The notes under the pieces are model-generated. The model was not told where the DNA came from, searched no databases, and was given only the letters and a program-made list of their open reading frames with translations. From assembly GCA_024402765.1 (NCBI GenBank), contig JAKSTC010000005.1, positions 1,517 through 65,516 of the forward strand: a DNA stretch of 64,000 bases, in the 5' to 3' direction. This document shows positions 1 through 64,000 of the stretch, one piece after another. Source of the DNA: Alphaproteobacteria bacterium (GTDB lineage Bacteria > Pseudomonadota > Alphaproteobacteria > Rs-D84). Position 1 is the first letter of the stretch. Every line of letters starts with the position of its first letter. The position numbers and the translations under genes are program-made.

Positions 1-40
1 AAAAGCTACAGCTTGATAACACGGACTTACTTGTCTAAAA

Positions 41-283
41 TTAATCATCTGATTTACTTGATTCATCTTTGACCTCTTGTTTTCTATTTGATTCTACCGT
101 GTTTTTTTCGTTTTGCAGACCCTTATTTTCACTTTCTGCTTTTTTTTGCCTATATATTTCTAGTGCTCCTTCTGCAAAAAACTTTATTAAATCTTGTGTT
201 GCTTCATTTAATTCAACATCTGTAAATTGGTAATCTGGATACCAAGATTGAATCTCCTGTCGCAATATCTCAAAATTAGTCAT
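41..283 (-). CDS. hypothetical small acidic protein (80 aa)
   Basis: Intact ORF downstream of the helicase terminator. It is preceded by a conserved 54-nt block (329-382) and a 7-bp hairpin (307-327). No recognisable motif. Confidence 0.4.
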   Translation of the reverse strand: MTNFEILRQEIQSWYPDYQFTDVELNEATQDLIKFFAEGALEIYRQKKAESENKGLQNEKNTVESNRKQEVKDESSKSDD

Positions 284-328
284 CTTTTCAACTGTATGTT
301 TCCTACCGACATCGTTATCGGCGATGTC

Positions 329-382
329 ATTTAGAATCTAAACGAGAAAAAATTCAGATAAAAAGAATTTCTAAATAGTAAA
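329..382 (-). promoter_or_regulatory. conserved 54-nt intergenic block, copy A (ATTTAGAAT-N9-AAAAAATTC-N10-AATTTCTAAATAGTAAA)
   Basis: Three perfectly conserved sub-blocks (9, 9 and 17 nt) are shared with 9365-9418. The outer blocks are near-inverted repeats (ATTTAGAA / TTCTAAAT). It lies between a terminator and the next minus-strand gene. Confidence 0.5.
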
Positions 383-411
383 AAAAACATCCTGCCCAAA
401 GGGGCAAGATG
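380..411 (-). terminator. rho-independent terminator of the helicase-nuclease gene
   Basis: Minus-strand stem CATCTTGCCCC / GGGCAGGATG with a 3-nt loop, followed by T8. It starts 22 nt after the stop codon. Confidence 0.75.
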
Positions 412-432
412 TTAGATATGATATATTAGAAT

Positions 433-3400
433 TTACTTTAAAGATTCTATAAATCTTTTTAACTTCATCACTTCTTTATCTTTTTCTTCAAACCAATTTG
501 TTGACCAAATTCTATAGAATTCAAAACCGAAATGATTTTCTATCCATTTTTGCCTATGCATATCTGCTGCATATGCTTGGTCTGTATTATGATATGCTTT
601 TCCATCACACTCTAAAGCTACTTTATGACCATTTACTTCCAACATAAAATCGAGTCTATATCCACCAACAGGATATTGTAAATGTATGTGTTTTTTATCT
701 ATAAATTTAAGTAATTCATTATATACTTCTTCTTCAAAAACAGATTCTGTAAGCCCATCTGCCGTTGCTTGTGGTGAATCTTCAACTATCGTTGTTGCAC
801 TAATTCTTTGTCTATCATAACTATATTTACATAATTGGCTTAATATATCGCTCACAGTTTCCTTATCCCCATCAGAAACAGCTTTTGCATATGCAATATA
901 AGCATAAAATATAGCAGCTTTATTATTTTCATGAGATTTATCCAACAATTCTTTATATGTTGAATATGCTGATTTTGGAACAGATGTCACAACATACAAT
1001 TTGCTTTTTGCTCTTGTTATCAACACGTTTAACAATTTATAACCATTATCTGTTAATATAGACCCAAAACGTTGATAAAACTTTCCTGATTCATCCGGTC
1101 CAAATGTAGTAGATATTATGATGATATCTTTTTCGTCACCTTGAATATTTTCTAGATTTTTAACAAAAAGACCAGATTGTTGTAATTTTTCAAATTTATC
1201 TTTAAACGCTTCATCATTATATGATGTTTCATATAGTAATGCTTTTATGCAATTTCTTTGATGTATGTTAAATGTTGCTATTCCAACAGATGGCATTGTA
1301 CCGTCTGGATTCGGTTTTATTTCATTTAGAATAGAAATAACTTCAACAGCTTCTTTTGGATTAATATTACTTGCTTTTCCGGAACTATAAACCCCGTTTA
1401 CTTCTCTTATTTCTATTGGTCTATAATCTTTTCCAACAACCGGCAAAGGACATAAATTACCACCATAAAAAGCAGCATTAGAAAAGTTAATTAAAGCTGG
1501 GTGTTTTGAACGATAATGAAAATCTAAATACGACATATTTTTATATTTTAAACTTTCTGCAAAAACCAATAAAGATTCTGCATTAAGTTGTGCAGCTGTA
1601 CGCACATTTCCATCTGTGTTGCCGTCTGCATTGCCATCATTGTTTCCGTCTAAACCTGCTTGAAAATAATTAGAAGGTGGCATTTGGTGTTGGTCTCCAG
1701 CAATTATTTTATACTTACCCCTTATCATTGCTGTATAAACATCTTCTATCCTTAATTGACTGGCTTCGTCAAAAATAACCAAATCAAAAGAACCCTGCTC
1801 CAATTTAAATAATGTATTAGCCACAATCGGATTTACCAAAATAACTGGGAAAATTGTTGTGAAAGAAGCAAAATCTTTATCAATAATTTGTTTCAAAGAT
1901 AATCTTTTTCCAAACTTTTGATTTTTCTTTAATGCGAACAATGCCTTGAAGCCATATTTATCATCCAATCTTGTCATTGCATTTTGTATTCTTCTGTCCC
2001 ACATACTAAATGTACGTTTTAAATTTTGCTTCTCTAAATCATTATAGAGATTCTTTAACAAATTCAAATTTGTATCGTTTTTATGAAATCTTGTTGTTGT
2101 TTTTGATTCAAAATCCAGCAGCATATAATAATAATACGAAGCAAGAAACGCATCTTCCCAATCATCGACATCTATTGTCTCTAAGATATCCATTAAATTT
2201 TGATTGGTATTTTCAAATTTCACCCACGTATTATAATCTTCAATCTTATCCATGTTGTCTCTTAAATCAGACAACGAAGACAAGACTTCATTAAACATTA
2301 ATTTACATTCTTTAATATCAGAAAACTGTTGTAAATCATCATTAGTTAATGGAAACAGCTTAACAATATCGTGTTTTACAGAATCTATACGTTTTTTACA
2401 ATCAATTATATTTTTATACTTATTTTTGTCTTCTGAAAAACTCAAACTATTATCAACCAATGCTTGATATGATTCACCTAAATTTTTATATATTTTGCTT
2501 TGTTGGGATTTTACCTTCTTCTCTAAAGCAGAAGCATCTTTTAATAACGTTTTTAAATCAGTATATTCTTTCCACTTTTCTAATTGATTATCCAGTTCTT
2601 GATACTTGTTATACTGAGAAATATTTGAATGTATAGAAGCAACCAATTTTTTGATATTTATTAAAATATCATATGCTTCAGAAACATTCTTAGAAAATAA
2701 TCTGTTAAATATACCGAATTTTCCTATATCAAAATTCTCTCCCAACAAATCATTACCTTGCTTATATTTCTCTTTTATCAAAGAAATACTTTCTAAAACA
2801 TTACTTAAAAGTTGTGTCTTTTCGGTAGCTGTATCATCAAAATCTATTTTAACATCAAGAGATTCTGCTTTTTCATTAAACGCAGCAAATAATGTATTTA
2901 AAGATTCTATTTCGTTTGGCGTTAATTCATCTTTATATAACTTTTTTGCATCTTTATAAATTGGTTCTATTGACTCAAGATACGCTATCTTTTCTTCTAT
3001 ATACTTTGTATTAGACGTTATTGATACATCATTACATTCAAAATCGGATTTTTTTACGTACGCATTAAAATCTTCTATAGAAGATATCGAATCGTTTAGT
3101 TTTTTTTCTATTTCCTTTTTTTGTTTTATGTTAATTACGTCTTCAAAATCATCAAAGTCTATATATTTAAAACATGAACAATCTGTATCTTTTATGTAAG
3201 AAAATAGTAGTGCCCCCCTTTTGATAATATTTAAGTAGTCATTTAACGCATCTTCAGTAAACTTTAGCTTTAAGTTTCCGAAATCTTCTTTAGTTGATTC
3301 AAATTCTGGATTTTTAGAATATCTCAGATATTCACCAACTAAATCTTTCCAGTTCTTCCCTGCAAAAATGGGCTTACTGGACTCTTTATATGATGCATTA

Positions 3401-4734
3401 ACAGAATCTCTAAGTTCAATAAACTGATTATATTTTTGTTCAAAAACCCCTTCGTCAAAGCCATATAAATTACGTGAATAGCCGTCACCATCATATATTC
3501 TTCGTGCTTTTTCAACGATACTTCTTCGGTCTTTGACAACATCATCTACAACAGCACAAAAACAATCTAATTTTTTAGATTCTAAATTTTTTACAAGAAC
3601 ATCTAATGCCGTTTTCTTTTCACAAACGACAAGCGTTTTTGCTCCATTTGCTAGCGCATTTGAAATAATTGCAGAAATAGCTTGAGATTTCCCAGTTCCT
3701 GGAGGACCTTGAATAATTTTGAATTCATCAGAATTTAATGTATCTATTATTTCTCGTTGACTTGGGTCAACTTCAAAAGAAGTAGTCGTACTAGTTTGAA
3801 ATGGTTCGATTATCAATTCTTCTGAATTAAATTCATCTACATTGTCCAATAACTCTCTTGTAGCTTCAATTATAGGTTCTTTTTGCGACCTAAACAGCCC
3901 GAACACTCCACTCCATTGAATCCAAGGTGTCCCACTTGTTATTTTTTCTACTTTTTCTTTATTTTCTGGACACTTTTGTAAAGAAATGTTTGTTATAGCT
4001 TCTTTGATTCCTAAACCCTTATTCAGTTTATTAACATAAGCTATAATTTCATCTTCCGATAAAACACTATCATCTAATTCATCGTTCGTTAACTTCGGCA
4101 GAACTACCTTTTCATCGTTTTCTATATGTGATACCAATAATTCATTAACCTTAATAGGACTGTCTTCTGTTTTCGATATAAACCACTCATTTCTTCTGTT
4201 TGATTTATCTATATCTAAAGACCATATAAATATTGGAGCGATTATTATCTTTTTAGGGTCTTTTTTATCCGGTTTTACCAATAAAGGATATCCAAAGCCG
4301 AAATTCTTTAAACCCGTCTCCAAATACATATCTTCATTATCGGCGACAATATTATCTAACTTTTTTGAAACATCAAACAATTTGCTCTTTTCGTCTTCTG
4401 ACATTTTAGTCTGAGATTTTTCATCCCATGATATAGAAAATTTAAACTTTGGCTTTGTCAAAAGGTCTTCTAAAAAATTGTTAGCAAGAGTATTATTTTT
4501 GTTTCCTTCGCCAACAGATAAATCAAACAAATCTAACCTTGTATGATTTCTACCTGGTATAGCATTAAGATGTATAGACCTACCGTTTCCAATAGTTAAC
4601 TTACTAAGAAGTTTTTCTAAAAAATCCTTATCGAATTTAATTTGAGATATAATACTTGCACCGGTCTTTTTGATACTTTTCTTTGGTGTATCAACATAAT
4701 CTCTACTAGAAGGTTTTAAAAAAGTAAACGCCAT
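433..4734 (-). CDS. Upf1/DNA2-like SF1 helicase (DUF4011-type N-terminus, AAA_11/AAA_12 core) fused to a C-terminal DUF559/Vsr-like endonuclease domain, 1433 aa
   Basis: Walker A IIQGPPGTGKSQ, motif II VIFDEASQL, GDQHQMPP, HYRSKHPALINFSN, IQGDEKDIIIIS and NVLITRAKSKLYVV. A long K/E/D-rich, coiled-coil-like insert of several hundred residues sits between motifs I and II. C-terminus GGYRLDFML..ALECDGKAYH..RIWSTNW matches the DUF559/Vsr-like fold. Confidence 0.9.
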   Translation of the reverse strand: MAFTFLKPSSRDYVDTPKKSIKKTGASIISQIKFDKDFLEKLLSKLTIGNGRSIHLNAIPGRNHTRLDLFDLSVGEGNKNNTLANNFLEDLLTKPKFKFSISWDEKSQTKMSEDEKSKLFDVSKKLDNIVADNEDMYLETGLKNFGFGYPLLVKPDKKDPKKIIIAPIFIWSLDIDKSNRRNEWFISKTEDSPIKVNELLVSHIENDEKVVLPKLTNDELDDSVLSEDEIIAYVNKLNKGLGIKEAITNISLQKCPENKEKVEKITSGTPWIQWSGVFGLFRSQKEPIIEATRELLDNVDEFNSEELIIEPFQTSTTTSFEVDPSQREIIDTLNSDEFKIIQGPPGTGKSQAISAIISNALANGAKTLVVCEKKTALDVLVKNLESKKLDCFCAVVDDVVKDRRSIVEKARRIYDGDGYSRNLYGFDEGVFEQKYNQFIELRDSVNASYKESSKPIFAGKNWKDLVGEYLRYSKNPEFESTKEDFGNLKLKFTEDALNDYLNIIKRGALLFSYIKDTDCSCFKYIDFDDFEDVINIKQKKEIEKKLNDSISSIEDFNAYVKKSDFECNDVSITSNTKYIEEKIAYLESIEPIYKDAKKLYKDELTPNEIESLNTLFAAFNEKAESLDVKIDFDDTATEKTQLLSNVLESISLIKEKYKQGNDLLGENFDIGKFGIFNRLFSKNVSEAYDILINIKKLVASIHSNISQYNKYQELDNQLEKWKEYTDLKTLLKDASALEKKVKSQQSKIYKNLGESYQALVDNSLSFSEDKNKYKNIIDCKKRIDSVKHDIVKLFPLTNDDLQQFSDIKECKLMFNEVLSSLSDLRDNMDKIEDYNTWVKFENTNQNLMDILETIDVDDWEDAFLASYYYYMLLDFESKTTTRFHKNDTNLNLLKNLYNDLEKQNLKRTFSMWDRRIQNAMTRLDDKYGFKALFALKKNQKFGKRLSLKQIIDKDFASFTTIFPVILVNPIVANTLFKLEQGSFDLVIFDEASQLRIEDVYTAMIRGKYKIIAGDQHQMPPSNYFQAGLDGNNDGNADGNTDGNVRTAAQLNAESLLVFAESLKYKNMSYLDFHYRSKHPALINFSNAAFYGGNLCPLPVVGKDYRPIEIREVNGVYSSGKASNINPKEAVEVISILNEIKPNPDGTMPSVGIATFNIHQRNCIKALLYETSYNDEAFKDKFEKLQQSGLFVKNLENIQGDEKDIIIISTTFGPDESGKFYQRFGSILTDNGYKLLNVLITRAKSKLYVVTSVPKSAYSTYKELLDKSHENNKAAIFYAYIAYAKAVSDGDKETVSDILSQLCKYSYDRQRISATTIVEDSPQATADGLTESVFEEEVYNELLKFIDKKHIHLQYPVGGYRLDFMLEVNGHKVALECDGKAYHNTDQAYAADMHRQKWIENHFGFEFYRIWSTNWFEEKDKEVMKLKRFIESLK

Positions 4735-4811
4735 TGATATTTCTCACTTTATTTTGTCTTGTGAATAATATCATATATGCAAAAAAATCTCAATTTTTAT
4801 TTTCCAAAAAA

Positions 4812-5864
4812 TTATTTTTCGGGTTTAAAGTATTCAAAACCTATTGCATCAGAATATTCTTGTAATGTAGGAACAATTTTATAGTTGGAAAATAATATAG
4901 ATAAATCTAAGGCTTCTGGGATAATAAAACTTACTTCTCCATACCTATTTTCATATAATTGGGTATTATTATTAAATCGTTTATCAGGTCCACCTTTCTT
5001 ATTTACATATCTCCAAGTGGTTCTTACACACTCAGAATCTCTAGGTGTAAAATCCTCTATAAAAATGGTTGTTTTCCAGTTTATAGCAATGTCTTTCATA
5101 TTTAAAAAATACAATGAAAAAGGTGTATTTATTAAAATTCCATTTGGCAAAAACAATAATTCTTTAAATGTTGTTTTCATTTTAAAACACAACATGTTCG
5201 TTTTCATAAACAATGGCTTTGTTTTCTTTAAAGTCATACGATGAGTGGTTATAGTCGTCGAAGCCCCAGAAGTATATTTTGTATTACTATTATGATATGT
5301 TTTAGCACACTCATATATCCGTTCATTGTTGCTCAATAACTCAAACATCGATTCAAATATTTTGTGATTTTCTTTTGCAGTTTCGTCATCAAAACAAAAA
5401 GTCACTATGACTCTTTTGCTAAAATACCAGTAAATAGATAAACCAAAGAATAAAAGCACCCCTAGAAGACAGAAAGGATATATAAAACCAACTATCACAC
5501 TTACACCAAGCAAGGTTTTCCATAAAATCTGCATATTCTTATAGTGTCGTAATGCTGCCAAAAACTCTTTCCCATCCGTTGGTTCATAATCTTCCGGGGA
5601 TATCTGAGTTGTTTTTGCAAGATATTGTCCAGGAATTGAAGATTCTTTTTCTATATTTTGTTTTGGATGCGTTTTTCTTGTTCCTGAAGATTCTGTTATA
5701 TATGCCAATCCTGTTCCTGGAATAGATGCTGTTCTTCTGCTTCTACCATTAGCAAGTCTTGTCCATCTAAAACCAGGAAAACCAAAACTGTATCCTATGC
5801 CAGTTTTACTTAAATTGACTCTAAAACCACCAAAATTTACTGATTTTCTAAATCTAAATCCCAT
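4812..5864 (-). CDS. DUF4236 domain membrane protein with an unknown C-terminal domain (about 350 aa from the MGFRFRK start)
   Basis: N-terminus MGFRFRKSVNFGGFRVNLSKTGIGYSF...IPGTGLAY is the characteristic DUF4236 signature. A hydrophobic stretch follows (ILWKTLLGVSVIVGFIYPFCLLGVLLFFGLSIYWYF, about 2 TM). A 77-nt gap with no terminator separates it from the downstream helicase. The ORF track start at 5918 is probably too far upstream. Confidence 0.75.
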   Translation of the reverse strand: MGFRFRKSVNFGGFRVNLSKTGIGYSFGFPGFRWTRLANGRSRRTASIPGTGLAYITESSGTRKTHPKQNIEKESSIPGQYLAKTTQISPEDYEPTDGKEFLAALRHYKNMQILWKTLLGVSVIVGFIYPFCLLGVLLFFGLSIYWYFSKRVIVTFCFDDETAKENHKIFESMFELLSNNERIYECAKTYHNSNTKYTSGASTTITTHRMTLKKTKPLFMKTNMLCFKMKTTFKELLFLPNGILINTPFSLYFLNMKDIAINWKTTIFIEDFTPRDSECVRTTWRYVNKKGGPDKRFNNNTQLYENRYGEVSFIIPEALDLSILFSNYKIVPTLQEYSDAIGFEYFKPEK

Positions 5865-5931
5865 ATAAACACCTTTGCTTTTAATAAGAAGTATTTCATA
5901 AATCCAAACATCTTTCAAGGTTTAAAACATA

Positions 5932-5961
5932 TTGAATTTTCTATGAATTGTGGTATATAAT
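5932..5961 (+). promoter_or_regulatory. sigma70-like promoter (TTGAAT-N18-TATAAT) for the leader and PLD gene
   Basis: TTGAAT at 5932-5937 and TATAAT at 5956-5961, in the divergent intergenic region. Confidence 0.4.
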
Positions 5962-6022
5962 ATGTCTGAGATTCTGAAAAAGAGTCTCGTGATATAACAA
6001 AGTGCAAAGGTTTTAGACGACC

Positions 6023-6147
6023 TTACACGATACGCACTGTTTATATCCCGACAAGGTCGGGATGTCGTTGTCATAAGGTTTTACCAAAAGCAACGAAGTT
6101 TCGTGTAAACTGTCTAACTCCCGACCACCTTTAAAGTGGTCTTTTTT
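6023..6147 (+). promoter_or_regulatory. structured 5' leader / candidate riboswitch-like attenuator ending in an intrinsic terminator
   Basis: P1 6023-6030 TTACACGA pairs with 6101-6108 TCGTGTAA. Hairpin A 6045-6052 ATCCCGAC / 6056-6063 GTCGGGAT. Hairpin B 6065-6070 TCGTTG / 6091-6096 CAACGA. Terminator 6123-6128 GACCAC / 6136-6141 GTGGTC plus T6 (6142-6147). A second TCCCGAC at 6119-6125 overlaps the terminator arm and could pair with GTCGGGA instead. Confidence 0.4.
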
Positions 6148-6149
6148 AT

Positions 6150-6686
6150 ATGATAAAGACAGTTAAAATTTTTATTTTAAATATATCGATTTTGGCTTTA
6201 ACTGCCTGTGTTTCTATTAATTCGACACCTATTCCAGAAAATAAAATTTTTGATAATGATATAAAAATCTTTTTTACCCCAGGTATAGAGTGTGAAGATA
6301 ACATTATTGAGCAAATAAATAAATCGAATAAAATAGATATTGCCGTCTATTCTATTACAAATCCAGATATTACACATGCTATTATTACTGCATATAAACG
6401 TGGTGCAGATATTAGAGTTATTACAGATAGAACACAATCAAAAGGCAAAAACTCATTAGTAGATACAATTAAAAAGTCAGGTATTCCAACATTAACAAAT
6501 AAAAAACACAAAATAGAACATAATAAATTTGCTGTTTTTGATGATATTTATGTTGTCTCTGGGTCTTATAATTGGACTACAAATGCAAGTATGTATAATA
6601 GCGAAAATTGCATATTTTTTAAACAACCCAATAAAGAATATTCACACAGATTTGAACAATTATGGAACATCTATAACAACAATTAA
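6150..6686 (+). CDS. phospholipase D-family (single HKD) Nuc-like endonuclease, predicted lipoprotein or membrane-anchored
   Basis: HKD motif HNKFAVFDDIYVVSGSYNWT (HxKx4Dx6GSxN). N-terminal signal peptide with lipobox LTAC. The size (178 aa) is typical of Nuc-type PLD nucleases. Confidence 0.85.
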   Translation: MIKTVKIFILNISILALTACVSINSTPIPENKIFDNDIKIFFTPGIECEDNIIEQINKSNKIDIAVYSITNPDITHAIITAYKRGADIRVITDRTQSKGKNSLVDTIKKSGIPTLTNKKHKIEHNKFAVFDDIYVVSGSYNWTTNASMYNSENCIFFKQPNKEYSHRFEQLWNIYNNN

Positions 6687-6771
6687 AATTGGTTATAGGG
6701 GCAATAAAATCAAAATTTTATGATGTTTCTGGATTAAATATAGCTTATTTATGCATGTTTTATTGAACTTT

Positions 6772-6791
6772 GTGCCCCTAAGGGCACTTTT
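6772..6791 (+). terminator. intrinsic terminator after the PLD gene
   Basis: GTGCCC-CTAA-GGGCAC followed by TTTT. Confidence 0.6.
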
Positions 6792-6931
6792 ATACCATAT
6801 TGGCATAAAAACTATTAGCATCAAATAGTTAATTATTTAAAAAATGGCTGATTTCTGCGTTTTTTTGTGTGCAAAGCGGTTTTTTCACGGTAGGATTATA
6901 CCTGTAATGATAAAACAAAGAGGTATAAATC

Positions 6932-7210
6932 ATGACAAAAAACTTTAAAAATTGGTTAATTAACAATGGATATGCGTTGTTTACAGCAAATAATCAACCT
7001 TCCACAATATTTGACTATTTGACTGGTGTAAGATACGTGTGTCAATGGGAAAACAAGACAATAGACGAACTTGCTGAATCTATTTCTGAAATTTATCCTA
7101 AGTATTGTGATATGGGTGAATGTAGTGTAAAAGGACGTATGAAAAGTCGTGCTGTGAGATGTGGCTTGCGTCAGTTTAACAAGTTTATTATGGAATCAAG
7201 AGCTGCATAA
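6932..7210 (+). CDS. hypothetical protein (92 aa)
   Basis: Good RBS (AAAGAGG) 8 nt upstream. The stop overlaps the start of the next gene (TAATG), indicating an operon. Confidence 0.6.
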   Translation: MTKNFKNWLINNGYALFTANNQPSTIFDYLTGVRYVCQWENKTIDELAESISEIYPKYCDMGECSVKGRMKSRAVRCGLRQFNKFIMESRAA

Positions 7211-7536
7211 TGACTAAAATTGCTGAATTGAACGATAAGTTGCGTAAGAATATGTTTAACCCCGGTAAAAATAAAGTTGTTATTACATCCGGGGTAGCAA
7301 CTTTATCTCTTATTGATAGGATGTGCTTATTAAAGAAAATAATTGAATTTAATGACTTTAATAAAACAAACGATACATATAAAGAACATGATTTTGGTCG
7401 TATAGAACACAAAGGTATTAATTATTTCTTTAAGATAGATTATTACGATAATGATTTAATCTATGGTTCAGAAGATGCGTCAAATGAAGATATAACTACA
7501 AGAGTTTTAACAATTATGTGTGCAGATGAATATTAA
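7210..7536 (+). CDS. DUF3768 domain protein (plasmid/ICE-associated family)
   Basis: EHDFGRIEHKG..YFFKIDYYDNDLIYGSEDASNEDITTRVLTIMCADEY matches the characteristic DUF3768 C-terminal signature (HDFG...WKIDYYD...GSEDP...TRVLT...EY). Confidence 0.8.
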   Translation: MTKIAELNDKLRKNMFNPGKNKVVITSGVATLSLIDRMCLLKKIIEFNDFNKTNDTYKEHDFGRIEHKGINYFFKIDYYDNDLIYGSEDASNEDITTRVLTIMCADEY

Positions 7537-7590
7537 TAACTATTCAATTTTAATAGTTAATAAAAAATACCGCAAACAAAAGGATAAGAA

Positions 7591-7731
7591 ATGAATTGTA
7601 CATGTTTTAAATTAGTAGCAAACGGAATTACTTTACCTGAAATATATTTTAGATACGACCAAGCATGCCAAGCCAGACAAAAATTAAAAGATAATAATAT
7701 TGCGATGTCTGTAAATATTATTAATGCATAA
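7591..7731 (+). CDS. possible small protein (46 aa, MNCTCFKLVANGITLPEIYFRYDQACQARQKLKDNNIAMSVNIINA)
   Basis: Below the ORF-track cutoff. AAGGA RBS 6 nt upstream, same strand as the 6932-7536 operon, and a terminator directly downstream. Confidence 0.35.
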   Translation: MNCTCFKLVANGITLPEIYFRYDQACQARQKLKDNNIAMSVNIINA

Positions 7732-7737
7732 AAAAAG

Positions 7738-7765
7738 ACCACCAAGATAAAAATTGGTGGTTTTT
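7738..7765 (+). terminator. intrinsic terminator
   Basis: ACCACCAA-8 nt loop-TTGGTGGT followed by T5. Confidence 0.6.
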
Positions 7766-7831
7766 AATTACTTTTATTAGAATTGAGCGAGATTTGCTCC
7801 AAATTTATTTGATATATAAGTTATCAAAATT

Positions 7832-8377
7832 TTAATTTCTGTGATTCTGGACCTGATTCTGTGATTGAGAGATGTGTCCTTTTGGCTTAGACGACAAGTT
7901 AAATAAGATTTCAGATGTGATTATACGGTCTGAGTCAAAATGGTTCTTGATGTCTGCTTTGAATTCTTTGGACGTATACGAATTGACACCTGATGTAATA
8001 ATAGGCCGAACATCTATTGTCTCTTTGGTTAAATTGTACTTGTCCACAATATTATGAAAAATAAGTTGTACTTGAAAAAAATTAAAGGGGCAATCATAAA
8101 TTAAGATATGATAGTGCCAATGTGTTGATTTGCCTTTTTCTGCAACAGCAATGAAAGGAATATGTTTGCGATTCCAATGCCTGCCTAAAAGGTCTATTTC
8201 AAAGGCACGCATTATTTTTAATAATTTTTTATTTGTTGTATCTAAATTATTATTACGTAAATGCTTTGGAAATTGGATAGAAATAAAATATTGTGGATTA
8301 AAAGAACTAAACCAAGATATCAAAGATTGTTGAACATCAAAGGTATTATTTTTATTAAATATTAGATTAGTAGTCAT
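7832..8377 (-). CDS. HUH-motif Rep-like protein (rolling-circle initiator / YagK-YfjJ Inovirus Gp2-like), 181 aa
   Basis: HWHYHILIY contains a His-hydrophobic-His motif after a beta-strand-like IPFIAVAEKG. A candidate catalytic Tyr lies in NSYTSKEF. The family assignment is by eye only. Confidence 0.5.
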   Translation of the reverse strand: MTTNLIFNKNNTFDVQQSLISWFSSFNPQYFISIQFPKHLRNNNLDTTNKKLLKIMRAFEIDLLGRHWNRKHIPFIAVAEKGKSTHWHYHILIYDCPFNFFQVQLIFHNIVDKYNLTKETIDVRPIITSGVNSYTSKEFKADIKNHFDSDRIITSEILFNLSSKPKGHISQSQNQVQNHRN

Positions 8378-8580
8378 TTTTATTATCTTTATTTTTTATG
8401 ATTGTTTGATTTAAGATGTATAAGATTACAGAGCAACTTTTATTAACTCTGGCCTTATTTTTTTCAGATATATTCTGCTTTGTGGCGATTTACAGCCCAC
8501 AACCTTCAAATATACAACTCAAACAATAGAACGATTTTTTTAAAAACTTTTTTCAAAAAAAATTCTAATTTGTTATTTTT

Positions 8581-8613
8581 TATAAACAAAGACCGCCATA
8601 ACAGACGGTCTTT
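8581..8613 (-). terminator. hairpin terminator after the 223-aa paralog gene
   Basis: AAAGACCG-10 nt loop-CGGTCTTT, with a T-rich tract on the minus strand. Confidence 0.5.
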
Positions 8614-8629
8614 AGATTTTATTAATAAA

Positions 8630-9301
8630 TTAAAAACCTACAGATTGCCATTTTGATAACTGTTTAATTTTTCTAACTTTTGAACGCAATTTGGACACTC
8701 TTTGTGCGGCAATAAGTTTACATGGATATCTATTTAAATGTTCTATAAAAATAGTCCTCTCAAGTTGATAAGGAACTTTTAAAGCTGGGACAACTTTATT
8801 ATAATTTTCAGTTTTACAATATTCAAACAATATACTAAAACCTGCGTCTTTATATTCTTTTAAAGCTTCATCCATTAACTTTTTATATTGTCTGCTACTT
8901 GCACAATATGCACGATATTCTTCCTTATTAATAAATTCCCTTTCATCAAGCACCAATAATGCTACATGCAATAATGATTTGATAGTTGGTAATGATTTTT
9001 TATATTCTTTTTCAAATTCAAGAAAAATCTGTGCTAATTTTTCTTGTGCAAACATTGGAACATTACTAAAATCTATATTATTAAATAAATAACAATCTGA
9101 TTTGTTCATCCGTTCTTGAATTTCAACTAGAGATTCTTGTTTGTTTAGTTCAATGGTCTTTGATGCACCTTTCTTTTGTATCTCTGGATCTTCTAAATTT
9201 TCCCACATAAAAGATAAATCATCTGCAATAATATGCTTTTCAACGTCCGCTTCAGGACACAGTGATGGTGATTTATAATTAATTACATATTCTTTTTCCA
9301 T
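8630..9301 (-). CDS. hypothetical protein, paralog of 9452-9892 (223 aa from the MEKEYVINYK start)
   Basis: The internal ATG at 9301 has a AAGGGG RBS 6 nt upstream. The C-terminal ~115 aa align with the neighbouring 146-aa protein (SLPTIKSLLHVALLVL vs SLPTKESLVYAYMVL; ALKEYKDAGFSILFEY vs AYDEFYDSGLHVKFDD; IEHLNRYPCKLI vs LDYVLRHPELI). Confidence 0.65.
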   Translation of the reverse strand: MEKEYVINYKSPSLCPEADVEKHIIADDLSFMWENLEDPEIQKKGASKTIELNKQESLVEIQERMNKSDCYLFNNIDFSNVPMFAQEKLAQIFLEFEKEYKKSLPTIKSLLHVALLVLDEREFINKEEYRAYCASSRQYKKLMDEALKEYKDAGFSILFEYCKTENYNKVVPALKVPYQLERTIFIEHLNRYPCKLIAAQRVSKLRSKVRKIKQLSKWQSVGF

Positions 9302-9364
9302 TTTATACCCCTTTATATAATAAGGTTTGTTAAAGTTTCGGGCTTTTTCACCCGTGCTACGTTG

Positions 9365-9418
9365 ATTTAGAATGCGTTTCACAAAAAATTCTTTTGAAAA
9401 AAATTTCTAAATAGTAAA
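9365..9418 (-). promoter_or_regulatory. conserved 54-nt intergenic block, copy B
   Basis: Matches 329-382 at 41 of 54 positions, with three perfect sub-blocks, in the same position relative to a terminator and a downstream gene. Confidence 0.5.
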
Positions 9419-9420
9419 TA

Positions 9421-9447
9421 AAAATATATGCCTCAAAAAATGAGGCA
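9421..9447 (-). terminator. hairpin terminator after the 146-aa gene
   Basis: TGCCTCA-AAAAA-TGAGGCA, with a T-rich tract on the minus strand. Confidence 0.55.
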
Positions 9448-9451
9448 CATA

Positions 9452-9892
9452 TTACCCACATAAAAAACGGTGTTCTAGTTCTTTTATTTCAAACATACCT
9501 TCAATTAGTTCTGGGTGACGCAACACATAATCAAGATAAACGATTTTATTTATATTATATCGTTCATCTTTGGCTAATGGAGCAATCATATCATCAAATT
9601 TAACATGGAGCCCAGAGTCATAAAATTCATCATAAGCATCTTTAAGAAATTCTCGTTCAACACTTCCAAAATAATCAATAATATTATTTATAAAATCGGT
9701 TCTTAATCCTTTAGCATATAAAACCATATATGCATAAACCAAAGATTCCTTAGTTGGTAAAGATGCCTTATATTTAGATATACATTTGGTCAAAATCTCA
9801 AAAAATTTCATTTGGATTTCTTTGTCTGTAATATATGGTGGAAATTCAAACATACGCAAATCTTCAACTTGTTTTTTATAAACTTTTTTCAT
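9452..9892 (-). CDS. hypothetical protein, paralog of 8630-9301 (146 aa)
   Basis: Intact ORF. See the paralog alignment under 8630-9301. Confidence 0.65.
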   Translation of the reverse strand: MKKVYKKQVEDLRMFEFPPYITDKEIQMKFFEILTKCISKYKASLPTKESLVYAYMVLYAKGLRTDFINNIIDYFGSVEREFLKDAYDEFYDSGLHVKFDDMIAPLAKDERYNINKIVYLDYVLRHPELIEGMFEIKELEHRFLCG

Positions 9893-9923
9893 TTTTTATC
9901 CTTTTGTTAATTTGTTAATTATT

Positions 9924-9952
9924 AAAAAAACATTGCGCCCCGAAGGGCGCAA
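9924..9952 (-). terminator. GC-rich tetraloop hairpin plus T7 between the methyltransferase and the 146-aa gene (terminator or attenuator)
   Basis: TTGCGCCC-CGAA-GGGCGCAA followed on the minus strand by T7. Only about 30 nt remain before the next start codon. Confidence 0.5.
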
Positions 9953-9957
9953 AGTAG

Positions 9958-11709
9958 CTAGCACTGCTTTGGCAGCATTTGAATTAGCCTTTTTACCAGT
10001 TTTGGCATAAAGGCTTCGCCGATAACTTCACGAATCAATCTATCATCGGCCCATTCAGGTATCGGATAATTATCAGGTAAACCAGATACACGCAATAATT
10101 CTAATATAGTCAAATAGCGTGCATCTGAATATGTACCATCAGACAACGGACGCCCTGGATGTATTGTCGTATATCCTGATACAATATTTGTTTGTGTGAC
10201 AATCGTATTACATGGCTTTTCCCAAGATTTACGTTTAAAACTTGTTCTAAACCATGCATTACTAAGTTTACCATTAACATTTTTTGGTTTATATTCTGCC
10301 TGATTATCATGTGCAGAACATCCTGTTGGAGTATGTTTTAATACTTCAACTTGACATCTTGGTAAAGGGTCTGCAACATGATACGGTATACCGCTGTCTT
10401 CACCGGCTTCAATTGATGGTAAATCACCGATACATTCCCACAACATTGGTCTTCGTTTATCTGGATAAGGAAATTCCCAAAGTCCATTTTTAGAAGCCGT
10501 AATTATTGCCCTTTTTCTACATTGACAAGTTCCGTAATCAGCAGCATCCAAAATACCAATATTTACTATATATCCCAAAGCTTCTAATTCGCCTTTGATA
10601 TATTCAGCAATATTTTGATATTTTGTACCAGATAATACATTTGGACAAGCATTAAGAAATTCTGGCACATTTTCAATCATAACAAATTGATTTACGTCAT
10701 CCGTTGCTTTAATAAACTCTAATGTACGTAAAAATAAAAGTGCTTCTGAAGAATTATAATCTTTGTTTCCAGCTGGACTAAAAGGTTGACATGGTGGACT
10801 TGCCAAAACCATTTTACAACCTTTTTCATGATATGCCGCAATCAGTTTATTGAAGATATCATTATCATAAAAATCACCTTCAATCATATTACAATGCGGA
10901 TAAACTTCCTTATACCATGCTACACGTTCTGGTAAAATTTCATTTGCAACAGCATTTATCACATTTAACTCATGTAAGTAATATTCACCAATACCAACAT
11001 TTGCAAATAATTGCGTGTAATATAAAGGATTAGATTCAGTATATTTTGCACAAAAAGCAGAATCTGGATAAGTTGCTACTTTACCAATATAATCAACATT
11101 TGTCGATTGGTGGTCTTCCGGTCTAGTTTTACGTTTCATACGTATCGCCCAGTTTCTAGACACAATATTAGTGGTTTCACGTGCCATGTTTTTTGCTCTC
11201 TCAACACATTCTTCATCTAAACTATTAATTTCACGTGCTTGTTTTGGTGTTAAACCCATTTCAGCAATTAAATCTGCTTTGGTCTTTACACTTTTGTTTC
11301 TACGACCTTGTGACTTTGGTAATTCTTTTAATTGCTTTGATATTTCAAGTTCAGCATCCAACAAAAGTTCTGCATATCGTTGCGTACTTGTAAAGATATT
11401 TTGATACATACCTTTTGGTAAATTAGGTTTCTTTAATAAAGATTCACCTAATTTAACCGCTGTCTTTTGCACCGTAATAAATTCAATTAATTCATTAGGG
11501 TCTGTTGGGATAGCAACATTAGTATTTGCATTTACAAATAAAGCAGGCAATTTTATATCTGCCTGCTCTGATATGATTTCTACTTCTGTTGTTGGTTCTT
11601 TTCTTTCATCTTTATTTATTGTTTCGACATTTAAAGATGTTTCTATATCTTGAATTACTTCATTTAAATTTGATTCTTCAAGACCTAATTTTTTTGCAAA
11701 TATATCCAT
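9958..11709 (-). CDS. DNA (cytosine-5) methyltransferase with an N-terminal extension of about 240 aa containing an HTH-like segment; no adjacent restriction enzyme recognised
   Basis: Motif IV ASPPCQPFSPAG, motif VI MIENVPEF, motif VIII QCRKRAII, motif I-like LFANVGIGEY and motif X-like GEAFMP. The start at 11709 (MDIFAKK) has a AAGGAG RBS. The N-terminal segment KADLIAEMGLTPKQAREINSL resembles a phage/plasmid HTH module. Confidence 0.85.
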   Translation of the reverse strand: MDIFAKKLGLEESNLNEVIQDIETSLNVETINKDERKEPTTEVEIISEQADIKLPALFVNANTNVAIPTDPNELIEFITVQKTAVKLGESLLKKPNLPKGMYQNIFTSTQRYAELLLDAELEISKQLKELPKSQGRRNKSVKTKADLIAEMGLTPKQAREINSLDEECVERAKNMARETTNIVSRNWAIRMKRKTRPEDHQSTNVDYIGKVATYPDSAFCAKYTESNPLYYTQLFANVGIGEYYLHELNVINAVANEILPERVAWYKEVYPHCNMIEGDFYDNDIFNKLIAAYHEKGCKMVLASPPCQPFSPAGNKDYNSSEALLFLRTLEFIKATDDVNQFVMIENVPEFLNACPNVLSGTKYQNIAEYIKGELEALGYIVNIGILDAADYGTCQCRKRAIITASKNGLWEFPYPDKRRPMLWECIGDLPSIEAGEDSGIPYHVADPLPRCQVEVLKHTPTGCSAHDNQAEYKPKNVNGKLSNAWFRTSFKRKSWEKPCNTIVTQTNIVSGYTTIHPGRPLSDGTYSDARYLTILELLRVSGLPDNYPIPEWADDRLIREVIGEAFMPKLVKRLIQMLPKQC

Positions 11710-11736
11710 TTTTAACTCCTTTATGTGTTTTTGGAT

Positions 11737-11778
11737 AAAAAAAAACACCCTTGGCCAAAAGGCCAGAGGGTGCTTTTT
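11737..11778. terminator. strong bidirectional hairpin (A9 - 11-bp stem - T5)
   Basis: CACCCTTGGCC-AAAA-GGCCAGAGGGTG (one bulge), flanked by an A-run and a T-run. Confidence 0.5.
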
Positions 11779-12393
11779 ATGATTTAAATTAGTTTTAGAA
11801 AGTTTATTGGGATTTATTCTATGTCATTTGTTTCTCCTTTGGTTGTTTGGTTTTTAAAAGAAAAAAGCAAAAAAATCCCCATTGTATAAAAAAAGGCACA
11901 AAAAAGTGCCATTATATCACAAGTTATCTACAATGTTTTATTGGGAAATTAGTTTTTGGAAAAAAAAGTAAAAAAAAATAGGGCATAAAAAACCCAACAT
12001 AAAAATGCATCAGCACTCAACACTATTATATTAAAACATATTTAATGAATGTTTTTTATATAATGACTTAATATATACTAAGCTAAATTAATATTTAACT
12101 TTTGTATATGTTATTATCATATCATCAAAAATATGTTTTGTAAAGCAAAAAAAATTATTTTACTGAATTTGATTGTTTTACATATATAAAAAAGTCCCTA
12201 AAGCGCGTTTTTTTGCGTTTTACAGACTTTTAACATCTTGCCCATAAGGACACAAACTTATTAAAAAAATTATTTAATGTAGATTCGGTAAACCTAACTT
12301 ATCTTTAAAAAGTTGTATTTCATGACCGATAGCTATTAAATCCATATAGTAATCAGTTCGAGAACTGCACACCGAGCACAACCAGTTTTAAAT

Positions 12394-12420
12394 AAAAAAC
12401 GGCCATTTTGGTCGTTTTTT
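12394..12420. terminator. bidirectional terminator-like hairpin
   Basis: A6-ACGGCC-ATTTT-GGTCGT-T6. Confidence 0.4.
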
Positions 12421-12660
12421 ATTTAAAATTTGTATGTGGTTCGTGGTTTGTGACCTGCAACGCAGTTGCCGGTTCACAACAAGTAGATTTGATAAGTGAA
12501 ACGCAATCAAATCGTTACGGTTGCCGCGTAGCCGGCACATTTTGTGCCGTGCGAGCGAATTCCATTTCCCTGCTCTTTTATTATTTCTATAACCAAGATA
12601 TACAACCGTTCGTTTAAGAGCGGTTTTTGTTTGGATTTCTAATACTTTCACAGAGTTCGA
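12421..12660. other. GC-enriched, highly structured non-coding block (candidate sRNA, oriT/sso-like site or decayed gene)
   Basis: Nested hairpin 12448-12479 (TTGTGACC-T-GCAAC-GCA-GTTGC-C-GGTTCACAA), hairpin 12533-12549 (CGGCACA-TTT-TGTGCCG) and hairpin 12604-12625 followed by T5. The overlapping ORFs on both strands have no recognisable features. Confidence 0.3.
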
Positions 12661-12709
12661 AAGTCGTATTTTCAAAAATTGCTATTTTTCTAGCATTTTC
12701 GTGATTTTG

Positions 12710-12718
12710 TGATATAAT
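12710..12718 (+). promoter_or_regulatory. extended -10 promoter element (TGaTATAAT) for the 143-aa ORF
   Basis: TG at 12710-12711 and TATAAT at 12713-12718, about 55 nt upstream of the ATG at 12773. Confidence 0.45.
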
Positions 12719-12772
12719 CCACCAAGTCAATTAAGAATTTTAGTGCAAAGTTATTACAAAGGTGAATAAAAA

Positions 12773-13204
12773 ATGACTAAAAAGAAAAATATTTTTATCA
12801 AAGCACATGATACTATTGTGCATTTTTTTGGTTATAATCAAAATAAGGTAGAATATGTACAAAAATACCACGAAAAACTTTTAAACCAACATGGTATGGA
12901 TGAGTTTTTAAAAACCATGAAAGATGCAAAAATGATTAATATTTCTATTGAGAAAAACTACCTACCTATTTCTCCGTTATTTGATATCTATAGTCCTTAT
13001 TTTACATATAAAATTGATAAATATACTATTTTTCGTGATGGTATTTACGTTGATGGAAAAAAAACATTAAAATTAGACAAAAAAATTTTTACTATGATTG
13101 AGAACCGAGCAATGGAACTAAATCCCAAAGAAGTGAAAAAAGTCAAAAAAGAAATAAAAGAAAGTTTCGGCAAAAGGGTATACAGCCTTTCCAAAGAAAG
13201 GTAG
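12773..13204 (+). CDS. hypothetical lysine-rich protein (143 aa)
   Basis: Intact ORF with a AAAGGTG RBS and an upstream extended -10. No motif recognised. Confidence 0.55.
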   Translation: MTKKKNIFIKAHDTIVHFFGYNQNKVEYVQKYHEKLLNQHGMDEFLKTMKDAKMINISIEKNYLPISPLFDIYSPYFTYKIDKYTIFRDGIYVDGKKTLKLDKKIFTMIENRAMELNPKEVKKVKKEIKESFGKRVYSLSKER

Positions 13205-13250
13205 TTGAATATCGTGAAGCATAACAAACAACAAAACCAGTTTTAATTTC

Positions 13251-13865
13251 TTATTCAAAACACTTTTTAAGTGTTTCACTGGTTGAACTTTCGTCCACCC
13301 TGCGATTTCTGATTTCTTCGGCGGCGAGTATTTTTTGTTTAATCAAAACCATATCAGGATGATTTTGTAATTTATCATTTAATATATTTATTGCGTTTTC
13401 TACTTCATCATAAGATGATACAAATATTGGCATAATTGAATTTGCGGCTGAAAAAACATTTTCTTCTAATTCACTTTTAAAATCTTCTATGACTGACAAA
13501 TATGCCTGGATATGTTGATCTTCGTGTGTCAAAACCGCATTATAAGTGCAAGAATCTGGTTTATGCCGTATATCAACCTTTACTAAAAAATCACTATAAC
13601 CAATAATAGCATCTACATTTTTTAAACCAACACAAAAACCATCTTCGATTGGTGTAATATCGGCGGTTATATCGTATGAATCAACCAAAGTCGCAATTAC
13701 ATTTCCATGATATAAATCCATTTGTTCCAATGGTTGAACAACAGATTTTTGCCAAATTGGTTCTGTAACACTAATTTTTGGTTTTAATTTATATACAACA
13801 CAATCGTCAGCAAAAACACCCAGGGAAAAAAATATTCCGATAAAAAAAACAATAAACTTATTCAT
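13251..13865 (-). CDS. secreted putative HExxH zinc metallopeptidase (DUF922-like), translationally coupled to virB4
   Basis: Signal peptide MNKFIVFFIGIFFSLGVFA and HEDQH motif (VLTHEDQHIQAY). The start ATG at 13865 overlaps the virB4 stop (ATGAATAA). The DUF922 assignment is tentative. Confidence 0.6.
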   Translation of the reverse strand: MNKFIVFFIGIFFSLGVFADDCVVYKLKPKISVTEPIWQKSVVQPLEQMDLYHGNVIATLVDSYDITADITPIEDGFCVGLKNVDAIIGYSDFLVKVDIRHKPDSCTYNAVLTHEDQHIQAYLSVIEDFKSELEENVFSAANSIMPIFVSSYDEVENAINILNDKLQNHPDMVLIKQKILAAEEIRNRRVDESSTSETLKKCFE

Positions 13866-16266
13866 TTTTCTTAAGGTATTCTGCAACAAAACTATCACCA
13901 TAATTTCTGTATAATTCTTCTGCTAATAATACCGAAGAACGCCCAGATTCAAACAATTTTAATAAATTCCCCAGACCCCCCAGTTCTGTATTTAAAATCA
14001 CAGATTCGCCATTTACCGGACGCGATAATAACACCGCGCGTTTAAGGTTTGGATATGCCTTGCCCTGGATAAATGCCATCTCCAACGGATTTAAATTCCA
14101 ATGTGCATAGTCTGACGCATCCGCCGCCGGGTTACGGAAGAATAATACAGTTTGTGCCTGACCACGAACAACATCCCCTATTCCCAGTTTATCAAGAACA
14201 TTTGCGCGCTGGAAAGCAACCATATATGCCTGTCTATTTTTACGACCTTCTTGTAAGCCCGCTATAAAATTATCACGGAACATTTTGTTTTCAAGCATTG
14301 GCGCAGTTTCATCAATCATAATCAAAGACGGATTTCCACCCGACACAGTTGTATTATTTATACGATGTAAAATATAAGAAATTACCGCAGGTGATAAGGT
14401 TTCATCTTGTAAAATATCTGTAAAATCAAATGTGGTCAGGCGAGCCTGTAAATCAAGTGTATCAGAATCTTCATTAAATATGTCGCCATATTGTAATGGA
14501 TCAATCCATTTTTTTAATGCCGGACGCATTGCACCATTTGATGAAAAACAACTTTCCCACAGGTTAGATAATTTTCTATCCTTATCAGATAAATAATCAA
14601 AATTCACAGATACAGCACGCGCAATTTCATCGGCAGAATTTGGATCAGATTGTCCAGAAATAATTGAAAACCAACGTCTTAAAAACGCCCTATTCGCCGC
14701 CGTATCAGGCATTTTTAATGGATTAAGATGAGTTTCAAAACTCTTTTCCATCGGGTTAGTATTTTTATCCTTGCCGTTCATGGTTATATACTTACCACCG
14801 ACCGATAATGTAAATATCTCTGCCCCTTTATTTCTATCAAAGAAAAATGCCTTTAATTTTTGATGTCTTAACGATTGTGCAATCAAGAACGAAAATAATG
14901 TTGTTTTACCACCACCGGTTGGACCAATGGTTAATGTATGTCCCACCGCCGCGGGTTTATCAGATACATGAAATTGAAATTGATACGGTGTTCCCTGGGC
15001 GGTTGGAAATACAACCAATGGGCCCGGCCCCCAATCAGAATTTTCAACACCGGTTGGAACACTCGCCATCGGGATGCTTATCACTGCGGTTTTTGATAAT
15101 AATTTAAAACTGCGTGGGAAAGTATCAAACCCTGGTATTTGTGCAAACCAAGAAACATTTGATGCAAAATTTTCAACAATTGGTGATATACCAAACGATG
15201 CAGATATTTTCTTAAACTCACCAACATATTCATTTACTTCATTAATACTATTTCCAAAAAGTATGAACAACGGATAATAATTAACCAAACTCTGATTTCC
15301 AGAAACATTTTCATCCATTACAGATTTTGCAACATCAATTTGTTCAATTGTAGATTCTTTATTTTCATCCGCCGTTGATGTGCGTTGACGTAGTGTTGAT
15401 GTAACATCGGCCAACCCCATTATACGAAACGCATTCATAATAATCATTTCAGATTGAATTGTTGTGATTGAATTAAAAAATTCTTCATCCATATAATCAG
15501 GCGCAACCTTGAACGATAAAAGTACAGCATATTGTTGATTAGCGCCACTGGTATATTTAACAATTCCATTATCTATAAATTCAACATCATCAACAGCAAT
15601 ATTTTGATTTATATTATCATCACAAAATTTTGGTTCTGGTTTTGTAATTGGCGATAAAATACGACCAAAAAATCGCGCCATATTATCAGAAATATTATTT
15701 TTTAATACCTTTGGTTTATATGCTGCCAATATAGATTCAATATAATTTCCATATTGTTCTAACTTTTCATTTTTATTATCACCATACACTGATAAAACAA
15801 CATAATAATTATTAACAAAAATCTTTAACCCCTGACCCTGCCACTTATCATTTATTTTTTGCAGTGTTGCCTGATGAAATTCATAGTCTGTTTTTTGTTC
15901 AATTTTATCACGTGTTGTATAAAATCTTATAATAACCCCTGAATCCCTTATTTGATTAAATAATTGTGCACGTAAATCTAAAAATTTCGCGCGTTCTTCA
16001 TCTGTCTGCATACTAACCTGAATACCGTCCAGGTGATAAACCTTGATACTACTACCACCCTCTATTGAAATAGTGTTATTATTATTAACCTTTTGAAATG
16101 GTAAATATGCAGAATAATTAGAATAACCAAATTGTGGAAAAATTTTCTTTGTTAATGTTGGTATATAAATAAGTAAAATTAAAAAGGCCAAAATAACAAT
16201 ACCAACCAATACCGTCAAAGTTATTGGAAAACCTGTTTCTGCAAAATAATTAATTATTTGTTCCAT
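13858..16266 (-). CDS. virB4: type IV secretion system ATPase VirB4
   Basis: 802 aa with an N-terminal TM segment, Walker A GPTGGGKT and Walker B-like LIMIDE. The size and the position after virB3 are typical. Confidence 0.92.
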   Translation of the reverse strand: MEQIINYFAETGFPITLTVLVGIVILAFLILLIYIPTLTKKIFPQFGYSNYSAYLPFQKVNNNNTISIEGGSSIKVYHLDGIQVSMQTDEERAKFLDLRAQLFNQIRDSGVIIRFYTTRDKIEQKTDYEFHQATLQKINDKWQGQGLKIFVNNYYVVLSVYGDNKNEKLEQYGNYIESILAAYKPKVLKNNISDNMARFFGRILSPITKPEPKFCDDNINQNIAVDDVEFIDNGIVKYTSGANQQYAVLLSFKVAPDYMDEEFFNSITTIQSEMIIMNAFRIMGLADVTSTLRQRTSTADENKESTIEQIDVAKSVMDENVSGNQSLVNYYPLFILFGNSINEVNEYVGEFKKISASFGISPIVENFASNVSWFAQIPGFDTFPRSFKLLSKTAVISIPMASVPTGVENSDWGPGPLVVFPTAQGTPYQFQFHVSDKPAAVGHTLTIGPTGGGKTTLFSFLIAQSLRHQKLKAFFFDRNKGAEIFTLSVGGKYITMNGKDKNTNPMEKSFETHLNPLKMPDTAANRAFLRRWFSIISGQSDPNSADEIARAVSVNFDYLSDKDRKLSNLWESCFSSNGAMRPALKKWIDPLQYGDIFNEDSDTLDLQARLTTFDFTDILQDETLSPAVISYILHRINNTTVSGGNPSLIMIDETAPMLENKMFRDNFIAGLQEGRKNRQAYMVAFQRANVLDKLGIGDVVRGQAQTVLFFRNPAADASDYAHWNLNPLEMAFIQGKAYPNLKRAVLLSRPVNGESVILNTELGGLGNLLKLFESGRSSVLLAEELYRNYGDSFVAEYLKKNE

Positions 16267-16556
16267 TATGCAGCCAACCTTTTAGGTATTCTTTTTTTTA
16301 TTAATTGTATTTTAGCCTTTATAATATTATCAATTTGTGGTTCTTTTTTTGAAAATACAATCAAAAATCCATGAACAATTAAAACAGATAATAAAAACCA
16401 CAATGGATTAACATCTATACCCTTGAAAATCAACATTGTTACAAACACAATAGCAAAAACAATAAACTGAACCAAAAAGTTAATAATTGCCAACGAATAC
16501 GGCACATGAAATATGTACGCAGGATTCGCCAAAGCCTTTAAAACTTGTTGTTTCAT
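16266..16556 (-). CDS. virB3: type IV secretion system protein VirB3
   Basis: 96-aa protein with two TM segments whose stop overlaps the virB4 start. The size and hydrophobic pattern fit VirB3. Confidence 0.75.
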   Translation of the reverse strand: MKQQVLKALANPAYIFHVPYSLAIINFLVQFIVFAIVFVTMLIFKGIDVNPLWFLLSVLIVHGFLIVFSKKEPQIDNIIKAKIQLIKKRIPKRLAA

Positions 16557-16572
16557 TTCTCTCTCTTGTAAC

Positions 16573-16776
16573 TGTTAATAATTATACAGATTTCAACAAT
16601 TTTTAACAAGCATAAAAAATATTCATACAAAATTGTTAAATATGTTGAAAAACTACTATCTTTTTTAACAGTTGAAAAATATTATTATTTTTTAACAATT
16701 TTACAAAAAACCTCACAAATTAAGGATTTTTTTGTTAAAAACTTGTTAAGTTTTTGTAAAATTTCGATTTTTAACA
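16573..16776. promoter_or_regulatory. cluster of eight TTAACA/TGTTAA motifs (extended consensus TTTTTAACAAtTT) in the virB3/rpmJ divergent intergenic region
   Basis: Motifs start at 16573, 16603, 16634, 16665, 16692, 16733, 16744 and 16771. One pair forms TTAA-N7-TTAAG (16735-16750), a CtrA-box-like spacing. Confidence 0.4.
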
Positions 16777-16871
16777 ATTTCAACAGCCATAATAAAAACA
16801 ACAAAAATATAATAATATTATTTGATTTTTTAGAAAATGTGTTTATAATCAATCTGCAAAAAGGATTTGAT

Positions 16872-17006
16872 ATGAAATTTTTAAGTTCATTGAAAGCATG
16901 GAAAAAACGTGGTGATATTAAACAAATTCGCCGTGGTAAGCAAATTATTTTAATTGATCCATCAAAGCCTAAATTAAAGGCTAAACAGGGCTTTAAGAAA
17001 AAATAA
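16872..17006 (+). CDS. rpmJ: 50S ribosomal protein L36, type B
   Basis: MKFLSSLKAWKKRGDIKQIRRGKQIILIDPSKPKLKAKQG matches the type-B L36 (YkgO-like) pattern MKV.SSLK....R......V.R.GR.YVI.K..P..KA.QG. AAGGA RBS. The ORF-track start at 16743 is spurious. Confidence 0.8.
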   Translation: MKFLSSLKAWKKRGDIKQIRRGKQIILIDPSKPKLKAKQGFKKK

Positions 17007-17033
17007 GTTTTTATATATATAGAAACAATTTTT

Positions 17034-17059
17034 CCCGATTTATATCGGGTATTTTTTTA
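17034..17059 (+). terminator. intrinsic terminator after rpmJ
   Basis: CCCGAT-TTAT-ATCGGG followed by TATTTTTTT. Confidence 0.65.
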
Positions 17060-17060
17060 T

Positions 17061-17741
17061 TTAAAATAACGGATTATTGTTAATAAATGCTTCTTGTAAC
17101 ACATTTTGTATTTCAAGTGAACTAAGTCCACTTTCATGCAAATATTGAATCTGGGGGGCGGTTGCCTCAAATAATGACGCACCATGTTTTGCGTTTTCTG
17201 GCACAGAATATATTTTTTGTTCTGGTAAAAATGTTATTTTTGCGTTTTTAGCCGCAAGTGCAGAAAAATTAATATCAGAATTACAATTTTCACAGTTTTT
17301 ATTAATTTCTGCGGTTGCTGATAATTTTGATACAGAATCCATGCCGGCAAGTAATTTTGTATTTAATAAAATGCCGGTGTTTTTGTTAAAATGGCCGGCA
17401 AAAATATCACAATTTAACTCTGATTTATTAAACAAAGTAATATTTCCACGTATTTCAGAATTTTTCCCGGTGTTTTTGATAAAAATATTCAAAAAGGCCG
17501 GCTTTTTATTTTCTATTTTTACAGTTAAAAATACTTTCTGATTTTCCGGTAAAATTTGTATATTTATATCGTTTTTGCCGGCAATTTCACCAATATATAT
17601 AATATGAACCGGTAAATCGTATTTTGAATTAATTTCACAAGATTGAAGTGTTGATAATTCAGGTTGAAAAACACCATCACGGTAAACAATAGTTTCCGCT
17701 GGAAATGTTTTTATATTGAAATCTTGCCACATGTATGACAT
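17061..17741 (-). CDS. SufD-like (SufB/SufD family) protein, orphan
   Basis: C-terminus HGASLFEATAPQIQYLHESGLSSLEIQNVLQEAF resembles the SufD C-terminal signature (HGAT.G.L...QLFYL.SRG....A..LL...F). Start chosen at M14 to reduce overlap with divergent ychF. No sufB or sufC is nearby. Confidence 0.55.
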   Translation of the reverse strand: MSYMWQDFNIKTFPAETIVYRDGVFQPELSTLQSCEINSKYDLPVHIIYIGEIAGKNDINIQILPENQKVFLTVKIENKKPAFLNIFIKNTGKNSEIRGNITLFNKSELNCDIFAGHFNKNTGILLNTKLLAGMDSVSKLSATAEINKNCENCNSDINFSALAAKNAKITFLPEQKIYSVPENAKHGASLFEATAPQIQYLHESGLSSLEIQNVLQEAFINNNPLF

Positions 17742-17769
17742 ATTAAGCAGTATTATAAAGGATTTTAAA

Positions 17770-18849
17770 ATGGGTTTCAATTGTGGAATTGTTGGTCTAC
17801 CAAATGTTGGAAAATCTACATTATTTAATGCATTAACACAAAGTGCGGCGGCAGATGCACAAAATTATCCTTTTTGCACTATAGAGCCAAATACAGGTTG
17901 TGTTGTTGTTCCAGATGCGACATTGTTAAAACTAGCAGATATTGCAAAATCGGCTAAAATTATACCAACCCAACTTGAAATTGTTGATATTGCAGGTTTA
18001 GTAAAGGGTGCGTCAAGTGGTGAAGGTTTAGGTAATAAATTCCTAGGTAATATTCTTGAAACAGACGCGATTATTCATGTGGTCAGATGTTTTGAAAATG
18101 ATGATATTGTCCATGTAAACGGGCGTATAGATCCATTATCAGACATTGAAACAATTGAAACAGAATTAATGTTGGCAGATCTTGAAAGTTTAGAAAAACA
18201 AATTAAAAACCTTGAGAAAAAAGCGCATGGACTGGATAAAGACGCAATTAAATTATTGGACGATGCAAAAAAAATAAAGGCTGCGCTTGAATCTGGAACA
18301 CCTGCGCGGGATTGTGGTATTGATTCGAAAATATTTAATTTACTAACATCAAAACCTGTGATTTATGTGTGTAATGTTGATGAAGCATCGGCTGCAACCG
18401 GTAATAAATTTTCTGATGCAGTTGTTGAAAAATTCGGAAAAAAAGCACCGGTATTAATAATTTCATCAAAAATAGAGATGGAAATTGCACAAATTATTAA
18501 TCCAGATGAACGTAAAATGTTTCTTGATGATTTGGGGCTATCTGAATCAGGGTTGGATAAAGTTATTAAAACAGGATATAAAACACTTGGTCTGCAAACA
18601 TTTTATACCGTTGGACCCAAGGAAGCACATGCCTGGACAATTAAATCTGGATTTACCGCGCCCCAGGCCGCCGGCAAAATACACACTGATTTTGAAAAAG
18701 GATTTATCCGGGCAGAGGTTATATCAGCATCTGATTTTATAGAACTGGGGGGTGAATTACCTGTCCGCGAAGCCGGTAAAATGCACACAGTTGGTAAAGA
18801 ATATATTATGCAAGAAGGCGATATTTGTCATTTCTTGTTTAATAACTAA
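17770..18849 (+). CDS. ychF: ribosome-binding ATPase YchF
   Basis: MGFNCGIVGLPNVGKSTLFNALT at the N-terminus and C-terminal TGS-like GKEYIMQEGDICHFLFN. Confidence 0.93.
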   Translation: MGFNCGIVGLPNVGKSTLFNALTQSAAADAQNYPFCTIEPNTGCVVVPDATLLKLADIAKSAKIIPTQLEIVDIAGLVKGASSGEGLGNKFLGNILETDAIIHVVRCFENDDIVHVNGRIDPLSDIETIETELMLADLESLEKQIKNLEKKAHGLDKDAIKLLDDAKKIKAALESGTPARDCGIDSKIFNLLTSKPVIYVCNVDEASAATGNKFSDAVVEKFGKKAPVLIISSKIEMEIAQIINPDERKMFLDDLGLSESGLDKVIKTGYKTLGLQTFYTVGPKEAHAWTIKSGFTAPQAAGKIHTDFEKGFIRAEVISASDFIELGGELPVREAGKMHTVGKEYIMQEGDICHFLFNN

Positions 18850-18861
18850 AAAAATAAAAAG

Positions 18862-18896
18862 CCGGCCTTTTTGAACATTTTTATCAAAAAGGCCGG
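18862..18896. terminator. bidirectional terminator between convergent ychF and dnaG
   Basis: Perfect 11-bp stem CCGGCCTTTTT / AAAAAGGCCGG with a 13-nt loop. Confidence 0.6.
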
Positions 18897-18903
18897 GAAT
18901 TTT

Positions 18904-20532
18904 TTAATCCATAATCATAGATTCAAGTTCAATATCAATAGATTTTATTTCATCATCTATTTTTTGTATTCTTTGTGTTAATTCATCATTTTTACCATTT
19001 TTCAACATATCAGAAAGTAGTTGTTTTTTTTCGTTTTGTAAATTTTGTTTATTTGTATTTAATTCCAAAGATTTTATATATTTTTCTGCCGCTTTTTCTG
19101 ATAAATTTACATCACTATTAATATTTTCATCAAAAGATATATTTAATTCACCTAAAAAATCTGCGTATTGTGAAGCAATTTGTGGATAAGTATTCACAAT
19201 ATAAATTAAAGTATTTTTTGTTAAATTATCTGCTGATGGTAAATCTATTTTTATGGTATCTAATTTTGACTTTTTCCAACCATGCCATTGTTGAAATTTG
19301 CGTTTATTATATTCCTGAATAACTTCATTTTTAAATTCAAAATCTGTTATTTTATCAATTTCTGATTTAAGGAATTTTTCGGCTTGACTACGTCCACCCG
19401 GGGTTGAAATTAAAAACTTTTGGTTAACCATATTCCATAAAAAATCTATCAATGGTGTTGCAGAATCTATAATTTTATCCATCCCCACCTTACCAGATGT
19501 TTTTAATACCTCATCTGGATCTTTGCCCCCGGTTACAAAGGCAAATTTTACATCAGATGTGTCGCGCAAAAATGGTAACACAATACCACATGCACGCGCA
19601 GCCGCCTTTTGTCCTGCGCCATCGCCGTCAAAACAGAAAATAATATTTCTATTTGATTTACATAATAATGCAATATGATCTTCGGTAAGTGCGGTCCCTA
19701 ATGGCGCAACAGTTTCACCAAAACCGTTACATTGCATTTGAATTGCATCTATTTGTCCTTCAACCACGATAGAACGATTTTGACGATGAATACTATCACG
19801 CGCAAAATTAAATCCAAATATAGTCTGGCGTTTATGAAACATTTCTGTATCGGTGGTATTTATATACTTTGGTTCACTGCCGTCCAAACTACGCCCTGAA
19901 AAAGCAACAATTTGACCATGTACGTTAAATATAGGAAACATTAATTTATCACGAAAGAAATCATACAGGCCATAATCACCACTACGACATAATCCGGTTG
20001 TCAGTAATTTATCTTGTTTTATATTAACAAATTTATTTGCAATTATATTATTTTTTGGTGCGTATCCAATACGATATTTTTTTATCATATCATCTGTAAA
20101 ACCACGACCACGAATATAAGATAGTGCGTGTTCCCCATCGGGCGAAAAAAGTTTTTCAGAATATATTTTTGCAGCATTTTCGTATATGGATAAATAAGAT
20201 TCTTCGGCATCAATTTGTTCTTGTGATTTTGGTTTATAATCTGGTAATTTCATTCCCGCCATATTAGCCAGTTCAGTAATAGCAGATTTAAAATCCATAT
20301 TATTTACTTTCATTGTAAAAGAAATAATATCACCATGTTCACCACAACCAAAACAATGATAAAATCCTTTTTCTTCATTAACAGAAAAACTGGGTGTTTT
20401 TTCATTATGAAATGGACAACAACCCCAATAATTTTGACCTTTTTTTGTTAATGGTACACGCCGACCAATAACATCAACCAGTGATAATCTGGCACGCAAT
20501 TCATCTGTAAAAGAGTTATCATATTTTGCCAA
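18904..20532 (-). CDS. dnaG: DNA primase
   Basis: Zinc-ribbon CPFHNEKTPSFSV..YHCFGCGEHGD and TOPRIM EGQIDAI...FDGDGAGQKAA. Confidence 0.93.
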   Translation of the reverse strand: MAKYDNSFTDELRARLSLVDVIGRRVPLTKKGQNYWGCCPFHNEKTPSFSVNEEKGFYHCFGCGEHGDIISFTMKVNNMDFKSAITELANMAGMKLPDYKPKSQEQIDAEESYLSIYENAAKIYSEKLFSPDGEHALSYIRGRGFTDDMIKKYRIGYAPKNNIIANKFVNIKQDKLLTTGLCRSGDYGLYDFFRDKLMFPIFNVHGQIVAFSGRSLDGSEPKYINTTDTEMFHKRQTIFGFNFARDSIHRQNRSIVVEGQIDAIQMQCNGFGETVAPLGTALTEDHIALLCKSNRNIIFCFDGDGAGQKAAARACGIVLPFLRDTSDVKFAFVTGGKDPDEVLKTSGKVGMDKIIDSATPLIDFLWNMVNQKFLISTPGGRSQAEKFLKSEIDKITDFEFKNEVIQEYNKRKFQQWHGWKKSKLDTIKIDLPSADNLTKNTLIYIVNTYPQIASQYADFLGELNISFDENINSDVNLSEKAAEKYIKSLELNTNKQNLQNEKKQLLSDMLKNGKNDELTQRIQKIDDEIKSIDIELESMIMD

Positions 20533-20534
20533 TT

Positions 20535-22763
20535 TTATTTCTTTTTAATAAATTTTTTAGGTTGTTTATTATTTATTAAATCAATCGCAGTTTCTAAATC
20601 AGGTTGACTTGAAACACTAACATTAACGCGGTTTGATGATATATATGCACCATATCGGCCGGTCGGATAAAAATAAATTTCTTTATCTGTTTTTGGATTA
20701 ATGCCAATTTTAATAGGTTCTGCTTTCTTTCCAGAATTATTTAATAATTCACGCGCAATGTCGATTGTAATAGTTTCAGCGTTATATTTTTTTGCACTAA
20801 CATTTTTTATACCGTCTGTGATATATGGGCCAAAACGTCCAACCTTAAATAATATACCGTCACCCAAGTCAACCTCTGATTTATCAGATTGTGTGTTTTC
20901 TGGGGTATCTGATATTTTCTTGGTATAATTGCATGTTGGATAATTTGAACAACCAATAAACGCACCAAATTTAGATAATTTTATTCCCAGCTTTCCATGA
21001 CATGTTGGACAAATATTATTACCATCAGGGAATAAATGATTATTCATAAATTCATTTATTGTATCAATAATTTCTGTGGTTTTAATTATTTTTGCAGAAT
21101 CAATCATATCTTTGGTAGGATTCCAAAATTCGCGCAGTGCGGGTAATTTTTCTTTGTCGCCATTTGAAACATCATCCAAAGTGTCTTCGGTTTTGGCGGT
21201 AAAATTAACATCGACCAGTTCTGAAAAATATTTTGATAAATATGCAACAACAATCCACCCACCAATTGTTGGATGAAAACGATGTTGTTTATCCTGTTCA
21301 ACATATTTTCTGTCGACGATTGTTGACATAATTGTTGCATATGTTGATGGACGACCAATTCCAAGTTCTTCTAACTTTTTTACCAAAGATGCCTCTGTAT
21401 ATCTGGCTGGTGGTTGTGTAAAATGTTGTTCTGGTAAAATTTCAGTAATTTGAATTTTATCACCAATATTTAATTTTGGTAATTTAGATTCTTTATCATC
21501 TGTGTCATCATCCCTGTCTTCGGTATAAACACGCGTAAAGCCATCAAAAGTTTTTGTTGTTCCAACACTGTGAAAAATAATATTTTTATTATCAAGTTTG
21601 ATATCAGCACTAACACTATCAAATTCTGCATTTATCATTTGACATGCAATAGTACGTTTCCAAATTAACAAATATAACTTTGCCTCGTCCCCTGATAGGT
21701 CTGGTTTATTATTATCAAAATGTGTTGGACGAATTGCCTCGTGTGCTTCTTGTGCATTTTTAGATTTTGTTACATATATGTTTGGGGACTTGGGCAGGAA
21801 AGATTGACCATAATTTGAATTAATATAATTACGAATTTCATTAACCGCGTCCACCGACAGGTTTGTTGCATCTGTTCGCATATATGTTATAAAACCTTGC
21901 TCATATAACTTTTGTGCAACCTGCATAGTTTTTTTGGATGAGAAATACAACTTACGCGCAGCCTCTTGTTGTAATGTACTGGTTGTAAATGGTGCCGCAG
22001 GTTTTCGCGATGTATTCTTCTTATTAATATCAATAACAGACGCATTTATAATTGGTTGACCGATATTTGATAAAATTTCATCAACCTGCCCTTTATTTTC
22101 AATGGTCATTTTTTCAATTTTTTTACCATTATACGATAACAAAGATGAACTAAATTCTTCGCCATTTGTGCAGTTTGCAGATACAGACCAATATTCAGTT
22201 GGTTTAAATGCATCAATTTCGCGTTCCCTATCTACGACTAATTTTACCGCCACAGATTGAACGCGTCCCACAGATTTACCTAAATTTCTGCGTTGTGTTA
22301 GTGGTGATATTTCAAATCCAATTAAATAGTCCAGAATACGGCGCACCATATACGCGTTGACCAAATTGTCATCAATTTCGCGCGGATGTTCCAAAGCCTC
22401 TGTAACTGCGCGCTTTGTAATTTCATGGAAAGCAACACGATATACAGGAACTTTACCCAATACATTTCTTTGGGTTAAAATATCCATGATATGCCATGCG
22501 ATTGCTTCACCCTCGCGATCAGGATCCGATGCGAGATAGACAGCATCAGCCTTTTTAACTTCATCAATAATATTTTTCAGGACTTTTTCTTTACCATCCA
22601 TAATTTGCCATTTAGGTTCAAAGTCTTTTTCAATATTAACACTGCCACTTTCTGGAACCAAATCACGAACATGACCCACAGACGCAATAACCCGCCAACC
22701 ATGCCCTAGATATTTTTCAATAGTTTTTGCTTTTGATGGTGATTCAACAATAAGTAAATTCAT
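20535..22763 (-). CDS. topA: DNA topoisomerase I
   Basis: TOPRIM MNLLIVESPSKAKTIEKYLG, DPDREGEAIAWH, active-site region ITYMRTD and C-terminal Zn fingers CPTCHG...CSNYPTC. Confidence 0.95.
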   Translation of the reverse strand: MNLLIVESPSKAKTIEKYLGHGWRVIASVGHVRDLVPESGSVNIEKDFEPKWQIMDGKEKVLKNIIDEVKKADAVYLASDPDREGEAIAWHIMDILTQRNVLGKVPVYRVAFHEITKRAVTEALEHPREIDDNLVNAYMVRRILDYLIGFEISPLTQRRNLGKSVGRVQSVAVKLVVDREREIDAFKPTEYWSVSANCTNGEEFSSSLLSYNGKKIEKMTIENKGQVDEILSNIGQPIINASVIDINKKNTSRKPAAPFTTSTLQQEAARKLYFSSKKTMQVAQKLYEQGFITYMRTDATNLSVDAVNEIRNYINSNYGQSFLPKSPNIYVTKSKNAQEAHEAIRPTHFDNNKPDLSGDEAKLYLLIWKRTIACQMINAEFDSVSADIKLDNKNIIFHSVGTTKTFDGFTRVYTEDRDDDTDDKESKLPKLNIGDKIQITEILPEQHFTQPPARYTEASLVKKLEELGIGRPSTYATIMSTIVDRKYVEQDKQHRFHPTIGGWIVVAYLSKYFSELVDVNFTAKTEDTLDDVSNGDKEKLPALREFWNPTKDMIDSAKIIKTTEIIDTINEFMNNHLFPDGNNICPTCHGKLGIKLSKFGAFIGCSNYPTCNYTKKISDTPENTQSDKSEVDLGDGILFKVGRFGPYITDGIKNVSAKKYNAETITIDIARELLNNSGKKAEPIKIGINPKTDKEIYFYPTGRYGAYISSNRVNVSVSSQPDLETAIDLINNKQPKKFIKKK

Positions 22764-22766
22764 ATT

Positions 22767-23912
22767 TTAACTTCCTTTGGCAGATAATTGTTGGTCTTTA
22801 TGAATATGTGCATTTTGGCATAAACCAAACCCAAACATCAGGGAAATCAAACTGCTACCACCAAAAGACATTAATGGCAATGGCACCCCGACGGTTGGCA
22901 TCAATCCTAAAACCATTGAAATATTTATAAAGTAATAAACAAAAAAATTCAACATAAAACCAAAACAAATTAATTGACCAAACCGATTTCGGCATGTTTT
23001 TGCCAACCAAAAAAGAACAATAATTATAATACTATATATAATTAACAGGGAAAAAGCACCCAGAAATCCGAATTCTTCGCCAAGCATAGTAAAGATAAAA
23101 TCAGTTTGTTTTTCAGGCAAGAAAGATTGTTGTGATTGTGTTCCTGCCATATAACCCTTGCCGATAAAACCACCACTGCCGAATGCAATTTTTGCCTGAT
23201 TAATTTGATAACCAGCACCCTGGGCATCGTGATCTGGGTTAATAAAAGTAATAATTCTGTCGCGTTGATAATCATGCATTCCACCAAACCAAACGATTGG
23301 CGCCGCCATTAATGCCAAAATTCCAACAATCATAAACCATTTTTTAGGTGCACCAACAATGTAAAACATACCAACTGTAATCAACGCCAATGAAATTGCC
23401 GTTCCTAAATCAGGTTGCAGGGCGATTAAACCAAAAGGAATTAATAACAACAATGATGGAACGATGTAATTTTTAGGTTGGGTTAATTCTACAGAATTCA
23501 TCCATGCGAAATAGCGTGCCAATGCAAGCACAAGTGCAATCTTGATAAATTCAGATGGTTGTATACTTATAAATCCTAGATTTAACCATCGTTGTGCACC
23601 CATACCTGTATCGCCAATAAAAGTAACTAATGCAATCAATATAAAAGCAATGGCATAAATTAAGTTTGCAGACTTTAACCATGTTTTTATATTTGAAAAA
23701 GAAACTATAAAGAAAACAATAAATCCAAACAAAATTTTCATTAATTGTGATAATGCAAATGGCCGCCATGAACCGCCACCCGCAGAAAATAAAACAATAA
23801 TAGATAGTGTTAATGCCAAACACATAGGGATAAATAACCCCCATGAAAAACGCGATAGTTTTTCACTAAAACTCATCATATTTGCATTAGAAACACGTGT
23901 TTGATTTGACAT
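22767..23912 (-). CDS. rodA: peptidoglycan glycosyltransferase RodA (SEDS family)
   Basis: Polytopic FtsW/RodA/SpoVE-type protein (QPSEFIKI, LPEKQTDFIF, GLMPTVGVPLPLMSFGGSS) immediately downstream of mrdA. Confidence 0.9.
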   Translation of the reverse strand: MSNQTRVSNANMMSFSEKLSRFSWGLFIPMCLALTLSIIVLFSAGGGSWRPFALSQLMKILFGFIVFFIVSFSNIKTWLKSANLIYAIAFILIALVTFIGDTGMGAQRWLNLGFISIQPSEFIKIALVLALARYFAWMNSVELTQPKNYIVPSLLLLIPFGLIALQPDLGTAISLALITVGMFYIVGAPKKWFMIVGILALMAAPIVWFGGMHDYQRDRIITFINPDHDAQGAGYQINQAKIAFGSGGFIGKGYMAGTQSQQSFLPEKQTDFIFTMLGEEFGFLGAFSLLIIYSIIIIVLFWLAKTCRNRFGQLICFGFMLNFFVYYFINISMVLGLMPTVGVPLPLMSFGGSSLISLMFGFGLCQNAHIHKDQQLSAKGS

Positions 23913-23919
23913 TTATTAA

Positions 23920-25689
23920 TTACTCTTTTAATAATTCCTTCATTACATTTGCAACGGTACGTGCAGCCGGTGATGAACCACCTGAGTGTTCTGTGATAAC
24001 ACATACGGCATATCGTGGTTTATCGGTTGGCGCATATCCAACAAACAAACCATGATTACGCATATTCCATTGTAATTGTTCATTTGTCAGAACGCCCGTT
24101 GCGCGTTCTGCACGTGAAATACTGCGGACCTGGGATGTTCCGGTTTTTCCGCCCATTTTTGCACCATTAACATTAATTGCACTGCCGGCTGCGGTTCCAC
24201 CGGTTTTTGTTACCCGCTCTAGGCCCTTTAATACATAATTAATATTTTTTTGTTGCAAGTTTAATGGTTTAAATTGTGGTCTTAAATCGGAATATATAAT
24301 GCGCGGTACAACATTTTTATTTGATGCAACCCGTGCCATCATAATTGCCAGTTGTATACAGTTGGTTAAAATAAAACCCTGACCAATTCCAGAAATAATA
24401 GTATCACCATGAACCCATGAATAACCTATATTTTTTTCTTTCCATTTTCTATCTGGCATAACACCTGCCATTTGACGTGTGAAAATATCAGTAATATATT
24501 TTTCAGTAAAGCCGAGTTTTAATGCCATAGATTTAATTGCATCAATACCTATACGTAGCGCCAGTTGATAAAAATATATGTCGCAAGAATGTGTTAATGC
24601 AGCCGCTAAATCAACATGACCATGACCGCCCGCTTCCCAACAGTGATAGCGTCTGTCACCATATTCCCAAAAGCCTGGACAAAAAACTTTTTCATTTGGT
24701 GAAATTGCACCAGATTCCAATGCCGCCAATGCAACGACAATTTTAAATGTCGAACCTGGGGGATATAATCCTTCGAATACTTTATTCATAAATGGTTTTG
24801 AATAATCATTGCGTAGTGCGTTGATGTATTCTTCGCCATCATCACTATTGAATTCGTTTGGATTGAAGCTGGGGACAGATACAAGTGCCAAAATATCACC
24901 CGTTTCAATATCTAACGCCACACCACAGCCTGCTTTGTGTGATAACAAAGAATCATACATAACTTTTTGAACATTTGATTTTATTGTTGTTTTTATATTT
25001 CCACCTTTGTGAGATGGTTCAAATTGTGTTTTGTCTTCGCCGGTAATTCTGCCGGTGGCATTTGCGATCATTACTGTTTGTCCAGATGTCCCTGCAAGTG
25101 TTTTTTCAAAACTTTTCTCTAACCCCGTAATACCTGTTGTAAAAAAAGGTGCATTTGCCACAGGTTTATTAGGTGCACCAACATAACCAAATATTTGCGC
25201 ACCCGCAGGTCCCATTTCATAAACGCGTGCAAATCCATTTCGAATATGTAATCCAGAGATGCTTTTTGCCTGAATTCGTGCAAGAAGATTCCAATTCGTA
25301 CTTTCTGTAATTAATATAGGTTGAAATTTTGCCTGTTTTTTTATTTGTTCTTTTATGCGTTTAATAGTTTTATTTTTTAAATGTATTTCTTCAGAAATAG
25401 CATTTAATGCAGAATCTAAATCTGTAATTTCTTCGGGTATAATATAAATACGGTAAATTGGTTTGTCGTGTGAAATTATATTATCATCTTTATCTAAAAT
25501 TTTACCGCGTTCAGGTATATTGATTTGAATACGAAAAGAGTTGCTTTCGCTTTTTTGTTTATAAGATTTGTATTCAAACACCTGCATTTGTAACATACGC
25601 AACACTAATACAGAAGTTAAAATAACCCCACCTGTTAGAAAAAGCGCACTGCGTCGGTCAAATTGTTTTGTAACCTCTAAATCAATCAT
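23920..25689 (-). CDS. mrdA: penicillin-binding protein 2 (elongasome transpeptidase)
   Basis: SxxK motif PGSTFK, SxN-like HSCD and KTG motif GKTGTSQV. Located between mreD and rodA. Confidence 0.92.
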   Translation of the reverse strand: MIDLEVTKQFDRRSALFLTGGVILTSVLVLRMLQMQVFEYKSYKQKSESNSFRIQINIPERGKILDKDDNIISHDKPIYRIYIIPEEITDLDSALNAISEEIHLKNKTIKRIKEQIKKQAKFQPILITESTNWNLLARIQAKSISGLHIRNGFARVYEMGPAGAQIFGYVGAPNKPVANAPFFTTGITGLEKSFEKTLAGTSGQTVMIANATGRITGEDKTQFEPSHKGGNIKTTIKSNVQKVMYDSLLSHKAGCGVALDIETGDILALVSVPSFNPNEFNSDDGEEYINALRNDYSKPFMNKVFEGLYPPGSTFKIVVALAALESGAISPNEKVFCPGFWEYGDRRYHCWEAGGHGHVDLAAALTHSCDIYFYQLALRIGIDAIKSMALKLGFTEKYITDIFTRQMAGVMPDRKWKEKNIGYSWVHGDTIISGIGQGFILTNCIQLAIMMARVASNKNVVPRIIYSDLRPQFKPLNLQQKNINYVLKGLERVTKTGGTAAGSAINVNGAKMGGKTGTSQVRSISRAERATGVLTNEQLQWNMRNHGLFVGYAPTDKPRYAVCVITEHSGGSSPAARTVANVMKELLKE

Positions 25690-26137
25690 AAGAAACCTTT
25701 TTGATTAATTGGGTTATCGGAATATATAAAATACTTACCCAAACGAATATCCACAACATTCTAAATAACACAGTCGAATTCATATGTGCCACAGATATTA
25801 AAAATAATACGATTATCATAAAAAGCATAAACGGTTGAATCGCATTAAATTTTGATTCTGAAATATTAATATAGTTTTGAAAACCATTTATCGCATATGT
25901 CAGACAATAAACGGATGTCCAAAATAATTTGATATCAAAATTATAATCAATTAAAAAACAAAATAAAACCGCAAAAATACTAAAGTAAGGCGTGTTTTTT
26001 ACAAAAGAACAATAAAAAATTGGAATCATAGCAAGAATTCCGCCCGGATTCCAAAAACGGCCAGACAATCGCCACAGGACAATAACCATAATAAATGGAA
26101 AAGCTTTTTTTAAAAAATTTATAACAACAGTTTTCAT
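25682..26137 (-). CDS. mreD: rod shape-determining protein MreD
   Basis: 151-aa polytopic membrane protein overlapping mreC (4 nt) and mrdA (8 nt). Called mainly from its position. Confidence 0.6.
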   Translation of the reverse strand: MKTVVINFLKKAFPFIMVIVLWRLSGRFWNPGGILAMIPIFYCSFVKNTPYFSIFAVLFCFLIDYNFDIKLFWTSVYCLTYAINGFQNYINISESKFNAIQPFMLFMIIVLFLISVAHMNSTVLFRMLWIFVWVSILYIPITQLIKKVSYD

Positions 26138-26961
26138 TTATACTTGTTTTTATTGTCATACTTTAAAACCATAACACGTGATATAGTGTTTGGTTTTATA
26201 ACTTCTACTTCGGATTTATTTTTTATATTTCCAACAAAAATTCCACTCGGCACAACACCACTGATATTACTGGTAATAAGTTTCGTACCATCTTGGGGTT
26301 TGAATTCTGGCTTGCTAAACATACCAATTTTTGCATATCCAGAACCCGTTCCTTGTAGAAAAGCATAAACATCTGTGCCGACAACACGTACAGCAATATT
26401 GCTATTTGAATCACTTAAACTGCGAACGCGTGAAAATTCAGACGACACATCCATAACAACCCCAGCCAGTATTCCATCTACAGATACAACAACCATACCC
26501 TGGGCCACCCCATCATTTTTACCACGATTAATCAAGAATGTATTATGATGCAGGGTTGGATTATCAAACATGATATCTGCAATAACCGCAGAATGTGGTT
26601 GTGCGCGAACTAAATCAAGTTCGTTTTCTAATTTTTTATTTTCCTGCATAACAATATCACAGGTGTTTTTTGTGTTTAATGCATCTGCTAATTGCATTTT
26701 TAATAATTCGTTTTCATCACGCAGGTTTGATAGTTCGCCAATGTTTTTAACCAGTCGTCCACCCGCCCGCACCGGCCATGTTATAGCGTCACCCACAGTG
26801 TGTGCCACAGGCAAAACAATATGTGCCAGACCGTTCATCAGGTAATAATCAGGCTTTGCAATTAAAATATAAATCAAAAAAACCGGCAAAACAGCCGTCG
26901 CGACGGCAGATTTTACCCATTTTTGAATTTTTGAAAACTTATTTTGCTGAATCATACCCAT
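26134..26961 (-). CDS. mreC: rod shape-determining protein MreC
   Basis: N-terminal TM segment, coiled coil (ENELLKMQL...LENELDLVR) and beta-barrel region with GMVVVSVDGILAGVV / GVVPSGIFVG. Confidence 0.85.
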   Translation of the reverse strand: MGMIQQNKFSKIQKWVKSAVATAVLPVFLIYILIAKPDYYLMNGLAHIVLPVAHTVGDAITWPVRAGGRLVKNIGELSNLRDENELLKMQLADALNTKNTCDIVMQENKKLENELDLVRAQPHSAVIADIMFDNPTLHHNTFLINRGKNDGVAQGMVVVSVDGILAGVVMDVSSEFSRVRSLSDSNSNIAVRVVGTDVYAFLQGTGSGYAKIGMFSKPEFKPQDGTKLITSNISGVVPSGIFVGNIKNKSEVEVIKPNTISRVMVLKYDNKNKYK

Positions 26962-27091
26962 ACTTTAGACATTAAAATATTAACATTCAATAAAAACTTG
27001 ATTTTTCTTTTTATTCTGGCAAAATATAGGCTGTTAACCGTCTAAAGTGGCAATGGCATTGCCATCAGGACATAAATCAAAGAGGTAAAAA

Positions 27092-27295
27092 ATGCCAAAA
27101 TTAAAGACAAAGTCTTATATGAAGAAACGTGCATCTATGACCGCAACCGGCAAGGTTCGTGTCGCCAGAAATGCCCATCACAAATGTCTGTCGCATCATT
27201 CTAAACGTGCTAATAACGCTGGAACAAAGCCACAGTATTTAAATGAAAACATGGTGTCTCAGGCTAAAATCCTGGCCCCATATGGTTTGAAATAA
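27092..27295 (+). CDS. rpmI: 50S ribosomal protein L35
   Basis: MPKLKTKSYMKKRASMTATGKV... and its position before rplT. Confidence 0.9.
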   Translation: MPKLKTKSYMKKRASMTATGKVRVARNAHHKCLSHHSKRANNAGTKPQYLNENMVSQAKILAPYGLK

Positions 27296-27309
27296 TAAGG
27301 GGGTAAATT

Positions 27310-27675
27310 ATGGCAAGAGTTAAAAGAGGCACAACTGTTAAACAAAAACATAACAAAATATTGGCGCGCGCCAAGGGTTACCTGGGACGTCATCATTCAA
27401 CATATCGTGCTGCACGTGAAAAAACAGAAAAAGCGGGTCAGTATGCATATCGCGATAGACGCGTTAAAAAACGCGAATTTCGTGGTTTGTGGATTGTCCG
27501 TATCAATGCGGCAGTGCGTAACAATGGTTTGACATATAGCCAGTTTATGAACGGCCTTAAAAAGGCTGGCGTTAACTTGGACCGCAAGGTTTTGGCCCAG
27601 ATGGCATATGATAACGACGCTAATTTTGTTAAGTTGATTGATACAGCAAAACGATTTATCGCAGGTGATAAATAA
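27310..27675 (+). CDS. rplT: 50S ribosomal protein L20
   Basis: [24 protein letters not shown]...[22 protein letters not shown]. Confidence 0.95.
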
Positions 27676-27754
27676 AACACTTGGCGGTTTCGTTTTGATT
27701 TGCAATAATAAAGCCGTCAAACCAGACGGCTTTATTTAATATTAAGGTAGAGAT

Positions 27755-28699
27755 ATGCAAGAACAGATAAAAAAAATAAACTCTTTGGAAGAACTGCAGG
27801 CGTTATATACTGCGACTTTCGGTAAAAATGGGACTATGACGGCGCGCCTGAAACAGATGGCGACATTAGACAACGATGCGCGTGTTGCGTTGAATAAAGA
27901 AAACACAACTTTGCGTGAATTGTTTAAAAATCGTCAGATGGAATTGGAAACAGCCGAATTAAACAAACGTCTTGCTTCTGAAAGTATTGATGTAACATTG
28001 GATGCAGAACCAGAAAACAATGGTTCAATTCATCCATTAACACATACACTAATGGAAATTACATCTATATTTGAATCGCTGGGTTTTGAGATATTCACAG
28101 GACCAGAGATTGAAGATGATTGGCATAACTTTACCGCATTAAATACCCCATCGTACCACCCTGCGCGTGATATGCAGGATACGTTCTTTTTTGAAAATGG
28201 TAATATGATGCGAACACAAACATCTGCAATACAGATTCGCGCTATGGAAGCCGTAGGCGCACCAATTAAAATGGTTGGTGTTGGTCCAACATATCGCAAG
28301 GAAATGGATGCAACGCATGGTCCAACTTTCCGTCAGGTTGAAGGACTGTATGTTGATAAAAACATAACTATGAAAGATTTGTTATCAACTGTTCATGCAT
28401 TTTTAGAAAAATTCTTTGAACGCGATATAGAAATGCGTATCCGTCCATCTTACTTTCCATTTACAGAACCATCAATTGAAATTGATATAAAATGGAATAA
28501 TGGTAAATGGTTGGAAATTGCAGGTGCCGGTATGGTGCATCCAAATGTGTTAAAAAACTGCAAGATTAATCCAGACGAATATCAGGGTTTTGCGTTCGGT
28601 TTTGGTATGGATAGGTTGGCAATGTTGAAATATAACCTGCCTGATTTGCGTGATTTATATAGTGGCGATATTCGTTGGTTAAAAAATACGGGATTTTAA
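27755..28699 (+). CDS. pheS: phenylalanine--tRNA ligase alpha subunit (short form, 314 aa)
   Basis: Class II motifs HPLT, YHPARDMQDTFF, FRQVEG, PSYFPFTEPS and GFAFGFGMDRL. Confidence 0.93.
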   Translation: MQEQIKKINSLEELQALYTATFGKNGTMTARLKQMATLDNDARVALNKENTTLRELFKNRQMELETAELNKRLASESIDVTLDAEPENNGSIHPLTHTLMEITSIFESLGFEIFTGPEIEDDWHNFTALNTPSYHPARDMQDTFFFENGNMMRTQTSAIQIRAMEAVGAPIKMVGVGPTYRKEMDATHGPTFRQVEGLYVDKNITMKDLLSTVHAFLEKFFERDIEMRIRPSYFPFTEPSIEIDIKWNNGKWLEIAGAGMVHPNVLKNCKINPDEYQGFAFGFGMDRLAMLKYNLPDLRDLYSGDIRWLKNTGF

Positions 28700-28726
28700 T
28701 AACGGGATTTTAATAAAGGATATAAA

Positions 28727-31036
28727 ATGAAATGGACTTATGATTGGTTGTGTGAATATTTATCTACATCGTTGTCCCCGCAAGAGATAGAGGCAACATT
28801 AAATCGTATTGGTCTGGAAGTGGAAGATTTTATATCGCCCCTGCCACCAATTGCGGCAAAGATTGTAGAATGCGTGCCACACGAAAATTCTGACCATCTG
28901 CATGTGTTAAAGGTTGATGATGGGTCGGGAACCTTGCGCCAGGTTGTATGTGGTGCGCCAAATGCGCGTGTGGGTTTGATTTCGGTTTTGGCGCGTCCCG
29001 GTTGCAGAATTGGCGACACGGTTATTCAATCTGGAAAATTACGCGGTGTCATGTCTGACGGCATGATGTGCAGTGAACGTGAACTGGGCCTGGGTGATGA
29101 CCATAACGGTATTATGGAATTGAATGCAAAAACAAATGTTGGGTCTGAGGTTAAAACACCAAACAATGCGGTGATTTTTGATACATCTATTACGCCAAAC
29201 CGTCCTGACTATTTATCTGTGCGTGGAATTGCGCTGGATTTATCTGCGGCGGGTGCGGGCAAATATATTACGAAAGAGATAAAACCATTAAAGGCGGTCA
29301 AAGGGGAACGCAAAGTCAATTTAATTGCAACCGACAAATGTCCAACATACAGTTTTTGTGAAATTCATGGCATAAAAAATGTTAAATCAAATGAAGTAAT
29401 TTCTGGGCGACTTTCTGCGGCGGGTATTAATCCGAAAAATGCTGCAATCGATACAACAAACTATATTTGTTATGATTTGGCACAACCAATGCATTGTTTT
29501 GATGCAGATAAATTGGTCGGCGATATAACTATTCGTACCGCAAAAAATTGTGAAAAGTTTACTGATTTATTCGGAAACGAACATGAATTATGCGATAAAG
29601 ATTTGGTAATTGCTGATGATGCGGGAATCCTGGCACTCGCAGGAATTGTTGGTGGTGCGCGCGCAATGACAACGGATGATACAACAAACATTGTTTTGGA
29701 ATCTGCATACTTTGAACCGGTTGGAATTCGCAAAACATCAAAACGTTTAGGGTTATCCACAGATTCTTCATACAGATATGAGCGCGGAATTGATCCAAAT
29801 GCGTATGCGCCCGCCCTATCATTTGCTGCACAAATTATAATGGATAGGTGTGGCGGTAAAATTGTAAATGTTTCTGTTGCAGGTCGTGAACATTTTGATG
29901 TAACCCCAATAAAATATACACCAGATACATTTGCAAAAAAAACAGGAATTGAACTGGACGCTAAAAAACAAATCGCTATATTAAAGGCCCTGCGTTTTGA
30001 TATTGATGATAGTAAAAAAAATTGGTTGGTTACACCGACATCTGCGCGTGTTGATATGGTGGCGGCGGAAAATGTTGTATCTGACTTACTCCGTATTTAT
30101 GGATACAATAATATGCCGATTGATGAACATATTTATAGCGCGCCGGCGAAACACAATGATTTGTATTTTTCGTTGAAACAGCATTTGGCAAACCGTGGTT
30201 TGAACGAAAATATATCGTTTGGTTTTGGTAATTCCAAGATTGAACAGTTGATAACTGATAAACCATTGGTCAAAGTTGCAAATCCAATTATTGTTGACCT
30301 GGATACAGCGCGCAATAATTTGTTGGGTAATTTGCTGATTGCGGTTGCAAACAATGTAAAGCGCGGTTTTTCTGATTTGAATATGTTTGAATTGGGTGTT
30401 GCTTTTGATGGCGACATGCCGGGGCAACAACATACCGAAATATGTATTGTGCGCACAGGTGTAACCGGCCCAAAGCATTGGATGGGTCGCAGCCACAATG
30501 TTGATGTCTTTGATGTTAAGGCTGACCTGATATCCCTGCTTGGCGCACAAAAATATACGATTGAAACGGAAAAAGCCCCACGTTGGGCGCACCCATATAA
30601 ATATGGACGCATTGTCCAGGGTAAAAAGGTAATTGCAGAATTTGGTGAATTGCATCCAACGGTTGCGCACACAATGCATTTCAAAATGCCGGTGGTAATT
30701 GGTATTGTGAATAATGTTGAAAATTTGCCAGAGAATCCCAAATTTAAAAAGATTCCAGTGACAGATTTTCAACCAATCACGCGCGACTTTGCATTTATCA
30801 CCGATAAAGATTTTGAATCCTCCAAAATAATTGCGACGGCAACAAGCGCTGATTCGCGTATAGATGACGCAACAATTTTTGATGCGTTTGATATGGGTGA
30901 TGGTAAAAAGTCTATTGCATTTACAATTACGATTTATCCGACAGAAAATATGTCAGATAGTGAATTGTTAAAAATTCAAGATTCTGTAATTGCAAATGTT
31001 GAAAAAAAGTGTCCCGCAAAAATTAGGGATAAATAA
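28727..31036 (+). CDS. pheT: phenylalanine--tRNA ligase beta subunit
   Basis: N-terminal tRNA-binding domain (HENSDHLHVLKVDDG...VCGAPN), B3/4 and B5 regions, and its position after pheS. Confidence 0.93.
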   Translation: MKWTYDWLCEYLSTSLSPQEIEATLNRIGLEVEDFISPLPPIAAKIVECVPHENSDHLHVLKVDDGSGTLRQVVCGAPNARVGLISVLARPGCRIGDTVIQSGKLRGVMSDGMMCSERELGLGDDHNGIMELNAKTNVGSEVKTPNNAVIFDTSITPNRPDYLSVRGIALDLSAAGAGKYITKEIKPLKAVKGERKVNLIATDKCPTYSFCEIHGIKNVKSNEVISGRLSAAGINPKNAAIDTTNYICYDLAQPMHCFDADKLVGDITIRTAKNCEKFTDLFGNEHELCDKDLVIADDAGILALAGIVGGARAMTTDDTTNIVLESAYFEPVGIRKTSKRLGLSTDSSYRYERGIDPNAYAPALSFAAQIIMDRCGGKIVNVSVAGREHFDVTPIKYTPDTFAKKTGIELDAKKQIAILKALRFDIDDSKKNWLVTPTSARVDMVAAENVVSDLLRIYGYNNMPIDEHIYSAPAKHNDLYFSLKQHLANRGLNENISFGFGNSKIEQLITDKPLVKVANPIIVDLDTARNNLLGNLLIAVANNVKRGFSDLNMFELGVAFDGDMPGQQHTEICIVRTGVTGPKHWMGRSHNVDVFDVKADLISLLGAQKYTIETEKAPRWAHPYKYGRIVQGKKVIAEFGELHPTVAHTMHFKMPVVIGIVNNVENLPENPKFKKIPVTDFQPITRDFAFITDKDFESSKIIATATSADSRIDDATIFDAFDMGDGKKSIAFTITIYPTENMSDSELLKIQDSVIANVEKKCPAKIRDK

Positions 31037-31047
31037 TAAAACCGGCG

Positions 31048-31713
31048 TTATGCCGGTTTTTTATCGTTCGCCCTGCACCATTTTGCAACGGGACAATTTT
31101 CGCATTTTGGGTTCCGCGCTGTGCATGTATAACGGCCATGCAAAACCATAACATGATTTACCATTTCATGATATTTTTGCGGAATAAGTTTCAATAATTT
31201 TTCTTCTACCTTTTCGGGGGTGTTGTCACTATTGTCCGCCCAACCAAAACGATGGGCCAGCCTGAATACATGCGTATCCACGCCGATATTAGACGCATCC
31301 CACAAAACATTAGACACAACATTTGCGGTTTTTTGCCCAATGCCAGGCAGTTTCATCAATTCATCACGATTGTGATATTTTGTCGGAAATTTCCAGTTTT
31401 TATTTTTGCATAGCCCACACAGTTTTTCAGATAATGCGATAATGTTTTTTGCCTTGTTATTAAAGAACGAAATAACACAAATATGTTTTTTTAGTTCGTC
31501 AATGCCTAACGACAACATTTCTTCTGGTGTGCTGGCGATTGCAAACAGTTTTGGGGTAACTTCGTTCACTTTTTTATCGGTTGCCTGGGCAGACAGTATC
31601 ACTGCCACCGTGAATGTAAATTCATTTGTATAATATAACTCTGACCGGATATCCATATTCAGTGTTTTTGGAACTTCCTTAAAATAAATATCCGGTGTCA
31701 GAGCGGTTTTCAT
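31048..31713 (-). CDS. nth: endonuclease III
   Basis: HhH-GPD LPGIGQKTANVV, DTHVFR and 4Fe-4S cluster loop CTARNPKCENCPVAKWC. Confidence 0.9.
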   Translation of the reverse strand: MKTALTPDIYFKEVPKTLNMDIRSELYYTNEFTFTVAVILSAQATDKKVNEVTPKLFAIASTPEEMLSLGIDELKKHICVISFFNNKAKNIIALSEKLCGLCKNKNWKFPTKYHNRDELMKLPGIGQKTANVVSNVLWDASNIGVDTHVFRLAHRFGWADNSDNTPEKVEEKLLKLIPQKYHEMVNHVMVLHGRYTCTARNPKCENCPVAKWCRANDKKPA

Positions 31714-34700
31714 TACAGTTTTTCAATGTTAATTGCGAATTTGTTGCCCTCAATTTCGGTTTCAAATTGTGTGGCATTGCCCATATTCATTTCCAAAACC
31801 AAAGCGTCAGACATTATTCGGTCGCGATATGTATTAATTGCATCCAGCAAATCACTGTCGGCAAAAACGGTTAATTTAATACGGTCGGACACGTCCAAGT
31901 TTGCCGCCTTGCGTGAATCTTGGATAAAGCGCAATGCATCGTTGGCGAGCCCTTCAACCACCAAATCATGTGTGATATTTGTGTCTATCATAACGACGGC
32001 GGTATTGTCGGGTAATGCTGCACCAGTAACACCCGATTTGATAGTCAGTCTTTGTTCAAATTCGTCAGGGTTTAATGTATAATCACCAACAACCAATTTG
32101 CCATTTTCAATAGAGTATTTGCCCTGCTTTACCATTGGGATAATATCTTTTAATGCACCACCTAAGCGCGCACCAATTTTTGGTGTAATTAAATACACAA
32201 AACCATCCGCAACCGATGAAATATCAGATATAAATTCAATCTGTTTCGCGTTTAGTTCATTTTGTAAAATCGTGCTATACGCATGAACATCTGCGCCTGC
32301 GATAGTTATTTTGTTTAATGGCAATCTATTGCGTAATTTATATTGTTCGCGTAATTGTTTACCGGTTGAAACAATCGCCTGAATTGTGCGCATATCGTTT
32401 ACAATCGCTTTATCGCTGCTTGCTGCCACAGGGAAAGATTGCAAGTGCACAGATTCACCCCCGGCCAAATTGCGGTATATATATTCAGATATAAATGGCG
32501 CAAACGGTGCAAGTAATTTTACAAATTCTGTGATAACGGTATACAAAACATCAAAAGCGGTTTGATCTTCGTCCCAGAATCTTTCGCGGTTCAGACGAAT
32601 GTACCAGTTGTTTAACACATCCAAGAAACGAACGAATTCTTTTACCGCAACATCAGGTTTATATTCGCTTAATGCATTTGTGGTTGTGGATACAACTTCG
32701 TTTAATTCTGATAAAATATATTTATCCAGTAAATTATCAGAATCGCGCACATCTTTTGCAGTAATTTTTCCAGCGTTTGCATACAGTGTAAAGAAATGAT
32801 ACGCGTTCCAAAGTGGTGTAAGTAATGTTTTTGTTGCCTCATTAAATACTTTACCTTCTTTATCAACACCAACAGGTTCTGCCTTCATAAAATTACTGCC
32901 CAGGATAAACAGACGAATTGCATCTGCACCATATTGTTCCAGTTGTTCAGTTGGATCAACATAGTTGTGTAGTGATTTTGAAAACTTGTGTTTGTTTTCA
33001 TCACAAATCATACCATTTGCGGAAACGACCTTGAATGCAGGTTTATCAAATAATGCAACCGACATAACCATCAACGCGTTAAACCAACCACGGGTTTGAT
33101 CTTGCCCCTCTATAATATAATCTGCGGGGAAAGTCTGTTCAAACTTGTCCTTGTTTTCAAATGGGTAATGCAGGGACGCAAATGGCATAGAACCACTTTC
33201 AACCCAGCAATCAAGCACATCACTAATTCTGTGCCAGCCGTCGCGCGACAATTTATCCAATGTAGGGCGATGTAAATCTTCTATCTTTGTGTCAAAGAAT
33301 TCTTCCATCTCTGCAATAGAACCAAATATTTTATATTTACCGTCCCGTTCCCAAATTGGTAATGGCACGCCCCAGAAACGATTGCGTGAAATTCCCCATG
33401 GTAATTCGTTTTTAATCCAATCCATAAAACGATTACCCGCCGAAGTCCATGTCGTTTCATTCGCAGTTATTTCAACCAAGCGATCGCGTATTTTTGGAAC
33501 ATCAATATACCATGCGTCTGTGGCACGATAGATTAATTTTTCGTGACTGCGTGGGCCAAATGGATAACTGTGTTTATGTTGGTCTTTTTTAACCAAGCGA
33601 CCATTTGATTTTAAATATTCTATGATTTTTGGATTTGCAACAAATATATTTTCGCCCGCCCAATCAGTAACAGTGTTATCAAAATTACCATAGTCATCAA
33701 CATTTAAAATTACTGGAAATTGTGCATTAACTGCCTTGGCTGCCAAATAGTCATCGTTACCGTATGCAGGCGCAATATGAACAATACCTGTTCCATCAGA
33801 ATCTGAAACATAGTCTGCCGGTATAACCTGGTATAGCAAGTCAGATGTATTTGCATAATAATTAAACAATGGACTATATTTTAATCCGACCAGTTTATCG
33901 CCAGTAATCGTTTCCAAAATTTCAGAATCTGCGAAAATTTTATCGTATGCTTTCAGGCGTGATTTTGCCAAAATATAAACATGACCGTCATTGTGTTTAA
34001 CGCGGACATATTCCATTGTTGGATTTACCGCCAACGCAGAATTCGCAGGTAATGTCCATGGTGTTGTTGTCCATGCAATTACACGATCGCCATTACTTAA
34101 TTCAAACCAAACAGTAACCGTATCATCAACAATATCCTGATATTCACTTGATGCTTCAGAATTAGATAAAACGGTTCCCAATTTCCAATCGTATGGATTA
34201 ACCTTAAAATCTTTATATAATAATCCCTTGTCGTGCAGAGTTTTTAATGCCCAAATCACAGATTCCATATAATTTTTATCCATTGTACGATAACCAAAAT
34301 TATCACCACCATCAACCCAACGCCCAATGCGTTCAAAATAACGTAACCATTCATTGGTATAGGTCAAAACATCATTTCTGCATAATTCACAAAAAGTATT
34401 TATACCGTCAGTCGCGACAATATTCTTCGCAGTTTTTCCTTGTTTTTTTTCAATGCTGTTTTCAGCCGGCAATCCATGGCAATCCCACCCTAGTTCGCGC
34501 ACAACATAATTTCCACGCATTGTTTGAAAACGCGAAACCATATCTTTGACCGCAGAAACACCCAAATGTCCCCAGTGTGGCAAATCGTTCGCAAACGGTG
34601 GCCCGTCATAGAACATAAATGGGTGACCCAACTTTGTTTTATTTAATGATTTATGAAATGTGTCATTTTCGCGCCAAAAATCAAGAACCTGGTGTTCCAG

Positions 34701-34742
34701 TTCTGGAAAATTTGGTTTTGCCTCTGTTTTGGTATAGGACAT
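31713..34742 (-). CDS. ileS: isoleucine--tRNA ligase
   Basis: HIGH-type PPFANDLPHWGH, KMSKS-type KFSKSL and CP1 editing domain. 1009 aa. Confidence 0.95.
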   Translation of the reverse strand: MSYTKTEAKPNFPELEHQVLDFWRENDTFHKSLNKTKLGHPFMFYDGPPFANDLPHWGHLGVSAVKDMVSRFQTMRGNYVVRELGWDCHGLPAENSIEKKQGKTAKNIVATDGINTFCELCRNDVLTYTNEWLRYFERIGRWVDGGDNFGYRTMDKNYMESVIWALKTLHDKGLLYKDFKVNPYDWKLGTVLSNSEASSEYQDIVDDTVTVWFELSNGDRVIAWTTTPWTLPANSALAVNPTMEYVRVKHNDGHVYILAKSRLKAYDKIFADSEILETITGDKLVGLKYSPLFNYYANTSDLLYQVIPADYVSDSDGTGIVHIAPAYGNDDYLAAKAVNAQFPVILNVDDYGNFDNTVTDWAGENIFVANPKIIEYLKSNGRLVKKDQHKHSYPFGPRSHEKLIYRATDAWYIDVPKIRDRLVEITANETTWTSAGNRFMDWIKNELPWGISRNRFWGVPLPIWERDGKYKIFGSIAEMEEFFDTKIEDLHRPTLDKLSRDGWHRISDVLDCWVESGSMPFASLHYPFENKDKFEQTFPADYIIEGQDQTRGWFNALMVMSVALFDKPAFKVVSANGMICDENKHKFSKSLHNYVDPTEQLEQYGADAIRLFILGSNFMKAEPVGVDKEGKVFNEATKTLLTPLWNAYHFFTLYANAGKITAKDVRDSDNLLDKYILSELNEVVSTTTNALSEYKPDVAVKEFVRFLDVLNNWYIRLNRERFWDEDQTAFDVLYTVITEFVKLLAPFAPFISEYIYRNLAGGESVHLQSFPVAASSDKAIVNDMRTIQAIVSTGKQLREQYKLRNRLPLNKITIAGADVHAYSTILQNELNAKQIEFISDISSVADGFVYLITPKIGARLGGALKDIIPMVKQGKYSIENGKLVVGDYTLNPDEFEQRLTIKSGVTGAALPDNTAVVMIDTNITHDLVVEGLANDALRFIQDSRKAANLDVSDRIKLTVFADSDLLDAINTYRDRIMSDALVLEMNMGNATQFETEIEGNKFAINIEKL

Positions 34743-34913
34743 ATTTTACTCCGTTTTCTTGTATTAAAAAAGGCGCCCATGCGCCCCAGCCACCGCCAAA
34801 GCGCAGTGAAACTACCTAATAATAATTATACTTTTGTTCATCATGTAATGAATTATATAGCTGTTTTATATAAAAATCAAATAAAAACAGGCATTATGCC
34901 TGTTTTTTTTGTT

Positions 34914-35309
34914 TTATAAAACATTACCAAAATTTTTATTTTGGATACACAAAAGCATTTTATCAAAAACGACTTGGTTATATACACCATTTTTTTGATG
35001 TTTTTTCGCCATTTTTAGAACTTCTTTTTCTGCGTTTTTCATATCTGTTTTCTTTAACGCCTTGGTATAGCGCAATTTATATTTTACTAAATCGCGTTTA
35101 AGCTTTTTCAATTTTTGCGTTTGTTCCGCATTTAACTTATTTGGTGATGTTTTTTCGACTTCATAAAAATGTTCAATGTCAAATTTTGCTTCTGCTGCCT
35201 TTTGCAACCAATGTAACGCAGGATTGGTATCAGAATCAAATTCAGGGTGTTTTTGCATCCCCATTGCAGAACGTAATTTTGCAATAGCATTTATAAAAGT
35301 GTTTGCCAT
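34914..35309 (-). CDS. hypothetical basic protein (131 aa)
   Basis: Intact ORF with a GGAG RBS. No motif recognised. Confidence 0.5.
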   Translation of the reverse strand: MANTFINAIAKLRSAMGMQKHPEFDSDTNPALHWLQKAAEAKFDIEHFYEVEKTSPNKLNAEQTQKLKKLKRDLVKYKLRYTKALKKTDMKNAEKEVLKMAKKHQKNGVYNQVVFDKMLLCIQNKNFGNVL

Positions 35310-35380
35310 AGAAAAACTCCTTGTTAGTTGTGTTAATTATAGCATAAAAAACAAAGAAAAACAACTTTTTAACAGATTTG

Positions 35381-35456
35381 TGGTGCCGGAGATGTGACTC
35401 GGACACACGACCCCCTCATTACGAATGAGATGCTCTACCAGCTGAGCTACTCCGGC
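35381..35456 (-). tRNA. tRNA-Thr (anticodon CGT)
   Basis: Reverse complement GCCGGAGTAGCTCAGCTGGTAGAGCATCTCATTCGTAATGAGGGGGTCGTGTGTCCGAGTCACATCTCCGGCACCA folds as a cloverleaf. The anticodon loop is TTCGTAA and CCA is encoded. Confidence 0.85.
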
Positions 35457-35495
35457 AACAGACGCATATTAATATATCTTTTTGTTTATTTCCAC

Positions 35496-37154
35496 TTATT
35501 TTTTAGCGGGTTTTGAACATTTGATTTTACGCAAAACAACCGTTATACCAGCAGGGGTCATACCCGGTATACGGGATAAGTCTGCGATATTTTCTGGTCT
35601 GGTTTTTGTTAATTTTTCAACCAATTCGTTGGTTAACCCTGATAAAGATTTATAATCAAAATCGTATGGAATTTTTAGTTCTGCATCGCGTCTGTATGCA
35701 GCAATTTCGCGTTCGTTGCGTGAAATATAACCAGCGTAAAATTTGTCGTTTTCGTGTGCGATTTTATCAAATTTATTTGCGATTTTATTATACCAATCGG
35801 TGTCTATTAAATTTAATTCTTGTGCCATATCGCCCAAGCGGAATATAGCATTATCAGCACGCAGGTTCAGACGATATTCTGCACGTGATGTAAACATACG
35901 ATAGGGTTCGTCCACGCCCAGTGTTGTAATATCGTCAATTAAAACACCAATCATTGAATTTGTTCGGTCCAGATTAAGTGTTTTTGTCCCCATTGCACGC
36001 GCGGCAGCATTTGCACCGGCAACCAATCCTTGGGCGGCGGCCTCTTCGTATCCAGATGTTCCATTAATTTGCCCCGCGAAAAATAAACCAGATATATCTT
36101 TACTTTCCAATGTTTCGGATAGATTGCGCGCATCAATTGCATCGTATTCAATTGCATAACCATAGCGGGCAATATGCGCATTTTCCAACCCTGGGATTGT
36201 GCGAATCCATTTGTCCTGAATGTCAGCCCCAAAACTGGTCGATATACCGTTTGGATAAATCAGTTCGCTGTTTAACCCTTCGGGTTCTAAAAACACATGG
36301 TGCGAAGTATGTTCTGGAAAACGCATAATCTTATCTTCGAGTGATGGACAATATCGCGGACCAATACCCTCAATATCACCATTATACATTGGGGCATGTG
36401 CAATATTATCACGAATGATTTTATGGGTAGCCTCTGTTGTGTGTGTGATAAAGCACTTTTCATTATAATTTATATCTGAACCCAATGTGAACCAATCATG
36501 TGGATTATCGCCGGGTTGCTCTTCGCATACACTAAAGTCAATAGAATCACGATAAATGCGCGATGGTGTTCCGGTCTTTAATCTTAATAATTCAAACCCA
36601 TTTGCACGCAGAACAGATGAGATATAAGAATCATTTTCTTGATAGTTTCCATCGTCCATCAAACGGCCAGAATCAATTTTTTCAGCCCCGCGCGTAACAA
36701 GTCCCCCCAAAAAAGTTCCGGTCGTTAATACGATTGCGTGCGCGCTATACACATTGTTTACAGTCTTTTTTTGCAAATCTAGTTGAATTACTTTTTCAAA
36801 ACGAACCGTTAGGTTTGGTGTAGTATTCAAAATTTCCATAACCGCATTGTGATATAAATTTCTATCTATCTGGGCGCGCAGTGCCTGGGTCGCGGCGCCA
36901 TGTGACGCGTTAAGTGTGCGCCAATGAATGCCGCTTTTGTCTGCAGCGCGTGGCATAACACCACCAAAGGCGCACATTTCTGCAACCATTTGCGATTTAC
37001 CAGGTCCCCCAATAGACGGGTTACACGACATTGCACCAATATCGCTTTCGCGCATAGTTAACAAAAGTGTTTTTGCACCACGACGGGCGGATGCCGCTGC
37101 GGCCTCAACGCCGGCATGTCCACCCCCAATAACAATTACATCATATTCTTGCAT
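35496..37154 (-). CDS. mnmG: tRNA uridine 5-carboxymethylaminomethyl modification enzyme MnmG (GidA), short form of 552 aa
   Basis: [27 protein letters not shown] and [19 protein letters not shown]. Confidence 0.93.
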
Positions 37155-37157
37155 TTT

Positions 37158-37718
37158 TTAATTTTCTTTTATGTTTGCGTAAACTGCTACATCCCCATAG
37201 GTGTCTGTAGCAGGATAATATTCTGATTGTTTGGCAATTCCTTCACAGACAAAACCGCATCTTTCGGCAACATGGCGAGAATTAGTATTAGTAATATCTG
37301 CTTTTATCACGATGCGTTTGGCACCCCTATCAAAAAATTCTTTCGTAACAGCATTTACGGCTTCAGCCATAAAACCTTGTTTTGCATGTTTAGGGTTTAA
37401 CCAATAACCAATTTCGCAACTGGAATTGGAAAAATTTAAATTCATAACAGAACAACAACCAACATATTCATTTGTGCCTTTTAGATACAAGCCGTATGTT
37501 GCTGCTTTATTATCTTTCCATTTTGCTGCAGCATCCTGTAAGAATTCGTATTCTTGTTCAGGTGTTTTTATGTTCGACCATGGCATATATTTAAAAAAAT
37601 CACGATTGCTAGAAATTAAATTAAATAAATAATTCGCTAATTCAAAAGATGGTTCCAAACAAATAGGATGCAGATCAAGTCGTTCTGTTTTTAATTCATT
37701 AAATTCTTGTTTTTTCAT
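37158..37718 (-). CDS. GNAT family N-acetyltransferase (RimJ/RimL-like)
   Basis: The pattern typical of RimJ-like GNATs: EIGYWL..KHAKQGFMAEAV.AV..F......KRI...D..N..S..V.E.CGF..EG. Confidence 0.8.
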   Translation of the reverse strand: MKKQEFNELKTERLDLHPICLEPSFELANYLFNLISSNRDFFKYMPWSNIKTPEQEYEFLQDAAAKWKDNKAATYGLYLKGTNEYVGCCSVMNLNFSNSSCEIGYWLNPKHAKQGFMAEAVNAVTKEFFDRGAKRIVIKADITNTNSRHVAERCGFVCEGIAKQSEYYPATDTYGDVAVYANIKEN

Positions 37719-37721
37719 GGC

Positions 37722-38450
37722 TTAAAACCTCCCCATTCCGCCGTTTACATGAATTGTTTGTCCGTTGATATACGATGCCTCATCTGACGCCAAAAACACA
37801 CATACGTTTGCAATGTCGTCCGGGGTTCCAAAGCGACCCGCTGGGATTTGTGCCAAATAAGTTTTCTTTAATTCATCAGGCAAAACATCCGTCATTGGTG
37901 TTTGTATAAAGCCTGGGGCAATCGCATTTGCGGTGATGCCACGGGATGCAACCTCTGCTGCTATGGATTTTGTCATCGCGATTAGACCACCCTTAGACGC
38001 GGCATAGTTTGCCTGGCCGGCACCACCAATTGTTCCAATGATAGATGCCATATTTATAATACGACCAAAACGTTGTTTCATCATCGGCATAATTGCGGCA
38101 CGGCAAGTCTTAAACGCTGCACGCAAATTAGTATTTATAACATTATCAAATTGCTCATCACTCATACGCATTAATAATGTATCCGCAGTGATTCCGGCAT
38201 TGTTTATTAATACATCAATTTTTCCAGCGCATTCAATTGTGTCGGCAATTAATTTTTCAGCCGCGCCATCAAGAGACAAATCAGATTGAATTTTTATATA
38301 CGAATCATCAAATTCAGAATTTAATTTGCTTTCGTTACGACCCGATACAACAACGGTTGCGCCCGCCTGTTTCATCTGTCTTGCGATTGCACCCCCAATA
38401 CCACCTGTTGCGCCAGTAATAAGAACAACTTTATCATTTAATTCAAACAT
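37722..38450 (-). CDS. fabG: 3-oxoacyl-ACP reductase
   Basis: SDR motifs TGATGGIG, NNAG and YAASKGG. Located next to fabD. Confidence 0.9.
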   Translation of the reverse strand: MFELNDKVVLITGATGGIGGAIARQMKQAGATVVVSGRNESKLNSEFDDSYIKIQSDLSLDGAAEKLIADTIECAGKIDVLINNAGITADTLLMRMSDEQFDNVINTNLRAAFKTCRAAIMPMMKQRFGRIINMASIIGTIGGAGQANYAASKGGLIAMTKSIAAEVASRGITANAIAPGFIQTPMTDVLPDELKKTYLAQIPAGRFGTPDDIANVCVFLASDEASYINGQTIHVNGGMGRF

Positions 38451-38451
38451 T

Positions 38452-39327
38452 TTATATCCCCCATTTATGTGCGTTAATTTTATCTGTGGTGCGGTTTACC
38501 AGACCACATAAAACATTTCCTGGACCAATTTCGGTTAAATCATCTATTCCCAAATTTACCATTTCCAAAACACTTTCGCGCCAACGAACACCGTGCGTCA
38601 TTTGATAAATCAGTGATTCTTTAATCTCTGCCGCGTCCGTCATGGGCTTTGCGGTTTTATTAGAAATAATAGGAACGATTGGTTTTTTTATCTCAACCGT
38701 ATCTAAAATTTCACGCATTTTCTCTGCCGCCCCCTCTTGGGCGCGACAATGCACCGGCACAGACAGCGCGAGTGGCATAACGCGACGCGCCCCTGCTTCT
38801 TTTAAAGCATCCATCGCAGGTTCGATTTTTTCTTTGAGGCCCGAAATCACAACCTGGCCTGGGCAATTGTCATTTGCAACATCGGCATCAAATTTTTCAC
38901 AAATCTGTTTAACGACATCAATATCTAAACCCAAAACAACCGCGGTTATGCCCGCACCCAGTGGCACAGCGTTTTGCATCGCATTACCGCGCGCACGAAC
39001 CAAACGGGCGGCATCCGAAATTGACAATGCGCCAGCTGCACACAGTGCGCTATATTCGCCCAATGAATGTCCCGCAACATAATCTGGTGTCGGTAATTGT
39101 GCAGCGCGAAACATTGCGAGCGATGTCGCCAAAATAGCGGGTTGAACATTGGCGGTTAATGTCAATGTTTCCATTGGTCCATTAAAGATAACATCAGACA
39201 ATTTTTCACCCAATGCGTCGTCAACCGCGTCAAATACTTCGCGGGCTTTACCATTATTTTTATACAGGTCTGCACCCATACCAACAACTTGTGCGCCTTG
39301 ACCTGGAAAAATAAATATCGATGACAT
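38452..39327 (-). CDS. fabD: malonyl-CoA-ACP transacylase
   Basis: FIFPGQGAQ and active-site GHSLGEYSAL. Start moved to MSSIFIFPGQGAQ; the ORF-track N-terminal extension overlaps the upstream gene. Confidence 0.9.
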   Translation of the reverse strand: MSSIFIFPGQGAQVVGMGADLYKNNGKAREVFDAVDDALGEKLSDVIFNGPMETLTLTANVQPAILATSLAMFRAAQLPTPDYVAGHSLGEYSALCAAGALSISDAARLVRARGNAMQNAVPLGAGITAVVLGLDIDVVKQICEKFDADVANDNCPGQVVISGLKEKIEPAMDALKEAGARRVMPLALSVPVHCRAQEGAAEKMREILDTVEIKKPIVPIISNKTAKPMTDAAEIKESLIYQMTHGVRWRESVLEMVNLGIDDLTEIGPGNVLCGLVNRTTDKINAHKWGI

Positions 39328-39338
39328 GATTTTTACCT

Positions 39339-39929
39339 TTAATGAATTTCTTCTTTTGTTTTTACCAATATTGCAAACAATTCTGGTGGGAACTTTCCAA
39401 CCACCGGCCAAAGTTGTTTTTCTAATTTTCTATCCACGATGATATCTTTTTCGGTCAAAGGACGTGCCATCAACGGTCTTTTGTTCAAAGGCTTGTCAGG
39501 CAAGAAAGAACCATTATATTCACACGGACCATTATACAAGATTGGTTGTGTGATATCGAATTGTGCCATGTTTTGGAAATGCACATCTTGACATTTTTGT
39601 GCACCATTACGAGAATTTTTCAATAAATATTGTTGCAAATCGGCAAAGTAAGGAACTTTATTGGCAACAATAAATTTAAAACTATCTGTTGTTATATCTT
39701 GACCATTATTGGGTTTTAAAGTACCGACGTTTTGTGCCAAAATATATACATTTCGTTTTAAATTAAAAGCGCACGGAACCAAATCCAACAGGTGAATACT
39801 TCTTAAATGTGACTGTAAAGCCTCCATTGGTGTAGCATCAGTGGACCCAGTCCAAAAAACTTCGCTACGTTCAAGTTCCCCAGGTTCGACCATTTCCAGA
39901 ACAAAATTAACATGTGGTTCAAGTTTCAT
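39339..39929 (-). CDS. hypothetical protein (196 aa)
   Basis: Intact ORF in the fabD operon orientation. No motif recognised. Confidence 0.55.
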   Translation of the reverse strand: MKLEPHVNFVLEMVEPGELERSEVFWTGSTDATPMEALQSHLRSIHLLDLVPCAFNLKRNVYILAQNVGTLKPNNGQDITTDSFKFIVANKVPYFADLQQYLLKNSRNGAQKCQDVHFQNMAQFDITQPILYNGPCEYNGSFLPDKPLNKRPLMARPLTEKDIIVDRKLEKQLWPVVGKFPPELFAILVKTKEEIH

Positions 39930-39998
39930 TGAATATCCTTTTAGTTCGATTAAATTTAATAAAATTATAGAAAAAATCCGCGAAAAATCAAATTTTTA

Positions 39999-40535
39999 TT
40001 ATTTGCGCATGGAAAATTCGCAACCGCAATAATTCTGACGATAAAAATCTGATTCACGATTAATTTGCGCACGCAGATTTTCGTTCCATTTTATCGGCAG
40101 ATATTTGATTTCACCACATGCGGATTCGCCAGCCCTGTCCACTTGGGCTTGGTCTTTGTGGCGGGATACACCAAACACAGATGCAATCGCGTTATATCCG
40201 TTTGTAAGTGCAAATTCGCGCGCAGCGCAAAACCGAAACGCAAAACATTTATCACATCGCGCACCGCGTTCGGGCTCACTTTCTAATCCGCGAACCGTAT
40301 CGCGCCATGCGTCATGGTTGTATTCAAGGGTCGCATATTTAACCCCCAGTTTTTCACAATACTTTATTTGCTCAGAAAGTCTTTTTTGATATTCGTTTTC
40401 TGGAAAAATATTGGGGTTATAGAATAAAACGATAAAGTCATCAATATCAGGTATTTCGCCGTCCACCAACTGTTTTATCGCGCCGCATGAACATGGCGCA
40501 CAGCACGACATTAAAACAAGTTTTATTTTATTCAT
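39999..40535 (-). CDS. queH: epoxyqueuosine reductase QueH (DUF208)
   Basis: MSCCAPCS...LFYNPNIFPENEYQKR...CDKCFAFR...YCGC cysteine pattern typical of QueH. Confidence 0.8.
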   Translation of the reverse strand: MNKIKLVLMSCCAPCSCGAIKQLVDGEIPDIDDFIVLFYNPNIFPENEYQKRLSEQIKYCEKLGVKYATLEYNHDAWRDTVRGLESEPERGARCDKCFAFRFCAAREFALTNGYNAIASVFGVSRHKDQAQVDRAGESACGEIKYLPIKWNENLRAQINRESDFYRQNYCGCEFSMRK

Positions 40536-42511
40536 TATTTATATTCAACACCAATTTGTGTATCGTCACCCAAATCAATTATTGTGTCGGCCTCAACCCC
40601 CTTACCAACCTCTGCACTACTGCACATCATGCCGTTTGACACAACACCCGCAACTGTGCGTGCAGTAATTGGTTTCTTTTGCCCCGGCAGTGTCACCCCA
40701 ACCGGTGCCAAAACACCAACCAATCCAGCGCGAACATTTGGTGCGCCGCAAACAATTTGTAATTTTTGAGAACCATCATCAACCGTCAAAATATGCAATT
40801 TATCACTGTCTGGATGATTTTTTACATCAACGATTTTGGCGGTGATAAGTGTTGGTACTTTCTTTTTCGGAACATATTTTTCTATCAATGCCGCCACCTT
40901 GTCATCGTCAATGCGTTCAAACAGGTTTTCAGGAACACTAAATTCAGTTCCAGTTGCAACACGATGTTCATATTTTGTTGGCCATGATAAATCGTTTTGT
41001 GTTCCAAATATAGCACGCATTTTTTCGGCAGCATCTGGAATAAATGGGGCAGATACGCGCGCATACAAATCAATCAGTTGAAAACATTCATTTAATACCG
41101 CGCCCGCAGATCGTAAATCGCCATCCTTTACCAATGCCCATGGTTCGCGTTCAGTCATATATTCATTACCGATTGCCCACAGGCCCCGCAACGCAAATAC
41201 CGCAGCACGGAATTCACATGCGTCCAATGCGGTTGTTAATTCAGATAATTTTTCGTTTATCTGGGGTGCCAATTCAGAATCTGTATCACCCGCGTTTGGA
41301 ACGGTATTGCCGAAATTTTTAGCGGTCAGTTTGCAAACGCGCGAAACAAAATTTCCCAACATACCGTTTAAGTCTTTGTTCACAATATCTGCGAAGCGGG
41401 AAATTGTAAAGTCTGTATCATCTGTTTCAGGAAGCGAAGAACATATTGCATAACGCCATGCGTCCGCAGGTGCATCTGTGATTGCTTGATTCAAGAATAT
41501 ACCATTGCCAGTTGATTTTGATATTTTTGCACCTTCAAAATTAAGGAAATTACATGCCTTTAATACATCAACAGTTTTCCAATTATCATCCATTGCCAAT
41601 TCTTGCGCTGGGAAAAATACAGCGTGAAAAGATACATTATCCTTGCCCATAAATTGTGTATAATGACAATCAGAATTTTTCCACCAAGATTCCCAATCAT
41701 CAGTTGCCGTCTGGGATATAGAAACATAGCCCCATGGCGCATCAAACCAAACATAAAAAACTTTATCTTCAAATCCAGGTTTGTTAACAGGAATACCCCA
41801 TTTTAAATCACGAGTAATTGGGCTGTCGTGTAGGCCTTCATCCAACCATTTGTTTGCAATTGCGGTTGCTGTTTTGGGCCAACCCTTACGCGAATTAATC
41901 CATTCGCGCAGTTTACCCTGCATTGCGCTGGTCTTGAAATACAGGTGCTTTGTTTCACGCATTTCCACCGGTGAATCAGTTGTAATTGCACTGTGTGGGT
42001 TGATAAGTTCAGATGGTTCTAATGTTGCACCACACTTTGAACACTCATTTCCATATGCGTTTTCATAACCACACTTTGGACATGTTCCGATAACAAATCT
42101 ATCTGCTAAAAACATTTTGTCCTTTACAGAATATGGTTGAAGTGATGTTTTTTCAATAATCATACCCTGCTCGTCCAGACGTGTAAATAATTCGTGAATT
42201 AGTTTTTCGTGTTTTTCTGTATGTGTTCTGCCATATAAATCAAAAGACATTTCAAAATCGTTGATATCACGTAAATGTGCATTACGATACTTGTCACAAT
42301 ATTCATCAACTGGCATATTTTCTTTCATTGCACCAACTTCACTGGTTGTGCCATGTTCGTCAGCACCACAGACAAACAAAACATCACGTCCCATGGCACG
42401 ACAAAAACGCGCATAAATATCACTTGGCAACAAACAACCCGCCATATGTCCAATATGTAAATTATAATTCACATACGGTAATGCAGATGTAATCAAATAT
42501 TTTTTCGCCAT
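40535..42511 (-). CDS. metG: methionine--tRNA ligase with a C-terminal tRNA-binding (EMAP/Trbp111-like) domain
   Basis: MAKKYLITSALPYVNYNLHIGH (HIGH), KISKST (KMSKS), zinc knuckle CPKCGY...CSKCG and C-terminus HPDSDKLHILTVDDG..VCGAPN. The ORF-track start at 42661 runs into tRNA-Val and was rejected. Confidence 0.93.
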   Translation of the reverse strand: MAKKYLITSALPYVNYNLHIGHMAGCLLPSDIYARFCRAMGRDVLFVCGADEHGTTSEVGAMKENMPVDEYCDKYRNAHLRDINDFEMSFDLYGRTHTEKHEKLIHELFTRLDEQGMIIEKTSLQPYSVKDKMFLADRFVIGTCPKCGYENAYGNECSKCGATLEPSELINPHSAITTDSPVEMRETKHLYFKTSAMQGKLREWINSRKGWPKTATAIANKWLDEGLHDSPITRDLKWGIPVNKPGFEDKVFYVWFDAPWGYVSISQTATDDWESWWKNSDCHYTQFMGKDNVSFHAVFFPAQELAMDDNWKTVDVLKACNFLNFEGAKISKSTGNGIFLNQAITDAPADAWRYAICSSLPETDDTDFTISRFADIVNKDLNGMLGNFVSRVCKLTAKNFGNTVPNAGDTDSELAPQINEKLSELTTALDACEFRAAVFALRGLWAIGNEYMTEREPWALVKDGDLRSAGAVLNECFQLIDLYARVSAPFIPDAAEKMRAIFGTQNDLSWPTKYEHRVATGTEFSVPENLFERIDDDKVAALIEKYVPKKKVPTLITAKIVDVKNHPDSDKLHILTVDDGSQKLQIVCGAPNVRAGLVGVLAPVGVTLPGQKKPITARTVAGVVSNGMMCSSAEVGKGVEADTIIDLGDDTQIGVEYK

Positions 42512-42616
42512 GGTTTTGTTCCTTTTATTTATAAATAAACGCCCGAAACGGGCGCAAATTTTGTTCCCGCAATGTTTTTGATAAAGATTAATTATACATT
42601 CGCATAGTTTTAATTC

Positions 42617-42693
42617 TGGTGGGTGGTATTGGGCTCGAACCAACGACCTCCACGATGTCAACGTGACGCTCTAGCCAACTGAGCTAACCACCC
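42617..42693 (-). tRNA. tRNA-Val (anticodon GAC), intact
   Basis: Reverse complement GGGTGGTTAGCTCAGTTGGCTAGAGCGTCACGTTGACATCGTGGAGGTCGTTGGTTCGAGCCCAATACCACCCACCA gives a full cloverleaf with anticodon loop TTGACAT. Confidence 0.9.
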
Positions 42694-42704
42694 AAAACGA
42701 ATAA

Positions 42705-42732
42705 ATTATAACAACTAATTTTGGATTTGCAA
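42705..42732 (-). promoter_or_regulatory. tRNA-Val promoter TTGCAA-N16-TATAAT-N11-+1
   Basis: On the minus strand, TTGCAA (42727-42732), a 16-nt spacer and TATAAT (42705-42710), with 11 nt to the tRNA 5' end. The architecture is identical to 62677-62704. Confidence 0.55.
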
Positions 42733-42770
42733 ATAAAAACGCGTTTTTTCGCTTTGGTGGCATTTAGATA

Positions 42771-42800
42771 TGATCTGCTATGATCTGTTATGATCTACTA
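42771..42800. repeat. three tandem 10-bp repeats TGATCT(GC/GT/AC)TA (iteron-like, helical phasing)
   Basis: TGATCTGCTA TGATCTGTTA TGATCTACTA read directly from the sequence. Confidence 0.8.
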
Positions 42801-42923
42801 CAAATTGTTACAGTATACTCTAGACTTTGCTCCAAAATTGCTCCTAAATGTTTTTTAGGGTTTTTACCAGTGGACTATGGCGTTTTATCTATTACTAAAC
42901 GTTTTCCCTAGATTATAAAATTC

Positions 42924-42950
42924 ATAACCTATATGATTTGAATAGGTTAT
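42924..42950. repeat. perfect 9-bp inverted repeat ATAACCTAT-N9-ATAGGTTAT
   Basis: Read directly from the sequence, in the non-coding region between tRNA-Val and the glycosyltransferase island. Confidence 0.7.
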
Positions 42951-43170
42951 AGTGCTCTTTATGCCAGTATGCTAACAACATCTTGCCCCATAGGGCAGGA
43001 AGTTAAATAAAACATTTATAAAATATCAAAATTTGACACAGGGACAGCAAATATAATAGTAGTTATATATCGCTCTAATATGGTATGCCAATACAATCGT
43101 GTGTTACAGATTTTTTTGTAATGCTTGTGATTGCTGATGTTTTGCAATTGAACGATGCATTACATATGAC

Positions 43171-44154
43171 TTATTTAAGTTGATCCTTTAATGTTTGGTA
43201 TTTTTTACGATAATGCTGACGTTTGTGTCCAAAAGTAATATGTTTTAACAAACGATAACGTAATTTTTTCAGTTTAAAATAAATCGGATGTGCTAACATA
43301 TACATAGTATGATAATCAAACTGAGGCCTTTGTGAAATTTTAAAATCTATCATCCTGGACAAAATTTCTTCATAAAACGGGGTTTTTCTGGCATAAGACC
43401 ACCAAATCTCAGCTTTTTCTTCATCGAGGTAAAGCCATGGCTTATATTCCGCACCATAATGAATAATCTGACACTCCTTTTTTAGCTTTTTTTTAACTTT
43501 AGGATCCGTGTAGGGAAGCTGAGATAAATAATTATACTTATAATCAAGATAGATACATTTATCAGATAAAAGAATGTAAAGTATATCCTGATCAAAAAAT
43601 CTGATATCATCTTTATATGTCTTATAGACCTGATTGATCTTAGAAGAAATTTGATCTTTCTTATAGAGTGATAAATTTAAAATAAGAACACCACTGTTTA
43701 TATATAATTTTTCCTTAGGCATATTAAAGGCATCAAACCAATACCTTTCCTTTTTTATCCGTGTATCAATTTGATCGGGGACCCAGGCCACATATTTACC
43801 CTTAAGATCTATATTATATATTTCCGATAAATCACATTTTACAATAATATCACTATCCAGGACAATACATTTATCAACATCCGGAATTAAATCCGGCAGA
43901 TACATCTTTGCATATACGATGGAAGCTGCTCTTGCCTGCTTAGGTATGGGATATGTACTTGTATTAACCGGAACGTACTTAATATCAAAATCCCTGATTT
44001 TTCTTAAATTTTCGATTTTTTCTTTTGATTCTTCGGATATATCATTGGATAAAATATAGAAAACGATATCACCAAAAGTGCTTTCTAAAATTGATTGCAT
44101 ACAAACATATGTATATGGAACGTAATAATTGCTTGTTGTCAATACAATATTCAT
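43171..44154 (-). CDS. glycosyltransferase family 8 (LPS/LOS hexosyltransferase-like)
   Basis: N-terminal IVLTTSNYYVPYTYVCMQSIL, DxD LDSDIIV, and HYGAEYKPW. The C-terminal ~75-aa basic extension is shared with the next gene. Confidence 0.8.
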   Translation of the reverse strand: MNIVLTTSNYYVPYTYVCMQSILESTFGDIVFYILSNDISEESKEKIENLRKIRDFDIKYVPVNTSTYPIPKQARAASIVYAKMYLPDLIPDVDKCIVLDSDIIVKCDLSEIYNIDLKGKYVAWVPDQIDTRIKKERYWFDAFNMPKEKLYINSGVLILNLSLYKKDQISSKINQVYKTYKDDIRFFDQDILYILLSDKCIYLDYKYNYLSQLPYTDPKVKKKLKKECQIIHYGAEYKPWLYLDEEKAEIWWSYARKTPFYEEILSRMIDFKISQRPQFDYHTMYMLAHPIYFKLKKLRYRLLKHITFGHKRQHYRKKYQTLKDQLK

Positions 44155-45245
44155 TTTAACACTCCTTCCATTTGCTTAACAAATTCTTTTTGTTCTTTAA
44201 TTTTTGCCTTAAGCGTCGTATATTTTTTCGTATATTTTTCTTTCTTTTTACCGAAAGTTAAATGCGTCAATAACCTGTATCTCCATTTCTTTAACAAGAA
44301 ATAAAAGGGATGTATTGTCATATAAAGGTTACGGAACTCTGGATGGGAAGGTGCTTTTAGATCCATGATTCGAACCAAAATTTCTTCATAAAAGGGGGTC
44401 CGACGGGCATATGACCACCAAATATCCGCATGCTTAATCGATGGATAGAGCCATGGTTTTTCCAGGCCTGGGAAATGGATAACTTTTGTGTCGGCGTTAA
44501 CATAATCCGGCACTTCCTCATAAACCAAAGTATTCCATCCCTCCTCTAACACCTTGATTTGTTCATTTAATACGGCATTAATAGCACATTGTTCCTGAAA
44601 TACAAAAAAATTATCATCAATTGCCTTTTTGATCACGGAATAATAATCATTTTTTCTAAATTCATCCAGGTTCATGTAAAATACACCGGTATTAAAATAC
44701 TTCCTTACATCACGTAATTTTAATGTTTCTTTGGCGTATTTGATAGAATCGGGTGTTTTGACTAAGGGGCGCCTGTTTTCAATAACTTTGACCCAAATAG
44801 GATCCGTACAAGCTGCACCTGGAATATTTTCTATATCAACCTTTGTTATTAAATAGGGATCTTTTATAAAACACAAATCACAGTCTGTAAATAAAACCTT
44901 GCTGTGTTCTAAAACCAGCGGCGCAAATAAGCGAAAGTAGCAGGCTCTGTTGAAATTATTGTGTGTTATTGTAATTTTTAACTTTGTTTCATATTCGAAC
45001 GGATTAAAAAATCGGATACTTATATTCTTTTTAGATGACTGTGACAAAAGTTTTTCTTTTAATCCCTCACTTATTTCATCTGAGAAAATGATAATATCAT
45101 AATTGTTTGTATCAGAAGCATTTTCAATAACTGATTGAAACCAAACAGATAGATATTTTACATATTCATTTGATGAACTTGTCGCCAATGTAATATAATT
45201 TTTATCAAACACGGGACGAATTTTGGTATTAGGTTCTTTTGTCAT
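44151..45245 (-). CDS. glycosyltransferase family 8, paralog of 43171-44154
   Basis: DxD-like TDCDL, HFPGLEKPW, and a shared tail WWSYARRTPFYEEIL...HP.YF.LKK.RYRLL.H.TFG.K. Overlaps its neighbours by 4 nt. Confidence 0.8.
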   Translation of the reverse strand: MTKEPNTKIRPVFDKNYITLATSSSNEYVKYLSVWFQSVIENASDTNNYDIIIFSDEISEGLKEKLLSQSSKKNISIRFFNPFEYETKLKITITHNNFNRACYFRLFAPLVLEHSKVLFTDCDLCFIKDPYLITKVDIENIPGAACTDPIWVKVIENRRPLVKTPDSIKYAKETLKLRDVRKYFNTGVFYMNLDEFRKNDYYSVIKKAIDDNFFVFQEQCAINAVLNEQIKVLEEGWNTLVYEEVPDYVNADTKVIHFPGLEKPWLYPSIKHADIWWSYARRTPFYEEILVRIMDLKAPSHPEFRNLYMTIHPFYFLLKKWRYRLLTHLTFGKKKEKYTKKYTTLKAKIKEQKEFVKQMEGVLK

Positions 45246-46552
45246 TCTATTTCCTTTCCTGTTTCAAAAGCCTGATGACTCCATAAATAATCCCATTGAC
45301 CAAAACGGCCAATGGACTCAATTCCAACAGATTGCAAATAATCTAACACAATTTGTCGATTTTCATAAATACCATGTGTAAATGTGACGTTCGCATAAGG
45401 TTCAAACCGAATGTCTTTTACCACAATATCCTCATCCGTGAAACCGCAAATTTCTTTGAGTTTTGTGAGTGTTTTTTCTAAAATTTCCTCAGCAGGTGGT
45501 ACATTATCCCGACAATCAAAGAAAACTTCGGCTTGCAAAGAGGAACATCCCTCTGGCACATTGTCTGGTGACTTTAAATTGGGTGAATAAACCCGCGCAG
45601 GTGGCACATCTTCATCATAAATATAAAACCACAGGTGCTTTGCTACATCCGACCGATTAAAGCCCAACGATACCTGATATCCGCATGTCCAATGAAGTTT
45701 TTGCGCTGCCTGTTGCACAGTTTCTGGACAATTATCAATGATTTTCACCATTTCTGGCAGGGGCAAAGACGAAATCAATCGGTCATATTTACCGCTGGTC
45801 CCGTCAGCAAAAAAGACCTCTTTTTGCTTGGAATCGATACGAATAACCTTTTTGTTGAATTGAATATCTAACCCCTTGCGGCAATCATCCAATATGCTGC
45901 GGAATCCCCCTTTTTTAGGGTAGCGCATCACAGATGTATAATAAAAATTCTCATCTTGTGTTTCAAAAGCCCCCTTTAAAACCTCGGACAAATCTGGGGA
46001 ATGAATACGTTTTCCTATCCATTTTGTCTCCATATTTTTTGGGTCTTGCCCCCAATATTTTTTAGTATAGACAAATGGGAAATGTTCGGCAAAATACATC
46101 CCGTTTTGAACCTTCAGCCATTCTGCATAATCTGTAATTTGAGTTTCTTCTTTTTGGGGACGATTCACAAAATCTTGAATAATATTTGTTTTTTCCTGTG
46201 CTGATAAGGGCGCTAAATTATTTAAGGCAGGGTGTTTTAACCACGCCCCATGATAATAATTATAGGACACAGACGGATGTTCATAAAGGGAAGATGATTT
46301 TTCAAAAATCCCTTTGATATAAGGGTCATTTGTGAACGTAAAATGCACAAAACGATCAAAACGGAAACCATTGATTGTAAAATATCCACACAGACCACCC
46401 CAGTCACTGTCCTTTTCATAGATAACAGTATTGGTTCCTTTTTGTTTCAGGTGATAGCCAGCCGAAATGCCGGCTATTCCTGCACCCAAAATAACTGTTT
46501 TATTTTGCAAGGTGTTCCCCATGTTCGTTAATTTGTTTAACACAGAAATCAT
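45242..46552 (-). CDS. FAD/NAD(P)-binding oxidoreductase (amine oxidase / UDP-galactopyranose mutase-like fold)
   Basis: Rossmann motif VILGAGIAGISAGYHL...YEKDSDWGG. The true start may be the internal MGNTLQ (46522). Confidence 0.7.
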   Translation of the reverse strand: MISVLNKLTNMGNTLQNKTVILGAGIAGISAGYHLKQKGTNTVIYEKDSDWGGLCGYFTINGFRFDRFVHFTFTNDPYIKGIFEKSSSLYEHPSVSYNYYHGAWLKHPALNNLAPLSAQEKTNIIQDFVNRPQKEETQITDYAEWLKVQNGMYFAEHFPFVYTKKYWGQDPKNMETKWIGKRIHSPDLSEVLKGAFETQDENFYYTSVMRYPKKGGFRSILDDCRKGLDIQFNKKVIRIDSKQKEVFFADGTSGKYDRLISSLPLPEMVKIIDNCPETVQQAAQKLHWTCGYQVSLGFNRSDVAKHLWFYIYDEDVPPARVYSPNLKSPDNVPEGCSSLQAEVFFDCRDNVPPAEEILEKTLTKLKEICGFTDEDIVVKDIRFEPYANVTFTHGIYENRQIVLDYLQSVGIESIGRFGQWDYLWSHQAFETGKEIE

Positions 46553-47579
46553 ACATATCTTTGGTGTTCAGGGCTTCTTTATACCAATCCACCGTTTTTT
46601 GAACAGCATCTGTCAAACCCCATTTAGCTTCCCATTGCAACATTACATATGCCTTTGTAACATCTAAGTTCAGTAATGTATTTTCATGTACTGCATTTGG
46701 ATCAGAAGCATCAACAACTTCACCTTTTCCATAATATTCTACCAATCTGCGAACAACTTCTAACACTGGCTTATTTGCAGAAATATGTGGACCGAAATTG
46801 AAGTTTGTTGAATACTTAACAGGTTCTTCTAGTAGTTTTTGACCAACTTTTAAATAACCTGACAATGGTTCTAAAACATGTTCCCAAGGACGTGTTGCAA
46901 TCGGATTTCTAATTTCAATTGGTTTACCTGCTTCAATAAATCGAATACAATCTGGAATTAATCTGTTGTCAGACCAATCTCCACCACCAATAACATTTCC
47001 TGCACGCACTGTTGCTATAGCTTTTCCGTGTTGAGCATATTTATCTGGATTAAAATAAGACTGACGATACGCATGCAACATTAATTCTGTACAACCTTTA
47101 GAGGCTGAATACGGATCTTCTCCACCCATTCGATCTGTTTCTTTGTACCCCCATATTTGTTCTACATTTTCATAACATTTGTCTGAAGTAATCATTATAG
47201 CAGTTTTTAAACAATCGTTCATTCTCATTACTTCCATAATATTTAAAGACCCCATAATATTTGTTTCAAAAGTTTCTCTGGGATGTTCATAAGATGTTCG
47301 TACTAATGCTTGTGCTGCTAAGTGAAAAACAATTTCAGGTTTATATGTTTTGACGACTTCATCCAAATGTTTTAAATCGCGTGTATCACCACGCAAATCT
47401 GCATATAAATGCTCTTTTAAATGACAAGCACAATAATTTCCTTTATCTGAATATGGATCTAAAGAATAACCAATAACTTTTGCTCCCATCATAGTTAACC
47501 AAATTGATAACCACGACCCTTTAAATCCCGTATGTCCTGTTACTAAAACAACTTTATTTTTATAAATATTATCGTACAT
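46500..47579 (-). CDS. rfbG: CDP-glucose 4,6-dehydratase
   Basis: VLVTGHTGFKGSWLSIWL, YSASKGC, and length and tail typical of RfbG. Located next to rfbF. Confidence 0.85.
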   Translation of the reverse strand: MYDNIYKNKVVLVTGHTGFKGSWLSIWLTMMGAKVIGYSLDPYSDKGNYCACHLKEHLYADLRGDTRDLKHLDEVVKTYKPEIVFHLAAQALVRTSYEHPRETFETNIMGSLNIMEVMRMNDCLKTAIMITSDKCYENVEQIWGYKETDRMGGEDPYSASKGCTELMLHAYRQSYFNPDKYAQHGKAIATVRAGNVIGGGDWSDNRLIPDCIRFIEAGKPIEIRNPIATRPWEHVLEPLSGYLKVGQKLLEEPVKYSTNFNFGPHISANKPVLEVVRRLVEYYGKGEVVDASDPNAVHENTLLNLDVTKAYVMLQWEAKWGLTDAVQKTVDWYKEALNTKDMYDFCVKQINEHGEHLAK

Positions 47580-48471
47580 TTTTTTGCTCCTTCCACCATT
47601 TGATAGTTTGTTTTAATCCTGCTTCTAAAGAATATCTAGGTTGCCAACCTATAGATTTTAATTTTTCATTATTACCAACTACAAGATCTTCCCCAAAAGC
47701 AGCGGGAATAGAACCCCATAAAATTTTTCCTTTAAAATTTGTAAACTCTGCTATTTTGGTTACAATTTCTTTTAGCTGCACAGGTTTACCAGAACAAATA
47801 TTCACAGCCCCATGCAAATCAGATTCAAAGACATCCACAATAGCTCTTGCAGTATCTTCTACATGTAAATAATCTTGAAATTTTAAACAATCACTAACTT
47901 TAACATCTTCATTATTAAGGCACGAATTTATAACCGAAGGCATTAATCTTGTAGGTTTTTCATTCGGCCCATAAAGATTAAATATTCTAGGCCATTTAAA
48001 TATTATATCGTTTTGGTTACAAAATACTTTTGCAACATTAAATACAGCATTTTTACCATTACCATATAAAGTTTTTGGATCTGTTGGTGTTTCATCCTCT
48101 AACAAATAACCGTATTTATATTCATATTCAGAACAAGTACCTGCGCCTAAAAATCTTTTTCCGCCATGATCTTTAAAACTTTTCAATAAATTTAGAGTCG
48201 TTATAACCCAATCTAAGTTTAAATCAGATGTATGACATCCTTTGCCAACATACCATGCTAAATGTATCAAATTTTCGAAATGGTGTTCCGACATAAATTT
48301 ATCAACAACAGATATATCCATTAAATTCATGTCATAACATATTAAATTCTTTTGTTTTGCAGGTTGTGAACCATAAACTATAGCATGTACTTCATAACCA
48401 CGTTTTAATAATTCATTCGTAACATTGGTTCCTATAAAACCAGTGCTACCTGTTATTAATACTTTTTGCAT
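47569..48471 (-). CDS. NAD-dependent sugar epimerase/reductase (extended SDR)
   Basis: VLITGSTGFIGTNV and YGNGK (YxxxK). Lies in the CDP-hexose operon. Confidence 0.8.
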   Translation of the reverse strand: MQKVLITGSTGFIGTNVTNELLKRGYEVHAIVYGSQPAKQKNLICYDMNLMDISVVDKFMSEHHFENLIHLAWYVGKGCHTSDLNLDWVITTLNLLKSFKDHGGKRFLGAGTCSEYEYKYGYLLEDETPTDPKTLYGNGKNAVFNVAKVFCNQNDIIFKWPRIFNLYGPNEKPTRLMPSVINSCLNNEDVKVSDCLKFQDYLHVEDTARAIVDVFESDLHGAVNICSGKPVQLKEIVTKIAEFTNFKGKILWGSIPAAFGEDLVVGNNEKLKSIGWQPRYSLEAGLKQTIKWWKEQKNVR

Positions 48472-49251
48472 TTAGTCCTCCCACTTTTTCCAAGGGGCTT
48501 TATTATTATCCCATAAATTGTTTAATAACTCTTTATCTCTTAACATATCCATTGGATGCCAAAATCCTTCATGTTTATAAGCTTCTAATTGATTGGCTTC
48601 TACTAATCTGTGTAATGGATCTGCTTCCCACATAACATTTTTATCATCTGGAATATATTTAAGAACATCTGGTTCACAAACAAAAAAACCACCATTAATC
48701 CAATTTCCGCCTGCTTGTGGTTTTTCTTGAAAACCGATAATACTATTATCTTTTCCAAACTCCAAAACCCCAAAACGACCAGCGGGTTGTATCGCTGTCA
48801 TTGTTACTAATTTTCCAGATTGTTTATGTTGTTCTAATAATTTGTTAATATCTATATCGGATACACCATCACCGTAAGTTAACATAAAAGGTTCTTGTCC
48901 TATATATTTTTCGGCTTTTTTTATTCTGCTTCCTGTTAATGTATTTAATCCTGTGTCTAATAATGTAACTTTCCAAGGTTCACATTTACTTGTATGTATG
49001 TTCAGTTTATTGTTTGCTAGATCTACTGTTATATCTGAATGATCTGCATAATAATCCATAAACCAGCGCTTTATCATTTGTTGTTTATAACCACACAAAA
49101 CGACAAAATCATTAAAACCATAATATGAATAAATCTTCATAATATGCCATAAAATTGGTTGTCCTCCAATTTCAACCATTGGTTTTGGTTTTAAAATTGT
49201 TTCTTCACCAAGTCTGGTTCCTAAACCACCGGCTAATATTAATACTTTCAT
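48472..49251 (-). CDS. rfbF: glucose-1-phosphate cytidylyltransferase
   Basis: MKVLILAGGLGTRLGEET..KPKPMVEIGG.PILWHIMK and GFWHPMDMLRDK, characteristic of RfbF. Confidence 0.9.
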   Translation of the reverse strand: MKVLILAGGLGTRLGEETILKPKPMVEIGGQPILWHIMKIYSYYGFNDFVVLCGYKQQMIKRWFMDYYADHSDITVDLANNKLNIHTSKCEPWKVTLLDTGLNTLTGSRIKKAEKYIGQEPFMLTYGDGVSDIDINKLLEQHKQSGKLVTMTAIQPAGRFGVLEFGKDNSIIGFQEKPQAGGNWINGGFFVCEPDVLKYIPDDKNVMWEADPLHRLVEANQLEAYKHEGFWHPMDMLRDKELLNNLWDNNKAPWKKWED

Positions 49252-50195
49252 AATTTTCTCCTTGTTTTTCTAATACCTAAAATTCTGATTCTTATATTCT
49301 GTGTTATTGGATGCTTTGTAATAGAAAACATTTTTTGCATAAAAGTAGGAGAATTATATCTTTTTAAAGAGTTATATATTTCTTTCCATACAACAGTTTT
49401 TGTAATATAATTCATACTATCTGGAAATTGTGTTAAAGTTTGTATAGGTAAAGATTTAAATAAAAACTTAATTAATGATTCGCTTTCAATATTTGTTGGT
49501 AATGTTTTGAATGCTTCGTCTAACACATCGTATGTTGATTGTTTTTGATCCAATAAGCTTATACCATGTATGGTAGAAAAATCATAAATAACATAATGAT
49601 AAAAATCATTTTTATCAACAATTACACTTTTGGCAAAAAAAACCGCTTGAATTAAAAAAAAGTTATCAGCATAAACACTTAAGTTTTTTTTGCTAAAATG
49701 TATATTGTGCGTGTATATAAAATTTCTATTAAATAGCTTGTTCCAAACAGCACCATTTTCAATAATATCAAATAGATTGTTGTTTCTAGAATCTTTTAAG
49801 GTATGTTTTATGGTTTTATCTTTATGTTCTTCAAAGTAACCACAAGTTATAATATCTGACTTATTATATTTAACCAAATTATATAAATTTTCGTAATAAT
49901 TTGAATCCACATAATCATCAGAATCACAAAAACCAATATATTCACCTCTCGCTTTTTTAAGTCCAGCATTCATAGCTTGTGAGTAACCAATGTTTTTGCT
50001 AAACTTAATAAGTTTCAAATTTTTTAAAGATGATTTATATTGAGAAATAATATTATTTGTAAATACATTACATCCATTGTCTATGATGATAAATTCTATA
50101 TCATCTAACGTTTGTTTAGATAAAGATTTTAAACATCTTTCCAAAGCAAACTTGTTTGTATTATAAACGGGCATAATAACAGAAACTTTTATCAT
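49248..50195 (-). CDS. glycosyltransferase family 2
   Basis: VSVIMPVYNT...IIDNG... and DSDDY (DxD). Confidence 0.8.
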   Translation of the reverse strand: MIKVSVIMPVYNTNKFALERCLKSLSKQTLDDIEFIIIDNGCNVFTNNIISQYKSSLKNLKLIKFSKNIGYSQAMNAGLKKARGEYIGFCDSDDYVDSNYYENLYNLVKYNKSDIITCGYFEEHKDKTIKHTLKDSRNNNLFDIIENGAVWNKLFNRNFIYTHNIHFSKKNLSVYADNFFLIQAVFFAKSVIVDKNDFYHYVIYDFSTIHGISLLDQKQSTYDVLDEAFKTLPTNIESESLIKFLFKSLPIQTLTQFPDSMNYITKTVVWKEIYNSLKRYNSPTFMQKMFSITKHPITQNIRIRILGIRKTRRKL

Positions 50196-50226
50196 TATAC
50201 ATACTCCATATTTTTCAAGCGTTTAA

Positions 50227-51093
50227 TTAATTCCACCTTATTTTTAATACAGGTATAAATTCGAACAGGTATACCCAATTGTTCTTTATTTTTATTAATG
50301 GTATTTTTCCAAATAGGCGCAACCTGAATGTTGTTTCTTGATAGACGCCTGTTTTTATGCACAATTTCCAATATTCTGGATATTTATTCCGTAATTCTGT
50401 GGTAATACAGTCCGCCACATAGCACATTTTCTCAGATTGTTTATTGCTTGTGTTTTCTGGCGAACAACGATATTTAACCAATGCTTCCTGGATATTATAT
50501 AACTCGGTCACTTCTATTAAATCTGACACTAATTTATAATCTTCCGCAGGCGAGTAATATCCCTGGTAATGAATATTGTTTTCGTCCAATACACTTTTCC
50601 TAAGCATGCACGCAGTATGCGCAAAATAGTTGTTGCGCATTAACCAAATTCGTATGTCCATATCTTTTTCAGGATGTTTTAACATAAGAATAGTGCCATC
50701 ATCAAACATTTCTTGAACCCAACTGCTGACCGCCCCGATGTATGGGTGTTCATCTAAATAATTAACCTCTTGCTCTAATCGTGTCGGTATTGAAATATCG
50801 TCATGGTCAAATATCGCCAGATATTCCCCACGCGCCATCTGTAATAACTTATTGCGCGATATTGAAATACCCATATTCTTGTCGTTTTTAGAATATTTTA
50901 TGCGTTTGTCGCGCGATGCATATTCCAGAACAATTTTTTCAATTTCTTTATTGTCTGGACTATCATTTAAAATCAAAAATTCAAAATCTGTATATGTTTG
51001 GTTTAGTATAGATTCAATACATTCGCGTAAATGCACAGGATTAGTATTATAAATCGGCGTTAATACAGATACACGTGGTGTTTTTGTTGGCAT
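50227..51093 (-). CDS. glycosyltransferase family 2
   Basis: VSVLTPIYNT, ILNDSPD and FDHDDIS. Confidence 0.8.
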   Translation of the reverse strand: MPTKTPRVSVLTPIYNTNPVHLRECIESILNQTYTDFEFLILNDSPDNKEIEKIVLEYASRDKRIKYSKNDKNMGISISRNKLLQMARGEYLAIFDHDDISIPTRLEQEVNYLDEHPYIGAVSSWVQEMFDDGTILMLKHPEKDMDIRIWLMRNNYFAHTACMLRKSVLDENNIHYQGYYSPAEDYKLVSDLIEVTELYNIQEALVKYRCSPENTSNKQSEKMCYVADCITTELRNKYPEYWKLCIKTGVYQETTFRLRLFGKIPLIKIKNNWVYLFEFIPVLKIRWN

Positions 51094-51096
51094 TGT

Positions 51097-51669
51097 TTAT
51101 TCCTTTATAACATTCAATTCAACCAGACAGCGTTTAACCGCTGGGTTGGATAAATTTAGTTTTTTGGAAATTGAATACATTGTTTCGCCAGCTGTATACA
51201 TCGACACAATCTCTGACTCGTGTCCATCCCAAACATGGGTTTTATTCTTGGTCCCCTTATGCCGACCTGCAGGAATACCATGTTCGATACGATGTCTAAC
51301 CGCTTCAAAACTTTTGTTTGATATAAAACTAAAACGGATGTCTTCATATAATCTGAATGCATCTGCAAGTTGCTTAAAATTAAACTTTTTGTCCGCGTAA
51401 TATTCACTGGTTGCAGAGTAAAAAAAGATTTTATTGTCCACAAAATAATTCATAGTTTTTTTGAGTTGCGGCCTGGTATTACCAATACACGACCACGCAT
51501 AAAACACAACAGAATCACCGGGTTTTATAACATCCAGATTAAGCATATCGGTATATGACAAAAAAGAATCTATTTTTAGGTTGTTTTTCCGGGCAAACGC
51601 ATTTATACCGTCATGTTGTTTCTGCTCTGACAGCCGGTTATGTTTCAGAAAAATTGCCCCATAAATCAT
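51097..51669 (-). CDS. divergent serine-recombinase-like protein (possibly catalytically impaired)
   Basis: From the MIYGAI start, NRLSEQKQ aligns with IRVSSNKQ of the recombinase at 63318-63917. The conserved SRLGR region is SCIGN here. C-terminal HTH-like YSISKKLNLSNPAVKRCL. The upstream 42-bp block is shared with the other recombinase. Confidence 0.6.
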   Translation of the reverse strand: MIYGAIFLKHNRLSEQKQHDGINAFARKNNLKIDSFLSYTDMLNLDVIKPGDSVVFYAWSCIGNTRPQLKKTMNYFVDNKIFFYSATSEYYADKKFNFKQLADAFRLYEDIRFSFISNKSFEAVRHRIEHGIPAGRHKGTKNKTHVWDGHESEIVSMYTAGETMYSISKKLNLSNPAVKRCLVELNVIKE

Positions 51670-51715
51670 TTGATTTCTTGTGTTTTTTTTATATTTTGTA
51701 TTTATAAAACAAACC

Positions 51716-51757
51716 AACGATTGTTTAATATGCTGGTTAATTCAAATCTATAGACAG
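51716..51757. repeat. 42-bp block conserved upstream of both recombinase genes (copy 1)
   Basis: AACGATTGTTTAATATGCTGGTTAATTCAAATCTATAGACAG matches 63959-64000 at 38 of 42 positions, in the same orientation. An extra GTTAATTCAAAT lies at about 51809-51820. Confidence 0.8.
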
Positions 51758-51867
51758 TATAAAAACCTTGTATACGCCGGTTTTCTAGTGTTTTTAATAC
51801 ATCAAACAGTTAATTCAAATTAGGAAATTTTATGTTGATTTAAACGTTGGTTTAATTTGTACCAGTT

Positions 51868-52785
51868 TTACAACAACCAAATAATGTATCCTGTATAGCA
51901 CAGCAACATACATATACCCGCCAGACGTGATATTCGCCCAAAACGACCAAACAATAACATCATCAGGGTTGCACCCGCCATTACCACAAAATCAAGTTCT
52001 ATATTACCTGGCATACGAATCGGTTGTAACATCGCCACAACACCCAATATAAACAGGGTGTTATAAATATTACTGCCCACTATGTTACCAAATGCTATTT
52101 CATTATGATGACGGATTGATGCCGCCACAGATGTCGCAATTTCTGGCAAAGATGTCCCAATTGCAACAATTGTTAAACCGATTATTGTGTCTGAAACATG
52201 AAAGATTTTTGCAATATCTATGGCTGAATTCACCAACAGGCGCGCACCAAAAATCGTCATTGCAATACCAATAATCGTTACCAACACCGCGCGCCATGTT
52301 GCCCCGGTATAAACATCCGTCTGTTCTGGCTGGGGCAGGGCGATTTCTGATTTATAACTGTACCATACATAAAACACTATTGTTGCAATCATTATCAGCC
52401 CCAGATAAAAACTTAACACGCCTGTAATCATACCAATCGCCAACAACAAACCAGACAAAACCAAAAACAAACCATCGCGTCTTAATGCCTTTTTATCCAC
52501 CAAAACCGGCGAAATTGCCGCAGTTAAACCCAAAACCAACAATATATTTGCTATATTTGACCCAATTACATTACCAACCGCCAAACCCGGGGATGGTGGT
52601 GTCTGAAATACCGCCAACACAGATGTTAATAATTCAGGCGTAGATGTTCCAAACCCAACCAAGACAATACCAATGATTAATGGCGACAACTTCATTTTCT
52701 GGGCAACATTAACCGCACCACGAACCAAAATATCACCGCCCAAGGCGAGTAATACCAACCCCAAAATCAACATTATCCAAATCAT
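51868..52785 (-). CDS. calcium/sodium antiporter (CaCA family, YrbG-like)
   Basis: Two alpha-repeats, GTSTPELLTS...GNVIGSNIANILLVLG and GTSLPEIATS...GNIVGSNIYNTLFILG. Confidence 0.87.
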   Translation of the reverse strand: MIWIMLILGLVLLALGGDILVRGAVNVAQKMKLSPLIIGIVLVGFGTSTPELLTSVLAVFQTPPSPGLAVGNVIGSNIANILLVLGLTAAISPVLVDKKALRRDGLFLVLSGLLLAIGMITGVLSFYLGLIMIATIVFYVWYSYKSEIALPQPEQTDVYTGATWRAVLVTIIGIAMTIFGARLLVNSAIDIAKIFHVSDTIIGLTIVAIGTSLPEIATSVAASIRHHNEIAFGNIVGSNIYNTLFILGVVAMLQPIRMPGNIELDFVVMAGATLMMLLFGRFGRISRLAGICMLLCYTGYIIWLL

Positions 52786-54002
52786 TATTCATACCTTAAA
52801 CTATCAATTGGGTTTAATTTTGCCGCCTTAATCGCAGGAAACACGCCCGATGCCAATCCGACAACCACCGCGACCGATACCGACAGCACAACCGGCCAAA
52901 TACTAAATGGAACATTATATCCCAATATAAAGCGACCAACACCCTGGGCCAGGCCAACACCCAAAATCAACCCCGCCATAGAGCCAATAAACGAAATCAA
53001 CACCGATTCGGATAAAAACTGAATAATTATGCTCTTTTCACGCGCACCAATTGCCTTGCGCACACCGATTTCACGCGTTCTTTCTGCCACAGAGACCAAC
53101 ATCATGTTCATAATACCAATGGAACCAACCAATAATGAAACCGCCGCAATCGCCACCAATAACAATTTAAGATAGCCCGTTACAGTGTCCATTGTTTCCA
53201 TAACCTGTTTCATATCGGTAATTTGAAAATCATCATCGTCTGTATCCTTTAAACGATGACGCTGGCGCAAAACAGATGTGATTTGCGATGTTGCAATATT
53301 ATTATCTGCATCTTGATACAATTTTAACATGATTGATTGCACAGATTGTGGAAATCTACTGCCCTGCAGGCGTTTTTTCAGGGTTGTAACCGGTATTATT
53401 ATCATATCATCCTGGGAACCCATCATCGAATCACCCTTGGCCTTGGTAACACCAATAATAACAAATGGTGTATTTTGAACACGAATTATTTGGCCTACTG
53501 AATTTTTTGGCATACCTAACTCTTCCAATGTATCAGGTCCAATAACCGCATAGGTGGAGGCGTTTTTAACCGCATTTGCATCAAAGAATGTTCCGTATTC
53601 CATTTCAACATTTTGAACAATCTGGTACGCAGGATATGCCCCAACCATTGATGTTGCCCAGTTTTTGTTTCCATATACAACCTGGGCCGAACCATTTTGC
53701 ATTGGGGTCACCGCCGCCACATCCGGCAAACGCGCCAGATATTCTGCATCATCCATAGTAAGCGTCTGTTTATTACCAGACCGCACACCCGCGGTTTGTG
53801 CCGCACCCGCACGTATAACAATCGTATTTGTCCCCAGGGATGAAAATTGGTCGGTTATAGATTGCTGAACCGTTTCACCAACCGCAACCATTATAACCAC
53901 CGCCATAACACCAATAACAATACCCAAAACGGTCAAAAAAGAACGCAGTTTGTTACCACTGATGGACAGCCAAGACTCTTTCAATATATCATTAAAAGTC
54001 AT
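52785..54002 (-). CDS. ABC transporter permease, MacB/FtsX-type
   Basis: One N-terminal TM, a large periplasmic domain and three C-terminal TM with ERTREIGVRKAIGA. Lies in an operon with an ATPase, adaptor and TolC. Confidence 0.88.
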   Translation of the reverse strand: MTFNDILKESWLSISGNKLRSFLTVLGIVIGVMAVVIMVAVGETVQQSITDQFSSLGTNTIVIRAGAAQTAGVRSGNKQTLTMDDAEYLARLPDVAAVTPMQNGSAQVVYGNKNWATSMVGAYPAYQIVQNVEMEYGTFFDANAVKNASTYAVIGPDTLEELGMPKNSVGQIIRVQNTPFVIIGVTKAKGDSMMGSQDDMIIIPVTTLKKRLQGSRFPQSVQSIMLKLYQDADNNIATSQITSVLRQRHRLKDTDDDDFQITDMKQVMETMDTVTGYLKLLLVAIAAVSLLVGSIGIMNMMLVSVAERTREIGVRKAIGAREKSIIIQFLSESVLISFIGSMAGLILGVGLAQGVGRFILGYNVPFSIWPVVLSVSVAVVVGLASGVFPAIKAAKLNPIDSLRYE

Positions 54003-54739
54003 TTGCGCCCCCTATGTTTTGGCATCAGGTCTGATTCGTGTTTTGGTATTTTGCCATCGTATGTTATGCGCCCATCGTAAATGTGTATAAGACGGTCAGA
54101 ATACTGTGCAATATCAAATTCGTGGGTAATCATTACAATTGTGATTCCTAAATCTTTATTCAATTTCTTGAAAAACTGTAAAATTTCGTTCCCCATTTTA
54201 CTATCCAATGCACCCGTCGGTTCGTCCGCCAAAATTAATTTTGGGTCGCCCGCCAGCGCGCGCGCAATCGCAACGCGTTGCTTCATACCACCAGACAACT
54301 GTGTCGGCAGATATGTTTCAAAGCCTGATAGCCCCACTAACTTTAACATCTCACGTGCACGCGAAATGCGTTCCGCCATTGGTTTACCCATATACATCAA
54401 TGGCAACATTACATTGTCCAATATATTGCGCTTTGGTAATAAATTAAAATTCTGGAAAACAAAGCCAATATAATCATTACGCACCACCGCTAATTCATCA
54501 GGTGTCATTGTGGAAATATCCTTGCCATACAGTTTGTATGTTCCACATGTTGCACTGTCCAACGCCCCGATAATATTCATACATGTTGATTTACCAGAAC
54601 CAGATGGCCCCATAATTGAAACAAATTCCCCCGGCATTACATCAAATGTTATGTCAAATAAAACCTGTTGCGTTCCACCGATTTCCAGCGGAAAACTTTT
54701 ACAGATTTTATCCATAGAAATTATTGGTACTTGCTTCAT
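53999..54739 (-). CDS. ABC transporter ATP-binding protein (MacB/LolD-type)
   Basis: Walker A GPSGSGKST, signature LSGGMKQR and Walker B LILADEPTGALD. Confidence 0.92.
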   Translation of the reverse strand: MKQVPIISMDKICKSFPLEIGGTQQVLFDITFDVMPGEFVSIMGPSGSGKSTCMNIIGALDSATCGTYKLYGKDISTMTPDELAVVRNDYIGFVFQNFNLLPKRNILDNVMLPLMYMGKPMAERISRAREMLKLVGLSGFETYLPTQLSGGMKQRVAIARALAGDPKLILADEPTGALDSKMGNEILQFFKKLNKDLGITIVMITHEFDIAQYSDRLIHIYDGRITYDGKIPKHESDLMPKHRGRK

Positions 54740-54747
54740 GTCTTTTT

Positions 54748-55992
54748 TTAGAATGGTCGCCCGCCTGGATGTCCACCAGAACGCATTGTTGCCTTTTTAT
54801 TTGTTGATTCCTGGCCCACACGACCAACGATTATTCTGTCGCCTTGTTGAATTTTATCAGAGATAATTTCTGTTTCGGTTGCGGTTACCAAACCCTTTTC
54901 ATATGGCACAAAAATCACTTCGCCATCACGCATAACCGCCAAATGACTATTTGGTGTTGCGTCACCAACATTTTCAGATACATTTGAGAAATCTTTTAAT
55001 AAAAATCCTGCATTTTGCGCCTTCCATGCACCTTCGGACGCACTAACAATAATTGTAACAAAAGCGGTCATACCGGGCATCAGGCGCAAATCTTGGTTAT
55101 CAACATCAATTACAACGGTATAAACAACAACATTTGATGTGGTTGTTGGGGACAAGCGTACCTGGCGCACAAACCCTTTAAACGTATCAATTGGATACGC
55201 ATCCACCGTAAATGTTACCGCCATACCAGATTTTATCAGACCAATATCAGCCTCTGATACTGCTGTTTCAATTTGCATTTTGGTCAAATCTTCAGCAATT
55301 TCAAACAGGTCAGGCGTTTGGAAAGATGCCGCAACCGTTTGTCCCTTATCAACCTTACGCGAAATAACCGTTCCATCAACCGGCGAAGTAATTGTCGCGT
55401 ATCCTAAATTTGTTACAGCACGGTCGTAAGAATATTGCAATTTTTTAACATTTTGTTCCGCCTGTTCATATTCTGTTTGCGATTGTTCCATCTCTGCCCG
55501 CGAAATAAAACCATCGTCATATAATGTTTTATTGCGTTCATATTGTGCTTTTTTATACGCCAACTGTGATTCTGCAGAAGTAAGTGATGCTTGGGCTTCA
55601 TCCACGCTTGATTGCAAAACAGATGGGTCAATTGTCAATAACATATCACCCTTTTTAACCGTAGAATTATAGTCCACATATATTTCATCAATTGTGCCAG
55701 ACACCTGGGATCCAACATTAACAGTATTTACCGGCATAATTTCACCGGTTGCGGTAACCGTTTGGGACAAATCACCACGTGTTATTGGAACGGTTACAAA
55801 TTCACCTTTTTTAGCACCACCACCAAAACCAAAAACTAAAAACCAGCCACCCACCAATAAAACAATTGCGAGCAAAGACCACCACTTATGACGCCACACC
55901 CAACCAAAGAACCGAACAACAAACGATTTCTTCTTTTGTGGCACAGTCACAACAACTTCTGGTGTTACTACTTGTGTTTTTTTCTTTACCAT
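54748..55992 (-). CDS. efflux periplasmic adaptor (MacA/HlyD family)
   Basis: N-terminal TM, lipoyl/barrel sandwich and coiled-coil hairpin (AQASLTSAESQLAYKKAQYERNKTLY...). Placed by operon context. Confidence 0.87.
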   Translation of the reverse strand: MVKKKTQVVTPEVVVTVPQKKKSFVVRFFGWVWRHKWWSLLAIVLLVGGWFLVFGFGGGAKKGEFVTVPITRGDLSQTVTATGEIMPVNTVNVGSQVSGTIDEIYVDYNSTVKKGDMLLTIDPSVLQSSVDEAQASLTSAESQLAYKKAQYERNKTLYDDGFISRAEMEQSQTEYEQAEQNVKKLQYSYDRAVTNLGYATITSPVDGTVISRKVDKGQTVAASFQTPDLFEIAEDLTKMQIETAVSEADIGLIKSGMAVTFTVDAYPIDTFKGFVRQVRLSPTTTSNVVVYTVVIDVDNQDLRLMPGMTAFVTIIVSASEGAWKAQNAGFLLKDFSNVSENVGDATPNSHLAVMRDGEVIFVPYEKGLVTATETEIISDKIQQGDRIIVGRVGQESTNKKATMRSGGHPGGRPF

Positions 55993-57314
55993 TATTCATC
56001 CCCCAATTCTGATTTTATATCACCAATAGCCAGCGCAACCGCGGCACGTTTTACATACAAATCATATTTTGCAGCATTATTTTGTTTTTGTGCATCAACC
56101 AATTCATTTTGCGAGGTTTGCCAATCTAGCATTGTGGCGCGTCCAACCTTGTACATACCGGACGTAACGCGTTCTGATTCGGTTGCAGATTTTAACAAAC
56201 TTTCTGTTTGTTTTAATACAGTGCGTGCTGTTTTATAATTCTGATACGCCGTAAACACATCCATCATCGCGTTGTTTGATGTATTTCTTTCTGATTCAAT
56301 CGCCGCATCATACGAAGCATTCGCACTGCGCACACCATACATATTTGCAAAGCCTGCAAATATCGGCATAGATATAGATATTCCAATTGTTCCATTTGGC
56401 GTATTTGTTTGTGGTGCACCAACGCCATATGATGTATTTTTATCCCACCCCATTGACGCATTTGCAGATATAGACGGCAAATTTTTCAGGAACGATGCAT
56501 TTCTGCGATGCCATGCCGCATCCTTGTTCGCCGCCGCCCGCAACAGGTCAGGGCGCTTTTTTTGGGCAATAGAAATTAATTCATCAATACTGTCGCTTTC
56601 TGCGTCAGATCCAAATGTTGCAGACATATCAACAATCGATATTTCCTTATCTGCCGGGAAAGACAATTTTGTTAACAAAGCCCCCTTGGCAATTTCACGA
56701 TTATTTTTTGCGCGCTCTAAGGTTAATTCCGAACCCGCCAATGTGGTTTCTGATTTATAGACATCGGCCTTGGCTACTGCGCCCGCCTTAAATTTCTTAG
56801 ACGCCATTTCATTTGCGTTTTTTGCAACATTTAACGCACTGGTTGCAGCATTAACATCAGCATCTGCCTTTAACAATTCATAATACGCGCCAACCACAGA
56901 ATAAACATAATTTTGAATTGTTTCATCATAATCAAAACCCGTTGCACGATATGTCGCCAATGATTCATTTAAATCTGCCAATCTTTTACCAAAATCAAAC
57001 AACAAATATGATGCAGATATAGATGGCCCACGATGCGACCAATCGTCGAACTGACTGCCGGCATAAGAATTACTGAACGAATAACCAATTGATGCAGATG
57101 GCAAATATGATGCGTATGACCGATTTTTATTAAAACGCGCCGCACGCAGCGATGCATACGCAGACGCTGTTTGTGGATTACGACACAGCCCCAGTTCCAC
57201 CACCTCTTGGATACTTAATTCCCTATCAGGAACATCACGCAATGTTGCACAATTTTCATCCGCCATAGCGACAACAGGCAACAATGCAAAAAGCACAGAA
57301 AACACATATTTCAT
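55992..57314 (-). CDS. TolC-family outer membrane channel
   Basis: Signal peptide, two repeat halves with coiled-coil segments (RAARFNK...YLP, LL.A.....A), 440 aa. The stop overlaps the adaptor start. Confidence 0.87.
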   Translation of the reverse strand: MKYVFSVLFALLPVVAMADENCATLRDVPDRELSIQEVVELGLCRNPQTASAYASLRAARFNKNRSYASYLPSASIGYSFSNSYAGSQFDDWSHRGPSISASYLLFDFGKRLADLNESLATYRATGFDYDETIQNYVYSVVGAYYELLKADADVNAATSALNVAKNANEMASKKFKAGAVAKADVYKSETTLAGSELTLERAKNNREIAKGALLTKLSFPADKEISIVDMSATFGSDAESDSIDELISIAQKKRPDLLRAAANKDAAWHRRNASFLKNLPSISANASMGWDKNTSYGVGAPQTNTPNGTIGISISMPIFAGFANMYGVRSANASYDAAIESERNTSNNAMMDVFTAYQNYKTARTVLKQTESLLKSATESERVTSGMYKVGRATMLDWQTSQNELVDAQKQNNAAKYDLYVKRAAVALAIGDIKSELGDE

Positions 57315-57442
57315 ACTACATTCCCTTTATATATCTATGTAATTATATCAGTTTTTATACCCAGGTCAAAACAAAATCAAATTCCTAAAAATTTTATGTT
57401 GAAATTGAAAAAAAAATTCCCTATTATGCGCATACAGTTTAT

Positions 57443-57516
57443 GGCCAGGTGGCAGAGTGGTTATGCAGAGGACTGCAAATCCTTGGATGCCGGTTCGATT
57501 CCGACCCTGGCCTCCA
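57443..57516 (+). tRNA. tRNA-Cys (anticodon GCA)
   Basis: GGCCAGGTGGCAGAGTGGTTATGCAGAGGACTGCAAATCCTTGGATGCCGGTTCGATTCCGACCCTGGCCTCCA. Anticodon loop CTGCAAA. One C-A mismatch in the T stem. Confidence 0.85.
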
Positions 57517-57526
57517 CTATTAAGTT

Positions 57527-58609
57527 ATGATTAAAAATATTATTCTGACAAATTTCCGTAATCATACTATGTCCCGCATTAAAACAGATGGGGCACAAAC
57601 AATTGTTATACTGGGGCCAAACGGATCTGGCAAAACCGCAACCATAGAGGCAATATCAATGTTATCTGGCGAACGCGGAATGCGTGGTGCAGATATGGGC
57701 GAAATTGCGCGGTTTAATGGGGATGGCTCTTTTGCTGTATATTCTGAATTAAATGACGAATCGAATGTTTCTGTATATTTTAATCCTGGTGATACAAACC
57801 GCCATGCAAAAATGGATAACGAAAATATCCCGTTATCAAATTTGGCAAATAAATTAAAAGTAGTTTGGTTAACACCAAAAGAAGATAGATTGTTTGTTGA
57901 TTCGGTATCTGACAGACGCGCTTTTTTTGATAGGCTTTGTTGTGCATTTAATAGCACGCATGCCGGTCGCGTTGCAAAACTGAATAAATTATTAACAGAA
58001 CGCGCAAATGTATTAAAAACAAAACCAGATGATTTACTGTTAAATATTTTGGACGATGATATTGCATCAACATCTGTTGCAATTTGCGATACCAGAATCG
58101 CGTATGCGGGCGCATTAAATTACTATCTCGAAAAAAACGCAATTTCACTAAATGGATTTGTTGAAGAAATGCTTATATCAGGTCTGACCCCGGGGGATAC
58201 AGAACGCAAATATCGCCAATACCTGTCCCAGACACGCGAATTAGTAGGCGACAAAATGGTAATTGATGGTCCGCACAAATCTGATTTCGGAATGGTTAAT
58301 AATATTCTGAAACTGCCTGTGAGCCTGACCAGCACTGGCCAGCAAAAAATGGCACTGTTTGATTTAATTTTAGCACATGCAAAATTATTGAAAGACAAAT
58401 CAAAGGGGGGGGCAATTATCTTACTGGACGAAGCGGTCGCACATTTGGATACCGACGCCAGACGCGAATTGTTTGAAAACCTTACCAAATGCGATGCACA
58501 AATTTGGGCAACTGGTATTGATGCAGAGATGTTTAAATTTGCAAAAAATGCAATATTTGTTACTTGCCAAAATGGGTCAATTAGTAATATAGTAAAACAC
58601 GATGTCTAA
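57527..58609 (+). CDS. recF: DNA replication and repair protein RecF
   Basis: Walker A GPNGSGKT, SMC-like signature TSTGQQKM and Walker B ILLDEAVAHLD. Confidence 0.9.
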   Translation: MIKNIILTNFRNHTMSRIKTDGAQTIVILGPNGSGKTATIEAISMLSGERGMRGADMGEIARFNGDGSFAVYSELNDESNVSVYFNPGDTNRHAKMDNENIPLSNLANKLKVVWLTPKEDRLFVDSVSDRRAFFDRLCCAFNSTHAGRVAKLNKLLTERANVLKTKPDDLLLNILDDDIASTSVAICDTRIAYAGALNYYLEKNAISLNGFVEEMLISGLTPGDTERKYRQYLSQTRELVGDKMVIDGPHKSDFGMVNNILKLPVSLTSTGQQKMALFDLILAHAKLLKDKSKGGAIILLDEAVAHLDTDARRELFENLTKCDAQIWATGIDAEMFKFAKNAIFVTCQNGSISNIVKHDV

Positions 58610-59072
58610 AATTGATTATCAATCTTTATTGGATAATGCGTTAAAATCTGTGGTTAAGGATGCGCTGGTTCACGCACAAATAAACGGACTGGGCGATGGC
58701 ACGCATTTTTACATAACATTCAAGACGCGCGATAATGGCGTGGTATTGCCAGACTTTCTGCGCATGCGTTATCCTGATTTGATGACGATTGTATTACAGT
58801 ATTCATACAATAATTTACATGTGTCCGATCGCGAATTTGGTGTTCAGTTAACTTTTGATGGTCGTCCGTTTTTTATACGCGTTCCTTTTTCTGCGTTGGT
58901 GGAATTTAAGGATCCGTCTGTTGATTTTATACTTACATTTCATCCACAACAACAACCTGTGTCGGCTGATAATGATATGGAATTACCACTGGATGAAAAG
59001 CCTGATTCCATTCCAGACGACAAACGTGTTGTTTCATTGGATGAATTTAGAAAACAAAAATCAGGTTTATAA
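58602..59072 (+). CDS. sspB: ClpXP adaptor SspB (alphaproteobacterial type)
   Basis: HFYITFKTRDNGVVLPDFLRMRYPDLMTIVLQYSYNNLHV...VPFSALVEFKDPSV closely follows the alpha-type SspB pattern (HHFYITF.T...GV.....L...YP.EMTIVLQ). Confidence 0.8.
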   Translation: MSKIDYQSLLDNALKSVVKDALVHAQINGLGDGTHFYITFKTRDNGVVLPDFLRMRYPDLMTIVLQYSYNNLHVSDREFGVQLTFDGRPFFIRVPFSALVEFKDPSVDFILTFHPQQQPVSADNDMELPLDEKPDSIPDDKRVVSLDEFRKQKSGL

Positions 59073-59098
59073 AAACGCACCATTTGGTGCGTTTTTTA

Positions 59099-60238
<1,140 letters not shown>

Positions 60239-60260
60239 TTATTCTGATATTATAAGCGTT

Positions 60261-60605
60261 ATGCGAGATACGATAAAAAAACATAGTGATTTTATAACTG
60301 ATATGGATGTGCCAATTGCGCGCAGCCACTTTTTTTTAGTCAAAATCGTTCCAACACGTTTTGCTAACGGGGCACGATATGGAATCATGGCAACAAAAAA
60401 AACATTTAAATTTGCGTTCCAGCGCAATCGTGCAAAACGCCTGATACGCGATTGGGCACGTTTTTGTGAAAAATATATGATGCCCGAATATGATTATATT
60501 TTTATCGCCAGAACTGGCATTTTGGATGCCACCAGGGATGATGGCAGACAGGCAATGACAAAGGCCTTAAAATATCTAAAAGTTACAAATGGCACAAAAA
60601 AATAA
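60261..60605 (+). CDS. rnpA: ribonuclease P protein component
   Basis: KKTFKFAFQRNRAKRLIRDW (RNR motif region), 114 aa, upstream of yidD. Confidence 0.8.
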   Translation: MRDTIKKHSDFITDMDVPIARSHFFLVKIVPTRFANGARYGIMATKKTFKFAFQRNRAKRLIRDWARFCEKYMMPEYDYIFIARTGILDATRDDGRQAMTKALKYLKVTNGTKK

Positions 60606-60828
60606 ATCTTTTGGTGCACGCGTCGCACTGTGGCTTATTAACACATATCAAAAATATATCTCCCCGGTTATTGGCGGAAAATGTGTATGCAGGTATATAC
60701 CGACATGTAGTGAATACACCAAACAAGCGATTGAAAAATATGGTTTTTGGCGTGGCACTATAATGGGGATTAAACGAATTTCACGTTGCAGGCCCGGTGG
60801 CGGGTTCGGATACGACCCTGTTCCTTGA
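60589..60828 (+). CDS. yidD: membrane protein insertion efficiency factor YidD
   Basis: YQKYISPVIGGKCVCRYIPTCSEYTKQAIEKYG...RISRCRPGGGFGYDPVP. Confidence 0.88.
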   Translation: MAQKNKSFGARVALWLINTYQKYISPVIGGKCVCRYIPTCSEYTKQAIEKYGFWRGTIMGIKRISRCRPGGGFGYDPVP

Positions 60829-60885
60829 CAATTTACTTAATAATGGTAAAATTATAGATGATATTAACTATAAAAGGATTTTTGT

Positions 60886-61311
60886 ATGACTTCTTTTCGT
60901 GCAACTGTTGAAAACATGTCCAAGATTATGGACGACATGGGAATAACAGAACTTGATTTAGAACGCCAATTTTTGTTTGGTGTATATCGCAAACATATTC
61001 ATTTATCCAAGGGGGCAACGGTTACTATGCCGACAATGCCGGTTGTGACACCGAACAAGGCCCTTGACAGCGTAAAAACAAACGCATTAACATCACCAAT
61101 GGTTGGGGTTGTGTATTTATCCCCTGAACCAAACGCAAAGCCATTTGTTACCGTTGGTGCACACGTGAACGCGGGTGATACAGTTGCATTGGTAGAGGCT
61201 ATGAAGACCTTTAATCTAATCAAAGCGGACAAAGACGGAACTGTGAAAGAAGTTTTGGTTACCGATGGTGCCGCTGTTGAATTTGGTCAACCATTAATTA
61301 TTATTGAATAA
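60886..61311 (+). CDS. accB: acetyl-CoA carboxylase biotin carboxyl carrier protein
   Basis: Biotinylation motif VEAMKTFN and SPMVGVVY. Confidence 0.9.
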   Translation: MTSFRATVENMSKIMDDMGITELDLERQFLFGVYRKHIHLSKGATVTMPTMPVVTPNKALDSVKTNALTSPMVGVVYLSPEPNAKPFVTVGAHVNAGDTVALVEAMKTFNLIKADKDGTVKEVLVTDGAAVEFGQPLIIIE

Positions 61312-61313
61312 AA

Positions 61314-62663
61314 ATGCCAAAAATAAAAAAAGTTTTAATCGCTAATCGTGGCGAAATCGCATTGCGTATAATTCGTGCATGTCGTGATATGGGTATTCGA
61401 ACGGTCGCCGTTTATTCAACCGCAGATAGGGATGCGATGCACACACAACTGGCTGACGAATCTGTATGTATTGGGCCAGAAGGCGCCAAAGATTCGTACC
61501 TTAATGAATCTGCAATTTTGACCGCCGCCTTATTAACAAATGCGGATGCGATTCATCCGGGGTATGGTTTTCTGTCTGAACGCGCAGACTTTGCGCGCAA
61601 GGTTGAACAACATGACATGATTTGGATTGGTCCAAGTCCGGACATGATTGAACAAATGGGGGACAAGGTTAACGCCAAACAAACCGCAAAAAAGTGTGGG
61701 TTGCCTGTTGTTCCGGGTTCTGATGGCGCAATCAAAAGTTTGAACGATGCACTTAAATGGGCAGACAAAATCGGTTATCCTGTAATGTTAAAGGCGGCGG
61801 CCGGTGGTGGTGGTCGCGGTATTCGTGCCGTCAATTCCCGCGAAGATATGGCAGAAGCGTATCAAGTAACAAAGAATGAGGCACAATCTGGTTTTGGCGA
61901 TGATACACTGTATATGGAAAAATTGTTGTTGCATCCACGCCATATAGAATTTCAGATTTTGGGTGACAAACATGGCAATGTTGTTGTATTTGGTGAACGC
62001 GATTGTTCTATGCAACGTAAAAACCAAAAACTTATGGAAGAATGTCCTGCGGCAATTTTAACACAAAAGCAACGCGATGATATGATTGAAATTTGCAAGG
62101 ATGCCGCAAAAAAAATGGGCTATACAAACGCCGGCACATTTGAATTTATGTTCGAAGATGGCAAATTTTATTTCCTTGAAATGAATACCCGTCTACAGGT
62201 GGAACACCCGGTAACAGAGGCTGTATATGGTATCGACCTGGTTCGCGAACAAATAAGAATTGCCGCCGGTGAAAAGTTGGGATACAACCAATCAAATATC
62301 GTTCCACATGGTCATGCGATTGAATTTCGTATCAATGCCGAAGACCCTAAAACATTTGTTCCAAACCCTGGCAAAATCACACTATACGCACCATCGGGTG
62401 GACTGGGCGTGCGTGTAGATTCTGCAGTTTATACGGGTTATACAATTCCATCAAACTATGATTCAATGATTGCAAAATTAATTGTTCATGCACAAAATCG
62501 TCCTGCATGTATTATGCGTGCCGATAGGGCATTAGAGGAATTTGTGATAGATGGAATAAAAACAACAATTCCACTACAGAAAAAATTACTGGCAAACAGC
62601 GATGTTCGACAGTTAAAGATTGATAATCATTGGTTGGAAGAATACTTAAAAAAGTCAGAATAA
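61314..62663 (+). CDS. accC: acetyl-CoA carboxylase biotin carboxylase subunit
   Basis: KVLIANRGEIALRIIRAC, GYPVMLKAAAGGGGRG, EMNTRLQVEHPVTE. Confidence 0.95.
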   Translation: MPKIKKVLIANRGEIALRIIRACRDMGIRTVAVYSTADRDAMHTQLADESVCIGPEGAKDSYLNESAILTAALLTNADAIHPGYGFLSERADFARKVEQHDMIWIGPSPDMIEQMGDKVNAKQTAKKCGLPVVPGSDGAIKSLNDALKWADKIGYPVMLKAAAGGGGRGIRAVNSREDMAEAYQVTKNEAQSGFGDDTLYMEKLLLHPRHIEFQILGDKHGNVVVFGERDCSMQRKNQKLMEECPAAILTQKQRDDMIEICKDAAKKMGYTNAGTFEFMFEDGKFYFLEMNTRLQVEHPVTEAVYGIDLVREQIRIAAGEKLGYNQSNIVPHGHAIEFRINAEDPKTFVPNPGKITLYAPSGGLGVRVDSAVYTGYTIPSNYDSMIAKLIVHAQNRPACIMRADRALEEFVIDGIKTTIPLQKKLLANSDVRQLKIDNHWLEEYLKKSE

Positions 62664-62676
62664 AAATACTTTATTG

Positions 62677-62704
62677 TTGCAATCAGCGTTTTGTTTGATA
62701 TAAT
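62677..62704 (+). promoter_or_regulatory. intact tRNA-type promoter TTGCAA-N16-TATAAT-N11 in front of the truncated tRNA-Val copy
   Basis: TTGCAA 62677-62682 and TATAAT 62699-62704, with 11 nt to G62716. The hexamers and spacings equal those of the intact tRNA-Val promoter, while the spacer sequence differs. Confidence 0.55.
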
Positions 62705-62715
62705 GCCTACGCTTT

Positions 62716-62756
62716 GGGTGGTTAGCTCAGTTGGCTAGAGCGTCACGTTGACATCG
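62716..62756 (+). pseudogene. truncated tRNA-Val (first 41 nt only, ending 2 nt past the anticodon loop)
   Basis: 41 of 41 identity with positions 1-41 of the tRNA-Val at 42617-42693 (opposite strand). The sequence diverges at 62757 (AGACTATCC...), and no T arm or acceptor 3' strand follows. Confidence 0.88.
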
Positions 62757-62977
62757 AGACTATCCTTTCAATTATTTATTTTTGTTTTTTCCTTGTTTTC
62801 TGCGGGTTACGACGTTTTTTTATTCATTTTTTATCACATTTTTTATTATTTAGGAGCATTTTGAGAGCATTTTTTGTTTTTTAGTTCTAATAAACATAGA
62901 TGGGTAGATGCTCACAGATACAGAACATAAATTATCTCTTTATGGACTACTCCTAGGTAAGGTGAAAATGCAAAAAA

Positions 62978-63307
62978 ATGATAATTACAAATATTGAAAG
63001 ATCAGAAGCCAAAGATAAGACAGACAACCAAATTGCTTATGAAATAGCACTTACAATAGACAATATGCTCGTTATTTCGGGTATATATGTGCTTTATACT
63101 TATTGTGATAATGGGGCACCATACACTATAAAATGGCCCTTAAATGTGACGATTTTTAATGATGAGTTTCTTTCCAGTATAGAGGCCCAGATTCTTGATG
63201 GTCTGGATAAAATCCCTCTTAAAGAAAAACTTAAGCAAAAATTACAATCTTACACTCATGGAATATTTACAGAAGAATTGATAAAAATCATAGATAAAAC
63301 AGTTTAA
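62978..63307 (+). CDS. hypothetical protein (109 aa)
   Basis: Intact ORF in AT-rich inserted DNA. No motif recognised. Confidence 0.45.
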   Translation: MIITNIERSEAKDKTDNQIAYEIALTIDNMLVISGIYVLYTYCDNGAPYTIKWPLNVTIFNDEFLSSIEAQILDGLDKIPLKEKLKQKLQSYTHGIFTEELIKIIDKTV

Positions 63308-63317
63308 CAAGAGTAAA

Positions 63318-63917
63318 TTACCATCCCATGCGCTGGATAAAATTACTTACCGTAGATGGTTTAACATCCATTATCTTGGCAATTCTGTATCTGGTTAGCC
63401 CCATATCTAATAATTTTTTAACTTTTTTTGTGTTCCGGGATAGTTTCAGTTTTCTTGATTGTGCTGCAAATGGCCGTCCTAACTTTTTACCGGTTGCACG
63501 GATATTATCCAATGATGCTTTGGTGCGCTGGGATATCAGGTTGCGTTCAATTTCAGCAGATAGACCAAACGCAAACGCCATAACCTTTGATTGTATATCA
63601 TTACCAAGGCGGTAATTTTCCTTTAATGTCCAAACCTGACAATTCTTATTTAAACAAGTTTCCAGAATATGCATAACTTCTAGCAAAGAACGCCCAAGTC
63701 GAGATATTTCAGCGGCAATTAAAATATCACCGTCTTGTAATTCATTTAATAATTGCCCCAGTTGCCTTTTATCTAACGCTTGTCGCGAGCTAATAGTTTC
63801 TTCAACCCATTTATCTACTGCAATATTATTATGTTCTGCAAATTGCTCTATTTCATAGTGTTGATGTTCACAAGTTTGCTTATTTGAAGATACACGAATA
63901 TACCCAATAACTGACAT
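63318..63917 (-). CDS. serine recombinase (resolvase/invertase family)
   Basis: MSVIGYIRVSSNKQ (catalytic Ser10 context), ISRLGRS, E-helix ERNLISQRTKASL, GRP linker and C-terminal HTH RIAKIMDVKPSTVSNFIQR. AAGGA RBS. Confidence 0.88.
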   Translation of the reverse strand: MSVIGYIRVSSNKQTCEHQHYEIEQFAEHNNIAVDKWVEETISSRQALDKRQLGQLLNELQDGDILIAAEISRLGRSLLEVMHILETCLNKNCQVWTLKENYRLGNDIQSKVMAFAFGLSAEIERNLISQRTKASLDNIRATGKKLGRPFAAQSRKLKLSRNTKKVKKLLDMGLTRYRIAKIMDVKPSTVSNFIQRMGW

Positions 63918-63958
63918 TTTTTAATCCTTTGGTTGATAAAAATACTTCAATTTAATAG

Positions 63959-64000
63959 AACGATTGTTTAATAAGTTGCTTAATTCAAATCTATAAACAG
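63959..64000. repeat. 42-bp block conserved upstream of both recombinase genes (copy 2; runs to the window edge)
   Basis: AACGATTGTTTAATAAGTTGCTTAATTCAAATCTATAAACAG matches 51716-51757 at 38 of 42 positions. Confidence 0.8.

What the first reader, a model, noticed from the sequence alone, without database searches (positions are those of the whole stretch)
433..6686. Giant Upf1-like helicase-DUF559 nuclease with an upstream DUF4236 membrane protein and a divergent PLD nuclease: candidate uncharacterised defence module, Mokosh-like but non-canonical
Seen in sequence:
- A 1433-aa ORF combines a DUF4011-like N-terminus and a complete SF1B helicase motif set (GPPGTGKS, FDEASQ, GDQHQMPP, ITRAK).
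- An unusually long K/E/D-rich insert of several hundred residues sits between motifs I and II.
- The C-terminus is a DUF559/Vsr-like endonuclease domain.
- 77 nt upstream on the same strand, with no terminator in between, is a gene encoding a DUF4236 N-domain, about 2 TM helices and a ~190-aa C-terminal domain I cannot assign.
- Divergently transcribed from the same intergenic region is a 178-aa single-HKD PLD nuclease with an N-terminal hydrophobic anchor or lipobox.

Established knowledge:
- The Mokosh anti-phage family pairs a COG1112/Upf1-like helicase with a PLD nuclease.
- DUF4011-helicase-DUF559 fusions are widespread but functionally uncharacterised.
- Nuc-type PLD nucleases with signal peptides also occur on conjugative plasmids such as pKM101.

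Inference: the three genes may form one nucleic-acid-targeting, membrane-associated system. A helicase carrying its own Vsr-like nuclease, plus a membrane partner and a PLD, is not an arrangement I recognise as described. The region is much more AT-rich than the core genes, which fits horizontally acquired defence DNA.
Basis: partly seen in the sequence, partly recalled or inferred. Interest (0 to 1): 0.7.

Follow-up and report, generated by a model that had tools for sequence, protein, structure and literature searches.

The report
Helicase-nuclease defence cargo with membrane partner
A swappable two-gene cassette in an integrated mobile element carries a stand-alone helicase-nuclease from a known candidate anti-phage family and an uncharacterised membrane protein that sometimes accompanies such helicases; the neighbouring PLD nuclease belongs to the element's fixed backbone, so the proposed three-gene system does not hold.

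Summary
The three ORFs and their domains are real. The three-gene system is not.

- **Cassette.** A sister element (L178) shows that window 418-5924 (helicase plus DUF4236 gene) is swappable. L178 carries a type II R-M system in that slot.
- **PLD.** The PLD (6150-6686) lies in the conserved backbone with DUF3768, Rep, a C5 methylase and VirB4. It is a lipobox-bearing, Nuc-type exported nuclease typical of conjugative plasmids.
- **Helicase.** It is a divergent member of a large stand-alone family (DUF4011, SF1B helicase, MTES_1575/Vsr-fold nuclease). It relates to PADLOC candidate PDC-S37 and the validated Hhe, but scores below NCBIfam's Hhe and ProA cut-offs. It is not Mokosh. Relatives at 91%, 54% and 51% identity lack both neighbours.
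- **DUF4236 gene.** It travels separately; its 79% homologue sits beside a SNase. It encodes a membrane-hairpin protein from a large uncharacterised family.
- **What is new.** That family recurrently lies next to PDC-S37-type helicase-nucleases (about five independent origins) and is fused elsewhere to FtsK, AAA+, SAP and TerB domains. A facultative membrane-adaptor role is plausible but unproven.

Interest is moderate. The helicase is a new variant of a known kind.

The parts
1..417 (-). Left backbone flank of the mobile element. It holds the first codons of a serine-recombinase gene running off the window and an 80-aa ORF (41-283).
   Evidence: 89% nt identity to L178 5472-5888. There a 518-aa Resolvase/Recombinase gene (3981-5537) and an 80-aa ORF (5512-5754) occupy the same positions.
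386..413 (-). Terminator-like hairpin (12-bp stem followed by a T-run) just downstream of the helicase stop codon. It lies in the shared backbone at the left cassette junction.
418..5924 (-). Variable two-gene cargo cassette (helicase-nuclease plus DUF4236 membrane protein) occupying a defence slot of the element.
   Evidence: This segment has no counterpart in L178. L178 carries two C5 methylases and a type II REase (5889-9774) between the same flanks.
433..4734 (-). Stand-alone helicase-nuclease of 1433 aa. It has a DUF4011-like N-region, an SF1B (Upf1-like) helicase with a 635-aa insert between motifs I and II, and a C-terminal MTES_1575/Vsr-fold nuclease.
   Evidence: Pfam. PADLOC PDC-S37 1.1e-134 and Hhe 1.8e-69. 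NCBIfam ProA 441 bits and Hhe 289 bits, both below cut-off. More than 4000 homologues, with helicase and nuclease motifs invariant. 88% nt identity to L172, limited to the gene and 64 nt upstream.
4735..4811 (-). 77-nt spacer. It contains no terminator-like site and holds a promoter-like match, TTGAGA-17-TATTAT (4793-4765). The recombination breakpoint between the two separately inherited genes lies at about 4798-4807.
   Evidence: Promoter-like matches are not above chance for the region as a whole.
4812..5864 (-). DUF4236-TM-C protein of 350 aa. It has a basic N-terminal DUF4236 beta-domain, a membrane helical hairpin (about 99-149) and a conserved beta-rich C-domain with a TWxYVNKxGGPDKRFxNN motif.
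   Evidence: Pfam 59 bits. Family alignment. AF2 models with pLDDT 87 and 92. 2194 clusters at E<=1e-30. 80% nt identity to L007, limited to this gene.
5925..16883 (.). Conserved element backbone: PLD, a 92-aa ORF, DUF3768 (7210-7536), a Rep ORF2/G2P-like gene (7832-8377), a C5 methylase (9958-11748) and VirB4/TrbE-like (13858-16266). VirB3 follows VirB4 in L178.
   Evidence: Collinear with L178 at 93%, 83% and 71% nt identity. Pfam.
6150..6686 (+). Single-HKD PLD-family nuclease with signal peptide and lipobox (LTAC). It is a backbone gene of the element and not part of the cassette.
   Evidence: PLDc_2 85 bits. The 95%-identical copy in L178 has the same backbone but different cargo. At least 5000 plasmid records match, 84% of them conjugative. 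A lipobox occurs in at least 89 of 120 homologues and HKD in 118 of 120.

Best explanation
Window 418-5924 is a 5.5-kb cargo cassette in a variable defence slot of an integrated mobile element. The slot lies between the element's serine-recombinase end and its fixed backbone (PLD lipoprotein nuclease, DUF3768, Rep, C5 methylase, VirB4).

The large gene is a self-sufficient helicase-nuclease of the DUF4011 / SF1B / Vsr-fold type. It is a divergent clade related to the PADLOC candidate PDC-S37 and to the validated single-gene system Hhe. Inferred mechanism: the Upf1-like motor loads on and tracks along foreign or aberrant DNA, and the C-terminal MTES_1575 nuclease cuts it, restricting phages or plasmids.

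The upstream gene encodes an inner-membrane hairpin protein whose DUF4236 N-domain and conserved C-domain are both inferred to face the cytoplasm. It is a separately mobile module. It is most likely an optional accessory that tethers or localises DNA motors at the membrane, or acts as an independent membrane-level exclusion factor. It is not an obligate subunit.

The PLD is an exported Nuc-type nuclease of the element backbone and does not work with the helicase.
For: Shown:
- The cassette boundaries are sharp, and the same slot holds a type II R-M system in L178, while the PLD and backbone stay put.
- The helicase family has more than 4000 hits. Walker A, DEAxQ, motif III, QGDE, TRAK and the nuclease residues (E1375, D1377, K1379 and others) are invariant or nearly so.
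- The best PADLOC model is PDC-S37 (1e-134), followed by Hhe.
- No neighbour recurs in the window's helicase clade.
- Relatives at 91%, 54% and 51% identity sit alone in other mobile elements.
- Hhe is used as a functional defence system in phage screens.
- The helicase and the DUF4236 gene each match other contigs at 88% and 80% nt identity over one gene only.
- DUF4236-TM-C genes lie directly beside PDC-S37-type helicase-nucleases in the L094/L102/L109 clade, L098 and P. aeruginosa L182. A DUF4236+TPR protein does the same in L069. All are on the same strand, with gaps from -20 to +58 nt.
- The module is fused to FtsK translocase, FtsK-gamma plus AAA+, SAP and TerB-N/C domains.
- The PLD has a conserved lipobox and matches conjugative-plasmid Nuc-type genes.

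Inferred: the nuclease mechanism, the defence phenotype, the membrane topology and the adaptor role.
Against: - No experiment exists for this clade. I found no paper on PDC-S37.
- The window's helicase scores only 449 bits on the PDC-S37 model, against 586-1347 for the DUF4236-linked helicases tested. It falls far below NCBIfam's Hhe and ProA cut-offs.
- The DUF4236 link is a minority pattern: 1 of 80 helicase loci, about 6 of 60 DUF4236 lineages, and 0 of 80 viral loci.
- In the window the pair looks recently assembled, with a 77-nt spacer and a possible separate promoter. The two genes may simply be neighbours.
- The C-domain fold has no significant structural match.
Confidence: 0.6

Rival explanations
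1. The helicase and the DUF4236 protein are functionally unrelated cargo genes that happen to sit side by side in a defence or accessory slot. The DUF4236-TM-C protein would be an independent membrane factor, for example a prophage-type superinfection-exclusion protein.
For: - Each gene is found alone at high identity elsewhere.
- The breakpoint lies in the spacer, and a promoter-like site travels with the helicase.
- Most DUF4236-TM-C lineages have other neighbours or none.
- In gut prophages the gene lies between an HTH gene and the integrase.
- 0 of 80 viral loci carry a helicase.
Against: - Same-strand immediate adjacency to PDC-S37-type helicases recurs in about five independent lineages across phyla.
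- In one clade the pair co-diverges: DUF4236 47-72% and helicase 69-89% identity.
- The module is fused to other DNA motors.
Confidence: 0.3
2. One reading: the DUF4236 protein, the helicase-nuclease and the divergent PLD form one three-gene, Mokosh-like, membrane-associated defence system.
For: - The three genes are physically close and share an intergenic region.
- The PLD has weak similarity to DrmC and to the MkoC C-terminus.
Against: - The PLD is retained with the backbone when the cassette is swapped.
- The PLD is an exported lipoprotein.
- It is of the Nuc type found on conjugative plasmids.
- 0 of 80 helicase loci and 1 of 91 DUF4236 loci have a PLD nearby.
- A 73%-identical PLD sits alone among ribosomal genes.
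- The MkoA and MkoB matches are marginal.
Confidence: 0.03
3. The helicase-nuclease serves the mobile element or the host (replication, recombination, repair or element maintenance) rather than defence.
For: - Upf1-like SF1B helicases and Vsr-fold nucleases also act in repair.
- A large DUF4011 gene is a conserved core gene flanking a hotspot in P. aeruginosa.
- There are no experimental data for this clade.
Against: - The gene occupies a slot that is interchangeable with an R-M system.
- Its relatives are patchily distributed in mobile elements across distant phyla, including CPR bacteria and an Asgard archaeon.
- The nearest named families are all anti-phage.
Confidence: 0.07

Closest known systems
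PDC-S37 (PADLOC-DB candidate single-gene defence protein, model PDLC05009)
   Same: It is the best-scoring defence model (1.1e-134). It shares the helicase core, the long insert and the C-terminal MTES_1575 nuclease, and it is likewise a single-gene unit in mobile DNA.
   Different: The window protein scores 449 bits and aligns only from profile position 292. The DUF4236-linked helicases tested score 586-1347 bits, the best over nearly the full profile. It shares 26-34% identity with them. I found no paper describing PDC-S37.
Hhe (single-gene DUF4011-helicase-Vsr endonuclease anti-phage system; NCBIfam NF042953, PADLOC PDLC02194)
   Same: The architecture logic is the same: DUF4011, an SF1 helicase and a Vsr-fold nuclease in one polypeptide. 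Hhe is used as a working defence system in phage screens.
   Different: The score is 289 bits against a 2000-bit equivalog cut-off, and only the C-terminal helicase part aligns well. The window protein is shorter than the Hhe profiles (1433 aa against 1797-1911 positions) and has no DUF3320 match.
ProA (NCBIfam NF058533, 'anti-phage protein ProA')
   Same: It matches the helicase region (residues 314-1253) at 441 bits.
   Different: The score is far below the 1500-bit cut-off. I could not find the source publication.
Mokosh (MkoA helicase plus MkoB PLD, or the fused MkoC)
   Same: It also has an SF1 Upf1-like helicase, and a PLD gene is nearby here.
   Different: MkoA and MkoC match only the generic helicase core (87-103 bits), and MkoB matches the PLD at 21 bits. 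The PLD here is divergently transcribed, exported, and part of the element backbone.
Nuc / NucT-type small PLD nucleases of conjugative plasmids and Helicobacter
   Same: The PLD is about 175 aa, has a single HKD motif and an N-terminal export signal, and sits in an element with VirB4. At least 5000 plasmid records match, 84% of them conjugative.
   Different: It shares only about 31-38% identity with plasmid copies. It scores 26-50 bits against NucT equivalog cut-offs of 211-351. It carries a lipobox. From my own knowledge, pKM101 Nuc has a plain signal peptide.
Shango (TerB protein plus ATPase plus helicase) and similar membrane-anchor-plus-motor defence systems
   Same: This is an analogy for the possible DUF4236 role: a membrane-associated non-enzymatic protein encoded next to a helicase or ATPase. 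Some DUF4236-TM-C proteins are themselves fused to TerB-N and TerB-C.
   Different: There is no sequence relationship between the window proteins and Shango components, and no PADLOC hit for the DUF4236 protein. The pairing here is facultative.

Membership tests
PDC-S37 (PADLOC candidate) | Full-length match to HMM PDLC05009 | tested here: inconclusive
   E = 1.1e-134 and 449 bits, but only profile positions 292-1341 of 1550 and protein residues 320-1432 align. The DUF4236-linked helicases tested score 586-1347 bits. PADLOC's own coverage thresholds were not available.
PDC-S37 (PADLOC candidate) | Architecture of DUF4011, SF1 helicase and MTES_1575 nuclease | tested here: met
   Pfam gives DUF4011 (26 bits, above the 22.2 cut-off), AAA_11, AAA_12 and MTES_1575 (75 bits).
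Hhe | NCBIfam equivalog NF042953, at least 2000 bits | tested here: not met
   289 bits.
ProA | NCBIfam equivalog NF058533, at least 1500 bits | tested here: not met
   441 bits.
Mokosh type I | MkoA-type helicase | tested here: not met
   MkoA PDLC03920 scores 103 bits, matching only residues 979-1262 against the end of the profile. PDC-S37 scores far higher.
Mokosh type I | MkoB PLD partner encoded with the helicase and conserved with it | tested here: not met
   MkoB scores 21 bits. The PLD is backbone and not co-inherited with the helicase. 0 of 80 helicase loci have a PLD.
Nuc-type exported PLD nuclease | Single HxKxxxxD motif in a protein of about 150-180 aa | tested here: met
   HNKFAVFD at residue 124. 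PLDc_2 scores 85 bits.
Nuc-type exported PLD nuclease | N-terminal export signal | tested here: met
   A hydrophobic N-terminus with lipobox LTAC, conserved in at least 89 of 120 homologues. No dedicated signal-peptide predictor was available.
Nuc-type exported PLD nuclease | Nuclease activity, periplasmic or outer-membrane location | not testable with these tools
   Needs biochemistry and fractionation.
NucT (NCBIfam equivalogs NF010490-NF010493) | Score above the equivalog cut-off (211-351 bits) | tested here: not met
   26-50 bits.
DUF4236 (Pfam PF14020) | Gathering score of 27 bits | tested here: met
   59 bits, residues 21-73 of the TTG-start ORF.
Anti-phage defence system (any) | Protection against phage or plasmid when expressed | not testable with these tools
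   Needs cloning and challenge assays.

The most novel reading that the evidence does not exclude
DUF4236-TM-C proteins are a large, undescribed class of membrane adaptors or sensors. They would recruit DNA motors to the inner membrane. The motors include PDC-S37/Hhe-type helicase-nucleases, multi-AAA+ ATPases, Schlafen-type helicases and, by fusion, FtsK translocases. The window's cassette would then be a two-component, membrane-tethered variant of what PADLOC lists as a single-gene candidate system, acting on DNA as it enters the cell.
Probability: 0.3. Interest if true: 0.6.

Novelty: new variant of a known kind. Interest (0 to 1): 0.4.

Why it matters
- **Annotation.** Proximity and a shared intergenic region are not evidence of a system. 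A single sister element was enough to separate backbone from cargo here. The locus should not be filed as Mokosh-like or as a three-gene system.
- **Defence biology.** The window adds a divergent clade, widespread in CPR bacteria, Bacteroidota and an Asgard archaeon, to the untested PDC-S37/Hhe-like helicase-nucleases.
- **An unstudied family.** The DUF4236-TM-C family has at least 2194 50%-identity clusters and essentially no literature. It is a recurrent companion of DNA motors in mobile elements. If it proves to be a membrane adaptor or an exclusion factor, it would explain part of the unannotated content of defence islands and prophage lysogeny modules.

Tried and rejected
- **Megablast against plasmids.** The whole locus gave no match.
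- **Fold assignment of the DUF4236 protein.**
  - Full-length and C-domain-only AF2 models are confident (pLDDT 87 and 92).
  - Foldseek against the PDB gave nothing significant (best E about 0.1). Only weak PH, PTB and FERM-F3-like hits recurred, so I do not claim a fold.
  - BFVD returned only other DUF4236 proteins.
  - A PDB sequence search returned nothing.
- **PADLOC on the DUF4236 protein.** No model matched.
- **Literature.** There is nothing on PDC-S37, one incidental mention of DUF4236, and no source for ProA.
- **Mokosh reading.** Rejected on HMM scores and synteny.
- **Obligate helicase partner.** I considered that the DUF4236 gene is one and rejected it. 79 of 80 helicase loci lack it, and so do the three closest helicase relatives looked up, at 91%, 54% and 51% identity.
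- **Pure-chance pairing.** I considered that the pairing is chance alone and consider it unlikely, given repeated same-strand adjacency in independent lineages. The statistic is rough, and L094, L102 and L109 are one clade.
- **L164.** I first counted it as adjacent, but the helicase there is 693 nt and two small ORFs away.
- **P. aeruginosa hotspot.** I could not verify whether the 'small hypothetical gene plus large DUF4011 gene' at the cDHS1 flank is the same pair as in L182.
Full report
**1. Observation**

The three ORFs are present as described.

*Helicase (433-4734, minus strand, 1433 aa)*
- It carries GPPGTGKS, FDEASQ, GDQHQMPP and ITRAK at residues 343, 988, 1013 and 1239.
- Pfam gives a weak DUF4011 match, AAA_11, AAA_12 and a C-terminal MTES_1575 restriction-endonuclease-like domain.
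- The 635 residues between motifs I and II are only slightly richer in K/E/D than the rest of the protein (29.1% against 24.6%).
- Full-length relatives align over 98% of the protein, so the insert is a family trait.

*DUF4236 gene*
- It most likely starts at the ATG at 5864, giving 350 aa. Nearly all homologues begin MGFRFRK.
- It ends 77 nt upstream of the helicase start. No terminator-like site lies in that spacer, but a promoter-like match does.

*PLD (6150-6686, plus strand)*
- It has one HKD motif and an N-terminal signal with lipobox LTAC.

*Composition*
- The first 16.5 kb are 30.5% GC, against 37-41% for the housekeeping regions.

**2. The decisive comparison**

A contig carrying a 95%-identical PLD (L178) is collinear with the window on both sides of the finding.

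| Window segment | L178 segment | Identity |
|---|---|---|
| 1-417 | 5472-5888 | 89% |
| 5925-8568 | 9775-12408 | 93% |
| onward through the C5 methylase | collinear | 83% |
| VirB4 region | collinear | 71% |

- Between these flanks the window has the helicase and the DUF4236 gene (418-5924).
- L178 instead has two C5 methylases and a 416-aa protein that matches a type II restriction enzyme model.
- The junctions are sharp. The left one lies just after the terminator hairpin that follows the helicase stop. The right one lies upstream of the PLD's promoter-like site.
- The helicase and DUF4236 gene therefore form a swappable cargo cassette in a defence slot.
- The PLD belongs to the element backbone, together with a 92-aa ORF, DUF3768, a Rep ORF2/G2P-like gene, a C5 methylase and VirB4 (with VirB3 after it in L178). 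In L178 the left flank continues into a serine recombinase.

**3. The PLD**

- It matches at least 5000 plasmid records, and 84% of the counted ones are conjugative.
- A lipobox is present in at least 89 of 120 homologues and the HKD motif in 118 of 120.
- A 73%-identical copy sits alone among ribosomal-protein genes.
- None of 80 helicase-family loci has a PLD within the flanks, and only 1 of 91 DUF4236-family loci does.
- It is therefore a Nuc-type exported nuclease that travels with the element, not a partner of the cytoplasmic helicase.

**4. The helicase**

*Family matches*
- PADLOC's best model is the candidate PDC-S37 (1.1e-134, 449 bits, profile 292-1341 of 1550). Hhe, MkoA and MkoC follow.
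- NCBIfam gives ProA at 441 bits (cut-off 1500) and Hhe at 289 bits (cut-off 2000).
- The protein is thus related to these families but is a member of neither equivalog.

*Family size and conservation*
- The family is large, with more than 4000 hits. Relatives at 40-57% identity occur in CPR bacteria, Bacteroidota and an Asgard archaeon.
- The helicase motifs and the nuclease residues are conserved.
- Only the Upf1-like cores of IGHMBP2 and Sen1 have solved structures with detectable similarity.

*Stand-alone status*
- No neighbour recurs in the window's clade.
- The 91%, 54% and 51% relatives sit alone in other mobile elements, next to serine recombinases with DUF2924, an integrase fragment or BstA-like genes.
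- The 88% nucleotide match to L172 covers the gene and only 64 nt upstream. It stops before the DUF4236 gene.
- Hhe is used as a working defence system in a phage-gene screen. I found no paper on PDC-S37.

*Inference*
- I infer a single-protein mechanism in which the motor tracks on foreign DNA and the Vsr-fold nuclease cuts. This is not shown.

**5. The DUF4236 protein**

*Family and structure*
- It belongs to a full-length family of about 340 aa with a fixed architecture. The family has 2194 50%-identity clusters at E<=1e-30.
- AF2 models are confident: pLDDT 87 for the whole protein and 92 for the C-domain. They show an N-terminal beta-sheet, a helical hairpin at about 99-149, and a beta-rich C-domain capped by a helix.
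- The N-domain is strongly basic (10 K+R against 1 D+E), and both flanks of the hairpin are positive. I therefore infer that both domains face the cytoplasm.
- No solved structure matches significantly. PH-superfold hits recur only at E of about 0.1-1.
- PADLOC has no model for it.
- The literature search found one incidental mention of DUF4236.

*Separate mobility*
- The 79% homologue is followed by a SNase gene.
- The 76% homologue is followed by a 73-aa ORF.
- The 46% homologues stand alone.
- The 80% nucleotide match to L007 covers this gene only.

**6. A recurrent but facultative link**

*Helicase partners*
- Among 91 DUF4236-family loci (60 lineages at 85% identity), a DUF4011-helicase-MTES_1575 protein lies directly next to the gene on the same strand in these cases:
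  - L094, L102/L103 and L109, downstream with gaps of 13-14 nt.
  - L098, upstream with gap 0.
  - L120, as a fragment.
- In L164 such a helicase lies 693 nt away.
- The helicases tested with PADLOC (L094, L109, L098, L164) match PDC-S37 at 586-1347 bits.
- An annotated P. aeruginosa conjugative plasmid adds a 2221-aa PDC-S37/Hhe-type protein followed at once by a full-length DUF4236-TM-C ORF.
- A Dehalococcoidaceae MAG has a DUF4236+TPR protein just upstream of a PDC-S37 helicase.

*Independence of these cases*
- On a neighbour-joining tree these cases fall at several separate places.
- In the L094/L102/L109 clade the pair co-diverges, with DUF4236 at 47-72% and the helicase at 69-89% identity.
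- The window's copy groups with the SNase-linked and solitary copies.
- Seven of eight cases are immediate neighbours and all eight share a strand.
- The statistic is rough, and three of the cases are one clade.

*Other partners and fusions*
- Other tight partners are multi-AAA+ ATPases (one next to BREX), a Schlafen-type helicase, PP2C with NADAR or MBL, K+ channels, and OB-fold proteins.
- Longer family members are fused to a complete FtsK translocase, FtsK-gamma plus AAA+, SAP, TerB-N/TerB-C, PDZ or TPR domains.

*Limits of the link*
- Only 1 of 80 helicase loci has any DUF4236 neighbour.
- 0 of 80 viral-contig loci (23 lineages) pair the gene with a helicase.
- In many gut-metagenome loci the gene sits between an HTH gene and an integrase.

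**7. Interpretation**

- The best-supported reading is a stand-alone PDC-S37/Hhe-like helicase-nuclease carried as cargo.
- It is accompanied by a separately mobile membrane protein that has a real but facultative affinity for such motors.
- The adaptor idea has a documented analogue in Shango, where a TerB-like protein is encoded with an ATPase and a helicase.
- The main rival is that the two genes are independent neighbours, with the DUF4236 protein acting alone at the membrane.
- The three-gene, Mokosh-like model is not supported.

**8. Novelty and score**

- The helicase is a divergent member of a known candidate kind.
- The PLD is ordinary.
- The new element is the comparative evidence tying the uncharacterised DUF4236-TM-C family to helicase-nucleases and other DNA motors.
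- I rate the locus a new variant of a known kind, with interest 0.4.

Noticed in passing
window 5925-16883; L178 9775-20537: The PLD, a 92-aa ORF, DUF3768, a Rep ORF2/G2P-like gene, two unannotated ORFs, a 596-aa C5 methylase and VirB4 form a conserved element backbone shared with L178, where VirB3 follows VirB4. In L178 it is bounded on the left by a serine recombinase next to DUF374, lpxK and lpxC. The element's right end and its att sites were not defined.
   Followed up: partly
L174 1-13913: A 51%-identical helicase homologue lies in a variable region next to the same housekeeping flank (LpxC, LpxK, DUF374) as L178. This suggests a lineage-wide insertion hotspot beside lpxK that repeatedly acquires this helicase family.
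   Followed up: no
window 9958-11748 (-): The C5 cytosine methylase has an N-terminal extension of about 245 aa with no Pfam match. It is an orphan methylase in the backbone, a possible anti-restriction or element-protective function.
   Followed up: no
L109 3895-12458: Here the DUF4236-TM-C gene is flanked on both sides by helicase-nucleases. A 1012-aa MkoC-like AAA_11/AAA_12 plus MTES_1575 protein lies upstream, and a 1439-aa PDC-S37 lies downstream.
   Followed up: partly
L133, L137, L138, L160 (about 6260-9040); L113, L122: A PP2C-like phosphatase gene lies upstream of the DUF4236-TM-C gene in five lineages (L113, L133, L137, L138, L160), with gaps from -23 to 7 nt. Four of these also have a same-strand gene just downstream: NADAR in L133, an MBL-related protein in L138 and L160, and an unannotated 293-aa ORF in L137. 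L122 has an MBL-fold hydrolase downstream. This looks like an undescribed module.
   Followed up: partly
L143-L171 and L187-L259 (gene at about 7001-8026): In many human-gut metagenome loci the DUF4236-TM-C gene sits between a small HTH_3 protein and a tyrosine integrase. Many viral-contig loci carry close relatives, but their neighbours were not examined. This position is typical of lysogenic-conversion or superinfection-exclusion genes.
   Followed up: partly
L003/L004 1-13135 (Ruminiclostridium herbifermentans CP061336): A 491-aa DUF4236-TM-C protein is followed after 17 nt by a 1213-aa multi-AAA+ protein, in a region that also carries BREX genes (PglX-like methylase, PglZ, BrxL). L100 has the same pairing with a 1483-aa AAA+ protein that is IetA-like by PADLOC.
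   Followed up: partly
L064, L066, L071, L072, L083, L085, L086: In a distant helicase clade whose matches start at about residue 320, a 393-503-aa ORF lies upstream and overlaps the helicase ORF (by 4 nt in four of the seven loci). It may be a split-off N-terminal region encoded as a separate gene.
   Followed up: no
L172 14321-17975: The 91%-identical helicase is followed by an NTF2-like gene. An HSDR_N_2 gene and an ADP-ribosylglycohydrolase, Macro, ADP-ribosylglycohydrolase trio lie on the opposite strand, in a prophage-like region with a terminase and a ParB-methylase.
   Followed up: no
window 6123-6141 (+): A terminator-like hairpin with a T-run ends 9 nt before the PLD start codon. It could be a regulatory element or the terminator of an unannotated upstream transcript.
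   Followed up: no
window 43171-51093: The second AT-rich stretch (26-37% GC) is an ordinary surface-polysaccharide cluster. It encodes GT8 and GT2 glycosyltransferases, NAD-dependent epimerases/dehydratases, a nucleotidyl transferase and an amine oxidoreductase.
   Followed up: yes
L182 (P. aeruginosa pHPA0875-2, NZ_CP137496) 232-10569: A PDC-S37/Hhe-type giant helicase, the DUF4236-TM-C ORF (only partly annotated in the record) and a GajB-like UvrD helicase lie in a row. [quoted passage not shown] This may be the same pair.
   Followed up: partly

Follow-up and report, generated by a model that had tools for sequence, protein, structure and literature searches.

DNA inversion switches of the Hin/Gin/Cin/Pin type are worked by serine recombinases of about 190-200 amino acids with a C-terminal helix-turn-helix (HTH) domain. 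Hin-type sites have the form of imperfect palindromes with AA at the centre (hixL is TTCTTGAAAACC-AA-GGTTTTTGATAA), and in Hin/Gin-type systems and in Mpi, the multi-site promoter invertase of Bacteroides fragilis, more than one site pair per genome allows large inversions. Genomic islands targeted to tRNA genes are defined in the Islander database (Hudson, Lau and Williams, PMC4383910), and the anticodon-loop sublocation of such sites is summarised, after Williams 2002, in a passage of bioRxiv 10.1101/2020.11.02.365908. The same preprint describes Klebsiella pneumoniae islands at the 5' end of a tRNA-Arg gene (arg2, D-loop sublocation). At a tRNA-Arg gene of T. kodakarensis, integration of an element was followed by a chromosomal inversion that left partial and full copies on opposite strands (PMC9897764), and the integrase Int-pTN3 drives chromosomal inversions in Thermococcales (PMC5495485). 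Each part of the locus described here is a known kind of biology; the combination is unusual.

The window, the whole stretch of 64,000 nucleotides analysed, comes from a small gut bacterium, a relative of Candidatus Enterousia within Rs-D84, a group of uncultured Alphaproteobacteria with reduced genomes (PMC12306168). Most likely, a 10-kb glycan island inserted into a tRNA-Val gene, bringing its own promoter and tRNA front half; the island's invertase, R, then probably flipped 12 kb of adjoining essential genes and split the island in two. We hold this two-step history, 5'-type integration followed by R-driven inversion, to have somewhat better than an even chance of being correct as a whole. 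The features at the two island ends are as follows.

42617-42693, minus strand: intact tRNA-Val(GAC) gene (ARAGORN; Rfam tRNA, 63.9 bits)
42653-42696, minus strand: left copy of the 44-bp perfect repeat, TTT plus tRNA positions 1-41
42828-42849, minus strand: arm-like motif 1, ATTTAGGAGCAATTTTGGAGCA, on the island side, about 95 nt upstream of the -35 box of promoter P'
43171-51093, minus strand: island cargo, eight co-oriented surface-glycan genes (Pfam; composition)
62713-62756, plus strand: right copy of the 44-bp perfect repeat, with tRNA-Val positions 1-41 at 62716-62756
62848-62869, plus strand: arm-like motif 2, ATTTAGGAGCATTTTGAGAGCA, 92 nt into the island from the fragment junction

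The original observation, that gene and fragment are identical over tRNA positions 1-41 plus three T residues and that identity stops 2 nt after the anticodon loop, was confirmed by direct reading and exact-match search: the window holds one 44/44 nt inverted repeat, ending at the CG of the 3' stem arm. An inexact repeat search extended it to 62 nt at 90% identity. We estimate the chance of a 44-nt exact repeat in 64 kb at about 1e-17, so that none is expected. The fragment at 62716-62756 (plus strand) was called by neither ARAGORN nor Rfam. At its junction (TCACG-TTGACAT-CGAGA) four of the five stem pairs are kept, and the dyad symmetry of the anticodon stem-loop survives. Exact-match search found no further tRNA-Val piece of 13 nt or more in the window; there is thus no 3' half at 51.8 kb or elsewhere in it, as had been claimed for the far end of the left island part.

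The flanks of both tRNA pieces had been described as AT-rich accessory DNA, and their GC contents, 0.326 (42697-51717) and 0.325 (62757-64000) versus 0.41 in the core blocks, bear this out. Pfam assigns the cargo to two GT8 genes, an FAD oxidoreductase, a 4,6-dehydratase, an epimerase, a sugar-1-P nucleotidyltransferase and two GT2 genes. As in Islander islands, an intact tRNA gene and a displaced end fragment mark AT-rich accessory DNA, the identity block stops at the symmetric anticodon stem-loop, and the regenerated gene would be part native and part element. Unlike in those islands, the displaced piece is the 5' half, and fragment and gene lie on opposite strands, an arrangement that the Islander orientation filter rejects. 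A further difference is that the whole window, the reconstructed island included, was found to lack an integrase gene, which makes site-specific integration only a putative mode of insertion.

Both island parts carry a recombinase gene beside a copy of an invertible segment.

51097-51717, minus strand: RL, first gene of the glycan operon
51703-51730, plus strand: site a, hix-like imperfect palindrome TATAAAACAAACC-AA-CGATTGTTTAATA, central AA at 51716-51717
51718-51846: seg1, complete 129-bp copy of the invertible segment, between RL and the antiporter gene
51832-51862, minus strand: site b, inner half ATGTTGATTTAAACG, outer half GGTTTAATTTGTAC, central TT (plus strand) at 51847-51848
51849-63958: proposed inverted segment, about 12.1 kb, suggested by synteny and site layout
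63318-63917, minus strand: R, 199-aa small serine recombinase of DNA invertase type (PF00239, E 1.4e-32)
63948-63975, plus strand: site c, CAATTTAATAG-AA-CGATTGTTTAATAAG, central AA at 63959-63960
63961-64000: seg2, second segment copy, beside R and continuing past the window end

Among solved structures, R is closest to two Gin invertase entries, 4m6f and 3uj3, and 200 relatives were found, in gut and rumen metagenomes. RL is 19% identical to R (BLASTP, E 1e-7), lacks the active-site Ser and Arg, keeps the C-terminal HTH and has no Pfam Resolvase match (its L094 homologue has a weak HTH_38 match); judged from these residues, RL is a catalytically dead paralogue of the invertase. In four related loci (L092, L094, L095 and L098) RL homologues adjoin the switch, with RL and R homologues as divergent neighbours and only a 139-bp invertible segment between them, and in L094 and L095 a GT2 homologue adjoins RL.

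Among relatives, conserved flanks surround a segment of 128-143 bp beside R, with hix-like half-sites of 12-13 nt on either side of a central AA; nearly all related loci have a site of the site a type some 188 nt upstream of R. Of the 21 related loci typed, 13 have the segment in orientation A and 8 in orientation B; seg1 is in orientation A and matches the L107 segment at 102/139 positions forward versus 81/139 in reverse. L086 and L088 have identical flanks (140/140), and their segments match at 73/139 positions forward and at 128/139 as the reverse complement. Across the segment from R, relatives carry a divergent surface gene, either RL with glycosyltransferases or a YadA-like adhesin. The segment probably acts as a phase-variation switch. 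It resembles the Hin/Gin/Cin/Pin and Mpi systems in the size and type of R, in its palindromic sites, in its position directly upstream of the recombinase and in its surface-structure neighbours. It differs from Hin/Gin/Mpi in its length of only 128-143 bp, in that no promoter or enhancer was identified within it, in its two unlike outer half-sites and in its hosts, uncultured Rs-D84 Alphaproteobacteria with reduced genomes (PMC12306168), where the activity of R is predicted from its sequence. The complete segment beside RL has a second L-type half-site as its far flank; a segment flanked in this way on both sides might be an ordinary orphan switch rather than a recombination product.

In the window R and RL lie 12 kb apart and each retains one segment copy. 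The R flank is joined to seg2, which matches the start of seg1 at 90% identity across D4, a 42-nt direct repeat (90% identity) found upstream of both R and RL; in site c the R-proximal outer half-site thus runs into the beginning of a segment. No more than about 20 nt separate the outer half-site of site b (AAACC-AA-CG) from the antiporter stop codon. Sites b and c are oppositely oriented, their central dinucleotides match, and recombination between them gives back the canonical junction, ...GTTGATTTAAACG-TT-CTATTAAATTGAAG..., that relatives have upstream of R. Both breakpoints originally predicted, one between the two recombinase genes and the other beside the antiporter gene, agree with this layout, as RL and R are neighbours in the four related loci and site b adjoins the antiporter.

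The second step of the proposed history would therefore have been recombination by R between its own R-proximal site and the outer site of an orphan segment copy adjoining the antiporter gene, with site b (centre 51847/8) as the left and site c (centre 63959/60) as the right breakpoint. The stretch between them, 51849-63958, holds the antiporter, gene blocks D and C, tRNA-Cys, blocks B and A (mreB-like gene, accB, accC), promoter P, the tRNA fragment, a 109-aa ORF and R. Flipping b-c back would restore the RL-switch-R order of the four related loci and a 10.35-kb island between accC and metG. The inversion would thus have separated R from RL with one segment copy each and turned the tRNA pieces into an inverted repeat 20 kb apart, so that the island now looks like two; with its att-like junctions inverted, it could no longer excise. 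In this history seg2 would be a full segment ending ...GTTGATTTAAWCG followed by a half-site; only its near end falls within the window, which thus shows just half of the orphan switch. Against this step, almost every species of the genus has a rearranged gene order around accC, so inversions occur there without R being required, and the other block boundaries yielded no hix-like sites. The junction of fragment, 109-aa ORF and R occurs in none of the relatives compared and the ORF has no homologues; the un-inverted state is accordingly a reconstruction. The end state, an inverted tRNA fragment and a full gene, each beside part of one former element, is like that in Thermococcales. Those cases differ in being archaeal and in involving SSV-type tyrosine integrases acting on att sites or short homologies; here the proposed breakpoints are at serine-invertase sites and not at the tRNA pieces.

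An unlikely alternative is that the flip occurred at the 44-bp repeat itself. Before it, an intact tRNA-Val gene would have stood by accC and the island by the antiporter gene, with an attP-like site (arm motif, P' with tRNA 1-41, arm motif); recombination of the gene with the inverted island copy, by an integrase in an intramolecular attB x attP reaction or by RecA on 44 bp, would have inverted 20 kb in one step. Inversions normally end in repeats, and this repeat exactly bounds the 20-kb segment; the flip restores a fully native accC-P-tRNA-Val-metG junction and joins both arm-like motifs around one core, as in an unintegrated attP. Read along the tRNA sense strand, the two 22-nt motifs do point the same way, and a search of 2.2 Mb of related DNA found the full motif only at these two sites (the looser pattern GGAGCA-N4-8-GAGCA gave four more, chance-like matches). 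Integrase-driven inversions between att sites and tRNA halves are, moreover, documented in Thermococcales (PMC5495485, PMC9897764). However, a flip at the repeat implies that R and RL were convergent at opposite island ends, whereas the four related loci show divergent neighbours; it leaves the L-type half-site end of the RL segment and the second segment copy of R unexplained, and requires a separate, unexplained island insertion beside the antiporter; moreover, no integrase was found. The diverged homologous modules that had been noted in both flanks are real, and comprise R and RL, D4 and the 22-nt motif.

It is improbable that the arrangement is an assembly artefact, a mis-join at the 44-bp repeat or at the 90%-identical segment copies of a genome that is truly un-inverted. 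The source is of metagenome type (protein records lead to the very large WGS-type assemblies GCA_024500545.1 and GCA_024500515.1), the contig of 65,826 bp ends within 1.8 kb of seg2, as contigs often do at repeats, and an invertible region that is heterogeneous in the population can yield chimeric paths. Against this, 44 bp is below usual read lengths and final k-mers and is normally resolved, composition is consistent and gene ends are sensible on both sides of each junction, and a mis-join would alter orientation only, leaving the extra promoter and tRNA half and the split R/RL pair in place.

The integration step of the two-step history rests on the promoters and on relatives.

42705-42732, minus strand: promoter P', TTGCAA-N16-TATAAT, with a small terminator-like hairpin ahead of it
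62677-62704, plus strand: promoter P, TTGCAA-N16-TATAAT, beginning 14 nt past the accC stop codon
62978-63307, plus strand: 109-aa ORF, downstream of P and the tRNA fragment

A promoter scan upheld the claim that the two promoters match in hexamers and spacing (N16 and N11) and differ in their spacers: both have a TG extension and a -10 box ending 11 nt before tRNA position 1, and over the 50 nt upstream they share only 30/50 positions. P' is closer to the tRNA-Val promoters of L020 (39/50; 87.5% over 40 nt) and L008 (37/50), and P to that of L023 at the same position after accC (38/50). From these comparisons P' looks imported, a genuine tRNA-Val promoter of a different lineage, because it is only 60% identical to P and 78% identical to that of another species; this fits the earlier proposal that the element supplied a replacement 5' half and promoter. 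P would be the native tRNA-Val promoter, now reading into the island. The two junctions also have an att-like anatomy: identity breaks off at the anticodon stem-loop, and the 22-nt arm-like motif, absent from the rest of the 2.2 Mb searched, stands on the island side of each in one orientation.

The predicted collinearity of accC, tRNA-Val and metG holds: accC, promoter, tRNA-Val and metG are contiguous in at least nine Enterousia relatives. The order accC-promoter-tRNA-Val(+)-metG-queH is contiguous in L014, L018, L019, L022, L023, L027 and L028 and is present with an insert in L010, L012 and L034. L014 and L023 have the exact gene order of the window from 52785 to accC (blocks D-C-B-A), followed directly by tRNA-Val and metG (Pfam tRNA-synt_1g), the gene directly downstream of the intact tRNA-Val in the window. 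Elements have used tRNA-Val as an integration target in this genus: a 7.8-kb island adjoins it in L122, with a tyrosine integrase, an R homologue and a 19-nt 3' repeat adjoining metG, and 3' tRNA-Val scars of 19-27 nt occur in L002, L028 and L034. Elsewhere, L088 carries an island with integrase and R at tRNA-Thr, and L101 an integrase-less island between 45-nt repeats that begin in the anticodon loop.

From an ancestral accB-accC-P-tRNA-Val-metG, a circular AT-rich element would have recombined with tRNA-Val in or beside the anticodon loop, probably by a tyrosine integrase acting in trans or lost later. Its attachment site would have been unusual in consisting of a foreign promoter, P', and tRNA positions 1-41, as most elements bring the 3' part; a repeat that covers the 5' half means that the element had to bring a promoter. 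The product would be accC-P-tRNA(1-41), then the 109-aa ORF, R, the switch, RL and eight glycan genes, then P'-tRNA-Val-metG: a 10.35-kb island between 44-bp direct repeats, its working tRNA run from the imported P'. In this model the intact gene is the regenerated one (attR), with promoter and positions 1-41 from the island and native positions 42-77 adjoining metG, and 62716-62756 is the displaced native 5' half (attL), through which P would be left reading into the 109-aa ORF. The Klebsiella arg2 islands are similar in their rare upstream-side integration and in a repeat spanning the 5' part of the tRNA; they cross over in the D-loop and encode their own integrase, whereas here the block extends over 41 nt, as far as the anticodon loop, and no integrase is left.

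Very unlikely, too, is a history with no 5'-type integration, in which one of two tRNA-Val genes, or the copy at an L122-like 3' island, was truncated by a deletion of tRNA positions 42-77 and an adjacent integrase: degenerate tandem tRNA-Val copies do lie upstream of the gene in L009, L010, L023 and L027, and the fragment sits where the whole tRNA would if the order R, integrase, tRNA of L122 and L102 is set beside R, 109-aa ORF, tRNA(1-41), but the tandem copies have one common promoter and a spacing of 85 nt rather than 10 kb, P' resembles promoters of other species more closely than it does P, which argues against in-genome duplication, exact-match search found no L122-type 19-nt 3' repeat in the window, and the break lies precisely at the anticodon stem-loop, whose symmetry is kept. 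The 109-aa ORF had zero homologues among 5.8 billion proteins and zero Pfam matches; it is weakly similar to the 101-aa att-proximal ORF of the L122 island (28% identity, E 3e-7).

Three tRNA genes were identified in the window by ARAGORN, in agreement with Rfam; among them is tRNA-Val(gac) at 42617-42693 on the minus strand. Rfam returned nothing for the tRNA fragment at 62.7 kb, and nothing besides tRNAs anywhere in the window. Direct reading and an exact-match search revealed one 44-nt perfect inverted repeat (42653-42696 and 62713-62756, identical at 44/44 nt), made up of TTT and tRNA positions 1-41. The fragment proper (62716-62756, plus strand) is a true end fragment of the tDNA, not an internal one, and as assembled the fragment and the tDNA lie on opposite strands, 20 kb apart. 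The original prediction had described an inverted duplication of 41/41 nt with three further T residues upstream, identity ending 2 nt past the anticodon loop, matching promoters before both copies, AT-rich flanks at both tRNA pieces and no tRNA fragment at the far end of the island beside the intact gene, and all of these features were recovered. The repeat stops after the first two bases of the anticodon stem's 3' arm (CGTGG in the gene, CGAGA in the fragment), and the dyad TCACG-TTGACAT-CGAGA is kept at the fragment junction. According to the summary of one survey, the anticodon stem-loop is a symmetric sublocation used by tyrosine integrases (bioRxiv 10.1101/2020.11.02.365908). GC content is 0.326 on the 5' side of the intact gene (42697-51717) and 0.325 on the 3' side of the fragment (62757-64000), compared with 0.41 for core genes. 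An exact-match search of the window yielded no further tRNA-Val pieces of at least 13 nt, and the window is the only one of 26 tRNA-Val loci examined to carry a 5'-half repeat.

The promoter TTGCAA-N16-TATAAT, with a TG extension, sits 11 nt before both repeat copies, and a conserved promoter travels with tRNA-Val in all relatives. The promoter before the fragment (P, 50 nt, starting 14 nt past the accC stop codon) is identical at 38/50 positions to the promoter in the same place in L023, one of 35 related Enterousia and gut loci used for comparison (L001-L035). The 50 nt before the intact gene (P') match P at only 30/50 positions, and match the promoters of L020 and L008 at 39/50 and 37/50. 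Judged from these identities, P' is a real tRNA-Val promoter from another lineage, which speaks for DNA brought in by the island and against a recent local duplication. The idea that an element supplied a replacement 5' half together with its promoter is supported by the closer likeness of P' to L020 than to P. No terminator was predicted between P and a 109-aa ORF (62978-63307), and P may still fire into this ORF. Both junctions are accompanied, on their island side, by a 22-nt motif, ATTTAGGAGCA(A)TTTTG(A)GAGCA, at 42828-42849 and at 62848-62869; read along the tRNA sense strand, the two copies point the same way. In 2.2 Mb of related sequence the full motif has no further occurrence, and a looser pattern had four more, chance-like matches. 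As a sequence pattern the pair resembles the arm-type sites of one attP. Scans of viral contigs matched neither the fragment junction nor the arm motif.

The nearest relatives of AccC, at 84-87% identity, are found in MAGs of Candidatus Enterousia and gut Alphaproteobacteria; genomes of the Rs-D84 lineage are under about 1 Mb (PMC12306168). Window proteins and the tRNA were mapped onto 35 such accC neighbourhoods (L001-L035). In seven of them (L014, L018, L019, L022, L023, L027 and L028) accC is followed, within 0.25-1 kb and on the same strand, by tRNA-Val, and then by metG and queH, with tRNA-Thr(cgt) after queH where the locus extends that far; an insert interrupts this order in L010, L012 and L034. 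L014 and L023 have the exact window order from the gene at 52785 to accC, and then directly tRNA-Val and metG. Contiguity of accC, tRNA-Val and metG in relatives had been put forward as a check on the original prediction, and by the seven contiguous loci the two halves of the locus were once joined. The target site is empty in relatives, and the DNA between the repeats is of foreign composition (island GC 0.33 vs core 0.41).

Two recombinase genes bear on how the halves were separated. R (63318-63917, 199 aa) is a small serine recombinase (PF00239 at residues 3-144, E 1.4e-32) with the motif YIRVSSNKQ and a weak HTH_38 match at residues 167-196; its best PDB matches are the Gin invertase entries 4m6f and 3uj3. 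RL (51097-51717, 206 aa) is a distant paralogue of R without the catalytic Ser and Arg. A metagenome scan found 80 loci (L081-L160) with R homologues at 68-88% identity, and nearly all that extend far enough upstream share one layout about 190 nt before R: ...ACAAACC-AA-CGWTT [segment] AAWCG-TT-CTATTAAATTGAA...ATG. The sites bounding the segment, AAACC-AA-CGWTT...AAWCG-TT-CTATT, are conserved in about 40 loci, and the segment between them is 128-143 bp long. These sites are imperfect palindromes around a central AA and closely resemble hix and gix sites. Segment orientation, typed in 21 related loci, was A in 13 and B in 8, a comparison between genomes and not within one population. L086 and L088, for example, are identical at 140/140 positions in the left flank, and their segments match at 73/139 positions read forward and at 128/139 when one is reverse-complemented. 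By sequence, by the form of its sites and by the inversion observed between genomes, the switch is of the Hin/Gin type. Its divergent neighbour is a YadA-anchor adhesin in L088 and an RL homologue in L092, L094, L095 and L098, with glycosyltransferases after it in L094 and L095; RL and glycosyltransferases are also the neighbours in the window, and all these genes are of surface type. A consensus scan detected no promoter in the window's complete segment, and an alignment of 20 segments showed only AT-rich conserved blocks; because no promoter was found, transcriptional control by the segment is putative.

Several minor observations concern the same switch. When L086:1851-2038 is aligned with L088:8952-9139, the right flank matches at 47/48 positions, the R genes at 86% and the inverted segment at 92%, a mosaic that, on the alignment, suggests exchange of switch regions between genomes or switch copies. 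An L-type site at L088:1846 was rejected as a second switch, as it lies inside a coding region. L126 (positions 4828, 9893(+) and 10146(-)) carries a MITE-like element of about 290 bp and, 5 kb off, one extra single copy of its repeat; the element's terminal inverted repeats (…AGGTATTTACAAAAACCAACGTTTGTGTAATA…) contain a near-copy of the L-type invertase site and the segment start. Among the papers that mention the genus Enterousia, no report of phase variation was found.

The window contains two copies of the invertible segment, seg1 and seg2, with hix-like sites at their edges:

51703-51730: site a, after RL
51718-51846: seg1, a complete segment
51832-51862: site b, with a second L-type half-site as its outer half, no more than about 20 nt from the antiporter stop codon
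63948-63975: site c, the normal R flank joined to the start of seg2

seg2 is 90% identical to seg1 and continues beyond the window end; it would run for about 90-100 more bases, ending ...ATGTTGATTTAAWCG-TT, and then reach its outer half-site. Exact-protein look-ups with R, AccC and the 109-aa ORF led to gene-sized records of GCA_024500545.1 and GCA_024500515.1, none of them with DNA beyond the gene. Sites b and c face in opposite directions, and their central dinucleotides match. Exchange between them inverts 51849-63958 (12.1 kb), which brings back the RL-switch-R order and the junction upstream of R in their canonical forms, and also sets accC-P-tRNA(1-41) and P'-tRNA-Val-metG in direct orientation around the island. 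Only after this proposed inversion is reversed do the fragment and the tDNA share one orientation with the 5' fragment upstream. The un-inverted arrangement would have the junctions RL-seg1-CTATTAAATTGAAG-R and antiporter-AAACC-AA-CGATTGTTTAATAAG. We give a somewhat better than even chance to the reading in which the island entered tRNA-Val and a b x c inversion of 12.1 kb then split it. R would have catalysed this inversion, and an orphan switch would already have stood beside the antiporter. The two breakpoints originally predicted, one between the recombinase genes and the other beside the antiporter, coincide with sites c and b. The broader claim of a tRNA-targeted island split by an inversion is supported and sharpened, with the site-specific insertion and the catalysis by R as its presumptive steps. 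The tRNA break itself was rejected as a pseudo-site of R, since the junction GACATCG/AGACT has no AAACC-AA-CG-like core.

A single flip of 20 kb between the two copies of the 44-bp repeat, in an ancestor whose island had an intact attP-like site, appears unlikely. Its junctions would be accC-P-full tRNA-Val-metG and P'-tRNA(1-41)-AGACTATCC, and it accounts for the repeat at both ends of the 20-kb segment and unites the two arm motifs. It calls for an ancestral island with R at one end and RL at the other, in conflict with four related loci, and leaves the two segment copies unexplained; the adjacency of RL, switch and R in those relatives speaks against it. Misassembly at the repeats is improbable. 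The contig, 65,826 bp long and part of a very large assembly, stops near the second segment; a mis-join would change orientation alone. Equally improbable is that one of two tRNA-Val genes, or an L122-like arrangement, was truncated: degenerate tandem tRNA-Val copies in L009, L010, L023 and L027 and the R-integrase-tRNA order in L122 and L102 speak for it, the foreign promoter P' and the break at the anticodon loop against it.

In almost every species among L001-L035, five small blocks have been permuted and inverted (mreB-accBC; tRNA-Cys with two genes; two other blocks of two genes each; and tRNA-Val-metG-queH), and inversions are therefore frequent in the genus. We attach a low probability to the stronger reading in which R is still active genus-wide, recombines different switch copies as well as its own 139-bp switch, and reversibly flips the 12 kb here. 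If that were so, the inverted DNA would include essential genes (the mreB-like gene, accBC and tRNA-Cys), and with every flip the glycan island would change from excisable, with direct att repeats, to locked, with inverted att repeats, or back. Recombination between switches would then add to the extreme gene-order shuffling across Enterousia, as a bacterial serine-recombinase counterpart of the integrase-driven chromosome flipping in Thermococcales. No repeat or hix-like site was found at the block boundaries in L001-L035, and hix-like sites were rejected as marks of the other synteny breakpoints there, no L-type site with a segment being present. The antiporter was likewise rejected as a conserved neighbour of the block labelled D; it is missing from 35/35 accC loci. 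In L002 and L024, tRNA-Val alone is inverted relative to both neighbours.

The reconstructed island is 10.35 kb long and comprises the 109-aa ORF, R, the switch, RL and eight glycan genes. A tblastn search with the L122 integrase found no integrase in the window, and a Pfam search of island ORFs of at least 100 aa found no tyrosine recombinase; because there is no integrase, we infer the site-specific nature of the insertion from its anatomy. tRNA-Val is an integration target in the genus. In L122, tRNA-Val is followed by a tyrosine recombinase of 564 aa (PF00589 at 25 bits, DUF6538), an R homologue and methylase genes; 7.8 kb from the gene (L122:4629), next to metG, the tRNA 3' end recurs as a 19-nt repeat that bounds this full integrase island. 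In three species, direct repeats of the tRNA-Val 3' end (AGTCCAATACCACCCACCA), 19-27 nt long, occur 130-180 bp from the gene and are empty scars:

L028:12587, 3'-end scar
L034:13646, 3'-end scar
L002:5061, 3'-end scar

A comparable island with an integrase and R lies at tRNA-Thr in L088. The island of L101, bounded by 45-nt repeats whose start falls in the anticodon loop, lacks an integrase. Searched for homologues among 5.8 billion proteins, the 109-aa ORF matched nothing but itself, and in a pairwise comparison it was 28% identical to a 101-aa ORF adjoining the att repeat of the L122 island.

Elsewhere in the window, an AT-rich stretch at 6150-11709 encodes a PLD-like nuclease, a DUF3768 protein, a Rep (ORF2/G2P) protein and a C5 cytosine methylase. 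Homologues of these genes adjoin R in L083, L088, L089, L091, L097, L128 and others, and 8517-8528 match the R-proximal half-site (AATAGAACGATT) over 12 nt; the stretch may be what is left of an R-type island that now lies 50 kb from R. Over 110 nt, 42924-43033 resembles DNA downstream of R in L081; this similarity, which contains a short hairpin flagged as terminator-like and recurs in L088, was dropped because it does not discriminate between the models.

Every component of the locus is of a known kind, and it is not a new kind of system; what is new is the proposed combination of a promoter-donating attP with a split by the island's own invertase, and, for such systems, the host lineage. 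The Islander logic (PMC4383910) applies in that the tDNA is regenerated and a fragment displaced, but the Islander filters would reject the locus for its orientation as assembled and for want of an integrase gene inside the element. Two ordinary mobile-DNA mechanisms, tRNA-targeted integration and an invertase switch, together disguise the island, which would be missed because standard finders reject opposite-strand fragments and expect the tRNA 3' half. Integration on the upstream side is rare but has been described at Klebsiella arg2, in the D-loop (bioRxiv 10.1101/2020.11.02.365908). The present locus is a clear case of this 5'-side configuration, in which the element must donate a promoter, keeping an apparently single-copy tRNA gene alive. 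In Thermococcus kodakarensis, integration followed by inversion left partial and full tRNA copies on opposite strands (PMC9897764), and integrase-driven flipping is known from T. nautili (PMC5495485). Many genomes of Enterousia, uncultured gut Alphaproteobacteria with genomes under 1 Mb, carry the newly recognised, conserved Gin-like invertase and a 139-bp invertible segment adjoining adhesin or glycan genes, and the switch offers a testable handle on surface variation and genome instability in this lineage.

The region upstream of tRNA-Val varies in other ways among the relatives. An apparently RL-like gene in this position in L008 was rejected, as it is kinase-like and the resemblance is due to chance. 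A conserved element of about 150-180 nt lies directly upstream of the tRNA-Val promoter in L018 (11600-11790), L012, L019, L022 and L002, with a variant in L024 and L035. The L018 type has no Rfam match and is missing in the window between accC and P; it contains paired-looking stretches (…CCCTCCAACC…GGTTGGAGC…), and in L002 it inverts together with the tRNA. In four loci the promoter is followed first by a second, degenerate tRNA-Val copy, 85 nt upstream of the real gene:

L009:2557-2640(-), degenerate tRNA-Val copy
L010:11926-12010, degenerate tRNA-Val copy
L023:11525-11605, degenerate tRNA-Val copy
L027:12174-12255, degenerate tRNA-Val copy

The 5' 20 nt and the anticodon arm of these copies are conserved and the D and T arms have decayed; they go back to an old tandem duplication or else represent a processed leader. 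At the corresponding position, L014, L017, L026 and L035 have shorter leader remnants.
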